Source: Azolla caroliniana (taxonomy: Eukaryota > Plantae > Polypodiophyta). Taken from it: 64,000 nucleotides of DNA. Shown here in pieces: positions 1 through 64,000 of this stretch. The stretch is from NCBI GenBank assembly GCA_043228905.1, contig JBHGNT010000004.1:6014001-6078000 (forward strand), read 5' to 3'. Under the pieces are notes generated by a model, which saw nothing but the letters and a program-made list of their open reading frames with translations, searched no databases and was not told the origin of the DNA. Made by a program: the position numbers and the translations under genes. Numbering within the stretch: the first letter of the stretch is position 1; each line of letters begins with the position of its first letter.

Positions 1-5
1 TGGAT

Positions 6-1322
6 CTATGTTCGAAGCGCGACCAATTCTTGGGTTGTTGTTAGCGTCAGGTGTTCCCTACGCTTTTCCTCTTCGTCCAATTGGTCTGCTACCCCCGACA
101 CCTGCTCTGAGAGCCATCTCAGCCATTGTTGCTTGGTACTTCTTTCCAGTCCATGATCCGGGGTGCGTTCCTTGCTTCCGTTCCTTGGTTCGGACTGTTT
201 CTCCTGTCCACTCTCCGGCTGTTCCGATACCCGTTCATTTCCCATATCCGGAATTAACGGTTCTCTGAAATCCGGCAAAACCGGTTCCGGTGCTGCCTCC
301 TTTGGTGCGGTCCTGGCTTCTTCCTGTTTCCTTTCCGCCTCGGCTACTGGAGTCGGTCCCTTCGCCCGTCGCTGAGAGCCGTCAACTGGTGGAGCTAGTC
401 CTTTCGCCCGTTTCTCCCGTCCCTGTCTTGGTGGGAGTCTCACCAGTTGCTTGGATGAGTCCTCCGGCTCAGCTTCCTCCTCAGGTGCGGTTCCCAAACG
501 GATCTTTTGTATAAAGTCCTCTGGTTCGGGTTCCGGCCTTCGTACCGTTATCTTGATCGGCTTGTGCACCACCGGCTCTTCCTCAGCCGGTTCTTGCGCG
601 CGGGTGGTCTTCTTTGTCGTTTTCTCCTTCCCCTTCCCTGCCGGTTTTGCTTGTGCCACCGGCTGTTCCGGTTGTCGTCGGGATGGCCCTTCTTCCGGTT
701 GTTCTTCTTCTTCTTGGGTCCATCCCGGAGTGTGTTTCTCCAAGAGTTGTCGGCGTTTTGCTATCTTCTTAGGAGTGGTATCCTGCCGAGCTCGCTTCTT
801 CTGCTTGATGGGGAGAACTGGTGGGACTAACACCGTCAGCCACTGCACTATCCCGGTCCATGACTTCTTCCCGTCCACCAGGTTCCCGATGGCGTCCTTT
901 AGTCCTCCGGTTATGAAGTGGAGCTAGTCCACTTGCAGGCCTTCATATGCCGCAATTATGAACCCTGCCCGGTACTTTGGTATGGCCGGGGGATGAGGGT
1001 GTACAAACCCGTACTCCATCATGGGCCGGGCCACCTCCCCGAACAACAGGTTCTGTCCGCCCTGCGTTCGGTACGCCTTGCTGCTTATAGAGTATTCCCC
1101 GAAATACTCGAACAAGATCTGATTGGAGGGGTGCTCGATGGATCGGAGTCCTCCGGCTTGTAGACCTATGAGCGCCTGTACTGCGCCTTCCGTGATCTCC
1201 AACAGATCGATCGTTGCTGCCGCCTGCTCCGGTTCCCCGTGTGGTGGAGCGTCGACGATGCGCAGCAGTCCTTCCAAACCGTTTTCTGTCATCCATTGTC
1301 GTGCTTCATCTGACAACGCCAT
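6..1322 (-). pseudogene. Extra 3' ORF of gypsy A (unknown function), split by one in-frame TAG
   Basis: ORFs 924-1322 and 6-878 are in the same frame (offset 444 nt); homologous N-termini occur at ~43072 and ~57448 downstream of related integrases. Confidence 0.75.
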
Positions 1323-1816
1323 GGGTACTACTTCTTCCTCCAGTTTTTGTTGATCGGTGTGGGAGAGACGTGCTGAGTGTGTGGATGCTCTTCTGTGCTC
1401 TCGCGCGTGTGTGACTGCAAACTCGTAAAATGTGAATCCCTAACAGGCCTTTGCCTTTTGTAGGTGCGTTTCCCTCGAGCCGTCCTTTCTTGATTCCCGC
1501 GCATGCATAACTCCCGCCATAATTAGCAAGTCCTTTCTTGATTCCCACGCGTGCAAATCTCCTCGTGCTTCGGTGGTTGTGCATTAATTAGTAAGTACTT
1601 GCCCACGTTCTGGGCTTTAAATAGCAAGTACCCCACGTCTCTCCGTTTAACAAATGGCGCCTCTTCATTGAGTAATTGGCGGCGCTTCCTTCTTTGAATG
1701 ACTGGCGCTCCCACCTTTTCCAATCTCCATCGTCATTATGACCTGTTGATTATTTTCTTATGTTTAAATTTTTGTTTTTTTTTTTTGTTGTTTTTTTCTC
1801 TTTCGGTCCGTCCACG

Positions 1817-4704
1817 TCATTTGTTGGTTCCAACCGGGTTGTCCGGGTCGGTTCTCGCCGGTACCGGAACCTCTTCATGCCGGTTATCCGGAGCAGCTTC
1901 GGTCGGTTCTTCCTCATGCCGGTTCTCCGGGTTGTCTAGTTCCGTGTTCCCTGGGAACGGGTTAGCTGGCATATGTCCTTTATAAGGCTTCAACCGGAAA
2001 CCATTTGCCCATTTGCCGATGACTTCTCCTGCCAACGTGCCGAGCTGGTACGATCCATTGTACTCCTTGGTTATCCAGAATGGTCCGGTCCACCGAAACC
2101 GTAATTTCCCTGGCATGTTCCCCATTCGGGTCTGGAACAGTAGTACCGGTTTCCCGACTTCAAACTCCTTTTCGTTGCCCCGCCGGTGCCGGTCCACGAA
2201 CGCCTTCCTTCTCCTTTGTTCCAGTTCCAGCTGCAACAAACTGGCTATCCGGTTTTCCTCTAATTCTAATAATGTTGCCAGCCGAATTCGTTTGGACTCT
2301 TTTTCGCTCAAGCGCTCCTTTACCTGGATCCGTAAACTGGGAATCTGAAATTCAACCGGCATTACCGCTTCTAAGCCGAATGCCAGTCGGAACGGGGTTG
2401 TCCGGATGCTGGTTTTATATGTTGTCCGGTACGCCCAAAGTGCGCTCTGCAGTTTTGTGTCCCAATCAGTTCGGTTCTCGTTGACAATCTTTCGCAGAAT
2501 GTTTTGCAGGGTTTTGTTCGTCGACTTCACTAGTCCGTTGGCTTGCGAGTAGTAAGGAGTGCTCCGTTTCTGTACTACCGCGTAAAATGACGTCAGACTT
2601 TCCACTACCTGCCCGAGAAAGTGCATAGCTAGCGTTGTCAGCTTCAATTCGCATGTTTGAACATAAAAATCCGATATCAAACGAGCTCCTTGGTCACTTA
2701 TTAGCTCGATCAGGCACCCATACCGGCACCATATGCATTCATACAAGAACTTCGTTGTGGAAGCGGCCGTGTTGTCCCGTAGTGCCTTCGCCTCCACCCA
2801 CTTGGTACAATAGTCGGTCGCCAATATGATATAACGATTTCCGGTTCTCATGGTCGGGGGCTTAAAGGGACCGACAAAGTCTAGTCCCCACTTTTGAAAT
2901 GGTTCTAAGGGTAGAACCGGGTGGTGCGGCATCCTGGCATGCTCCGTCGGTTGGCCCAGTCGCTGGCACAAATCGCATTCCTTGGTATATCTCATGGCAT
3001 CCTTTAGAGTGGTTGGCCACCACAGTCCGCTCTGCCATATCTTCCGAGTTGTTGCTTCGCCGGCATAATGCCCTCCGGCTATGCCACAGTGGGCTTCCCT
3101 GAGGATCAAATCCTTCTCGTCACTCCGCACCGTTCGTCTCCAGATGCCGTCTGCCCCCTTGTGGTAAAGGTTGTCTCCGACCAGACAGAAGTTTCTGCTT
3201 CGGACCGCCAACCGTTTCCTCTCATCCCGATTCATGTTTTCCGGGGGTACTCCGGTACTCAGGAACTGGTGCATTTCGGTTAGCCATTTGTCCTCATCTG
3301 CCACTGTTGCATCCATGGCCGGTTCTGTCGTGATCCGGAACAGCTCGGCGTCGGGGAACTCATCTTGTACGTTGTTCCTTGCTTCGCCGGATTCGAGCCT
3401 ACTTAAGTAATCTGCTACCGCATGCTGAACCCCGGGTCGGTGGAAGATGTCAAATTCGAATTCTTGTAGCAGCAATGTCCACCGTGTGATTTTCCCGGTC
3501 AATGATGCCTTTGATACCAGGTAGAGTAGTGCCGAATGATCCACATGGAAGGAGAATTTCCATCCGAGTAAGTAGTGTCTGTACTTTGTGACACTATATA
3601 CCATCCCCAAGGCCTCTCGCTCCGTCGTGGAGTAGTTCCGTTCTGCTTTTGAGAGTTTTCGGCTTGTGTAGTAAACCGGTCGGTACCATTTTGGCTCTGT
3701 TAGCTGCATTAGGACATTGCCGATTGCAACGTTCGATGCGTCGACGAAAACGTGAAAGCTTTTGGTCCAATCTGGCGGTTGAACTACCGGGGCTTGCGAT
3801 AGCATAACCTTTAATGCTTGGTATGCTTTTTCTTTGGTGTTCGCCCATTGGAAAGGTACTCGGTGTACGACGGCGTGTAATGGTGTAGCAAAATCCGCGA
3901 GGTGCCGTATCATCCGACTATGCCACCTTATTTGGCCCAGGAACCGACTTAGGGCTTTTGCATTGCTTGGCGCCGGTGCCTTGAGGATTGCTTTTACTTT
4001 GTCCGGATCTACCGCGATTCCTTCCTTGCTCACCACGTGTCCCAATAAGTTGCCGCTTGCTACTCCAAAGACACATTTGGCCGGATTCAAACTCACTTTT
4101 CTAAGCACAGCCGCAGGTGATCGAGATGTTCCCGTGTCGGCTGTAGACCGCGAAATCATCGAGGAATACCTGCATAAACCCGGGAATGTATTCCCCAAAG
4201 ATTTCCATTATTATACGTTGAAATGTCGTTGGGGCCGTCTTTAACCCGAACATCATCACGACTGCCATGAACACCCCCCATTCTGTGACGAATGCCGTTT
4301 TCTCCTGGTCGGCTGGGTTCATTCGGATCTAGTTGTACCCACTGAATCCGTCCAGGAAACTGTAGACTTCATGACCGGCCACCGCATCTAGTACTCCGTC
4401 CATAAACGGTAATGGAAATGCGTCGATCACTGTTGCGGCATTCAATTTCCGGTAGTCCACGCATACCCGGATCTTGCCGTTCTTCTTTGGAACGACCACT
4501 ATCGGGCTTAGCCAGGTCGCCTGCTTTACTGGTCGGATGAATCCGACCCGGAGTAGCTTGTCGATTTCCTCCTTAACCTTCGCCGCATAGTTCGGGTTCA
4601 TCCGGTATCTTCGTTGGGCTACTGGTTTCGCGTTTGTACTCAGATGAATCTAGTGTTGGTACAGCTGGGGGTCCAACCCTCGCATGTCTTCATACGACCA
4701 TGCG
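1817..4704 (-). pseudogene. pol of gypsy A: RT (disrupted), RNase H, integrase
   Basis: ORFs 4329-4601, 4101-4322 and 1817-4198 carry RT, RH and integrase motifs (HHCC: EAHCGIAGGH...CDLCQ), with a stop and a frameshift in RT. Confidence 0.9.
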
Positions 4705-4709
4705 AATAC

Positions 4710-5480
4710 TGTTGGGATTACGGTCCCTCCGGATGGGATGGTCAGATGTCCGGGAATCGGGAATGAAGACCCGAACGAGGAGTACCCGGTATTGGTTCCG
4801 GATGATGAAGACCCCGGCTACGGAGCCGGATGACGAAGACCCGGTTTCGGATCCGGATGATGAAGACCCCGGCTACGGAGCCGGATGACGAAGACCCGGT
4901 TTCGGATCCGGATGATGAAGATCCCGGCTACGGAGCCGGATGACGAAGACCCGGTTTCGGATCCGGATGATGAAGACCCCGGCTACGGAGCCGGATGACG
5001 AATGTACCCGGAGAGAGATCCGGATGCGGGGACATATCTGTGAATATGTTTACCAAGGGCCCTCGAGGCTATATTTGTAGATAGCCCGAAAGTCATATGT
5101 GTGTAAATATGACTTAGGGCAAACAGTTTTGTTGTTGTTGCTCATTTTTCTATTTTCCACTTAGAGGGAGCGAAGTGAGAGCAGCCGAGAGAGAGAAAGA
5201 GAGAGAGAAAGGAAGAGGTCGACGCCTCTGTGTAATACCGCCGCCTGTGGCGAGGACAGCGAGCTCAAGGTCGTCGCCTTGTAGCTCGCCATTGTACATT
5301 CCCTGCGTATAGTGATAGTTGGAGTCTTGCACTCCCGTGGTTTTTCCCGTCTAGGGTTTTCCACGCTAAACCCTGTGCATTCGAGTCTCTCTCTGTGTTT
5401 TTGATTTACTTCTGCATTGATTCGTGTTTCCTCGGTTGTGGCCGAGAGGTGAAGGTTTTGAAAGCGTCCATTACCTAACA
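4710..5480 (+). repeat. 5' LTR of copia B (771 bp)
   Basis: TGTTGGGATT...TTACCTAACA; near-identical to 9596-10421. Confidence 0.97.
4798..5002 (+). repeat. 55-bp tandem repeat (28+27-bp subunits) in U3 of the 5' LTR, 3 full units plus a partial
   Basis: Unit ccggatgatgaagaccccggctacggagccggatgacgaagacccggtttcggat at 4798, 4853, 4908, 4963 (partial). Confidence 0.95.
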
Positions 5481-5483
5481 ATC

Positions 5484-5495
5484 TGGTATCAGAGC
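5484..5495 (+). promoter_or_regulatory. Primer binding site, initiator tRNA-Met
   Basis: TGGTATCAGAGC 3 nt after the 5' LTR. Confidence 0.95.
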
Positions 5496-5511
5496 GACTG
5501 CAGTGCAGAAA

Positions 5512-8500
5512 ATGGAAGGCGGCAGCAGCGGGCAGCCGGGGATGATGGTGCTGAATGCGCAGAACTACGCCGACTGGAAGATAAAGATGGAGGATCTGCT
5601 CATTGTTCGGGACCTGTATGAACCGATCGACAGGTCGGAAATACCCAAGGGGGTACTTGAGACGGAATGGAGGCTTCTGAACCGGAAAGCCGTTGCAACC
5701 ATTCGGCAATACGTCGATGTGAGCGTTCTACAACATGTGGCGAACGACACCAACGCATATGAGATGTGGCAGAAGCTGTCGGGCCTCTACGAGAGGAAGA
5801 ATGCGTTGAACCGGACCTCCTTGATGAGGAAGATAGTGAACCTCAAGTACCGGGACGGCGAGAGTATGGTGGAACACGTAAGCACGTTCATGGGATTCGT
5901 GAACCAGCTTGCGGCTATCAAGTTCCCGTTGGAGGATGCAATGCAAGCCATCATGCTGATGTGTACATTGCCGGAAAGCTGGGAGAACTTGGTGGTGACT
6001 CTCAGCACCTCCTGCACTGAAGATAACTTGTCCCTACAAACGGTAAAGACAAGCATTTTGAACGAAGAAGCACGTCGGAGAGATAAAGAACCGGCCTCCG
6101 ATCCGAAGATGCTGCTTACCGAATCGGATCGGGGAAGACAACGGAACCGGAGTCCGCAAAGACGGGAGAAGTCGGGGACCCGGTCGCGGTCAAGAGGAAG
6201 GCCCACATGCTTCCACTGTGGGAAGCCGGGGCACTTCCGAAAGAATTGTCGGCATTACCGAAAAGACAACGGAGCCGACGACACCGATTCGAAGAAGTCT
6301 TCGGAACGGAACGGTGCTTACCGGGGAGCCACGGACCGGAATGGTTCGGATCGGCGAGGGCAGGACCGGAAAGGAACGACGGCACTCGCGGCAACTGAAG
6401 AGGAGATCATGCTCATCACCGAAGAAGGTGAACTAAACATTGCCTGCGATGAGACTACCTGGGTGGTCGATTCCGGAGCGTCGTTCCACCTGACCCCGGA
6501 AAGAAGATACTTCTCATCCTACACAGCCGGTGAGCATGGCTGTGTTCGGATGGGAAATGAAGGTACGTGCCGGATTGCCGGCATAGGAGACGTGTGGTTG
6601 ACAACCTCGACCGGATGCAAAATGTTGCTGAAGGATGTTCGACACGTTCCGGAGGTTCGATTGAACCTGATTTCGGCTGGGAGGCTAGACGATGAAGGCT
6701 ACACAGGTAGCATCCGGAACTGCGTTATGAAGTTCAGCAAGGGGAGCCTGATAGTGGCTCGGGCCTGGAAAGTCAACACATTGTACCTTATGAATGCCTG
6801 GTTGTGTCCGGATGAGTTGAACGTGGCAGCCGACACTGCCGGTGAGCTGTGGCACAAGAGACTGTGCCACATGAGTGAGAAGGGGATGAAGAGGCTTGCA
6901 GAAGACAACCTTATTCTAGTGAAGCATGTGCACCTGGAGAAGTGCACCGATTGCCTGGCCGGTAAGCAGAACCAAACCTCCTTCCACTCAAGGCCACCGA
7001 CGAGACGTAGCGCACCATTGGAGTTGGTGCACACTGACGTGTGTCAAGTAGAAACGAAGTCACATGGCGGAGCCCAGTACTTCGTGACATTCATTGATGA
7101 CCACAGCCGGAAGCTGTGGACGGCACCGTTGAAGAAAAAGGACCAAGTGTTGTGCGTCTTCAAAGAACTCCACGCGAGAGTGGAAAGGGAATCCGGCAAG
7201 AAGCTGAAAGCGATACGAGCGGATAATGGAGGGGAATACCGGGGGCAGTTCGAGGAGTACTGTCGCTCGAAGGGAATCCGGCTCGAGTTTACTGTGCCGA
7301 AGACGCCGGAACTGAACGGGCTGGCCGAGAGGATGAACCGGACCATAATGGAGAGGGTCCGGAGTATGCTGGCGCATGCGAAACTACCCAAGGGGTTTTG
7401 GGCTGAGGCAATGTCGATGGCGACATACGTGATAAACAGATCACCCTCAGTACCTTTGGACGGAGACACGCCGCAGAGAGTGTGGACCGGTAGGGAAGTA
7501 TCCTACCGGCATCTGAAGGTGTTCGGGTGTCTCGCATATGTGCATGTGGCAAAAGACCGGAGAGGAAAGCTAGATCCAAAGACCCGGCCATGCATATTCC
7601 TCGGTTACGGCGATGACGAGTTCGGCTACCGAGTATGGGACCCGGTCGACAAAAAGATATTCCGGAGTCGTGATATCATCTTCATGGAGGACAAGACACT
7701 CGCCGACTGGGAGTCGGAGAAGAAGATGAAGGGCTCCAAGTCGACCGGTGAGGATCAACTCTACGAGGAGCAGTCCCGACCGGCAAGGGACCGGTTAGCA
7801 CTCGAGGATCCGGCCGAAGACGGTGAAGAAACAGAACCGGCCGAGGAAGATGAAACTGATACCGGAACCGACCCCGATCCCGAAATGGATTCGGATGAAG
7901 AGGAAACGGAGGAGCCGGTTACCGAAGCTCCGGAACGGAGATATCCTCTAAGAGAGAGAAGGGCCCCCCGGAGATTTCCAGAACCAGAGCACGTGCTGCT
8001 AACCGACGAGGGGGAGCCGGAGAGTTTTGAAGAAGCAAAGCTTGACACCCATAGCCGCAGGTGGTTGAGTGCCATGCAGGAGGAGATGGATTCCCTGCAT
8101 GAGAACCACACATATGAACTTGTGGAGTTGCCGAAAGGAAAGCGGGCACTTAGAAACAAGTGGGTGTTCAAGCTGAAACCGGGAGATGCCGGAAACCCCC
8201 CGAGATACAAAGCCAGGATCGTGGTGAAGGGGTTCCAGCAGAAGAAGGGCGTCGACTTCGACGAGATATTTGCCCCGGTAGTGAAGATGACCTCCATCCG
8301 GACGGTGCTGAGCATAGCGGCAAGCATGGACCTCGAGGTAGAACAGATGGACGTGAAGACGGCATTCCTTCACGGTGACCTCGAAGAAGAGATCTACATG
8401 CAGCAACCGGAAGGATTCGAGAAGAAAGGGAAGGAGCACCTGGTATGCCGGTTGAAGAAGAGCCTTTACGGACTGAAGCAGGCTCCCCGGCAATGGTACT

Positions 8501-9585
8501 GGAAGTTCGACTCTTTCATGACCGACGAAGGGTATCACAAAACGCAGTCTGATCACTGCGTGTTTGTGAAGAAGTTCGAAGGAGGAGACTTTCTAATACT
8601 CCTCCTGTACGTGGACGACATGTTGATCGTCGGACGGGACCAGGTCAAGATACGGATGCTGAAGAAAGCGCTTCACCGAACCTTCTCAATGAAGGACCTG
8701 GGTCCGGCGAGGCAAATACTAGGGATGCACATCATCCGGGACCGGAAGAAGAAGCAGTTGTGGCTGTCACAGGAGAAGTACGTGACAAAGGTGCTTCACC
8801 GGTTCAACATGTCGGAAGCAAGACCGGTCGGGTCAACCCTCCCGGCAAACTGCAAGTTGTCCAGCAAGCAAAGCCCCAAGACAAAGGCTGAGAAGGAGGA
8901 CATGATGAAAGTACCATATGCCTCTGCCGTCGGAAGCTTGATGTACGCAATGGTGTGTACAAGACCGGACATAGGATATGCAGTCGGAGTGGTGAGCCGG
9001 TACATGAGCAATCCCGGCAAAGAGCACTGGAACGCGGCCAAGTGGATACTCCGATACCTGAAGGGCACGACAAACGTGTGCCTCCGATTCGGCTCCGGTA
9101 AGCCCGAACTCGACGGCTTTACCGATTCGGATATGTCGGCTGATGCAGATACCAGCCGGTCCACATCAGGGTATGTGATGACGTATGCAGGGGGAGCTGT
9201 TTCGTGGCAGTCGAGGCTGCAGAAGACGGTTGCGTTGTCAACCACTGAGGCGGAGTATATGGCGGCTGTTGAAGCCGGCAAGGAAATAATATGGATGAAG
9301 GGCTTCATTAGAGAGCTCGGTATCCGGCAGGAGGAGTACCGACTCTACTGCGACAGTCAGAGTGCCATCCACCTTGCGAAGAATGCGGCCTATCACTCCC
9401 GGACGAAGCACATCCAACGAAGATATCACTGGATCCGGGAAAGGATAGAAGACCAGGAGTTCGTGCTGACGAAGATCCACACGGACGAGAACGGGTCAGA
9501 TATGCTGACCAAAGTGCTCACACCTGACAAGCTGGAAGCGTGCCGGAAGAGGGTCGGACTGGAAAGACATCCCATGCCGAAGTGA
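5512..9585 (+). CDS. Copia Gag-Pol polyprotein (gag, CCHC, protease, integrase, RT, RNase H)
   Basis: Single ORF (track 5503-9585, first ATG at 5512) with CFHCGKPGHFRKNC, WVVDSGAS, WHKRLCH, DNGGEY, LYVDDML, TKHI. Confidence 0.97.
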   Translation: MEGGSSGQPGMMVLNAQNYADWKIKMEDLLIVRDLYEPIDRSEIPKGVLETEWRLLNRKAVATIRQYVDVSVLQHVANDTNAYEMWQKLSGLYERKNALNRTSLMRKIVNLKYRDGESMVEHVSTFMGFVNQLAAIKFPLEDAMQAIMLMCTLPESWENLVVTLSTSCTEDNLSLQTVKTSILNEEARRRDKEPASDPKMLLTESDRGRQRNRSPQRREKSGTRSRSRGRPTCFHCGKPGHFRKNCRHYRKDNGADDTDSKKSSERNGAYRGATDRNGSDRRGQDRKGTTALAATEEEIMLITEEGELNIACDETTWVVDSGASFHLTPERRYFSSYTAGEHGCVRMGNEGTCRIAGIGDVWLTTSTGCKMLLKDVRHVPEVRLNLISAGRLDDEGYTGSIRNCVMKFSKGSLIVARAWKVNTLYLMNAWLCPDELNVAADTAGELWHKRLCHMSEKGMKRLAEDNLILVKHVHLEKCTDCLAGKQNQTSFHSRPPTRRSAPLELVHTDVCQVETKSHGGAQYFVTFIDDHSRKLWTAPLKKKDQVLCVFKELHARVERESGKKLKAIRADNGGEYRGQFEEYCRSKGIRLEFTVPKTPELNGLAERMNRTIMERVRSMLAHAKLPKGFWAEAMSMATYVINRSPSVPLDGDTPQRVWTGREVSYRHLKVFGCLAYVHVAKDRRGKLDPKTRPCIFLGYGDDEFGYRVWDPVDKKIFRSRDIIFMEDKTLADWESEKKMKGSKSTGEDQLYEEQSRPARDRLALEDPAEDGEETEPAEEDETDTGTDPDPEMDSDEEETEEPVTEAPERRYPLRERRAPRRFPEPEHVLLTDEGEPESFEEAKLDTHSRRWLSAMQEEMDSLHENHTYELVELPKGKRALRNKWVFKLKPGDAGNPPRYKARIVVKGFQQKKGVDFDEIFAPVVKMTSIRTVLSIAASMDLEVEQMDVKTAFLHGDLEEEIYMQQPEGFEKKGKEHLVCRLKKSLYGLKQAPRQWYWKFDSFMTDEGYHKTQSDHCVFVKKFEGGDFLILLLYVDDMLIVGRDQVKIRMLKKALHRTFSMKDLGPARQILGMHIIRDRKKKQLWLSQEKYVTKVLHRFNMSEARPVGSTLPANCKLSSKQSPKTKAEKEDMMKVPYASAVGSLMYAMVCTRPDIGYAVGVVSRYMSNPGKEHWNAAKWILRYLKGTTNVCLRFGSGKPELDGFTDSDMSADADTSRSTSGYVMTYAGGAVSWQSRLQKTVALSTTEAEYMAAVEAGKEIIWMKGFIRELGIRQEEYRLYCDSQSAIHLAKNAAYHSRTKHIQRRYHWIRERIEDQEFVLTKIHTDENGSDMLTKVLTPDKLEACRKRVGLERHPMPK

Positions 9586-9593
9586 AGGGGGAG
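9584..9593 (+). promoter_or_regulatory. Polypurine tract of copia B
   Basis: GAAGGGGGAG just before the 3' LTR. Confidence 0.9.
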
Positions 9594-9595
9594 TT

Positions 9596-10421
9596 TGTTG
9601 GGATTACGGTCCCTCCGGATGGGATGGTCAGATGTCCGGGAATCGGGAATGAAGACCCGAACGAGGAGTACCCGGTATTGGTTCCGGATGATGAAGACCC
9701 CGGCTACGGAGCCGGATGACGAAGACCCGGTTTCGGATCCGGATGATGAAGACCCCGGCTACGGAGCCGGATGACGAAGACCCGGTTTCGGATCCGGATG
9801 ATGAAGACCCCAGCTACGGAGCCGGATGACGAAGACCCGGTTTCGGATCCGGATGATGAAGATCCCGGCTACGGAGCCGGATGACGAAGACCCGGTTTCG
9901 GATCCGGATGATGAAGACCCCGGCTACGGAGCCGGATGACGAATGTACCCGGAGAGAGATCCGGATGCGGGGACATATCTGTGAATATGTTTACCAAGGG
10001 CCCTCGAGGCTATATTTGTAGATAGCCCGAACGTCATATGTGTATAAATATGACTTAGGGCAAACAGTTTTGTTGTTGTTGCTCATTTTTCTATTTTCCA
10101 CTTAGAGGGAGCGAAGTGAGAGCAGCCGAGAGAGAGAAAGAGAGAGAGAAAGGAAGAGGTCGACGCCTCTGTGTAATACCGCCGCCTGTGGCGAGGACAG
10201 CGAGCTCAAGGTCGTCACCTTGTAGCTCGCCATTGTACATTCCCTGCGTATAGTGATAGTTGGAGTCTTGCACTCTCGTGGTTTTTCTCGTCTAGGGTTT
10301 TCCACGCTAAACCCTGTGCATTCGAGTCTCTCTCTGTGTTTTTGATTTACTTCTGCATTGATTCGTGTTTCCTCGGTTGTGGCCGAGAGGTGAAGGTTTT
10401 GAAAGCGACCATTACCTAACA
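9596..10421 (+). repeat. 3' LTR of copia B (826 bp, one more 55-bp unit; array 9684-9943)
   Basis: Same sequence as the 5' LTR apart from one extra unit and a few substitutions. Confidence 0.97.
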
Positions 10422-13300
10422 AATACGTCCTGGAAATCCGTTAGCAGCGCCACCATTGCCTTCTTTTCCTCGTTCGGCAACTCTTTTGCCACGTTGACTG
10501 GTCTGGGCTTGTCCGTTGTACCGAGGTCCACCTCCTCCAGTTGGGATGCCTTCACCCTCTGGGATATTGTCATTTCTCTTTCTAATGACTCTTGTGCTTG
10601 ACGCAGTTCCCGGATCGCTGCCTGATCCGGTTCGTCCGGTTCTGGCATCGTGATATACGGTTCTACCGCCGCCGTGATGTCGACCTCAAATAGCGGTACA
10701 ATTCGTGGGTGTCCCTCTAGGTAGCGATCGACCTCGTCATCTGGTAACCCTTCCAACATATTGATACTCTCCGCGTATAATGGGGTTGCTTCTTTGCTGG
10801 CGATTGCTCGTGGTTGCGTAGCTACGCGTACCTTTGTTTTTCGACGCCGGAAAGTGATGATGTTCTTTTGCCAGTTCTGTTTAATATGGGCCGTTCGTAG
10901 CCATGGTCGTCCCAGCAGCAGAGGATACGCTCCTTGCACGTTCAGCTGAAGCACGACGGCCGATATGTAGAATACGTGGCCTCCGATTGCGACCTCCAAC
11001 TCCCGGATAAGCCCGGTCGGTCGGATTGAGCTGGTATCTGCCATGCGTAACCAAAAAGGACATGGTTCCCATTCCCGGATGCCCAGGTTATCGCATGTTT
11101 GCCGGCTGATGACGTTTACTCCTGATCCCCCGTCAATGATCGTTCCGGCGATTTCCTTCCCTTTCACAATTGTTGTGATTGCCGGGCTGCTTGTGTCTAC
11201 CACTGTCGGTCCTTCTTCCGGATTGGAGAAAAATGCCGGTGCTGATGTCGGCTTTGGTTTGATGACGGCTGCCTGTAGATCTGCCGTGAACCGAGGTACC
11301 AACTGAAGTAGTCGTGCCAATGGCAGCACGATCTGACAGTCCTGGAGTGCTTGCCACATCGGGTTTTCTACTGGCTGTGTGATTTCTTCCTCCCTTGGCG
11401 TGTTCTGGTCTCTTATCTCCGCCACATTTTGTTCATTGGTCTTCTTGATCCATTGCGCCGCTTGCTTCCTAATTGCCTCCTGGGCTTCCCATTCAGCAAC
11501 CTTCCCTTTTGACTGGGTCATGACTTGCTGCACATCGGTTACTTCGGCAGTAACCATATTGACTGCCGGCTGTTTTTCATTTGTCTTGCTTGGGCATTGA
11601 TTACTGTAATGCCCCTCTTTCCAGCAGTAATAACAATGCACTTTGTGATTGTTACTTGATTCTGCTCTGTCTCCGGTTTGGGAGGTGGGTATAACCTGAC
11701 GGTTGTCTTCGTCTTTCCGGTTATCCGGTGCCGATGTCGGGTTGCCATTCCTTGCTGCTTCCCGGCGTTCTTCTCTTCGGAAAAATCCTCGCTTTTGATT
11801 CCGTCGGAAGTTTCGGTTCCCCTGGCATTTATCGTCTCTGCGTCGGTCATAGTCCAGGGAGTCGTCCCGCTCATACCGGTCCCTACGATAGTCATCTTTG
11901 CGTTTGTCGTCGCGGTCATAGTTATCGCGTCGTCGATTAGTATATTTGTCGCCACGTTCACGTTGGTCGCGGTCGTTTCTCTGGAATCGATCTTCTTCCG
12001 GGTCCTGATTATTGCGCGGTTCTATGTGTCGGACCGGTGCAGCCTGCCGATTAAGCAAGTTGTACTCGCAGCGGTCCGTTGTATGTGCCCGAGAGTTACA
12101 GATCATACACTGTGTGCGCAGAGTGTAGTCGACCATTGAGTGGCCCGAATTGAGGCACGTCGTGCACTGCAGGGCCTGCCAGAACCTCAAATCTTCTTCC
12201 TTCGGAAGTGCCCGGTGTCACATCCCTAATGACATGAATGAGCTGTTTTTGTCCACTGTGCTCGTACGGAAGTCAAGGACTCCGCACATTGTTCGTAGTG
12301 GCTCTCTTAACGCAGCCAAAAATATTGCTTTGGCTTCGTCCTCAGGAGGTGCTCTTGTCAATTGGTTGTGCAGGGTCTGGAACCGGATTATAAACTGTGG
12401 CATAGTTTCGTGCTCTTCCTGCCGGGTGGTATAGAATTGCCCGACCAATTCCCTTTGTTCGACTTGTTTGTGGAAAAGCCGAAGGAATTTGGCCTTCAAG
12501 GCGTCAAATGTGGCAAAGCTGCCCGGTAAATGCTTTGCTTGCCATCGGGCGGCCGGTCCTTCTAATGTCATGCCGAATTCGGCGACTTTGGATCGTTCGG
12601 CCTCGGCCTCCGTCAATCTTTGAGAAACATGGTTGGCTTCCCATGTTTGGAGGAATGCGTAGACATGCGCCTCCGCGTCGGGATCATCCCGGTACTTTGT
12701 GTACGGATACGACATCGTGTCGTCCAAATGACTCTCCTGCTATCTCTGCTCTTTCTCCGCGGTTGGTGTCGGTGTCCGATCCTTCGGTTCCTCTGCGGGT
12801 GGTGTCGGTGTCCGATCCTTTGGTTCCTCCGCGGGTGGTGTTGGTATCCGATCCTTCGGTTCCTCCGCGGGTGGTGTCGATGTCCTATCAGCCTCTCTCG
12901 GCGATTGCCGGTCACCAAACTTCACTTGGTTATTTCTTCCGTTGGCTCCGGTGTTAATGAGTCGTCCGACTCTTCTTCCACCGAGTCGTTCGGTGTGTTG
13001 TGGCTGCTTTTAAACTGGGACTCAACGCTTTCGCCGCTGTCCGAATCCGACTCTAGTGTTGCAAATGCCTCTGCGTCTCTGTCGCCACCGGCGAGTGTCT
13101 ATAGTATTGATTCCGCCTCCTGCAGGCTTGTTATGCTGCTGCCCTCGTCAGAGAATTGCAGATTTCGGAATTGCAGCGCTTCTTCTGCGACTCTCCGAAG
13201 AGTTCTGGAAAATGACCGATCCTGCCGGATTTCGTCGGCGGCTTGCTGCAAGGCTTCCCGTCGTTGCTGTCGTTCGGCGCATCGTCTCCCTCGTTCGGTG
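10422..13300 (-). pseudogene. gag-protease region of gypsy A
   Basis: ORFs 12218-12727 (retrotransposon gag-like) and 10412-12190 (zinc knuckles, DGGSG protease), frameshifted. Confidence 0.85.
12755..12890 (-). repeat. 36-bp tandem repeat (~3.5 copies) encoding TPTPPAEEPKDR
   Basis: ggtggtgtcggtgtccgatccttcggttcctccgcg repeated; ORF 12740-12925. Confidence 0.85.
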
Positions 13301-13363
13301 ATGTGGTCGCCGTTCGGTCTAGACATCCATCCCCCAGTTGTTCTCTGCACTTTGCAGGGAATC

Positions 13364-13373
13364 GTGGTCGCCA
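13364..13373 (-). promoter_or_regulatory. Primer binding site of gypsy A, probably tRNA-Arg
   Basis: Minus strand TGGCGACCAC a few nt after the LTR end (...ACA at 13380). Confidence 0.65.
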
Positions 13374-13379
13374 AAATAG

Positions 13380-13800
13380 TGTTGTACTGCTTGCCGGACT
13401 AGCCCCAACACAGGTGTCTTTCCGACACTTCTCCAAAGGGTGGTAAGGTTAGGATGTTAGAACACACGCGTAAGATAATTATAATTAGCACAGACGGTAA
13501 GACAATACAGACACTAAGATAATTACGCAATGGCTAAACTTGTATTACTTCCGTCAACATCATTACAATTCATCGGATCCTTTTATAGGCATCCGACAAG
13601 GTTACAAAACGGTGTGCTTAGGCAACCGACATCCGAATCGGTCCGGATCCGGATCGGTACAACTGTACCGGATCCGTCCCTCCGAATAATAATCCTACTA
13701 ATATTTACTTATTATCTCTCTATCCGATTCCGGCTTGCCACTTGTCCTTCCTCTTCTGACCGGCCAAAAGGGGGAGGCAAAGCCTAAAAGACAGAGACAC
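13380..13800 (-). repeat. 5' LTR of gypsy A (outer end uncertain or truncated)
   Basis: TGT at 13380 next to the PBS; minus-strand TATAAAA at ~13581-13587; second LTR not in the window. Confidence 0.6.
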
Positions 13801-14690
13801 GCACATGGGCCGATTTCGTGAAAGGTCTGGAAATTGAAGAAGAGTTGGAGACAACCAACTCGGTCAAGAGCGGGAATGAATTGGGGACAACCAATTCGGT
13901 TGAGAGCAGAAGTGAATTGAGGTCACTTGATCCAATTGAAAAGTTTGACTCAGAGGAGCCGAACCTACGATGGTTCAAGCGGACAAAAGGAGACCAGAAG
14001 ACGATGCCGATACAGAGGAATCGACGGGTTGTGAAGCGTCGGCACCACAACAACAAGGGAGCTGATAAGGGCCGAAGGAGCAGACAAGCCAATCGAGAAG
14101 GTCGAGGAGCGCAGAACCGGACGACTCGAGGAAAGTAGGACTGAACCGAACAAGGAGCGCGAGCTAGGAGAGGGGGCGCCAGGAGGAGCCGGAGGAGAGG
14201 TCCCACTGCCACTAACACTGACCTTGACGCAATGATCCGACCTCATGTTGAGCTTGAGAGGGAGTGTTGAGCGAACAAGCTCAACCGGATCCGGATCACC
14301 TTAATAAGCTAGAGCTAGATCGTATCCAGATAGTATCGAGAAGCTAGAGCCGGATCCGGGATCCGGATGAACGTGTGAACCGGCAGGCCGTTAGAGGCGT
14401 ACGCATCTAAGACTACTAGGTAGTTATGGTTCTCATAGTTAGAGTTAGTAGCTTAGTATGAGCATTGAAGTACCTATCAGTACTTCGGTTAGTCCTTTAA
14501 AGGACTTGTATAAATAGTGTTCTTGAGCACATTGTATGTACAGAGCGTTTTTTAGTGTTTTCGGAATATACACGTTTCTATATTCTACTCTAACTCTGTC
14601 TCTCCCATGTAAGGTTTCCATTAAACCTTTATCTGTATTCTTGTGATATCCGGATGAGCCGGTTTTGTCTTGACTTCCGCAATCGTATTC
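13801..14690 (+). mobile_element. 3' remnant of a copia-type element: PPT and truncated LTR starting at 14265
   Basis: GAGAGGGAG followed by TGTTGAGC at 14265; this LTR resembles the reverse complement of 17456-17890 (gagccggttt(t)gtct, tttaaaggacttgtataaa). Confidence 0.65.
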
Positions 14691-15257
14691 TTTTGCAATT
14701 CAGGCAAAGGAAGGAACAAGCAAAGAAGTCCACAAGAAAAGACAAGTCTCATACGAGATCCAAGTCAAGGGGTAAGCTTACATGCTTTCATTGTGGAAAG
14801 CCTGGACATTTTCAGAAGGACTGTAGACACTTTAATAAGGACAAAGGTGTCTCAAATGATGTCGAGTTCAGAAAGATTTCTGATGAAAAGGGCATTTCAG
14901 CCATGGCTACAAGCAAAGTGGAACTGTTGTTCATTTGCGAGCAAGCAAGTGAAAACCTTGCAAATGAAGAGAGCACTTGGGTGGTTGACTCCGGTGCACC
15001 ACATTCCACACAACTCCTTCTAGAGTGTGGTTCTCGTGTTACATAGGCGATGACTATGGTTATGTGAAGATGGGAGATAATGGAGAATGCAGGATTGCTA
15101 GCATAGGAGGTGTGTGCCTAACAACGTTGACTAGTTATTGGCTGACCCTAAGGGATGTTTGACATATCCCTAATATCAAACTGAATCTGATATCAACTCA
15201 AAGATTGGATGATGAAGGCTACAATGGTAGTTTTCAAAATGGCAAATGGAAGTTTTG
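14691..15257 (+). pseudogene. Copia gag-protease fragment related to element B
   Basis: TCFHCGKPGHFQKDC, WVVDSGA, then a degenerate LDDEGY-type segment. Confidence 0.8.
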
Positions 15258-17890
15258 TCGAGTGAAGCTGACGAAATATCGGCTACCCCAAGACTTGCAT
15301 TTTGTGTTGGTCCCCATACATCTGAATGTACCAAGTTGAGCTTGTTACATCTCCGGTTTTGCTCATTGGGGAATGGAAGTGAGTGATGCTTCCCGAGTTG
15401 GCAGGCTTCACAAATTCGGCCCTTCCAGCCACTGAATTTTGGTAGTCCGAACACCACCTATTTCGACTGTAGGTCCTGAAGCCTTTGGTAATTGATGTGG
15501 CCAATCCGTTTGTGCTACCGGTCGATATCTGACTCGACCTTATGTCCTTTTGCGAATAAAGTGGTGCCGACGTCATTGGTGTCGAGGATAAACATCCTCC
15601 CGCCCCGACGTCCTTGCACGATTATCTAGCCCTCCTCCTCAATGAAGCACCCGAGATGTGTGAATCTAACTTGTATCCCTTGTTCGATGATCTATCTGTC
15701 ATGGCAAGACTCGAACCCATGACTTTATGCTACATGGGTCGAGCTCTTACCATTAGATTATGAATTGTATTTTGTAGGATATTATTTTCATTTATACTTT
15801 ATCATAGAAAATTGATGTATATTCCAGATCTCTCTGGAACATTCTAGAAGCTTCAGGATTATTCCTAAAAACACTATAAAAGGAGGCACAAGGCATTGTT
15901 TTGAACCAAATTGGTTCAACGCCAGTCTTAAGCCTCTTAGCCGCTTGTACTTATCTTTTCACATAATATATTACTTGCTGTCATCATCTCTCTCTCTCTC
16001 TCTCAATCTTGCTATCTCTCTCTCTCTCCTCTTCTCACTTCCTCTCTCGGGAATCTTACGCAGTCCCGTCCTCTTAGTACTAATAGTACTGTTGTTCTTA
16101 GTACTAATTCCATCTCTGTTTTAGAACTATTCCTGACACTATCCGACCGACACCAGGTTCTTCGTAATTGTCGTCCAGAACATGTAACACAATCATCGGC
16201 TTCCCTTTTTGTCCAACATGACTTAAGGGGACTTCTCCAACATGTTCGATTAGATGACGGGTATCGTACCTGGTTTCGACGACTCCCGATTACTCCGGTT
16301 TTTCCAAATATGAGAACCACTCTTTGTGACTCTTCATGTGATTAGACACTCCAGAGTCAACTACTTCATCGAGTTCACCTTGTGCTTCATCACGAAGCCT
16401 AGTCCTTTTCCGGTTTTTCCGGTTCCAAATCCTTCATATCCTTCTGCGTAGTGTGAACTCTGCCAATTCCCTTGTCCGGCCTTACCGGATCTGGATTTAT
16501 CCGAATTATCTGAATCAGCGCGCTTCTTCCGGCACTCGCTTTCTCGGTGTCTTTTCTTGCCACAGTACTAACACTTCGTATCGGTTTTCGATTGCCGGTT
16601 TCTAGCGTCGCCTTGACTCCCCCTGCTCATGGAGGGTTCGAAATTGCTTTCGGCATTATCTCTGTGCCTCCGATTCTAATCTTGTCAGGCAACGCTATTG
16701 CGTGCCGATCCACCTCGTCCTCCGTGTCCATGGGGCCAATCTGTGTCCATGTATAACATCTGATTATCTGGTTCAGTGGTCCTCAACCCACTCGCGTGGT
16801 TTTCTTCGACCATTAGCATTGATTGTAGGTTGAAAAATGACGATGGTTTCTCTCGAGTGCAAATCGTCGTCCGGATAGGCCCGTACTTTTGCGATAAACC
16901 ACCGAGCCAGATCTAAACCATTTCTTCCTCGCCCACCGTCACGTGGATGGACCCTAGTGCATCACAGATCTCCTTGATCTTGATGGTGTAGTCTGTAACT
17001 GACATGTCCCTTTGCCGGATGTTGTTGAGCTATTGTCAGAGCTGCAACTTCTGGGCCATGGTACTGGTAGCACAAATCTTTTTCAGATTTTCCTAGGCTT
17101 CTTTCGGTGACTTCGCATCTCTGTGTTGCCGAGCATCTAATCGTGCACATAGGATGCGAGGCAGTACAACACCATGCTCAGTCCTTGCTCCCATACCGAG
17201 AAGTCCTTGTGTCACTCGGCGCTAGTTCGTTCGCTCCTTCGACGTAACTCTAGTAACTGTGCCCCAACCGGTACTGGTGCATCTTGTACGACCAAGATGC
17301 ATATTTGTTCCTGTCGAAATTCTCAGTCAGGAGCGAGCTTGTCATCCCTCTATCCATATCTTCTTCTTGTTCTTACCGGGTGTTAGGTTTGGGCTTGTCT
17401 TTGACGAATTGCTTGTCAGCAGTAGAGGATTCTTAACCCTTGCGCTCTAATACCATGTGAAAGTTAATGTGTGGAAGCTTAGACAAACCGGCTCAGCCAG
17501 ATAGCAATAGAAAATAGAACTAAGGTTTATTGGAAAGCTTAAATTACACACCGAGTGTGCGCGGGAGACAAAGAGAGAGCAGAACAACATAAAACTCAAA
17601 TTACAAAATATCACTCTGTAAATATAGCTCAGAGAGCACTTTTATACAAGTCCTTAAAAGGACTGACAGAAGTACTAACAAGTACTTCAATGGTCGTACT
17701 GAGCTACTGACACTAACTCCTAGGATAACTACCTAGTAGTCTAGGAGTGTAGACCTCCAATGGCCTACTCGTTCGTACATGCCAATTCGGCTCTCTTCTC
17801 CGAGCACCAATTCAGTTCTTGGTTCCGGATACCGATCTAGCTCAGGGTTACTCAGTCGATTTGGATCAGGTTGAGCTTGCCAACTCAACA
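15258..17890 (-). mobile_element. 5' half of a decayed copia (LTR 17456-17890, iMet-type PBS 17444-17455, gag, protease, start of integrase)
   Basis: Minus strand TGTTGAG...CACA then TGGTATTAGAGC; CEACQLGK...VHSDVWGP in ORF 15176-15457. Confidence 0.8.
15697..16138 (+). mobile_element. Solo LTR of a chromovirus-like family (442 bp)
   Basis: TGTCA...TGACA termini; 5-bp TSD CTATC at 15692-15696 and 16139-16143; shares HSE-TATA-ttcaacRccagtctt layout with the chromovirus LTRs. Confidence 0.9.
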
Positions 17891-20535
17891 AAGTTGATAT
17901 TTCGTCTACTTCATCGACGACTATAGCCGACACACCTAGATCTATCTCATAAGGAAGAAGAGTGACGCCTTCGACAATTTCCGGAACTTGAAAAGCATAG
18001 TGGAAAGGGAAACAAAGAGAAAGATCAAGTGTCTGTGGTCGGATGGCGGAATAGAATAATTTTTTGGCCAGTTCAATTGTTATCTGCAATAAATGGGAAT
18101 TCGACATGAATTCATCTACAGTTATACGCTGGTGTCGTGAAGAAAACCGTCCCTAGGCGGAAACCGAGTTTAGCATGTGTAAACCGGCCCTTACACGTGA
18201 GCACACTTTTCGTTGTATAGTAAGTAGGTAGGTACAAGTCGGTTGAGGTGAAATCCTAGGTAGCACGCATTCAATAGGAAGAGAATCGAATTGTATCTCT
18301 GTCCGAAAGGACAGAGAATTAATATGATGTAATGGATGATAACGGCCTCCCTCCTTGGGCTATAAAAGAGAGGGAGAGGAATGAAAAAGGTATCGCGCGT
18401 TAGAGAGGACGAAGTGTTGCCGGACCGGGACCGAGCCCTTCTCCTCTGCCACTCTCCATAGCCATTTTTGCGCAGGTATTCGGGAGGTTGACTCTGCTCC
18501 GTGGAACGCCTGTGTGCTTCCGGTTGAGTCTCCATCTCACTCTTCTGTGTGTGTGAGTGAACAGGCGTCGGTGTCCGCCTTGTCGGCCTGTTAGTTGTAA
18601 CCGCCTTGATATATATATAAATTTATATACATACGTGTTCATATACTCGGACTTCTAGTCGTCTCGTTTTGTTGTGTTGTTGGACTGTGATTCCTGTGTG
18701 CTCCTATGTTAGTGCGTGTGCAAGTGTGTCCGTTGCCTTTCCGTTGTCCTCCTTCTCAGCTATTTCTCGGTCCAAGGCCCCGGTGGTCCTGCCTCGTTCT
18801 CCACGCACGCGCGTAACAACGCGACACTGGGGTAGAACGAGCCGAAAGGAGGTACCAGTCAATCATGGGAGCGTCACGGGCAATGGCGGAAAAGAAGAGC
18901 ATGCCCAAATTTTACTAGGCCAAAGTCATTCGGATGGTAGTGTACATCCAGAATTGGATCTCTACACATGGAGAGACTGTGTTGGCACATGAGTTGTATT
19001 TTGAGCGAAGCCCGAACATAAGTTACCTAAGGGTATTCAACATTATTGCATATGTGCATGTGTTGGATGAGAAGCAGAAGAAGCTAGATGACAAGTCAGA
19101 GAAATGCATCCTGTTCAGCTACTCACATGAACAGAAGGAGTACAAATGTTATAACCCCCGGACGAAGCAAGTATGAGTAAGCTGCAACGTCATCTTCGAT
19201 GAATCGGTGTCCCGGTACTCCCTTCCATCTCGTACCCCGACTCTAGAGGATGAGGGAGAGATAATCTTGGAGGAAGAGGAAGAGATCCAGACTCTAGAAA
19301 AGAGTTTGATCTCATTCCGACTAAGTGGGCCGAGTGAGGAGCTGAACCGAGATGACGAGCCATTTGATGAGCTGACAAGCGATGGGCACTCGGCCGTGCA
19401 ATCCCCATGGTGGAAGCCAAGGAAGCTGCTTAACCACAAAGAGAAAGGGAAAAAGAAAATGATGGAGCACGACAACCTTGAAGCCACGTTTGATCAGAGT
19501 GAATCTGATGAGGGCATGAGAGAAGACGAACCTCTGGGGCAGAGATCGGAATCGGCCACGAGAGTCTTGAAGATGGCCAACAAAAGTCATTACCGACATG
19601 ACCTTATTGAAATCAATCAAGTCAAGTCCCAGTTGTTGGTTGCATTTGAGGTGAAGGATTTGGGGGACCTTCACTAATTCCTCAGGATCGAAGTGATCCG
19701 CAACCTAGAAGGCATACTAAAATTCAATGACACTATGTTTTGAGTATGCTCTTCAAGTTTGGCATAATGGACTGTAAATCTGTTGCAACTCCTCTTGACA
19801 GGAATGTCAGGATCCGCGTTGAATCGGGAATGATATGCGATCCGACACGATTCTGAGAGATAGTCAGAAGCCTGATATACTTGACTATCACTCGCCTAGA
19901 CTGATCAACTATCCAGTCAAACTGATCAGTCAGTTCATGTCACAAGCGTCAACGGAGCATCTTCAGTGCATGCATCGAATATTGCAATATGTGACCAGCA
20001 GGAAGGATCGTGGATTGCTATACCGGCAAGACATCACTGAACAGTTGGTCCACTACACAGATGTCGATTGGGCTGGAGATGCCAAGGATCACTGATCAAC
20101 ATTCAGTTTTATGTTCTCCCTTGGGAGTGCAGCGATAGCGTGGAGCAGCAAGAAGTAGCTGATAATGGCCCTGTCGAGCACAGAGGCTGAGTACAGAGGT
20201 GCCACCATTGCCACGTGCGAGGATATATGGCTCAAATGACTATTGCAGGATTTACATGTCAAAGTTGCAGATCCAATCCCGATCTATTGTGAACCTTGGT
20301 AGCATGCAGCTACCAAAGAATCCCATGTTCCATGCTCGCACGAAACACATAGAAGTGCATTATCACTTTGTGCGCGAGCGGGTCCTGAGAGGTGAGGTCG
20401 AACTACTATATATTTGGACCGATCGGTAGGTGGCAGATATTTTCACCAAGGCCCTTGGACTTGACAAGTTGCAGCACTTCTCTGAGATGCTTGGACTTCA
20501 ACACCTCAAAGTGCCACACTTAAAAAGGAGAGCAA
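17891..20535 (+). pseudogene. Decayed copia integrase-RT-RNase H fragment with internal RT deletion
   Basis: FIDDYSR, LRVFNIIAYVHV...KLDDKSEKC, KDLGDLH, YTDVDWAGD, FHARTKHIEVHYHF; many stops. Confidence 0.85.
18133..18826 (+). mobile_element. Solo LTR (694 bp) of the tRNA-Trp-primed gypsy family
   Basis: TGTCG...CGACA; 4-bp TSD CTGG at 18129-18132 and 18827-18830; highly similar to LTR 58682-59375. Confidence 0.93.
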
Positions 20536-20539
20536 TCGG

Positions 20540-23500
20540 GAGATTATATGAGAATCTATAAAACTATTTTCAAAAGACCTTCTACTATTGTGTGAATGTT
20601 TTGAATTGTTCATCACAAAAATTCTAAATGAGTCATCGTTTCAATAGGATACAAGTGTATGAAACTATTTTCAAAAGAACTTCTACTACCATGTGAATGT
20701 TTTGATTTGCTCATCTAATCGGGAGATTAGATGAAAATCTATGAAACTCTTTTCAAAAGACCTTCTACTACCATGTGAATGTTTTGAATTGTTCATCACT
20801 AAAATTCTAAATGAGTCATCGTTTCAATAGGATAGAAGTTTATGAAACTATTATTAAAAGAACTTCTACTACCATGTGAATGTTTTGATTTTTTCATCCA
20901 CAAAATTCTAAATGAGTCATAGTTACAAATAGAAGACGTAGTTTTATGGGTTTGTTAAGGATGGGGTGAGAGTGTCTCGAACTCTCGACCTTAGGATTTC
21001 TCGAAGCTATGAGACCTACTCTCTAACCGACTGTGCCACCACCACAATGATGAGTTCACTTTCTATATAACGTAAACGTGTTGATTAATTCATCACACAA
21101 ATTCGGAATGACTACTCTAAAAAATAAGACGTAATTTAATGGGTTTTGTTACGTAGGATAGAAATGTATGAAACTATTTTCGAAACAACTTCTACTACCA
21201 TGTGAATGTTTTGATTTGTTCATCACAAAAATTCTAAATGACTCATCTTTACATAGAGAAGGCGTTGTTTAATAATAGGTTTCTTAAGAATGGGGTGAGA
21301 TAGTCTCGACCTCTCGACCTCAGAATTTCTCGACGCTATGAGACCTACGCGCTAGCCAACTACGCCACCACCCCAATGGTGAGTGTAGTTTTATATAATG
21401 TAAATGTGTTGATTTATTCATCACAAAAATTCGGAATGACTAATCTAAAAAAGAGGACGCAATTTAATGGGTTTTCTTAAGTAGGATTAAAGTGTAGGAA
21501 ACTTTTTCGACACAACTTCTACTACCATGAGAATGTTTTGATTTGTCTATCACAAATATACTAAATGAATCATATTTACATACAGTCGTTTAATAATGGG
21601 TTTGTTAAGAATGGAGCGAGACAATGTTGAACTCCCGACCTAAGAATTTCTCAACGCGATGAAACCTACACGCTCGCCAACTGCACTGCGCCACCACCCC
21701 ATTCATGGGTGTGATTTCATTATACTTAATACAAACTAATTGTGTGATATAAGTGTTTCAACATAGACAAGAGTGTATCAAACTATTTTTGAGATTCAGA
21801 GTTTCTACTATCATATAAATGTTTTAATTTCTTCACCATGAAAATTCGACATGAGGAATTTAAAAAAGAAGACGTAGTTTAATGGATTTGTTAAGTCCTA
21901 TAGAAGTGTATAATACTATTTTTCAAAACAATTTCTAATATCATGTGAATGTTTTGCATTGCTCATCACACAAATTCTAAATGAGCCATCTAACACAAAA
22001 GAGTTGGTTTAATAGGTTTATTATGAACGGGGAGAGACGAGCTTAAATTCTCAACCTTAGTATTTCTCGAAGCTACGAGACCTACGCGATAACCAAAAGT
22101 AACACCATCCCATTCATGAGTGTCATTTGTACTATCATGTAAATGTTAAGAATAGGATTGGTCAATCCGGTTGACCGACTTCTTCCAATAGGAAGGTAAA
22201 ATACCTAACCTTATTGAGAATGAGGTGAGAGAGGTGACGCTCGAACTCTATGTCAAGATATCTCAAAGCTATGAGACCTACGTGCTAGCCAACTGCGCCA
22301 CCACCCCAGTGATTAGTGCACTTTCTATATAATGTAAATGTGTTGATTTATTCATCACATAAATTCGAAATGACTAATCTTAAAAAGAGGACGTAATTTA
22401 ATGGGTTTTGTTAAGTAGGATTCAAGTATATGAAACTTTCTTAAAACAACTTCTACTACCATGAGAATGTTTTGATTTGTATATCACAAATATACTAAAT
22501 GAGTCATTGTTTAATTAGGATAGAAGTGTATGAAACTATTTTCGAAATAACTTCTACTAACCATGTGAAGGTTTTGATTTGTTCATCATAAAAATTCTAA
22601 ATGAGTCATGTTTACATAGAGAAGACGTAGTTTAATAAGGGGTTTCTTAAGACTGGGGAGAGAGAGTCTCGAACTTTCAACCTCGGGATTTCTTGAAGCT
22701 ATGAGACCTACGCGCTAGTGAACTGCGCCACCACTCTAGTAATAAGTACACTTTCTATGTGATGCAAACGTTTGATTTATTCATCACACAAATCATGTAA
22801 ACGTGTTGATTTATTCAAATAATTTCTGCTACCATGAGAATGTTTTGATTTGTATATCACAAATATACTAAATGAGTCCTATTTACATACAATAGTTTAA
22901 TAGTGGGTTTGTTAAGAATGGCGTGAGAGAATGTCGAGCTCCTAACCTAAGGATTTCTCAACGGTATGAGACCTACGCGCTCGCCAACTGCGCCAGCACC
23001 CCATTGATGAGTGTGATTTCATCTTACTTGAGAAAAACTAATTGTGTGATATAAGTGTTTCAACATAAAGAAGAGGAGTGTATGAAACTATTTTTAATAT
23101 TCAGAGTTTCTACTATCCTATAAATGTTTTAAGTTCTTCATCAGGCAAATTCGAAATGAGGAATTTAAAAGAGAAGACATAGTTTAATGGCTTTGTTAAG
23201 TGGTGTAGAAGTGTAGAATACTATTTTTCAAAAGAATTTCTACTATCATGTGAATGTTTTGCATTGTTCATCACACAAATTCGAAATGAGCCATTGAACA
23301 CAAAAGATGTAGTTGACTGGCTTTGTTATGAATGGAGTGAGTTGGTCTCAAAATCTCAACCTCACGATTTGTTGAAGCTATGAGACCTAAGAGCATGCAA
23401 AAAGTACCACCACCCAATTCATGGTTGTCATTTATACTATCACGTAAATGTTAAGAATAGGGTTTGTCGATCCGATTGACGAACTTTTCCTAATAGGAAG

Positions 23501-23591
23501 GAAAAAACACCTAACATTATTGAGAATGGGGTGAGAGAGGTGAGGCTCGAACTCTCAACCTCAAGATATCTTGGAGCTATGAGACCTACGT
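20540..23591 (-). repeat. tRNA-Met(e)-derived satellite, block 1 (9 tRNA-like copies)
   Basis: Copies at ~20962, 21291, 21612, 22028, 22221, 22654, 22919, 23333, 23527, separated by the recurring spacer ttctactaccatgtgaatgttttgatttgttcatcac. Confidence 0.92.
21291..21374 (-). pseudogene. Degenerate intron-containing tRNA-Met(CAU) copy
   Basis: GGGGTGGTGGCGTAGTTGGCTAGCGCGTAGGTCTCATA...TCACCCCA on minus; B box mutated. Confidence 0.85.
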
Positions 23592-24177
23592 TGTCGTGAA
23601 GCTTTTCGGCTATAGTGTGAAACCGGGGTGGAATGGGCAAGTTGGTGGTGTGCAACATGTGCACATGTATAGGAGGAAAACGGTGTATAATATAAGGGGG
23701 AGTATTTATCCCACATTGTAATGTCCCTCCCTCCTTGGGCTATAAAAGGAAGGGAGGGGTCTCTTATGAAGGTTGTTGCCTATTTTGATTGAGAGAGGTA
23801 TACCACTTAGGTCGAGGGGTTCTATTCGGTTTTAGGGTTTCTTCTAGGGTTTTCTTCTTGGGTTTCTTTAGGGTTTCTATGCTTCTTTGCTTACTTATCT
23901 GGTTAGGGTTTTCTTGTACTCATTTTTGGGGGTGCAGCCTATGCGGCCTTGGTGGTAATATTTGTGAACTCTTAATATAGTATGTTGATGTTTCTTGTCT
24001 TGTGGGTGTATCTTGCCTCCATCTATTCTACTCTATGTTTATGTGTCATTCTTCCTCTTCTCCTCTTGAGCTAATCTTTCATTTTGGGGCTTATTCCTTC
24101 TCCTCTACTCCCTAGTCCAAGACCCCCGTGGTCCCGCCTCGGATCCTACACGCGCTCGCGGAATATCGCAACATCTT

Positions 24178-24195
24178 TGGTGAACCCGACGTGAA
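24178..24195 (+). promoter_or_regulatory. Primer binding site, tRNA-Trp
   Basis: TGGTGAACCCGACGTGAA, complementary to the plant tRNA-Trp 3' end as recalled. Confidence 0.85.
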
Positions 24196-24217
24196 GAGGC
24201 GGCAAGGGAGGACAGAG

Positions 24218-24766
24218 ATGGAAGAAGAAGACTTCGACTTTGAGGAGATGATGGCGAAGATTGTGATGGATGCCCAACGGAAGAAGGCGAGGCAAGATGT
24301 GGCTCAACAAGCCGTCGAGAGGGTGGTTGATCGAGTCAGCCGATTCAACGGGGACGATGTCCCGAGGTTCTTGGAAGCGTACAATGCCGAGATGACGAAG
24401 AGGAGCGTGGACGAAATGATGCGGCTAGAATATTTTCGTGGAGTAGCGGCCATATCGGTGCACAAAGAGGTCAAGGAGCTTCAAGAAGCTCACAAGTTGT
24501 GGGAGTCCTTTGAGGGAGCTCTATTGGAGGCATACGGATATGCGAAACCGGAGTGGGTATGCCGGCAACCCGATGGGGAGCGGTTGGCAACAACATGGCC
24601 CGCGAGCGGCGGAGAAGAGAGAGCGGTGAGCGGCTACACACTATTGCCGGAGGAGAGCTCGACACGCGATCAACCGGAGGAGTACGACATAGAGGCATTG
24701 GTATGGGAGGCATGTGAGAGCGTGAAGGCGAAGTTCGAAGCCGAAGAAAGGCTTATTATGGAGTGA
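24218..24766 (+). CDS. Truncated Gag-like ORF
   Basis: RFNGDDVPRFLEAYNAEM...WESFEGALLEAYG resembles Gag at 59393 (WFGVKDAMSYLEAYRAEM...WEEFEGRLLEKYG). Confidence 0.7.
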   Translation: MEEEDFDFEEMMAKIVMDAQRKKARQDVAQQAVERVVDRVSRFNGDDVPRFLEAYNAEMTKRSVDEMMRLEYFRGVAAISVHKEVKELQEAHKLWESFEGALLEAYGYAKPEWVCRQPDGERLATTWPASGGEERAVSGYTLLPEESSTRDQPEEYDIEALVWEACESVKAKFEAEERLIME

Positions 24767-27383
24767 GCCCGGAGACGATCAGAGGATGTGGAGGAAGAAG
24801 CCTCCCTATGCGTGGACGATGGGGCCTATGCGGAGGCCGGAAGAGCGTTCAACAATGATGACGTGGGAGAGGGTGCAGAGCAAGCGACCCTCTCGTCTTA
24901 CGGAAAAGGGATGGCCATGGATGAGGCCGGTGACTACGAAGCGGGGAGCGCCACTTCGAGAGTGGGCGGAGGATTCGGGACACGGTGGCCCGAAACATCA
25001 AGCGGGGAGGGGATGAGCGGTGGTGCGGGACCTTACCCACACCGATTCTAGAGACTCCGGCATCCGGTCCGAGAGCCAATGTGAGGCCTAGAGTGACGAA
25101 CGATGGCAGGGGCAAGGCGGGCAAGCAAGACAACGGCAAGGAGATCGAGTAAGAGGAGGCAAGCATAATCGAGGCTTCCGCAATCGGATACGGGCTAGCC
25201 ACGAACAACGACGTCCGGATGGAGGTGGCTACGGACATAACGAGTGGCGGTGCCAGGATCTTACCCGCACCGGTTCTAGAGACTCTGGCATCCGGCCCGA
25301 AAGCTAGTATGAGACCTAGACTGACGGACGGTGGCGGCGGCAAGGCGGGTGACCGAAACGAAAAGGAGGATGTGAGGCCCGGAATGGGCATATACGAAAG
25401 GACCGAAGGGGAGGCCGAGAGTGGCAACAAGGAGAGCGTCGGGAACCGACCCGACCGAAAGGCGAACCGGGAAAAGAATGAAGCGGGGGCCGGTCAACCG
25501 GGTCCGAACCGAAGAAGAGCCGGCAAGACCGGAAGTGTTCAGCAGAACCCTTACTGGCCGGATACGATTATGGAAGGAAGCCGACCAAACTGGAACATGA
25601 TCGGTCGGTACCAAACATGGCAAGGGCCAAGCCGGCATGATTGGAGATCGGGGAGGACGAGTCGCAACACATGGTGGGAGCCGGTGAGCACGAGAAGGAG
25701 GCCAAGCAGGCATGATGACTACGGTTTCGTGAAAGACCGGAAATGGGCGGGACCCTCCACACCTATTCTAGAGACTTCAGCGGTTGCGGATCAACGTAAG
25801 ACTGGAGAAGCGGCGGGTGGCGGCGAGGAGTCGGTTACCGGAGTGGGTATCCGGTATGAAATAATGGACGAGCGGGGCCAAGACAGCAAGCCCGAGTCGG
25901 AACATGCTACGGCAACAAAGGAAGAAGAGGCCGACACAGAGGTTGGGTCTACGACGAGTGAAGGGCGTAAAACGGAGCATGCACCACGGCCGGCGAAGGG
26001 CCAAGAAGCAAACATGCACCCGAAAGAGTGGCAATGACTGACCGGCAATGGCGGACCGATCGAGCCTTTGAGAGGCAAGCACGCGGCGAGAGACGGAGCG
26101 GTAAGGTGTTGTGATCGACGGATGAACGGCGGGAGAGAAGGATGGTGCGCGGAGAACAAAGGGGTACACGCCGGGAAGAGAAAGCGCGGCGTCCCGGAGG
26201 ACATGTGAGGCCAAGAGGGCGCAAGTCGAGGTGAAGTGGTACCAAGAGCCGTGAAGGACACCGACATGGAGGTCGGTATAATGGTACGCTCTACCGCGAG
26301 AGAGCACGACAAGCAAGGGAGAAGGGAGGAGCACGTAATCCGAAGATCGAGCGCGCATTCGGGGGATGACAATGACACATGGAGAGAGCCTGTGGAAGGC
26401 AAGCATAGGATAGAAGGAGTCGGCACGAGGTATTTGGGAGGAGGAGACGGTCGAACCGAAGGAGGGACACACGCAGTATGAGGTACGCGGAATCCGGCGT
26501 GCGATCGGAGTGACCGAGGACCCGATCAGAGGACATATGCGGCAGACGAAAGAGGGGTGATCAGATCGGCAACGGGGTCCGGGAGGACCGATCGGGGTGG
26601 AAGGCGCGAACGTCGGATATGGTGAATCGGATGGTGCCGACAGTCGGGGACGTACGACGGATTGGGAGGCTACAACGGCTCGTGTGGAAGGGACGGGCAT
26701 GCTCGAAGTGGAAGACAAAGTCGAGCAAGGTCAACAAGGATGACCGCGGAGGCGAGTTCCTGGAAGGAGGACAGGGGCGCGGTCCGGAAGAAGATGGATA
26801 GGGGCCGATAAGGAGCCGGCGAGATGGTCAGGTGTCGGTAAGGCGGAGGACCCGGTTGATCACCGTCGCCGAAATCTCTCACCCTTTTCCTTTCTTGGCA
26901 CATACCGGTGGATGTGCGGTTTGGTGGGGGTGGATGTCGTGAATATTTCCGGCTATAGTGTCAAACCGGGGTGGAATGGGCAAGTCAGTGGTGTGCAACA
27001 TGTGTACATGTATAGTAGGAAAACGGTGTATAATATAAGGGGGAGTATTTATCCCACATTGTAATGTCCCTTAGGGTTTTCTTCTTGGGTTTCTTTAGGG
27101 TTTCTATGTTTCTTTGCTTACTTATCCGGTTAGGGTTTTCTTGTAGTCGTTTTTGGGGGTGCGGCCTATGCGGCCTTGGTGTTAATATAACATGTTGATG
27201 TTTCTTGTATTGTGGGTGTATCTTGCCTCCATCTATTCTACTCTATGTTTATCTGTCATTCTTCCTCTTCTCCTCTTGAGCTAATCTTCCATTTTGGGTC
27301 TTATTCCTTCTCCTCTACTCCCTAGTCCAAGACCCCCGTGGTCCCGCCTCGGATCCTACACACGCTCGCGGAATATCGCGACA

Positions 27384-30300
27384 ACGCGCTAGCCAATTGC
27401 GCCACCACCCCAATGATTGGCACACTTTCTATATGTAAATGTGTTGATTTTTTCATCACACAAATTCGGAATGACTGATCTAAAAAAGAGGACGTAATTT
27501 AATGGGTTTTGTTAAGTAGGATTTTAGTGTATCAAAACAACTTCTACTACCATGATAATGTTTTGATTTGTATATCACAAATATACTAAATGAGTCATCG
27601 TTTTAGTATGATAGAAGTGTATGAAACTATTTTCAAAAGAACTTCTACTACCATGTGAATGTTTTGATTTGTTTTTCACAAAAATTCTAAATGAGTCATC
27701 GTTACAAATAGAAGACATAATTTTATAGGTTTGTTAAGGATGGGGTGAGAGCGTATCAAACTCTTGTTATGACCTTAGGATTTCTCGCAACTATGATACC
27801 TACGTGCGAGCCAACTGAGCCACCACCCAATGATAACTTCAATTCCTATAAAATGTAAACGTGTTGATTTACTCATCACACAAATTCGGAATGACTAATC
27901 TAAAAAAGAGGACGTAATTTAATGTGTTTTGTTAAGTAGGATTAAAGTGTATGAAACTTTTTCAAAACAACTTCTACTACCATGAGAATGTTTTGTTTTG
28001 TATATCACAAATATACTAAATGAGTCATATTTACATACAATATTTTAATAATGGGTTTGTTAAGAATGGGGTGAGAGAATGTCGAACTCCCAACCTAAGG
28101 ATTTCTTAACGCTAGCTTAACAGAAATTAATTGTGTAATATAAGTGTTTCAACATAAACAAGTGGAGTGTATCAAAGTATTTTCCATATTCAGAATTTCT
28201 ACTATCCTATAAATGTTTTAATTTCTTTATCAGGCAAATTCAAAATGAGGAATTTAAAAGAGAAGACATAGTTTAATGACTTTGTTAAGTGGTGTAAAAG
28301 TGTATAATACTATTTTTCAAAAGAATTTCTACTATCATGTGAATGTTTTGCATTGTTCATCACAGAAATTCTAAATGAGCCTTCTAACACAGAAGATGTG
28401 GTTGATTGGGTTTGTTATGAATGGAGTGAGACGGTCTCAAAATCTTAATCTCATGATTTGTCGAAGCTATCTGACCTACACATTAGCCAAAAGTACCACC
28501 ACCCAATTCATGAGTGTCATTTGTACTATCATGTAAATGTTGAGAATAGGGTTCATCGATCCGGTCGAACGTTTCCTAATAGGAAGGAAAAAACAACTAA
28601 AATTATTGAGAATGGTGTGAGAAAGGCTCGAACTCTCAACCTCAAGATATCTTGAAGCTGTGAGACCTACGCACTAGCCAATTGCGCCACCACCCCATTG
28701 ATGAGGGTTAATTCTACTGTAATTAAATATTTTGATTTATTCGTCACACAAATTCAAAACGAGTAATCTAAAAACGAAAACACAATTTATTGGTTTTATT
28801 AAGTAGGATAGAAGTGTATGAACCTATTTTCAAAAGACCTTCTACTGCCATGTGAATGTTTTGAATTGTTCATCACAAAAATTCTAAATGAGTTATCGTT
28901 TCATTAGGATAGAAGTGTATGAAACTATTTTCAAAAGAAATTCTACTACCATGTGAATGGTTTGATTTGTTCATCACAAAAATTCGAAAATGAGTCATCG
29001 TTACAAATAGAAGACGGAGTTTTATGGGTATGTTAAGGATGGGGTGAGAGAGTCTTGAAGTCCTGACCTGAAGATTTCTCAAAGCTATAAGACGTACGCA
29101 CTAGCTAATTGCACCACCACTACAATGATGAGTGTAGTTTTACTATTATATAAATGTTTTGATTTATTCATCACACAAATTATTGGTCTAAAAAAGTGTA
29201 CGAAACTATTTTGAAAAGAACTTCTACTACCATGTGAATGTTTTGATTTGTTCATCATAAAAGTTCTAAAAGAGTCATCTTTACATACAGAAGACGTAGT
29301 TTTATGGGTTTGTTAAGAATGGGGTGAGAGAGTCTTGAAGTCTTGACCTCAAGATTTCTCGAAGCTATGAGACGTACACGCTAGCCAACAGCGCGACAAC
29401 GTGATCGATGCGTGTGGCTTTTACAATTTAAATAATTTTAGTTTCTACATGTGAATGTTTTGCCTTCTTCATTACAAAATTTTTAAATGAGTCATCTTTA
29501 CATACAGAAGAGGTAGTTTAATAAATGGTTTTTTAAGAATAGGTTGAGAGAGTCTCAAACTCTTGACCTCAGGATTTCTCAAAGCTATGAGACATACGTG
29601 CTTTCTCAAAATCGCGACCCCATTGATGAATGTGCTTTCCATATAATATAAATGTGTCAATTTATTCATCACACAATTCGGAATGACTAATCTAAAAAAG
29701 AAGACGTAGTTTAACGAAGTTTATGAAACTATTTTTAAATGAACTTCCACTACATGTGCCTGTTTTGATTTGTTCATCACAAAAATTCTATATGAGTCAT
29801 GATTACATACAAAAGACATAGTTTACTAATGGGCGTCACAATATTTCTCGAAGCTATGAGACCTACGCACTAGCCAACTACGTCGTCATGCCATTGATGA
29901 GTGTAGTTTTACTATTATATAAATGTTTTGATTTATTCATCACACAAATTCGAAATTACTAATCTAAAAAAGAAGATGTAATTTAATGGGTGTGTGAAAT
30001 AAGATAGAAGTGTGCAACTATTTTGAAAAGAATTTCTACTACCATTTGAATGTTTTGATTTGTTGATCATAAAAGTTCTAAATGAGTTATCTTTACATAC
30101 AGAAGCCATAGTTTTATGGGTTTGTTAAGAATGGGGTGAAAGAGTTTTGAAGTCCTGACTTGTAGATTTGTCGAAGCTATGAGACGTACGTGCTAGCCAA
30201 CTGCGCCACCACCCCATTGATGAGGATACTTTCTATCTCATGTAAATGTTTTGATTTATTCATCACACATATTCGGAATGACTAATCTAAAGAAGAAGAC

Positions 30301-31235
30301 GTAATTTAATGGGTTTTTTTAAGTTTATGAAACTATTTTCAAAACAACTTCTACTACCATGTGCATGTTATGATTTGTTCTTCACAAATATTCTAAATGA
30401 GTCAACTTTAAAATGTTTTTGTTAAGAATGGGGTGAGAGAGTCCCGAACTCCTGACCTCGAAGCTATGAGACCTACACGCTAGCAAACAACTCCATAACC
30501 CAATCGATGGTTGTACTTTTTAGAATTTTGATATTTATAGTTTATCACACAAATTTAAAATGAGTAATCTAAAATAGAAAATATAGTAGAATGGGTTTGT
30601 TAAGTGGGATAGAAGTGTATAAAAACTTTTTTTCAAAAGAGCTTCTACTATCGTGTGAATGTTTTGCTTTGTGTATCACACAAATTCCAAATCAATCATC
30701 TTAAATAGAAGACGTACTTTAATGGGTTTGTTAACAATGGGGTGGGGGAGTCTCAAACTCTCCACTTCAGGATTTCTTGAAGCTATGGGACCTACAGATT
30801 ATCCAACTGTGCTAGCAGTCCATGGATGATTATGGTTTCTACTTAACATATAATAATAGTGTGGGAGAAGTGTATAAAACCATTATTTGACAATCACAAT
30901 TTCTATAATCATGTGAATGTTTTGCTATGTTCATCGCACAAATTCGAAATGAGTAATCTAAAAATGAAGACGTAATTTAATGGGTTAAGTAGGATAGAAG
31001 TGTATGAAACTATTTTCAAAAGAACTTCTACTACCATGTGAATGTTTTGATTTGTTCATCACAAAAATTCTGAATGAGTCATCTTTACAAACAAAAGACC
31101 TAGTTTAATGGGTTTGTTAAGAATGGGGTGAGAGAGTCTCAAACTCTTGACCTCAAGATTTCTCGAAGTTATGAGGCCTATACTATAGCGAACAATGCCA
31201 CAACCTGATTGATGGGTGTGCTTTTTACAATTTTC
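27384..31235 (-). repeat. tRNA-Met(e)-derived satellite, block 2 (~12 copies, more diverged)
   Basis: Copies near 27741, 28067, 28422, 28613, 29040, 29320, 29540, 29830, 30132, 30429, 30738, 31124. Confidence 0.9.
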
Positions 31236-31277
31236 GATTTCGTGACTCCGTTACATGCAAGAATCCACCGAATGCCT

Positions 31278-31449
31278 TGTTGGGACATCGGTCCCTCCAG
31301 ATGGGATCCTGTGAGAACCGGAAGAGAAGACATATTTGTGAATATGTTTTTGAGTAAGCCCATTGAGGCTATATTTGTAGATAGCCCTAAGTTCATATAA
31401 GTTAGTCAAGGTGGTGTTTTTTCTTTTGTAATGAAAGCCATTATTTACG

Positions 31450-31492
<43 letters not shown>

Positions 31493-31767
31493 TGAGTGAG
31501 ATACAGAGTGATACTCTGTTGTAACCGCCGGTTGGCGAAGATACAGAGCTCGAGGTCGTTGCCTCTGAGGCTCTAATTGTACCTTTCTCCTATAGTGATA
31601 GTTGGAGTCTGTGGGCTCCCGTAGTTTTTCCCTCTTTGGGTTTTCCACATAAACATCATGTGTATTTCCTTGTGTACTCTCCATTTCCCATTTCTGTGTT
31701 TCATTCTCTTTGAAGTGATTCACGACTGGGTTGTGGCCGAGCAATATTCTGCGCGTTATTCTCTACA
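31278..31767 (+). mobile_element. Solo LTR (490 bp) related to copia B
   Basis: TGTTGGGA...CTACA; TSD TGCCT at 31273-31277 and 31768-31772; shares gaggctatatttgtagatagccc and tagtgatagttggagtct with the B LTR. Confidence 0.9.
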
Positions 31768-32573
31768 TGCCTCTCCAATGGACAACAACAGAAGATGAAG
31801 CTTAGAAGGCCCTTAAAATGATGTTGTCTCACGCACTGGTAGTATAACCACCCGATTGGTCACAACCTTTCCACGTGTTCGTTGATGCATCCGATGTGGC
31901 CATCGGCAACGCCTTAATGCAAATGATGCCCCCTAATTGGTATAGGCCATTTTACTATTCTAGTCTACGTCTCTCGACCGCTGAAAGGAATTACTCGACT
32001 ACAGAGAGAGAAGCGCTCGACATGATTTTCAGCATTACCAAGTTTTGGCACTACCTGTTCTGTCGAAAATTCACTTTCCACATCGATCACTCGGCCCTTC
32101 TATACTTGGTAACTGTCAAGACTCGTGGTAGAAGATAGAGTGAGAGCGAAAGAGAGAGGGTGTGTGTGTGTGTGTGCGTGAGAGAGAGAGAGAGAGAGTG
32201 AGAGAGATAAGACTTGAAATAGAAATGAGATTATATTATGATGAAACAAGATTACAATGAGTAGGCTAAGGGCTAAAGACTGGTGTTGAACCGAATGAGT
32301 TGAAACGAATGTATAGACAGTTATTTATAGGTCCTTATGGAGTAATCTAGAATGTTCTAGAATATTTTAGATTTTATGATAAGAAATATAATCATGAAAT
32401 ATTAAAGGATGTTCTAGAATAATCTAGAATGTTCTAGAATATTCTAATATCTTGTAATAACTAGAAACATAATTATTATAATCACACAACATATATGTTA
32501 TTACAATGGTTAAGGGTTCAACACATAGACCAAGAAGTCGTGGGTTCGATTCTTGATAACCAAAATGTTGTCT

Positions 32574-34328
32574 TCATGACATTATCCCCCCCTTTCGAGG
32601 ACGAGTTCCACGAGTCAGAAGACAAGAGTTCGGACTTGGTTTATGAGGATATTTGTCGTGAAATGCAACAACCATGTCGGAGGCATTAGCAAGATGCTCG
32701 GCAGGCTCCCATGTTCGATCATTAGGTGTATAACTTAACCAATCAACCAAATAATATAGTTTGTGGCGGATGATCTTGGAGTCGAGAATAGCAGCAACCT
32801 CATATTCAAAGCCATTGGAAACTTCGATTGGAGGTGGGGGAGGTGTAAGACGACCCGGAATAGAGCTTGTTGTGTAGGGCTCCAAAAGTGAAACATGGAA
32901 AACCGGGTGAAGACGCATATGAGGAGGGAGATCAAGACGAAATTTCACATCATTGATCTTACCAGAGATCACATATGGGCCGAAACGTTGATAATCCAAT
33001 TTGTAGCAAGGTCGAGTGGTTTTAATGCTACCTTGTAAGAGCCATACACGATCTCCTACTTGAAACGTAGTCGATGAATCACGCCGATGACTATCAACAA
33101 TCTTCTTTTGAGTGTTTTGGGCATCACATAAATGATGCAAAAGTATATCTTGAATTTCTTGGAGTCGAGTGAGCCGATCTTCAGCATCTGGGTTTTTCGG
33201 GAGTTCAGGATGTTCAAGCATCGTCCAACGAGGATGGTACCCAATGTTAGCAAAAAATGGGGAATAGCCAGTAGAAGAATGTTCGGAGTTGTTGTAAGCA
33301 AATTCCGCCAAATGTAATAAATCCACCCAATCATCTTGTTGATAGTTGACAAAACAACGTAGATATTGTTCGACTGTTTGGTTGGTGCGCTCACTCTGCC
33401 CATTAGTCTCTAGATGGTAGCCGGAAGAGAGTTTACAAGAAGTATGTAAGAGTTTGAACATGTGCCGCCAAAATTTCGAGATGAATTGGGGACCCCGATC
33501 ACTGATAATATCATCTGGAAGACCATGATGGCGAAACACCTCCTGCATGAGTAAATCGGCTGTCTCTTGACTAGTAATGGTCTTCGTGCATGGAAGGAAA
33601 TGCGCCATCTTCGTAAAACGATCGACTACCGTGAGAATAGAATCAAATCCCTTGGAAGGTGGAAGATCCGTAATAAAGTCCAAGGAAATAGATTTCCATG
33701 GGCTCTCCGGAATAGGCATTGGCTGTAATAGGCCATATGGATGATGTCGAGGCTTTTTTGATCGGCAATATGTATCACAACTACGAACATAATCTGTAAC
33801 AAAATGGCGAAGCCGTGGCCACCAATATCGGCAAGAAATCAACTCAAAAGTCTTGTGGATGCCGAAATGTCCATCCATTGGCGTGTCATGACATTGTTGC
33901 ACGACTTTGAGTCGAAAAGGACCGTCAGGCACATACAAGAGAGTTTGTTGAAAAAGCAAACCATCATGCCAATTGAACTGGGTGTAGTCTAGACGAGGAT
34001 TTTTAGATTGAGAGCTGGAAGCACGATGTGGGATAATATGACTCAAAACCTCTTGGGCGAATGCATCTGTCGCAATCTGCTCCCGAATGGAATCAAGAAG
34101 CCTCAAATCTCCTGGTGTGTTGATAGTATGTATTGCCATTACTCGTAGACGATCAGGACCTAAGAGGATTTGCTTTTGACTTTCAAATGCGGCCTCTCCT
34201 AGTTGAAGTTCCATATATGAACGTCGAGATAAAGCATTTGCTTTTCCTTGTTGCATCCCAGGGCGATATAGAATTACAAAATCAAAACGAGTTAAGAACT
34301 GCGCCCAACGAGCTTGTCGACGATTCAA
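32574..34328 (-). CDS. RNase H tail, integrase and C-terminal chromodomain (orphaned by the deletion)
   Basis: WKSISLDFITDLP, SDRGPQF, RFGPY, YEVAAILDSK...YLVDW...TWEP. Confidence 0.88.
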   Translation of the reverse strand: MNRRQARWAQFLTRFDFVILYRPGMQQGKANALSRRSYMELQLGEAAFESQKQILLGPDRLRVMAIHTINTPGDLRLLDSIREQIATDAFAQEVLSHIIPHRASSSQSKNPRLDYTQFNWHDGLLFQQTLLYVPDGPFRLKVVQQCHDTPMDGHFGIHKTFELISCRYWWPRLRHFVTDYVRSCDTYCRSKKPRHHPYGLLQPMPIPESPWKSISLDFITDLPPSKGFDSILTVVDRFTKMAHFLPCTKTITSQETADLLMQEVFRHHGLPDDIISDRGPQFISKFWRHMFKLLHTSCKLSSGYHLETNGQSERTNQTVEQYLRCFVNYQQDDWVDLLHLAEFAYNNSEHSSTGYSPFFANIGYHPRWTMLEHPELPKNPDAEDRLTRLQEIQDILLHHLCDAQNTQKKIVDSHRRDSSTTFQVGDRVWLLQGSIKTTRPCYKLDYQRFGPYVISGKINDVKFRLDLPPHMRLHPVFHVSLLEPYTTSSIPGRLTPPPPPIEVSNGFEYEVAAILDSKIIRHKLYYLVDWLSYTPNDRTWEPAEHLANASDMVVAFHDKYPHKPSPNSCLLTRGTRPRKGGIMS

Positions 34329-34504
34329 GACTCGAGCACTTTGGAAGTATTTTAGATTTTATGATAAGAAATATAATCATGAAATATTAAAGGATGTTCT
34401 AGAATAATCTAGAATGGTTCAACTCCCGGCAATGGAACCACAACTAGGTACAGACTCTACATATCTAGGATGGTCCAACCAAATGGCTCCTATTTTGGCC
34501 GGAC

Positions 34505-35628
34505 TTATTCGTTTAACACATCCTCCAATTGGCTCAAGACATCAAATCTATTCTCATGGCATGGGTTATTAGGCTTAGTAGTTAAGTTATTAGAAGTGAT
34601 AGTAGAACTCATGGTAGGGTTGTCATGTGCACTTGGTAAACTTGTCGTCGGGGTTTATGTGGACAATTCACACCAATATGTCTTGGACCACCACAATAGA
34701 GGCATAGGTGATGCGCCCGACGTCGTTGTTTCTCAACATCTGATAAAGGCCCTCGACGTTGTGTTGACTCTATTTCCATCAGAGTGGGACCATCCCTCGT
34801 AACGGGTCTGGGAACTTGTGGCGGTGTTGCGACTATTGAAGCATACGTCTGTTCCGGTTGACGGCGTAGCATTTGTTGACGTTCAGAACGTCGCTCAAAT
34901 AGGTGATTATCACATTGCACAGCTCGACTAATGGCCTCTGTAAGAGAGTTTGGATCTTCGTGTAAAGTAAGAAGAAGATCTTTGACATCGTTACGCAAAC
35001 CCTGACGAAATTGATCCATTAAGGCTGCCTCATCCCAAGGGATGTCACATGCCAAGAGACGGAAATCTGCTGCGTAGGCTGAAGCAGGACGATCTCCTTG
35101 TCGGAGTCCTCAAATCTTGTTTATTGCCGTTCTAGTGCTATCGGTGTCTCCAAAACTAGCTTGAAACTCTTTAACGAATGCCTCGAAATCCTCCAACAAT
35201 GGTGATTTCTTCTCTAGAAGTGGTGCAAAGCATGCTAATGCGGTACCGCTTAGCAAGGTTCCTATTAATCCCACACGAGCAACATCAGTTGGGTACCGAT
35301 TGGGATGTAACTGAATCACCAAACGGACTTGATTCAGGAAACCTCGAAACAAAGATCTGGTACCATCAAACTTGGAAGGGAGGCTAATCTTTGGTTCCCT
35401 TGGGGAGTTTTGAACCCCCGCCGCTTGTTCTCGTAATGTTAATATAGTAGCCTCGAGTTGATGAACCCGTTGTGATAACTCCTCATATTGATGAGCTTTC
35501 TCGGTACTCACTTGTTGTAAATACCCGAGTAGTCTATGATTTTCTTGCTCTAATGCCACAAACTTAGTCGTGAGCATGTCGAGCTCAGAAAGGACACGCA
35601 TATACTCTTGCTTGCTAACGGATTCCAT
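34505..35628 (-). pseudogene. gag of the minus-strand chromovirus
   Basis: EPKISLPSKFDG, WDEAALMDQFRQGL, CLYCGGPRHIGVNC; internal stops. Confidence 0.85.
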
Positions 35629-37124
35629 AACTGAGGGAGAAAAAGAAAGAAGGGAAAAGAAGAAAGCTTGCTAGGGTTATTGGAAAAGGAAACAGAAAAT
35701 GCGGCTAAAACTGTCGAGACTCGTGGGTAGAAGATAGAGTGAGAGCGAAAGAGAGAGGGTGTGTGTGTGTGTGCGTGAGAGAGAGAGAGAGTGAGAGAGA
35801 TAAGACTTGAAATAGAAATGAGATTATATGATGATGAAACAAGATTACAATGAGTAGGCTAAGGGCTAAAGACTGGTGTTGAACTGAATGAGTTGAAACG
35901 AATGTATAGACAGTTATTTATAGGTCCTTTTGGAGTAGTCTAGAATGTTCTAGAATATTTTAGATTTTATGATAAGAAATATAATCATGAAATATTAAAT
36001 GATGTTCTCGAATAATCTAGAATGTTCTAGAATATTCTAATATCTTGTAATAACTAGAAACATAATTATTATAATCACACAACATATATGTTATTATAAT
36101 GGTTAAGGGTTCAACACATAGACCAAGAAGTCGTGGGTTCGATTCTTGATAACCAAAATGTTGTCTTCATGACAGTAACGAAGCAATCTTTAACCGGCAT
36201 ATTGGCTCAATGGATGCTCTTATTACAAGAATTCGAATTTGACATGCCTTATCGCCCTGGGGTAGAACACGTAGTGACCAATTACCTCAATTGTCTCAAA
36301 TCGGGGGAGCTAGCTGAGGGCATACACGATGATCTCCCAGAAGCCGAAATTTTCGGAATCTCCCCCACACCTCCAAATCTGCATTCTGAAGATAGGTGGA
36401 TAGACGAAATGACACACTTCCTAACCACCGGCTCCACCCGAGTACTTGTCCCTTGACGCAAAGAAGCGTCTGGCTATCCCTAGTCAAATTTTCTGCCTCT
36501 TAAACGATACATTATACCACAAAGGCATGAATGTTGTACGACATATGGCATTGAGCGGTTCGGAAATTCGAAGAAGATGCCATCTTCCGAGAGGCACATT
36601 ATGGAATCGCGGGAGGCCACTATGCAGGCGATGCGAGGACCCATAAAGTTTGGCAGAGCAGATTATGGTGGATGACAATACAGAAAGATGATCACGAAGT
36701 CTGTCGACAATGCGATCTCTGCCCACTAAATGAGCTCGGATGCCCCACCAGCCGATCCTTTCGCACAAGCCATTCAAGAAGTGGGGTTTGGATTTCGTTG
36801 ACCCATTCAAGCCCGTCGTGGCCCGAACCGGAAATCAATACATTATTGTCGCAACCTATTACTATACCAAGTGGGTCGAAGAAAAGGCACTTCGGGATAA
36901 CACGGTTGCCTCCACGAAAAAATTAAGGGCATACATGTATTCTCAAATCAATTTGAATCAACACCAGTCTTTAGCTCTCATTACATATCTTGTATCCATT
37001 CTCTTTCTTTCTCTATCTTATACATCCATTCTTCTCTTAGTATTTGGTTCCTTTCTTCTCGTGTTCTCTAATATCCTTCTTCCATCACTCTATCTTTTAT
37101 CCTTGGTTTTGACAGTTTGATTCA

Positions 37125-37165
<41 letters not shown>

Positions 37166-37198
37166 TCTCTTATCCTCCTTTGTAACCATCTTGTAACC

Positions 37199-38344
37199 AT
37201 GGCTACCATTAACTTAAAAGAATATCTCACCCTTGTTGCAGAAATGGAGAACCTTAAATCCAAGTTCGCATCTCTTGAAGTAGAGAATCAACGTCTACTT
37301 GGGGATCTACAAAAGGTTACTATAGAGAAGCAACAACAACAAGAGGAGTTCACACGACGAGTGCAACAGTTAGAGTCGACAATCGTCGTGTTACAACAAC
37401 AAAGGGTTGAAGGTCAGGGACTTATCAAGGAGCCCAAAATTAGCCTCCCAGCTAAATTTGATGGGTTGAGGGCGCATTTCGGAGGTTTTTTTAATCAAGT
37501 ATGGTTGGTGATTCAAATGCCTCCCGCACGTTATCCAACAGATGCATCACGAGTTGGGCTAGTGGGCGTTTTATTGACTGGCATAGCATTGTCATGGTTT
37601 GCTCCATTGCTAGAGACCAATTCTCCTCTACTGAATAATTTCGAGGAATTTATCAAGGAATTTAAGGCTTGTTTCGGAGATACTGATGGGGCGAGAACAG
37701 CTATCAACAAGATTCGTACACTTCGTCAAGGTGATCAACCAGCTTCGACATATGCTGCCAATTTCCATCTCATCGCAAGCGATATTCCTTGGGATGAACA
37801 AGCCCTAATGGATCAATTCCGTTCAGGCCTTCGTAGTGATGTCAAAGACTTACTTCTTACCTTCCGCGAGGATCCAAGGTCACTTACAAAAGCTATTAGT
37901 CGAGCAATACGGTGTGATAATCGATGTGAGCGACAACAAATAACAAGATCAAGATTCACACCAACTTATGCATCAGTAACGGCGCAATCATCCCCAAGGA
38001 AAATGTATAGCCCTGCTCCAACTCCAAGGCAAACATGTAGTCCAGTCCCAATGGATAGTCTTGCACCCATGGAGATCGATATGACTCAACGACGAGGACC
38101 GTAGTCAGACGAAGAGAAGCAACGTCGTCGAGCAAACCATCTGTGCTTATATTGCGGACGTCCAGGACATATAGCCATTCATTGCTCCCGTAGGCCGAGA
38201 TGTCAGGTAAATCAAATTCACTATGACAATAAAAATGAGTCCAACATTTTAGAAGCAGTTAGTGAATCTAATATTATGAATAATCCACCCTTGTCCAATA
38301 AATTTGAAGTCCTAAGCCAATTAGAAGAGGAGTCAAACGAATAA
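37199..38344 (+). pseudogene. gag with CCHC and one premature TAG at 38102-38104
   Basis: Frame continues after the TAG through CLYCGRPGHIAIHC to TAA at 38342-38344. Confidence 0.88.
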
Positions 38345-41300
38345 GTTCGGCCAAAATAGGAGCCATTTGGTTGGACAACCCTAGATATGTACAATGTAGT
38401 GTGGGTTCCATTTCTTCCAAGCATGTTAGTAGAGTCTTTTCAGCCCTAGTACAAGTTAGGACACCCAGTTGTCAACTTCAAGTCCAAGCCCTCTTAGATA
38501 CTGGAGCCAATTCTTGTTTCATAGATAGAGATTTTGCCCAAAAACACCAAATATCCTTGCATACACTTCCTTGTCCAGTTTCCGTAGTAGTGATTGATGG
38601 ACGCCCCATAGCTTCCGGGAAGATATTTGAAGAGTCTGAGCCAATACACATACTCTTGGGTGATTTAGGATGTGTAGTTTCCTTTAACATAATCCGTAGT
38701 CCTGAGCATCCAATTGTCCTCGGTTTGCCATGGTTCGAGCTACATAACCCTAGAATCGATTGGAGGAAGCAAGAAATTAGGTGCCCTTTAGCAGAAAATA
38801 TCATTGTCAAGGATCGAACTCGGGATTATCCTCCCAAAGTATATAGTTCTACCGATGCACCATATCCTTCTCATCAAATTTCAGCCATCACATTGCAACA
38901 ATTGCGCCAAGTGGGAGGCAAGGAGGACCTTTTCTTATTTGTAGTATCAATGACACCTTCTAGTGTCACTCAAGGGAATTTAGACATCCAAATTCCCAAA
39001 AAATATCAAGACTATGCGGATGTTTTCGACAAAGTCAAAGCTAGTGTTCTTCCAAAGCATCGGCCGTACGACTGTCCTATTGATCTCCAACCAAGAAAAG
39101 AGCAATCGTGGGGTCCGATTTACAATTTATCACCCACTAAGCTTGAGGTTCTTCGAGAATACATCGAGGAAAATCTTGCACATGGGTTTATTCGACATTC
39201 AAAGTCTCCAGCTGGTGCTCCTATCTTTTTTGTGAAGAAAAAGGACGGCTCCCTTCGTTTGGTCGTGGACTATCGAGGCTTAAATAAAGTCACCATAAGG
39301 AATAGGTATGCTTTACCTTTAATCTCCAATCTCTTAGAACGCATTGGTGGGGCAAAGCATTTTACCAAATTTGATCTAAGGGGTGCATATAATCTTGTTC
39401 GAATTCGTCCGAGAGATGAGTGGAAAACAGCATTTCGTACTCGGTATGGTCATTTCGAGTATACAATCATGCCTTTCGGGCTCACAAATGCACCTGCAGT
39501 ATTCCAACATATGGCAAATGACATCTTCCAGGATTTCTTGGATATTTTTCTAATCATCTACCTAGATGATCTATTGATTTACTCTAAAACACAAGGGGAG
39601 CATGATATACATCTGCGGCAAGTACTTGAACGCCTAAGGAAGTATGGTCTTTATGCCAAACTTGAGAAATGAAGTTTTGATTGCAAATAAGTCGAATTTT
39701 TGGGATACACTATTTCATCCCAAGGTGTTTTCATGGACCCGGCAAAAGTCCAAACAATATTGGAATGGAAACCCCCATGCTCAGTTCGGGATGTCCAGTG
39801 TTTCCTCGGATTTGCGAACTTCTATCGCAAATTCATACATAATTATTCAAGCATTGTGTTGCCCCTTACTCAACTCACCAAGAAAAATCAAGCATTTTTT
39901 TGGAGTATCGAAGCGGACAAGGCTTTTACGCAACTGAAAGAGGCATTCACATAAGCACCCATCCTAGCACATATTGATCCTGAAAAGCCATTTACTATTG
40001 AGGCGGATGCATCAGACTTTGCATTGGGGAGTATCCTATCGCAACTAGGCGAGGACGGGCAGACACATCCAGTCGCGTTTCACTAGAGAAAATTTACTGT
40101 TTCGGAGATAAACTATGAGGTGCATGACAAGGAGTTACTAGCTGTGGTCGACTCATTCGAGCAATGGCGTCATTTTCTAGAAGGATCACCTCATCAGATT
40201 ATCATTTATAGTTATCACAAAAATCTCACATATTTTCAAACAACTTGAGTATTAAATAGACGACAAGCTCGGTGGGCCCAATTTCTGACACATTTCGATT
40301 TCAAGATCATTTTTCGCCCCGGAAAACAACAAGGGAAAGCAAATGCTCTGTCTCGGCGTTCGTATCTAGCACTTCGACCTGGAGATCCGACCTTTGACAA
40401 TCAAAAGCAAACTCTCCTCGGGCCATCAAAGCTACAGGTAACAACAATTTATGCCACGCCACTTGATTCTACCCTTCTTGACACTATTCAGCAACAACTT
40501 CATTCGGATGATTTTGCTAAGGATGTCTTAGCCCACTGTGGTTCAAGTCGTCCATCTTGCTCCACATTGCCAGGGTCATCTCAACATTATCAGGACTTCA
40601 AGTGGCAGGATGGCTTACTCTTCTACAAGAATCTCCTTTACGTACCCGACGGATCACCCCGACTTCAAGTGTTGGAACATTGTCATGATGCCCCCATGGC
40701 TGGACATTTTGGTATTTCCAAGACCATTGAGCATGAAGTGTTTCGCCATCATGGTCTCCCGAATGATATTATTAGCGATCGAGGTCCTCAATTTATCTCA
40801 CACTTTTGGAAGCACCTATGGGCAGGTCTCAAAATCTCTTGCAAACTCTCTTTAGCTTATCATCCACAAATTGACGGACAAACAGAGCGCACAAATCAAA
40901 CGCTCGAGCAATATCTTCGATGTTTCATTAGTTATCAACAAGATGATTGGAGTAATATTTTACATCTTGCTGAGTTTGCCTACAACAACACGGTCCACTC
41001 TTCTACCAAAGTTACACCTTTCTTTGCCTACACCGGCAACCACCCTCGATGGTGTATACTGGATCTTCCCGAGGTGTCACGAAACCCTAGTGCGGCGCAT
41101 CACCTCCACCGACTACAACAAATCCAGTTCAAGTTATCGTCACATCTTCAGAAAGCGCAAGCACACCATAAGACCAATGCCAATCGACATCGTCTTAAGT
41201 CTCCGTTTAAGGTTGGTGACCGTGTATGGTTGCTTCGTCGTCACATCAAGACTACCCGACCGTGTGCTAAGCTTGACTATCAATGCTTAGGTCCTTTTGT

Positions 41301-41703
41301 CATCACGGCGTAGATTAATGATGCAACATTTCGTCTTAACCTTCCTACACATATGCGGCTTCACCCTGTCTTTCATAACTCTCTTTTGGAACCTTGCCGC
41401 ACCTCTTTAATTCCTAATCATGTTGTGCCACCACCGCCTTCTGTACAACTTGTGGACGGCCCCGAATACGAGGTAGCTGCTATTCTTGATTCTAAGATTG
41501 TGCGCAATAAACTTTATTGTCTAGTTGATTGGCTTGGTTATCCTCCGAGTGATCGCACTTGGGAACCCATCAATAACGTGTGTAATGCTGAAGCTCTGGT
41601 CAACGACTTCCATCGTCACTATCCAAACAAGCCCGGCCCAACAATGTTAACACCGACTTCCACTCGGCGTTCTCGAAGGAGGGATAGTGTAATGAACACA
41701 TGA
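38335..41703 (+). pseudogene. pol (protease, RT, RNase H, integrase, chromodomain) with multiple stops and an integrase deletion
   Basis: ORFs 38371-39672, 39700-39954, 40567-41313, 41353-41703. Confidence 0.9.
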
Positions 41704-44700
41704 CCATTATGGCGTCACCCGGACTTGAACCTCGAACCTTCTAATCCATACTTGAAAACCTCAACCATGAAGATAGCTTATTGTTATATGAAACAATAAA
41801 AGCTACTTTTTGTATTACATTGATTATTGTAAAAACTCTAGATTATTCTAGAATGTCCTAGAGCATTCTAGGTCTTGAACATTCTAGAACATTCTAGAAA
41901 TCTCTAAGCTATTCTATAGGAACCTATAAATAAGGGCATACATGTATTCTGAAATCAATTCGAATCAACACAATTCTTTAGCTCTCATTACATATCTTGT
42001 ATCCATTCTCTTTCTTTCTCTATCTTATACATCCATTCTTCTCTTAGTATTTGGTTCCTTTCTTCTCGTGTTCTCTAATATCCTTCTTCCATCACTATAT
42101 CTTTTATCCTTGGTTCTAACAAATTGCACAATGCGTTATGGGCTTACCACACTACGGTTAAGACCAGCATCAATTCCATGCCTTTTCGGTTGTCATTCGG
42201 ATTAGAAGTTGTACTGTTGATCGAATTTCAGGTTCCGAGCTTACGCGTTCTGATTTTGGAAAGACTCCCCGAAACCAAGTCCGAACAAAAAAAACTTCAA
42301 TAACTACACGAACTCGGAGAAGTTCGGTTGGCCAGTCTAAGCCAGCTTGAGCAAGGTCAACACCGACGGAAAGAGTTTGTCAATCAAAACCAGAAAGGAA
42401 ACGAGCAATTATTCGAAATCGGCAAGGCAGTCCTCGTTTTCCAAACTCAACTCGGCTTGATGCCAGGAAAGCTCCGGTTTCGATGGACGGGTTCTTTCTG
42501 GATTATCGATGAGTTTAACAGAACTTTTTAACTCAGCACATTAGTAGGAGAAATTATGCCGAAATGGGTCAATGGCTTGCGATTGAAGCCATACATCGGA
42601 CATACACCGCCCAACCCCTTTCTTGACAAAACGCACGACGGTCGGCTCGAGGAAGGTGACACGCTAGCTCATAGGGGCACTTCACCCCAATTACGATAAC
42701 TACCCCACCTACCCGAGTATGTATATTAAATGTATATTAGGTGTGCCTACATGGAAAAGAAAAGAAAAACCCACCAAGTTATTATTTAAAGAGCATTCAT
42801 GCAGAGCGAGAAAAGCAAGTACAAACCGTTCCCAACACGTGGCATTAAACCCTAATAATGGTAGACAAGATTCTAAATCTAGGGCACAAGGCCATGGCTC
42901 GGGAAACAAAGCATACACAAAAAGAGGCACACCACATGCAACGAACCCATTGGCGCATAGAAGCACAAAACTCTCACGTCTTCTCTCTCAGCCCTTCGCC
43001 TTCTTGAATCTTTGCACAAAGCCATCCATCTCCACTCTCTCCCCGAACTATAGTCACCACCATGCCGATCGAGGTATCCATGGAGGTCCGCACCTGGTTG
43101 GGCAGGCACGGCCTAGGAGGATACCTCAAGGTTGCCGATGCACTGCCTCACCCAGAAGCACAAGAAATCAGCCTGCATTTACACCTGGATACTATCACCA
43201 ATGATAAGATTCGGTCGGTATTAGGCCTCAACTAGGGCGGGCACCAAGACATCGAGGTTCTGCCCCAACATGTCCTTGAGGCACATTTCGGGGAGTAATC
43301 CATCTCGGCGAAGGCCTGTCGCACACAGTGCGGACATAATGAGTTCTTCGAAGACCTGTCCAAGTTTCTCTTTGAAATCGCCTGTGTCCACGCCAACACC
43401 TACGGCATGACGAAGAAGAAGGCCAGAATCATCATCATCGCCCACATAGGCAATAGACTCGATTGGGAATCCTTCACAAGGGAGGGTATCCGCGTCGGCC
43501 TTGCAAAGTAAGAAAGAAGTTAATTCCTGCCTTAGCACGCTACTTGTTTATGCTGTACCCACCCCATTCCATTACCGCTCTCAAGTTTGCACCCATGTCT
43601 GAAGAGCATGTGGATAGGGCAATGGTGCTACTACCATTACAATGTTTTGATTTGTACATCACAAATATACTAAATGAGTCATATTTACATATACTATTTT
43701 AATAATGGGTTTGTTAAGAATGGGGTGAGAGAATGTCGAACTCCGGACCCAAGGATTTCTCCATGCTATGAGACCTACACGCTCGCCAACTACGCCACCA
43801 ACCCATTGATGATTGTGATTTCATCTTACTTGATAGAAACTAATTGTATGATATAAGTGTTTCAACATAAACAAGAGGAGTGTATCAAACTATATTTGAG
43901 ATTCAGAGTTTTACTATCCTATAAATGTTTTAATTTCTTTACCACGACAATTTGAAATGAGGAATTTAAAAAAGAAGAAGTAGTTTAATGGGTTTGTTAA
44001 AGGTATAGAACTGTATAATACTATTTGTCAAAAGAATTTCTACTATCATGTGAATGTTTTGCATTGTTCATCACAGAAATTCTAAATGAGCCATCTCCCA
44101 CATAAGAGGTGGTTTAACGGGTTTATTATGAACGGGGAGAGATGGCTTAAATTCTCAACCTTAGTATTTGTCGAAGCTATGAGACGTACACCCTAACAAA
44201 AAGTACAACCACCCAATTCATGAGTGTCATTTGTATTGTCATGTAAATGTTAAGAATAGGATTGGTCAATATGGTTGATCGACTTCTCCCAATAGGAAGC
44301 CAAAATACATAACCATAATGAGAATGGGGTGAGAAAGGCTCAAACTCTCAACCTCAACATATCTCGAAGCTATGAGACCTACACGCTAGCCAACTACGCC
44401 ACCACCCCAAGGATGAGTCCATTTTCTATATAGTGTAAATGTCATCATTTATTCATCATACTAATTCGGAATGACTAATCTAAAAAAGAGGACTTAATTT
44501 AATGAGTTTTGTTAAGTAGGATTAAAGCATATGAAACTTTTTCAAAACAACTTCTACTACCATGACAATGTTTTTATTTACATATCACAAATATACTAGA
44601 TGAGTCATCATTTTAATAGGATAGAAGTGTATGAAACAGCTTTCGAAATAATTTCTATTACCATGTGAAGGTTTTGATTTGTTCATCACAAAAATTATAA

Positions 44701-44753
44701 ACGAGTCATCTTTACATAGAGAAGACGTAGTTTAATAATGGGTTTCTTTATAG

Positions 44754-44837
44754 TGGGGTGAGAGAGTCTCGAACTCTCGACCTCAGGATTTCTCGAAGCT
44801 ATGAAACCTACGCACTAGCCAACTGCGCCACCACCCC
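44754..44837 (-). tRNA. tRNA-Met(CAU), elongator type with 10-nt intron; near-intact and possibly functional
   Basis: GGGGTGGTGGCGCAGTTGGCTAGTGCGTAGGTTTCATA-gcttcgagaa-ATCCTGAGGTCGAGAGTTCGAGACTCTCTCACCCCA; changes are a D-stem G-U wobble and U32. Confidence 0.7.
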
Positions 44838-46038
44838 AATGACAATTTCACTTTCTATATAATGTAAACGTGTTGATTTATTCATCACACAAATAATGTA
44901 AACGTGTTGATCTATATAATGTAAACGTATCGATTTATTCAAAGCAGCTTCTGCTACCATAAGAATGTTTTCATTTGTATAACACAAATATACAAAATGA
45001 GTCCTATTTACAGTTTAATAGTGAGTTTGTTAAGAATGGGGTGAGAGAATGTCGAACTCCTGACCTAAGGATTTTTCAACGCTATGAGACCTAGACGCTC
45101 GCCAACTACGCCACCAACCCATTGATGACTGTGATTTCATCTTACTTGATACAAACTAATTGTATGATAAGAGGAGTGTATGAAACTATTTTTGAGATTC
45201 AGAGTTTTACTATGCTATAAATGTTTTAATTTCTTTCCCACAACAATTCAAAGTAAGGAATTTAAAGAAGAAGACGTAGTTCAATGGGTTTGCTAAAGGT
45301 ATAGAACTGTATAATACTATTTTTCAAAAGAATTTCGACTATCATGTGAATGTTTTGCATTGTTCATCACAAAAATTCTAAATGAGCCATTTCCCACAGA
45401 AGAGGTGGTTTAACAGGTTTATTATGAACGGGGAGAGCGGGTTTAAAAGTATTTGTCGAAGCTATGAGACCTACGCGCTAACAAAAAGTACAACTGTCCA
45501 ATTCATGAATGTCATTTCTACTATCATGTTAATGTTACGAATAGATTTGGTCAATATGGTTGACTGACTTCTCCCAATTGGAAGCTAAATTACTTAACCT
45601 TATTGAGAATGAGGTGAGAGAGGCTCAAACTCTCGACCTCAGCATATCTCGAAGCTATGAGACCTACGCGCCACCCAATTATGCCACCACTCCAATGATG
45701 AGTGCACTTTCTATATAGCGTAAATGTGTTCATTTATTCATCACACTAATTCGGAAGGACTAATCCAAAAAACAGGGCGTAATTTAATGAGTTTTGTTAA
45801 GTAGTATTAAAGCATATGAAACCTTTTCAAAACAACTTCTACTACCATGACAATGTTTTTATTTGCATATCACAAATATACTAAATGAGTCATCATATCA
45901 ATATGATAAAAGTGTATGAAACTTTGTTCGAAATAATTTCTACTACCATGTGAAGGTTTTGATTTGTTCATCACAAAAATTATAAACGAGTCATCTTTAC
46001 ATAGAGAAGACATAGTTTAATAATGGGTTTCTTAATAG

Positions 46039-46122
46039 TGGGGTGAGAGAGTCTCGAACTCTCGACCTCAAGATTTCTCAAAGCTATGAGACCTACGCGC
46101 TAGCCAACTGCGCCACCACCCC
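46039..46122 (-). tRNA. tRNA-Met(CAU) with intron, near-intact (anticodon-stem wobble)
   Basis: A box, B box, CAT anticodon and acceptor stem intact; ATCTTG in place of ATCCTG. Confidence 0.6.
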
Positions 46123-49100
46123 AATGACAATTGCACTTTCTATATAATTCAATGTGTTGATTTATTTATCACACAAATCATGTAAACGTATTGATCTATA
46201 TAATGTAAACGTATCGATTCATTCAAAGCAACTTCTGCTACCATAAGAATATTTTGATTTGTATAACACAAATATACTAAATGACTCCTATTTACATACA
46301 TCAGTTTAATATTGAGTTTGTTAAGAATGGGGTGAGAGAATGTCGAACTCATGACCTAAGGATTTCTGAACGCTATGAGACCTACACGCTCGCCAACTTT
46401 GCCACCAACCCTGTAAACATATCGATTCATTCAAAGCAACTTCTGCTACCATAAGAATATTTTGATTTGTATAACACAAATATACTAAATGACTCCTATT
46501 TACATACATCAGTTTAATATTGAGTTTGTTAAGAATGCGGTGAGAGAATATCGAACTCGTTACCTAAGGATTTCTCAACACTATGAGACCTAAACGCTCG
46601 CCAACATTGCCACCAACCCATTGATGAGTGTGATTTCATCTTACTTGACAGGAACTAAGTGTATGATATAAGTGTTTTAACATAAACAAGAGGAGTGTAT
46701 GAAACTATTTTTGAGATTTAGAGTTTTACTATCCTCTAAATGTTTTAATTTCTTTACGACGACAATTCGAAATGAGGAATTTAAAAAAGAAGACGTACTT
46801 TAATAGGTTTGTTAAGTGGTATAGAACTGTAAAATACTATTTTTCAAAAGAATTTCTACTATCATGTGAATGTTTTGCATTGTTCATCACAGAAATTCTA
46901 AACGAGCCATCTAACACAGAACATGTGGTTTAATGGGTTTATCATGAACCGGGAGAGCGGGTTTAAATTCTCAACCTTAGTATTTCTCGAAGCTATGAGA
47001 CCTACGCCCTACCAAAAAGTACAACCACCCAATTCATGAGTGTCATTTGTACTATGATGTAAATGTTAAGAATAGGATTGGTTAATATGATTGACTAACT
47101 TCTCCCAATAGGAAGGTAAAATACTTAAACTTATTGAGAATGGGATGAGAGAGACTCAAACTCTCAACCTCAGAATATCTCTGAGCTATGAGACCTACGC
47201 ACTAGCCAAGTACACCACAACCCCAGTGATGAGTGCACTTTCAATATAGTGTAAATGTGTTCATTTATTTATCAAACTAATTCGGAATCACTTATCGAAA
47301 AAAGAGGACGTAATTTAATGAGTTTTGTTAAGTAGGATTAAAGCATATGAAACTTTTTCACAACAAATTCTACTACCATGAGAATGTTTTTGTATATCAC
47401 AAATATACTAAATGAGTCATCATTTCAATAGGATAGAAGTGTATGAAACAGCTTTCGAAATAATTTCTATAACCATGTGAAGGTTTTGATTTGTTCATCA
47501 CAAAAATTATAAGTGATTCATCTTTACATAGAGAAGACATACTTTATTAACGGGTTTCTTAATAGTGGGCTGAGAGAGTTTCGAACTCTCGACCTCATGA
47601 TTTCTCAAAGCTATGAGACCTACGTGCTAGCCAAATACACCACCACCCGAGTGATGAGTGTAGTTTCTATATACTATAAATGTGTTCATTTATTCATTAT
47701 ACTTATTCGGAATGACTAATCTAAAAAAGAGGACGTAATTTAATGAGTTTTGTTATCTAGGATTAAAGCATATGAAACTTTTTCAAAACAACTTCTACTA
47801 CCATGAGAATGTTTTTATTTGTATATCACAAATATACTAAATGAGTCATCATTTCAATAGTATAGAATTGTATGAAATTATTTTCAAAACAATTTCTACT
47901 ACCATGTGAAGGTTTTGATTTGTTCATCACAAAAATTATAAACGAGTCATCTTTACATAGAGAAGACGTAGTTTATTAATGGGTTTCTTAATAGTGGGGT
48001 TAGAGAGTCTCGAACTCTCGACCTCATGATTTCTAGAAGCTATAAGACCTACGCGCTAGGCAACTGCGCCACCACCCCAATGACGATTTCACTTTCTATA
48101 TAATGTAAACGTGTTGATTTATACATCACATAAATAATGTAAACGTGTTGATCTATATAATGTAAACGTATCGATTGATTCAAAGCAGCTTCTGGTACCA
48201 TAAGAATGTTTTGATTTGTATAACACAAATATACTAAATGAGTCCTATTTGCATATATCAGTTTAATAGTGAGTTTGTTAAGAATGGGGTGAGGGAATGT
48301 CGAACTCCTGACCTAAGGATTTCTCAACGCTATGAGACATACACGCTTGCCAACTACGCCACCAACCCATTGATGAGTGCGATTTCATCTTACTTGACAG
48401 GAACTAATTGTATGATATAAGTGTTTCAACATAAACAAGAGTAGTGTATCAAACTATTTTTGAGATTCAGAGTGTTACTATCCTATAAATGTTTTAATTT
48501 CTTCACCACGAGAATTCGAAATGAGCAATTTAAAAAAGAAGATGTAGTTTAATGGGTTTGTTAAGTGGTGGTATAGAACTATATAATACTATTTTTCAAA
48601 AAGAATTTCTACTATCATGTGAAATTTTTGCATTGTTCATCACAAAAGTTCTAAATGAGCTATCTAACACAGAAGAGGTGGTTTAATGGGTTGATTATGA
48701 ACGGGGAGAGCGGGTTTAAATTCTCAACCTTAGTATTTGTCGAAGCTATGAGACCTATGAGCTAACCAAAAGTACCACCACCCCATTCATGAGTGTCATT
48801 TATACTATCATGTAAATGTTAAGAATAGGATTGGTCAATATGGTCAACCGACTTCTCCCAATAGGAAGCTAAAATACCTAACCTTAATGAGAATGGGGTG
48901 AGAGAGGCTCGACCTAAGTATATCTCGAAGCTATGAGACGTACGCGCTAGCCAACTACGCCACCACCCCAATGATGAGTACACTTTCTATATAATGTAAA
49001 TGTGCTCATTTATTCATCACACAAATTCGGAATTACTAATCTAAAAAAGAGGATGTAATTTAATGAGTTTTGTTAAGTAGGATTAAAGCGTATGAAAAAT

Positions 49101-49311
49101 TTTCAAAACTTCTACTACCATGAGTATGTCTTTATTTGTATATCACAAATATACTAAATGAGTCATCGTTTCAATAGGATAGAAGTGTATGAACCTATTT
49201 TCGAAATAATTTCTAGTACCATGTGAAGGTTTTTATTTGTTCATCACAAAAATTCTAAACGAGTCATCTTTACATAGAGAAGACGTAGTTTAGTAATGGG
49301 TTTCTTAAGAG

Positions 49312-49395
49312 TGGGGTGAGAGAGTCTCGAACTCTCGACCTCAGGATTTCTCAAAGCTATGAGACCTACAAGCTAGCCAACTGCGCCACCACCCC
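49312..49395 (-). pseudogene. tRNA-Met(CAU) with intron, D-stem mutated
   Basis: Matches the satellite consensus exons except GCTT for GCGC in the D stem. Confidence 0.75.
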
Positions 49396-49637
49396 AATGA
49401 TGATTGCATGTTCTATATAATGTAAACGTGTTGATTTATTCATCACATAAATAATGTAAACGTGTTGATCTATATGATGTAAACGTGTTGATTTATTTAA
49501 AGCAACTTCTGCTACCATAAGAATGTTTTGATTTGTATAACAAAAATATACCAAATAACACAAATATACTAAATGTTTGGATTTGTATAAGAATGTTTTG
49601 ATTTGTTAAGAATTGTGTGAGAGAATGTCGAACTCCC

Positions 49638-50326
49638 TGTTACGAAGGCGCTACAGCTCTTTTGTGTGCACAGCGGATCATGATGTGCTGGATCGTTCAG
49701 TGCTCAAGACCGAAAGGAAGGGGGAAAGAGACTTACCTCTGCACAGTCCAAAAGCTTCTACTTCATTACATGCAGAGCTCAACTCGCTCTCGTTAGTTTT
49801 TTGTTTTTCTGTTCTTACAACTCTCTGCATTACTCTCACTCTTCTTTTCTATTCTATTATACTTTTTACGTAAGTTATAAGTGACTTATATATGTAGCTA
49901 ATTAGCTGCTTGTAGCTAATTAGCTGTCTGTAGCTAAATAGTTTTCAATAGCTAAATAGAGGTCCATAGCTAAATAACTGTTTCACCATGATGTTCACTA
50001 GTAGCTAATTAGCTAATAGCTACTCTAGTTTATTTCTCAATAAGCATCACATACGTTTGTTGAGCTTGCTTCTCAACACTCCCCCTCAAGCTCAACTTAT
50101 CCTTTCTTGAGGTTATCTTCAATCTTCTTTCCTTCAAGCTTTTCAGCTACCATGCCGATGGTTATAACTCCCATCATGTCTCTAAACTGTGTATGTTTTT
50201 CCATGCTCAATCCCTTCGTAAGAATATTAGCAACTTGTTGATTTGTACTTACATATAACAGATCCACTTCTCCATCAATCACTTTTTCTCTAACAAAGTG
50301 ATAATGCACTTCAATGTGCTTTGTGT
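49638..50326 (-). mobile_element. 3' end of a copia: LTR 49638-50078, PPT, RNase H C-terminus
   Basis: TGT...ACA termini, CTCCCCCTC next to 50078, TKHIEVHYHFVRE...ANILTKGL; interrupts a tRNA copy at 49637. Confidence 0.85.
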
Positions 50327-53300
50327 TGTCCATAGGTGAGAAATATAAATATATTATGTAAACTCGTTGTTAGGTAGAAGAGTAGGTGAGGAAATAGGTA
50401 AGACTAGAAATAGCCGTGTCTTAGCCCTCACAATCAGCCGATGGCTCGGCTCTGTCTAAAGGGGAAAACTATATAACCCGAGTTATGCATACCTCAAGGG
50501 GGGATTATCTAGATCGTTCTTAGCGAGAGTAATATCACAGCAGCAAGTTCTGTACGAACTGTTTCCGACCGAGGCCGACTACTGTAATCGTTTTTATTCT
50601 TCTATCTGTGTATTCTCCCTGTACTCGTAAATCAAGCTACGTTATTGCCTAACGGGTTGTAGCTGGGTACGTTCCTCGTTCTCCTTTCTTCTCCCCGTGT
50701 AGAAGAGACTTCCCCGTAACACGATCCCTTGACCCCGATAGCCTGTGGGCTCATCGAAGGTGTTTTCCCAGAAACGGTTAACACAATTTGGCACGCCCGG
50801 TTACAACTATAAGGTCATAGCGAACTACGTTGGAAGAAAACTCCAGCGGCCATTACGGCGCCCAATCGCATCACGCGATCTCGGCCACCTGCCTGATGCC
50901 CTGAGCCAATCGAAGGAACTTCCGACTCGGCGGCTACTGACCAATCGTTCCAGGAACTATCGGAAGCTCACCGGTTGCAATCCTCGCCACCCGATACCTA
51001 GTCGCGAATTGATTCCGCACCAACCTCCCCTCCGAGCCCTCCAGAGGTCACCCAACCTGACCCTAACCCTTTTCTAGCTTTACCCGAGGACCAGGATCTC
51101 GATACCATGACTTACCCTTACCTACGGTATACCAACAGCCCCGACGCGGAATCACACACCCGGGCGTTCGTGTCCACATGGCTATCGGTTATCGGCTGCC
51201 GAAATCGAGGCTTCCAAACTCGCAGAATTTGCTTTATCCCTCAATGTCCCGGCTGCTTGATGGTACTCCCGGCTTGACATGGGAGAGTTCACAACATTCC
51301 AGGACGTCCGGACAAAGTTCCTACAATTATTTCACCACCAAGTTCCGAAGCGGGAACTACTCTGGCAATACTTTTCCATGAGCCAAGAACCTCACGAGAC
51401 GGTCGCCCAGCTCACGATCCGGTTTCAGGATCTCGGCCAACAACTGGTCGACAATGTCTCCGCTCATCACATTCCGGATACCTTCCTGTCCAGCCTACGG
51501 GAGCCTCTATGGACGACTCTCGCACTTACAGATTTCTCCAACCAGACTATCGAGCAAGTCATCACACGCGTCCTTGCAATTGATCAGACACAACATACCA
51601 CGGTTTTCTCCATGGGCTCTTTGCAAAGCTCCCTTCCTCAGGAGGACAATCGTTTCCAACAAGCCCTTCAATGCACAGCCTGCTTAGGCTCAGGCCATCT
51701 GGCTCTTGAGTGCCGTCACTACCCACACTGCCCCATATGTCAGTCCCGAGCTCACACGATCGCACAATGTGAGTACAACATGCTCAACCCCACAATGACG
51801 GCTCCGGTTCGCCAGATCGAGCTGCGCAATACGTATTCCCGGCAAGATGAACGTCATTCATACTGACATCAGGCAAACGAGCGACCACGATCCCCGGATC
51901 GCCAGCGCCGTGACGACGACTACGGCCGCGACGATGACTACCGTCGTCACGACAATCGCAGGAGATCGGACGACCGTATCCAATACCACGACGACCAATA
52001 TAGAGGGAACGATGAGTACGATCGGTATGACGACGACCGAGAGGACCGGTACGATCAGCAGTATGCACGAAATGATCGACGAAACTCTTATAGAGGTCCG
52101 CGGAACAATCATCGTCGGGACCCCCCTCCAAACGCCCAGCACACCACGCCACGGGCCAACACGCCTACCCAAGCGGCCAGGAACCAATCACAACCCTTCC
52201 CACACACTGAGCATGGTGACACTAGCAACTCGGCATCCGTTATCTGCTTTAAGTGTAACCAACCCGGCCACTATGCTACCCAATGCCCAACCACAAACCG
52301 CGGCAAGGCCCCGGCTGTGAATACTATTATGGTCAACGTCCAACACGTCACTACACGTAGCAAGAACCACGCCAACCAATGGCAAGAACAAGATGACGTT
52401 CGACAAGCAGCCAAGGAATGGATTGACACTGCCAACAAAAGCAACGTGGCACGGATGCATACAAAGATGCAGGACGTGACCATCGACACACCACCGGCCG
52501 TAGGACCATCCACCACGGCAGAAGATGACCATCTATGGGAAGCCCTTACAAGCGCTAGGATCTCGCTACCATTACATAAGTTGTTACCGCTCATGCCGCG
52601 CTTTCGGGATACCTTGGCTAAACTCATGGTTAACGACAAATCGGTCGTACCCCCTGTTAACCTGATAGAGCCAGGGACGGGCCCACCCCTCATGGATTCC
52701 CAGAATCCAGCCGTGGAAATCATGATTAAAGGACGTGACCTTCATGGGTGCATTATCGACGGTGTCTCAGGTGTGAACGTCATCAACGAGGCCACATGTC
52801 ACACCCTCGGCATAAACCAATGGGAGCCTTGCCCCTTTTGGCTGCGGATGGCCGATACGCGATCGGTTCGCCCCATCGGTTTAATCCGCCACCTTGATTT
52901 CACGTTAGGCGGCCACCTGTTCACTATCTCGGCAGTCGTGTTACGCCTCGAAGCTCCGAGCGCTTACCCAATGCTGCTTGGCCGACCCTGGTTCCGCACA
53001 ACAAATATTAAACAACATTGGCAACGGAATATGATCTCCTTCCGCTGGGGGAAGTCCAAGGTACGGGTAATAACTAGGGATCGGCAACGATTCGGTTTAG
53101 GCTTAGCCGGTTTGGCCTGATCCAAGCCAAACCGGCTAAGCCTAAACCGTTTACGGGATCTCAAACTTGAGCCTAGCCGGTTCACAAACCGGTTTAGCCT
53201 GAACCGGTTTGGTAAACGACTTGTAAACCGGTTTCCAAACCGGCTTGGAAACCGGTTTAGAAACCTCCCTCCCTCTCTCTCTCTCTCCCTACCTCCCTCT

Positions 53301-53511
53301 CTCTCTCAGATGATCCACTATATACTATATACTATATACTATACACTATACATTGTACAAGCTCTCCCTCCCACTCTCTCTCACGTCTGTGGTCTCGACT
53401 CTCTCCCTCTCTCTCCTTATATGTTGTCTCCCTCCCTCTCTCTCTCTCTCCACGTCTGTGTAGTTCTCCCTCCCTCACTCTCTCTCTCTCCCATCGTCTG
53501 TTTAGTCTCCC

Positions 53512-53549
<38 letters not shown>

Positions 53550-56500
53550 CTTGTCTGTTGTTTCTCTCCCCCTCTCTCCAAAGTTTATAAACGGCTTAAA
53601 CGGTTTAGACGGCTTAGACGGTTTGGCGAGGCTCAAGCCGAGCCGAGCCGAGCTCAAACCGTTAAGGCAAGTTCAAGCCTAAACCGAGCCGAGCCAAGCC
53701 GCCAAGCCGTTTTCAAGCCGGCTAAGCCAAACGGTTTAGGCTTGAGCCGAGCCGTTGCCGATCCCTAGTAATAACTGAAGAACGCCTAACCACACCTCAC
53801 AACACTACACCCTTATAAGCGGAAGGGGTACACATGCTCGACGGCTTAACCAACGAAGAGGTGGATGACTTCTTAGAAGATCACCCCACTATCGTACCCC
53901 TCTTCGAAATAAACGCCATTTCGGGTGTTGGCACACCACTAGATGAGGATGGCACGACAAATTCCCTTCCCCAAGACGACGCCGATCCCACCACTATCGC
54001 GGAACTACGACAAGCGCAGGACACGTTCGAACGAGAATTCGTCATTTCCCAGCGGGTAAAAGCATCAACGCTCGAGTCACTGAACCTCGGCTCAGACGAG
54101 AACCCGTGGACACTTCAAATCACTAATAACTTACCAACCGACGAACGGTCAACCCTGATACGCCTGCTCACGGAATATCATGATGTATTCGCCTGGTCTT
54201 ACGCGGATATGAAGGGATTGGATCCCCAATTTTACCAACACCAAGTACACCTCCTACCGGACACTCGGCCGATCCAACAACGACAATACCATATGAACCC
54301 CAACTACGCGGCTAAGGTCAAAGAGGAAATCGACAAACTCCTTCGAGTAGGCTTTATACGCCCAGTAAAAAGAGCCACATGGTTAAGCCCAATTGTCATG
54401 GTCCCCAAGAAAAACGGGAAAATCCGCATTTGTGTTGATTACCGCAAACTCAATGATGCGACAGTCACGGATGGGTTCTCTCTTCCATTCACGGATAGTG
54501 TGCTTGACACGGGGGTTGGTCATGAATGCTATAGTTTCCTCGATGGGTTTAGTGGCTATAATCAAATCCGAATGCACCCGGACGATCAGGAGAAAACGGC
54601 GTTTGTCACAGAGTGGGGTGTCTTCGTGGCTGAGGTAATGATGTTCGGATTAAAGACGGCACCGGCCAAGTTCCAACGCATCATCTTAGAGATTTTCAAC
54701 GAATATATTCTAGCGTTCATGCAAGTGTTCCTCAACGACTTTGCCGTGTATGGCCAACGGCTGGAGCATATGACCCAACTATGACTCTGTCTCGAACGAT
54801 GCCAACACGCTCACTTGAGCTTAAATCCGGAAAAATGTGCGTTCTTGGTGACAAGCGGCAACCTGCTCGGGCACATAGTCAGCCAGGAAGGTATTGCCAT
54901 GGACCCGGATAAAGTGTACGCCATTCTAAATGCCCCCGCGCCACCTACTGTGAAGGCTCTCAGTAGATTCTTGGGCCAAATTAGATGGCATAGCCGGATG
55001 TTGCGACACCTGGCCGATTTCACGACTCCTTTACACGTGGTGGTGCATAGACTCCCATTTCAGTGGTCTTCAACAGAAGACGAGGCGTACCAAGCCTTGA
55101 AGTTAATGCTCTCCCATGCCCTGATGGTGCAGGCACCGGTCTGGTCGGAACCTTTTCACGTCTTCGTAGACACATCAGATATAGACATCGGCAACGCGCT
55201 CATGCAGCGCACAACACCAAATTGGTACCGGCCAGTGTATTACGCTAGCCGACGACTCTCGACCGCGGAGAAGAACTACTCAACCACTGAACGTGAGGCC
55301 CTCGGTATGGTTTACAACATCAACAAATTCCGGCATTATCTCTTGGGTCGGAACTTCACATTCCACGTCGACCAATCGGCCCTCCTCTACTTGGTTAATA
55401 AGCAGGCCCTCACAGGTCGCCTGGTCTGATGGATGCTCCTGCTATAGGAGTTTGATTTTCAGATCCAGCACCGGCATGGCATCCAACATGCTGTAATTGA
55501 CTACCTGAGCCGCCTCGAGTCAGGCGAACCAGCCGTGTCCACGTACGATGAATTACCTGACGCCGCCCTTTTCAGTCTCGCAACGGTGCAAAATGCAAAT
55601 GAGGACGAATGGATCACAAAGATGACCCATTTTCTCAACACCGGCCTTCCTCCTGACCACTTGACCCTCGACACCCGAAAACGACTAGTTGTCAGGAGCC
55701 GAAATTTCTGTCTTGTCTCCGACACCCTTTACCACAAAGGCTCAGATGGCATCTAGTGCCAGGCAATCCGTCAATTTGAGAAACCCGCAATCCTCCAGGA
55801 GGCACATCACGGAATCGCGGGGGGACATTACCCTGGAGAGGCCACGACAAGAAAAATATGGCAGAGTGGCTTGTGGTGGCCCACAACAAAAAAAGATGCT
55901 CATGAATTCTGTCGACAATGCGATCTATATCAACGCATGGGACAACTGACCGAGCAAGCCCGAATGCCGCACCAACCCATTCTTCCGTTAGAGCCATTTC
56001 AAAAGTGGGGGTTAGATTTTGTAGGACCTTTTAAACCAGTCGCGGCCCGCACCGGTAACAAATACATCATCGTGGCCACGGACTATTGCACAAAATGGGT
56101 CGAGGCTAAGGCACTGCGGGACAATACTGCTGCATCCATGGCAAAATTCGTATACGAACATCTATGGTGCCGATATGGATGCCCAATCAAGCTCATTAGT
56201 GACCAAGGCGGGCATTTTCAAAACCACATAATTCGCGAACTCACTACACACTACGCGATCGTACATAAGAAAAGTACGTCATACTATCCACAGGCAAACG
56301 GATTGGCAGAGTCGACTAATAAAATTTTGCAGACAATCCTGAAAAAGATCGTCAATGAGAACCGCACTGATTGGGATGCCAAGCTCCAGAGTGCATTATG
56401 GGCATATCGCACCACATTCAAAACTAGCATTCAGTCTATACCCTTTCAGTTGGCCTTTGGTTTGGAAGCAATCTTGCCGATCAAGTTCCAAGTTTCGAGT

Positions 56501-58681
56501 CTCCGAGTTCAAGTTCAGGAAAGGCTACCCGAGGGTCAATCAGAGCAATATCAGCTCGAACAACTCCTCGAACTCGACGAACAACAAGTGGCCAACATGG
56601 CTCACCTAGAGCAACGCCAATGGCAATGCAAAGCCTTCATCGATCGACACCGAAAGGGTACGGAGAAGGCACTTACCATCGGCAAACCGGTTTTGGTCTT
56701 CCAAACACGACTCGGTGCTATGCTGTGTAAATTACGATTCCGATGGACAGGCCCCTTCTAGATAATTGACGAGTTTAATGGCACATTCCAACTCGGCACA
56801 CTTGCCGGAGACATCGTCAAGAGCTGGGCAAATGGCTTCCGCCTTCGACCTTACCTCGGGACAACCCCAGTTAATCCTTTCGCCGTGACCGACGGCACGG
56901 ACCAGCTCCCAGACGATGCCTCGAATGAGGCCACATGTCCCCATCGGTACAATCATGACCTACGGACCAAATGTATATAGTAGGAATGATTTTTAGTAGT
57001 TAAATTAGCATTACCTAGAATTACCTAACTAATCACCCCAAATCACGAGATTTTTTTTAGGTGCACCAACTAGTCACATCCACTTTAAAAAAGAATATTT
57101 AAGAAGCATGCACACCAAACTAGCAGTCCTGGGACGCGTGGCCATAATACCTTATTATGGCAACCACGACTAGGAATCTCAAAGATCTTCTCCCTGCACA
57201 AAACCCTAGGCAATCACATAAAAGAAACTACCCCACACACAACGCGCCCACTCACTCAAACGCGTTCTTGCCTTCACCGCCTTCAAGCTCAGCGGCTCTA
57301 TCTCACTCTCATCGCCCCTACAAATGGACTCCTACCTCTCGCCCTCGTAGCCCTTGCACAGACCAACAACGTTCCCCCAACGCTCTGTCTTGCCCTCGTC
57401 TCATCGCTTGCCCCCACACCTCCTGCCAGCAAACCTCCGCATCCACCATGCCTCTCGCTGCATCACAGGAAACCCGTTCTTGGCTACAACAATGAGGATT
57501 GGGTGGGTACTTACAGGTCATCGACGTCCCAATGCACCCTAACGCCCCAGCGATAGCACACCGAATACACCTTCACACAGTATCCAACAACATGATTCGC
57601 GCGGCTCTAGACCCTGCGCGGGGCGGAGACCATGAGGTCAAAATCCCTCCCCACTCGATCATCAAGGAATATTTTGGGATGTATTCAATGTCGGGTAAAG
57701 CTTACCGCACTTACGGAGGGCCAAACAAAGCTTTTGGGGAAATCGCTCGGATTTTGATGGAATACGCCTTTGTGCATACCCATCCCACGAGTATGCCATA
57801 GAACAAAGCTGTTATAATCATTCGGGCATATGAAGGCGAAAAAATCGATTGGGGAATCATCACCGGAGAAGGAGTCCATGCGGCGCTCGAATCCTTTCAA
57901 ACTGGTAAGCGTTTGTTGCCTGTGTTCAATCACTTCCTCACAGTCCTCTACCCACCTCCTTCGGTTTCCCCTCGTCGCATCCTGACCTCTCCACCACCAC
58001 CAAGGAAACAACGGGAGAAGATCTTGGCGTTAACCCAAAAAGAATGGGAAGAACCCTCCCCTCACCTTCTCCACCTCCCTCAGCCATTCAGAACCCTACT
58101 TCCGCCTTGGCACCACCCCCACCAAAAACACAGAAACAACAGGCGTTAACAGCGACCCGTGTCGAATGGGACGAGGCTAAGGAGCCCATCACCGAGGATG
58201 TCACCATACACCAGAAACCGCCAAGAACATCAATGACCTCTCCACAACCGAGCCCACGGCCCACAAGCCAGCAGCCCTCGGCCATACGACAACAAAAGAG
58301 GAAACAGGCCGAGGAGCCAACACCACCGGCCCCCGACGCACAAGATCAGCCTCCAAAAAGACGCCGCATCATTCGAGATGCAACCACAGAAACCGAGGGC
58401 GACCATCATCAGAAATCAAAAGAGGCCAGCCCAACCTCCACGACAATGGTACCAGCGGAGTCATGGCTCCAAGTCGGTAGGATCGAGCATGGACAAACCA
58501 CGCAGATATCAGAGGAGGAAGTCCTCGATTACAAAGATCTACCCGCGGAGACATACGAGTTCAGTGCACTACTTCAATTGGGCACAACATATGAGTTAAT
58601 AGATTTCCTTGCGCGCGCCCAAGTAATTGTTGTCGCTCGTATGGGCAAGGAGCACGCCGAAACAAAGATGGCCCAACGCAC
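50327..58681 (+). mobile_element. Non-chromoviral gypsy related to A (LTR ~50327-50783, gag-pol, extra ORF), decayed
   Basis: PBS TGGCACGCCC 50789-50798 (probably tRNA-Arg); gag 51279, protease IIDGVSG, RT 53834-54784, RH 54815-55429, integrase 55871-56761, extra ORF ~57448-58681. Confidence 0.9.
53075..53767. mobile_element. hAT-type MITE (693 bp)
   Basis: TIR TAGGGATCGGCAACG / CGTTGCCGATCCCTA; 8-bp TSD GTAATAAC at 53067-53074 and 53768-53775; subterminal AAACCG/GCCGA repeats; (CT)n core. Confidence 0.95.
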
Positions 58682-59392
58682 TGTCATGAAGAAAACCGTC
58701 CCTAGGCGGAAACCGAGTTTAGCATGTGTAAACCGGCCCTTACACACGAGCACACTTTTCGTTGTATAGTAAGTAGGTAGGTACAAATCGGCTGAGGTGA
58801 AATCCTAGGTAGCACGCATTCAATAGGGAGAGAATCGAATTGTATTTCTGTCCGAAAGGACAGAGAATTAATATGATGTAACGGATGATAACGGCCTCGC
58901 TCCTTGGGTTATAAAAGAGAGGGAGAGGAATGAAAAAGGTATCGGGCGTTAGAGACGACGAAGTGCTGCCGGACTGGGATTGAGCCCTTCTCCTCTGCCA
59001 CTCTCCATAGCCATTTTTGCGCAGGTTTTCGGGAGGCTGACTCTACTCCGTGGAACGCCCGTGTGCTTCCGGCAGAGTCTCCATCTCGCTCTTCTGTGTG
59101 TGTGAGTGAACAAGCGTCGGTGTCCACCTTGCCGGCCTGTTAGTTGTAACCGTCTTGATATATATATACATTTATATACATACGTGTTCATATACTCGGA
59201 CTTCTAGTCGTCTCGTTTTGCTGTGTTGTTGGACTGTGATTCCTGTGTGCTCCCGTGTCAGTGCGTGTGCAAGTGCGTCTGTTGCCTTTCTGTTCTCCTC
59301 CTTCTCAGCTATTTCTTGGTCCAAGGCCCCGATGGTCCCGCCTCGTTCTCCACGCACGCTCGTAACAACGCGACATATTTGGTGAACCCGAC

Positions 59393-61545
59393 GTGAACAT
59401 GCGGCAAAGGAATAGAAAGATGAGGGGGTCGGATCCCGCGGAAGCCATGGCTTCAGCTGTGGATCGGATAGTGAGTGCGCGCGAAGGCACATGCGCCCTC
59501 AATAGGGCAATTGAAACTGTCGTTGGCGCGATAGGCTGGTTCGGTGTGAAGGACGCCATGAGCTATTTGGAGGCCTACCGGGCCGAGATGGTAATGAGAG
59601 ACATTCCGGAAGAAAGGCGACTGACCGGATTCCCTCGGGTGGCGATGTCGGGCATCCATGCGGAGGTGCTCGAGGTACGGGCTAAGAGTCGGACCTGGGA
59701 AGAGTTTGAAGGTCGGCTCCTCGAAAAATACGGGCTTGATGACGCGCTTCGGCTCTCGAAACAGGACTTCATGGAATGGGTAGAGACCCCCGAAAAGGGG
59801 AGAAACGCGTCGGTGCTCCTCCGGGAGTTTGAAGAACGCTTCGCGCGTCTTTCAGCGCTTGACCGGACCGTACTAGACACAAGTCGCGTCCTGCTGTTCG
59901 TTAAGTCGGTGGATGCGAGGGACCGGGAGCAAGTGGGTCTCCTGCTGGAGATTGGTGACGGGCTGACGGCCAACTGGGCCGTGGTGAAGAGAGTCTGTGG
60001 CCATTTCAACAAACGGCGAAAGTGGGTTGATAAAGGATCAACAGGGGCGGGCTCTGTAACAGCAAGGAAACTTGAGCCAACCCCGCCAGCGCGAAGGGAA
60101 GAGACCCGAGACTGGCTCGAGACCGGATCGACTTCGACCGGCATGGTCAAAAGCTCGTCCAAAGGAGTAGCTCTAGAGGAGCTGTCTAGGATGGTAAAGG
60201 ACCTCCAGATTGCACAGGCACGGAGGGACGGCGGCGAACAGGCCCGTGACCGAAGTCCTCTGCCTGGAAACCGGTGTTTGTGGTGCGACGCGGTCGGCCA
60301 TGTCCGGAAGGACTGCGGGGACTTCGCCGAGGCAATGAGAGCCAATGTGGTGTACCTATGGAATGGTCAGGTGCACGCTAGCGAGACCCGAAGGGCCCTA
60401 GACCTGAATGTCGGACGGGGGGGTATGAAACGGCTGATGGAAGAGGCGGCGACTCGCCACGCGGAGACTGTCCACTACTCGGCGTCGACTGGGATCCGGG
60501 TCGGAGGTGGTGAGGCCCGGAAGACGAACGAAGCCGGATTCTGGCTGCTGATGCTGGAAGGCCTCGCCGGCGCACGGCTAAGGAAAGAAGAAGCGGACCG
60601 CGCGGAAAAACGGGTCTGGGAGGTAACCGGGTGGAGTGACCCGGTCGAAGAGAAGACGGGCTTCGTTGAAGCCGCATGCCAGAACTACGAGGCTCTGGTG
60701 GAAGACAGGAGAGTAGGTAAAACCGGAGGGGCCGGGCCCTCACGACGGTACGAGACTCGATTCGATCAAAGGCAGAATGAGGCCGGTGCGACTGGCGCAC
60801 CAGATAAAGCCAAGAAGGTCGGGTACCGGTTGAGCATGGAAATCGAAAGGACCACGAACCTGTGAAAGGTCCTGGAGGAACGTATCCTCGATAGCAAAGT
60901 GGAGTTGTCGCTGAGGGAAGTGCTCGGGATCGCCAAGAAGGAGTTCCACGACTCCATCGTAGACTTGGTGAAGAGGAAGAGGTTGTCGATAGAGCCAGAG
61001 CTGGAGAAGCCGGTGGAAGTGCGAACGACGCACATAGAGGACATGGCGCTAGAAGAGAGTTGGTGGAGAGCCACTATTCGAGGCCGCAGTTGGCCAGAGC
61101 GACCACGGAGACCCCTGTTAAGATCGGGGATGTCCAGGAGCCGGTGGTGGCGTTGGTGGACCACAGTTCAGAAATCAACTTGATGTCCATGGACTTCTAC
61201 AAAAAGGGGAAATGGCTGATCAACACCAAACACTGCTGGAAAATACAGGTAGCGACGCGCGCCACGGAAGAACTACATGGAGCGTGCCCTAATGTACGGG
61301 TGAAAATCGGCGATGTCGAGATCGACCAACACTTCTTCGTGCAGGAGACATCCTCACATCCGGTTATACTAGGAGAACCATACATCACGGCAACACGGAT
61401 GGAGACCAAGGTGCTGGACAACAGTTCGGCCTATGCAAGAGTCAAGAGCCAGGACGGGCGTCACTCGGTCCAGTTCCTGACAGTGCGACCAAACCATGAG
61501 CGTAATCGCGAGACCCTCAGTGGCGAAACCCGAGGGGATTTTTAG
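59393..61545 (+). pseudogene. gag-protease (CLWCDAVGHVRKDC; VDHSSEINLM), with a stop and a frameshift
   Basis: ORFs 59393-60865, 60899-61183, 61060-61545. Confidence 0.8.
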
Positions 61546-64000
61546 AGAGGGCTATCAAGGCGTGGGGCTGCAATAGTCCGGACACCCCGGAAAAACCCCA
61601 CAAATGTACAGTAGGGAAGAAGAACTGTACCATAGGTAGGAAATTTTGGTTCTCCGACAGCGGGGGTTGTACGATTGTCGGCGTCGTTGGCCGGGAGAAG
61701 AAAAGGGCGGAGGAGCGACTTCGGGAATGCGGAGTCCTCGGCCCTAGAGAGGAAATCACCAGAGCCGTGGAGGCGGTCTCTTTCGACGAGACCTTGGGAC
61801 CATTACAAGAAGTGGTCGGAGGAGGCCTTAAAGAGGACCGGACGATTCCGGTATGTTCGGAAGGGATGTACGTAGTCATCGCCGACTTCTGTAACGGGCT
61901 CGAGTCGGATTGGACGGCCCGTGTGGATACAAAGTACAAGACTGTGGACCGGAAGGTGAGGCCAGTCGCGGCACCCTTTCCGGAGGGCAGCGAGGAGCGG
62001 ATAAAAGGGGTCGCGTCGGACCCAAGTTTACGGAATCCGGCTAGCATAGGGCACCGGTTCACCGACATAACGCTACGGGAGCTCAAAGTAGGTGGGGGTG
62101 GCTTTCTACTGTCGGCGGAGGAGGACAGGTTTCGGAGAATGCTCGGAAGGCATGGGAAAGCCTTCGCATTCTCGCTAGAGGAGATCGGGTGCGTAGACCC
62201 AATAGTTGTGGAACCGATGGTGATCTTCACGGTACCGCATGTGCCCTGAAATCTCAAACCGATTTCAGTACCCAGAGCTCACATCCCGAAGCTGATGGAG
62301 CTGTTGAAACAGAAGGCCAAGATGGGCATCCTCGAACCGTCGAGTGCCCCATACTCGAATCGGTGGTTTACCGTGCCAAAGAAGAACGGCACGTTACGTT
62401 TTAGTCAAGACCTGCAACCGGTCAACAAGGTGACCATTCGGAACGCAGGAATCAGACCGACCATAGACGAGTTCGCGGAGGCCTTCGCTGGAAGGTCGAT
62501 TTACTCTGTCGGTGATCTATACTCGGGGTACGATCAGTTCCAACTAGCCGTGGAGAGCAGAGACATTACGACGACGCGGACTCCTCTCGGCCTAGTGCAG
62601 ATGTGTACCCTACCACAAGGAGGGACGAACTCGGTGGCTCACATGGTGAACGCGATGAACAAAGTGCTCAGGGATTGCATCCCGGACATCAACATGCCGT
62701 TCTTAGATGACATCTCGATCAAGGGATGCCCGGTGGAGGAAAAGGACGAGACAATCGGACCAGACGGATGTCGGAAGTTCGTGGCGGCTCACATCGATGA
62801 CTGCGAGAAGGTGTTGCAGAGACTAGAAGGCGCGAGGCTCACCTTCTCCAGGGAAAAATTGGCCTTCGGGAAATCAGAGATCATGGTCGTCGGGCACCTA
62901 TGCAGACCATACGGTCGAAAACCATCTCCGGCCAAGGTGGAAGCCATCTCCGCGATGAAGCATGACTGCAATTCGGTTACGGAGGTTCGGAGATTCTTGG
63001 GAGCATGCGCGTTCTACCATATTTGGATTCCACATTACGCCCACGTCGCGGAGCCGCTGTATGGGTTGTTGAAGAAAGGGCGTAAATTTGAGTGGGGAGA
63101 CGAGCATATGGAGTCAGCCCGAAAGATAAAGGAAGCACTTGCCACGACACCGGCGCTCCGAAAGGCTGTCTACGGCAAAGACACTTCGATTTACGTAACC
63201 GTAGACATGAGTCCGACCGGGATCGAATGGGTGATCAACCAAGAGGATGACACTGGCATGAGGTTCCCCATCCGGTTCGGCGCGAAGGTCCTCAGTGAAC
63301 GACAGCGAGGATACGCCCAGGTTAAACGCGAACTCTAGGGTATCATTTCGGCGGTGAAGGCCGATAAAGACTACCTGATCAGGACAGAGGTAATAATCGA
63401 GACGGACTGCCTACCAATTCTCGGCATGGTTTCCGGATGCGCGACGCCGGACCTGGCAATGCTCAGGTGGATAGCGTACATCAAGTCCCTGAATCTGGAG
63501 ATACGACACATTTCCGGAAAAGACAATGCCATGGTCGACATGCTCTCAAGGGCGAGGTTTGAAAACGAGGACGGCATGGTTTCGGAGGACGAGGAAGTCA
63601 GCGTAGATTTCTTCGAGGCGGCATACGTGACAACCAGAAAGGGGAGCACACCGGCGCTTAACGAATTTGACGAGAACAAGTATGACGGGGAGTGCCTCCA
63701 GATCGGCGGGCTCTTGAAAACAATGACACCGGACGCGGCGTGGACAAAGGAAGAGACCAACCGGATCCGGAAGAAAGCGTACCGGTTCTTCCTTCGGGAC
63801 AGGTACATATGGAAGCACCCGAAGAAGAGAAACGGCGTTCCACTTCGAGTAGTGGCAAAGAAAGAAGAACAGGAGGAACTACTGGCGGCATTTCACGAGA
63901 GTCCCTAGGCTGGGCACCGCGGAACGTGGGCCACGTTCGAGAAGGTGAAGGAGAAGTACTTGTGGTCGGGGCTGTACCAGGACGTGCATCGGTTCGTAAT
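61539..64000 (+). pseudogene. RT-RNase H-integrase start, with scattered stops
   Basis: LPQGGTNS, PFLDD, VTVDMSPTG, ETDCLP, FHES...GHRG in ORFs 61767, 62295, 63354. Confidence 0.85.

What the first reader, a model, noticed from the sequence alone, without database searches (positions are those of the whole stretch)
20540..49637. Satellite built from ~40 intron-containing tRNA-Met(e) genes
Seen: every ~200-430 bp the minus strand carries GGGGTGGTGGCGCAGTTGGCTAGCGCGTAGGTCTCATA-gcttcgagaa-ATCCTGAGGTCGAGAGTTCGAGACTCTCTCACCCCA or a derivative. All copies are co-oriented and sit in spacers that are themselves repeated. Known: this is the plant elongator tRNA-Met with its intron after position 37. 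The retained intron, lack of CCA/poly(A)/TSDs and co-amplified flanks indicate DNA-level tandem amplification rather than a SINE. Inference: a tRNA gene turned into a satellite that is heavily invaded by LTR elements, possibly centromeric/pericentromeric or a Pol III/TFIIIC chromatin domain. Tandem tRNA clusters are known (e.g. Arabidopsis Ser-Tyr); I am not aware of a degenerate eMet higher-order satellite, but I cannot search for one.
Basis: partly seen in the sequence, partly recalled or inferred. Interest (0 to 1): 0.85.

Follow-up and report, generated by a model that had tools for sequence, protein, structure and literature searches.

The report
Decaying tandem methionine-tRNA gene array
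Forty head-to-tail copies of a plant methionine tRNA gene, nearly all of them damaged, lie in three blocks cut apart by jumping genes; this is likely an old, silenced, low-copy gene cluster decaying in place rather than a centromere repeat.

Summary
In detail: 40 co-oriented, intron-bearing tRNA-Met(e) copies lie on the minus strand, 185-430 bp apart. They fill only 12.9 of the 29 kb flagged; the rest is LTR-element DNA. The anatomy is clear: ~300-bp monomers (tRNA plus ~100-bp subrepeats) and seven copies of a ~1.3-kb four-unit higher-order repeat (A-B-C-D), with classes forming position-specific clades. No copy equals the canonical plant gene; 2 of 40 pass simple intactness criteria, and 7 of 38 have a near terminator. 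Since amplification, tRNA parts have diverged at the spacer rate, with CG/CHG transition excess, and LTR insertions are younger than the repeat. Contig depth in public runs puts the family at roughly tens of copies, against hundreds to thousands for the LTRs, and single units are 98-99% shared across studies. The centromeric-satellite idea is therefore not supported; DNA-level tandem amplification is. One hint of past function: class A's tRNA stayed canonical while its spacer changed. A second genome (L075) holds a similar one-intact-plus-three-decayed eMet repeat with unrelated spacers. The scan had not noted this elsewhere. Verdict: new member of a known kind (plant tandem tDNA cluster), mostly pseudogenes.

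The parts
20536..23591 (-). Array block 1: 8 tRNA-Met(e) copies plus the 3' half of a split copy; two monomers, one full A-B-C-D repeat and part of another; ends in four ~100-bp subrepeats
23592..27383 (+). 3.8-kb LTR element without pol, inserted inside a B-class tRNA copy; LTRs 23592-24173 and 26935-27383 (K2P 0.048), 4-bp target duplication with one mismatch, tRNA primer site after the 5' LTR
27384..31240 (-). Array block 2, continuous with block 1 once the insert is removed: 5' half of the split copy, 12 further copies; 29300-31240 is an older monomeric stretch (~300-bp units, 13-17 exon changes in most)
31241..43620 (.). Nest of LTR-element DNA between blocks 2 and 3: LTR-like piece, Ty3 pol fragment, a chromodomain-bearing Ty3 element 32114-36174 (5-bp target duplication, LTR K2P 0.018) and a second Ty3 element 36921-42121; the two array ends are not collinear, so array DNA was likely lost here
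43621..49637 (-). Array block 3: 18 copies plus a T-arm remnant; four A-B-C-D repeats of ~1.3 kb with two local monomer duplications
46039..46122 (-). Best-preserved copy (class A): 2 exon changes, all stems, CAT, A and B boxes, intron pair kept; first T4 run 58 nt downstream
44754..44837 (-). Second near-intact class A copy: 3 exon changes including C32T
20559..20840 (-). Example of the ~100-bp AT-rich spacer subrepeat; 72 profile hits in the window, all minus strand and all inside the three blocks
49638..50077 (-). LTR of a Copia-like element that cuts a D-class copy and ends block 3; element class read by eye from the purine tract and RNase H end (motifs recalled)

Best explanation
This is a tandem array of 40 intron-bearing tRNA-Met(e) copies, almost all damaged, that likely arose by local DNA duplication of one gene and is now likely methylated, silent and decaying in place. 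Shown: the copies, their spacers, the four-unit higher-order repeat, the LTR insertions and the damage. Inferred order: (1) one eMet gene with its flank was duplicated, giving ~300-bp monomers of tRNA plus ~100-bp subrepeats, most carrying a C60A mark; (2) four neighbouring units (A near-canonical, B lightly changed, C and D already dead) were copied as a ~1.3-kb block at least seven times, most likely by unequal crossing-over; (3) homogenisation stopped, and all units then took mutations at the spacer rate with an excess of CG/CHG transitions, as expected for methylated heterochromatin; (4) LTR elements inserted afterwards and deletions removed parts. Class A was probably a working gene up to step 2. 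Today the cell's eMet tRNA likely comes from dispersed genes, and the array has no sequence-specific job, though one or two A copies could still be transcribed.
For: Position-specific clades: B 100/100, C 100/96, D 100/99, A 95/75; monomers unresolved (38 rows, split copy and remnant left out; labels set by position beforehand). No copy canonical, 2 of 40 pass stems+CAT+A box+B box. T4 within 20 nt: 7 of 38 copies against 87 of 93 distinct plant eMet flanks. tRNA versus spacer divergence from class majority, 25 copies: AT 60/960 vs 224/4714, CHH 81/802 vs 202/1700, CHG 15/62 vs 23/96, CG 41/250 vs 30/138, all p above 0.05. Stem pairs lost as in context-matched simulation in all 4 classes (P 0.11-0.66, 26 copies). 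Transitions per site against the canonical gene, 36 copies: CG 0.26, CHG 0.21, CHH 0.05, AT 0.03. Repeat segments K2P 0.085-0.159 (15 pairs) against LTR pairs 0.008-0.048 (4 elements). Low contig depth and 98-99% identical single units in other studies. Loose ends at the tRNA edges show other eMet genes with unrelated flanks in the same runs. Clustered tDNAs are methylated and silent in Arabidopsis (PMC7544208, abstract and section 16).
Against: Class A copies carry 30 private changes against 53 expected from pooled spacer rates, although this is not significant against their own spacers (p 0.15-0.56). 33 of 40 copies keep CAT. The same one-intact-plus-three-decayed layout recurs in L075, which could mean a maintained role. 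Methylation and silence are inferred from mutation pattern only. Contig depth is not a true copy number (the tool says so), members under 80% identity are missed, and no whole genome was available, so further arrays are not excluded. Non-angiosperm tDNAs have T-runs less often (PMC13437025 section 7), which weakens the terminator argument, though 10 of 11 matches with the same intron ending have a T4 run close by (the exception is L075).
Confidence: 0.75

Rival explanations
1. A live but repressed tRNA gene cluster or Pol III/TFIIIC chromatin element: the A copies are working or reserve genes, switched on in some tissues, and the decayed copies act as spacers or binding sites.
For: Class A majority differs from the canonical gene at 1 of 74 exon sites while its spacer differs from the monomer majority at 12 of 122 (Fisher p 0.004-0.020; C and D not significant, p 0.42 and 0.17; post hoc). 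Two A copies keep all stems and both boxes and have a TATA at -24. L075 has the same layout with a 51.4-bit copy. Tissue-specific reactivation of Arabidopsis clusters is cited in PMC13578239 (passages).
Against: After amplification A copies lose stem pairs at the simulated neutral rate (-11 observed, -10.6 expected); 4 of 6 A copies fail the intactness test; none has a terminator within 20 nt. The A-stem signal speaks for function in the past, not now.
Confidence: 0.12
2. A centromeric or pericentromeric satellite derived from a tRNA gene, present as large arrays on the chromosomes.
For: Higher-order structure with older monomeric stretches beside it, AT-rich (GC 0.34), gene-free LTR-dense surroundings including a chromodomain element.
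Against: In run X1, bins wholly in the array have summed depth 66-592 and the spacer unique to the repeat 366-922, where zero-difference contigs have depth 37-53 and LTR-element bins 3,808-184,146; the window alone holds 7 copies of that spacer. Units are 8.5-16% apart and are shared one-to-one across studies, unlike an actively homogenised satellite. Plant tDNAs are depleted at centromeres (PMC13437025 section 9); in the moss P. patens centromeres are Bryco Copia elements (10.1101/2023.05.19.541548, passages). No other of 35 noted windows of this genome fitted 'satellite centromere tandem' or a tRNA array (weak, unchecked notes).
Confidence: 0.05
3. A tRNA-derived SINE or other non-autonomous element that was tandemly amplified (SINE-derived satellite).
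For: Unit is a tRNA head plus an unrelated AT-rich body without a near terminator; SINE-derived tandem repeats of modest copy number exist in reptiles (PMC10702118, abstract).
Against: Intron kept with its anticodon-intron pair in most copies, no CCA or tail; all 72 body subrepeats lie inside the array and none is dispersed in the other 51 kb; depth shows no high-copy dispersed family; upstream flanks are shared between copies.
Confidence: 0.05
4. A decayed array of dicistronic tRNA-snoRNA genes, with the ~100-bp subrepeat being a former box C/D snoRNA.
For: No near terminator; 41 box-C-like motifs in spacers; weak repeated Rfam hits to snoR64 (best 27.4 bits, E 0.062).
Against: All hits are far below gathering (45 bits for snoR64; snoR13 30 vs 60) and several AT-rich models hit the same repeat; only 5 of 41 box-C motifs have a CTGA 45-110 nt downstream, each inside the next tRNA copy; in A copies the T-run lies just before the box-C motif, so Pol III would stop short of it.
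Confidence: 0.03

Closest known systems
Plant tandem tDNA homoclusters (Arabidopsis Pro, maize Ile and Ala, barley Gln) - PMC13437025 sections 10-11 and Table S3 sheet 1; PMC11700998 passages
   Same: One isotype, co-oriented, compact, made by local duplication with shared flanks.
   Different: Those lists hold high-confidence genes; here 38 of 40 copies fail a simple intactness test. No Met(e) homocluster is listed in the 5-genes-in-5-kb table (Met(e) only in Chlamydomonas, sunflower and mouse mixed clusters; a 6-copy Met(i) homocluster in Marchantia).
Arabidopsis Ser-Tyr-Tyr cluster - PMC7544208 (abstract, section 16), PMC13437025 section 11
   Same: Block-wise duplication with position-specific clades; intron-bearing tDNAs; methylated and silent there, inferred so here.
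   Different: SYY keeps intact genes and terminators and mixes two isotypes; here the block is four diverged copies of one gene, two of them dead before amplification, and terminators are mostly absent.
Large tandem tRNA arrays of the bryophyte 'Cpu' - PMC12652284 passages (26, 18 and 14 identical genes; 2- and 3-gene units up to 37 times)
   Same: Large and higher-order tandem tDNA arrays in a non-seed plant.
   Different: Those are identical, young copies of Ile, Cys, Ala-Leu and Val-Glu-Phe; this one is old, diverged and Met(e). The paper's supplement could not be read, so Met clusters there are not excluded.
SINE-derived satellites of scaled reptiles - PMC10702118 (abstract)
   Same: Tandem repeats from a Pol III-type element, satellite-like but of limited copy number.
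   Different: Source here is an intron-bearing tRNA gene with its flanks, with no sign of a dispersed SINE family.

Membership tests
Plant nuclear tRNA-Met(e) gene derivative | Exon sequence of the plant elongator Met gene with CAT anticodon | tested here: met
   Best copies differ at 2-3 of 74 exon sites from the gene in 101 of 127 matches; CAT in 33 of 40
Plant nuclear tRNA-Met(e) gene derivative | Short intron after position 37 starting GCT, with a C32-intron G pair | tested here: met
   10-nt intron identical to that of L013; pair kept in most copies
Functional tDNA cluster | Most members are intact genes (stems, anticodon, A and B boxes) | tested here: not met
   2 of 40 pass; box patterns were my own, from recalled consensus
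Functional tDNA cluster | T4 terminator close behind the gene | tested here: not met
   7 of 38 within 20 nt, 6 of them class B, against 87 of 93 elsewhere
Functional tDNA cluster | Transcription by Pol III | not testable with these tools
   No RNA holder listed
Tandem tDNA homocluster (organisation only) | At least 5 co-located copies of one isotype within 5 kb, made by local duplication with shared flanks | tested here: met
   18 copies in 6 kb in block 3; position-specific clades; met only if pseudogenes are counted
Centromeric satellite | Very high copy number in long arrays | tested here: not met
   Depth about 1-20 times single-copy contigs, against about 70-3,500 times for LTR elements; indirect measure
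Centromeric satellite | Higher-order repeat organisation | tested here: met
   Seven A-B-C-D blocks
Centromeric satellite | CENH3 binding, one array per chromosome | not testable with these tools
   No whole genome held, no ChIP data
tRNA-derived SINE | Dispersed copies with a 3' tail and target duplications | tested here: not met
   No dispersed body copy in the window, no tail, low depth; genome-wide dispersal not tested directly
Dicistronic tRNA-snoRNA gene | Box C/D snoRNA between the tRNA and the T-run | tested here: not met
   No box D in spacers, Rfam hits below gathering, T-run precedes the box-C motif

The most novel reading that the evidence does not exclude
Non-seed plants repeatedly build ~1.2-1.3-kb higher-order repeats from one near-intact, A60-marked, terminator-less tRNA-Met(e) gene plus three dead copies (this window and L075), and these are a maintained class of Pol III/TFIIIC islands or read-through RNA sources inside LTR heterochromatin that standard tRNA annotation misses.
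Probability: 0.08. Interest if true: 0.65.

Novelty: new member of a known kind. Interest (0 to 1): 0.3.

Why it matters
It is a clean, dated example of the late life of a plant tRNA gene cluster: duplication, higher-order amplification, loss of homogenisation, methylation-type decay and LTR invasion, with per-copy markers (C60A, class-specific changes) that make expression directly testable. It also shows that surveys built on high-confidence tRNA calls miss such arrays (4 of 40 copies detected), and a second case turned up among only 124 eMet loci. It does not appear to bear on centromeres. If the A copies proved occupied by Pol III inside this heterochromatin, it would address the open question of whether plant tDNA clusters are functional hubs or by-products.

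Tried and rejected
Whole-genome mapping: no genome held. Expression: no RNA holder listed. Organism: two protein searches with LTR-element ORFs gave almost only unnamed metagenome proteins, so the lineage stays an inference (likely a non-seed land plant). Spacer homology with L075: rejected; downstream flank ranks 43 of 90 (local) and 6 of 90 (global; 10 of 300 shuffles as high), upstream 54 and 79 of 122, and the subrepeat profile has no hit under E 0.09 in 124 loci. snoRNA origin of the subrepeat: rejected. Selection on structure after amplification: not found; the one significant cell (class C, AT sites, higher in tRNA) is likely inflated by a deletion in copy 45500 under fixed-length slicing. 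tRNA-targeted LTR insertion: 2 of 5 array ends fall in tRNA sequence, which makes up about a quarter of the array; nothing to explain. Single-strand folding z-scores (-1.8 for the best copies, +0.3 to +0.5 for C and D, -1.6 for an authentic gene) add little. Small-share runs X5-X8 were not used as evidence of habitat. Look-ups in earlier findings by place, sequence and words found nothing on this array. The supplement of PMC12652284 could not be read.
Full report
Observation. A single-copy nhmmer search gave 41 minus-strand hits and 2 weak plus-strand self-overlaps. Two of the 41 are halves of one copy split by a 3.8-kb LTR element, so there are 40 loci: 21 in blocks 1 and 2 (20536-23591 and 27384-31240, continuous once the insert is removed) and 19 in block 3 (43621-49637, one of them only a T-arm remnant). 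A profile of all copies found no further minus-strand locus. The 5' half matches 11 times at up to 3 mismatches against 0.00 by chance. Spacing is 185-430 bp in 37 of 37 neighbouring pairs and array DNA totals 12,930 bp; the other 16 kb of the flagged span is LTR-element DNA. Standard tools see few copies: Rfam 4 at gathering score, ARAGORN 4, two as Met.

Identity. They hold 127 pattern matches, 101 with identical exons. I used the gene in L013, which has the same 10-nt intron as the window's majority, as reference. No window copy equals it; the best differ at 2 (46122) or 3 (44837, 49395, the split copy) of 74 exon sites, most at 7-21. 33 of 40 keep CAT, 16 an A box, 10 a B box (my patterns, from recalled consensus), and 2 of 40 pass stems, anticodon and both boxes together. 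A T4 run lies within 20 nt behind 87 of 93 distinct flanks in the loci but behind only 7 of 38 window copies, six of them class B; in class A it is 58-59 nt away. None of 38 is followed by CCA. Introns ending GAGAA occur in 11 of 127 matches and lack the GAGT motif reported for angiosperms (PMC11700998, passages); with the chromodomain Ty3 element whose best named relative is fungal, this suggests a non-seed land plant (inference; the link of such elements to mosses, lycophytes and ferns is recalled).

Anatomy. Spacers are built from a ~100-bp AT-rich subrepeat (72 profile hits, all minus strand, all inside the blocks). Units fall into classes repeating as A-B-C-D every ~1.3 kb. In a tree of tRNA plus 100 nt downstream (38 rows; split copy and remnant left out; labels assigned by position first), B, C and D are each one side of a strongly supported branch and A is 95/75; B's support is partly trivial because its spacer is unrelated; the 11 other units are unresolved monomers. 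There are four blocks in block 3 and three in blocks 1-2 (two of these have a monomer-like unit in the A position), with monomers at 29300-31240 and 20960-21374. Class majorities differ from the canonical exons at 1 (A, C60A), 3 (B), 10 (D) and 15 (C) sites, so C and D were likely dead before the block was amplified. B keeps C60 and a T4 at +19 and may be closest to the founding gene (inference).

Age and decay. Repeat segments differ by K2P 0.085-0.159 (15 pairs); LTR pairs of four elements differ by 0.008-0.048, the one inside the tRNA copy by 0.048, so insertion followed amplification. That element has a 4-bp target duplication with one mismatch (read from the flanks). Within classes (25 copies), tRNA and spacer diverge alike in each cytosine context: AT 0.062 vs 0.048, CHH 0.101 vs 0.119, CHG 0.242 vs 0.240, CG 0.164 vs 0.217, all p above 0.05. 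Stem pairs are lost as in context-matched simulations in all four classes (26 copies). Against the canonical gene (36 copies; four broken ones dropped), transitions per site are 0.26 at CG, 0.21 at CHG, 0.05 at CHH and 0.03 at A/T; copies are not independent, but the pattern fits CG/CHG methylation. Against this reading: class A has 30 private changes where pooled spacer rates predict 53, though not significantly fewer than its own spacers; and on the stem to class A the tRNA took 0-1 of 74 changes while the spacer took 12 of 122 (p 0.004-0.020, post hoc, one of three classes). I read this as function in the founding block, not today.

Copy number. No whole genome was held. Eight DNA runs hold the array; I laid 5 of the 8. 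In X1, contigs matching the array without a difference have depth 37-53; bins wholly in the array sum to 66-592 and LTR-element bins to 3,808-184,146. On one repeat unit, the spacer unique to B-C sums to 366-922, about 7-18 copies' worth, where the window holds 7. X2 and X3 show the same contrast. The tool warns that summed contig depth is no copy number, and members under 80% identity are missed, so this is an order-of-magnitude inference: tens of units, not a major satellite. Depth peaks on the tRNA parts with loose ends on both sides, showing other eMet genes with unrelated flanks. Single units are matched one-to-one in other studies: 564 bp with 7 differences and 551 bp with 8 in X2, 421 bp with 8 in X3, which carries another organism label. 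The array is therefore real and static; X1 may be the source sample and is not independent support.

A parallel case. 7 of 124 loci hold more than one eMet-like copy (two pairs are overlapping stretches of one contig each). L075 has a 1,209-bp period at 89% identity with four tRNA-derived units per period, one near-intact (51.4 bits) and three decayed, the same intron, A60 and no T4 until +64. Its spacers show no homology to the window's beyond background, so it is an independent origin or too old to trace. L048 has four copies about 170 bp apart and L124 two without terminators.

Rivals. The centromeric satellite fails on copy number and homogeneity; CENH3 is untested. A SINE origin fails on the intron, missing tail and lack of dispersed bodies. 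A tRNA-snoRNA dicistron was raised by weak snoR64 hits (27.4 bits, gathering 45) and rejected because spacers have no box D and the T-run precedes the box-C motif. A live or reserve cluster remains the main rival (0.12).

Literature. Seen: PMC13437025 (abstract, sections 7, 9, 10, 11; Table S3 part 1 of 23 and the first 30 of 131 'Met' places, covering all of the 5-in-5-kb summary; the 10-in-50-kb sheets not seen), PMC13578239, PMC12652284, PMC11700998, PMC8053127 and 10.1101/2023.05.19.541548 (passages), PMC7544208 (abstract, section 16), PMC10702118 (abstract). Tandem tDNA clusters, block duplication with position-specific clades, large bryophyte arrays and methylation-dependent silencing are all described. 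I found no description of a degenerate Met(e) homocluster or higher-order repeat in nine searches; the library lacks most subscription papers, and the unread supplement of PMC12652284 lists tandem clusters and could hold Met cases.

Verdict.

Noticed in passing
L075:930-3237: A second eMet higher-order repeat (1,209-bp period, one near-intact plus three decayed copies, same intron, A60, no near terminator) with spacers unrelated to the window's.
   Followed up: partly
L048:296-903; L124:276-796; L016/L017: Smaller eMet tandem clusters: four copies about 170 bp apart with graded decay; two copies 436 bp apart without terminators; copies about 1.15 kb apart with terminators.
   Followed up: partly
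L004, just downstream of the eMet gene: Looks by eye like a dicistronic tRNA-Met-snoRNA gene: box-C-like motif near +18, CTGA near +85, long T-run at +101. Not scanned against Rfam.
   Followed up: no
window 23592-27383: High-copy LTR element without pol (no Pfam hit on its two long ORFs; depth hundreds to thousands of times single copy), with 4-bp target duplication; same primer site as the element starting at 58682 (recalled as matching tRNA-Trp).
   Followed up: partly
window 18133-18826: Solo LTR with a 4-bp target duplication, 94% identical to the LTR at 58682-59375; it does not make the array part of one large element.
   Followed up: yes
window 4710-10422: Young, intact-looking Copia element: single 1,368-aa frame with gag, integrase and RT, LTR K2P 0.008, 5-bp target duplication, inserted in an older Ty3 element; 55-bp tandem repeats in its LTRs.
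   Followed up: partly
window 20520-20535: A Copia-like remnant ends at its purine tract and array DNA follows where the 3' LTR should be, so a deletion likely joined them (read by eye).
   Followed up: no
window 32114-36174 and 36921-42121: Two related Ty3 elements, one with a chromodomain integrase, nested in opposite orientations in a third Ty3 fragment; best named relative in the search is fungal (43% identity).
   Followed up: partly
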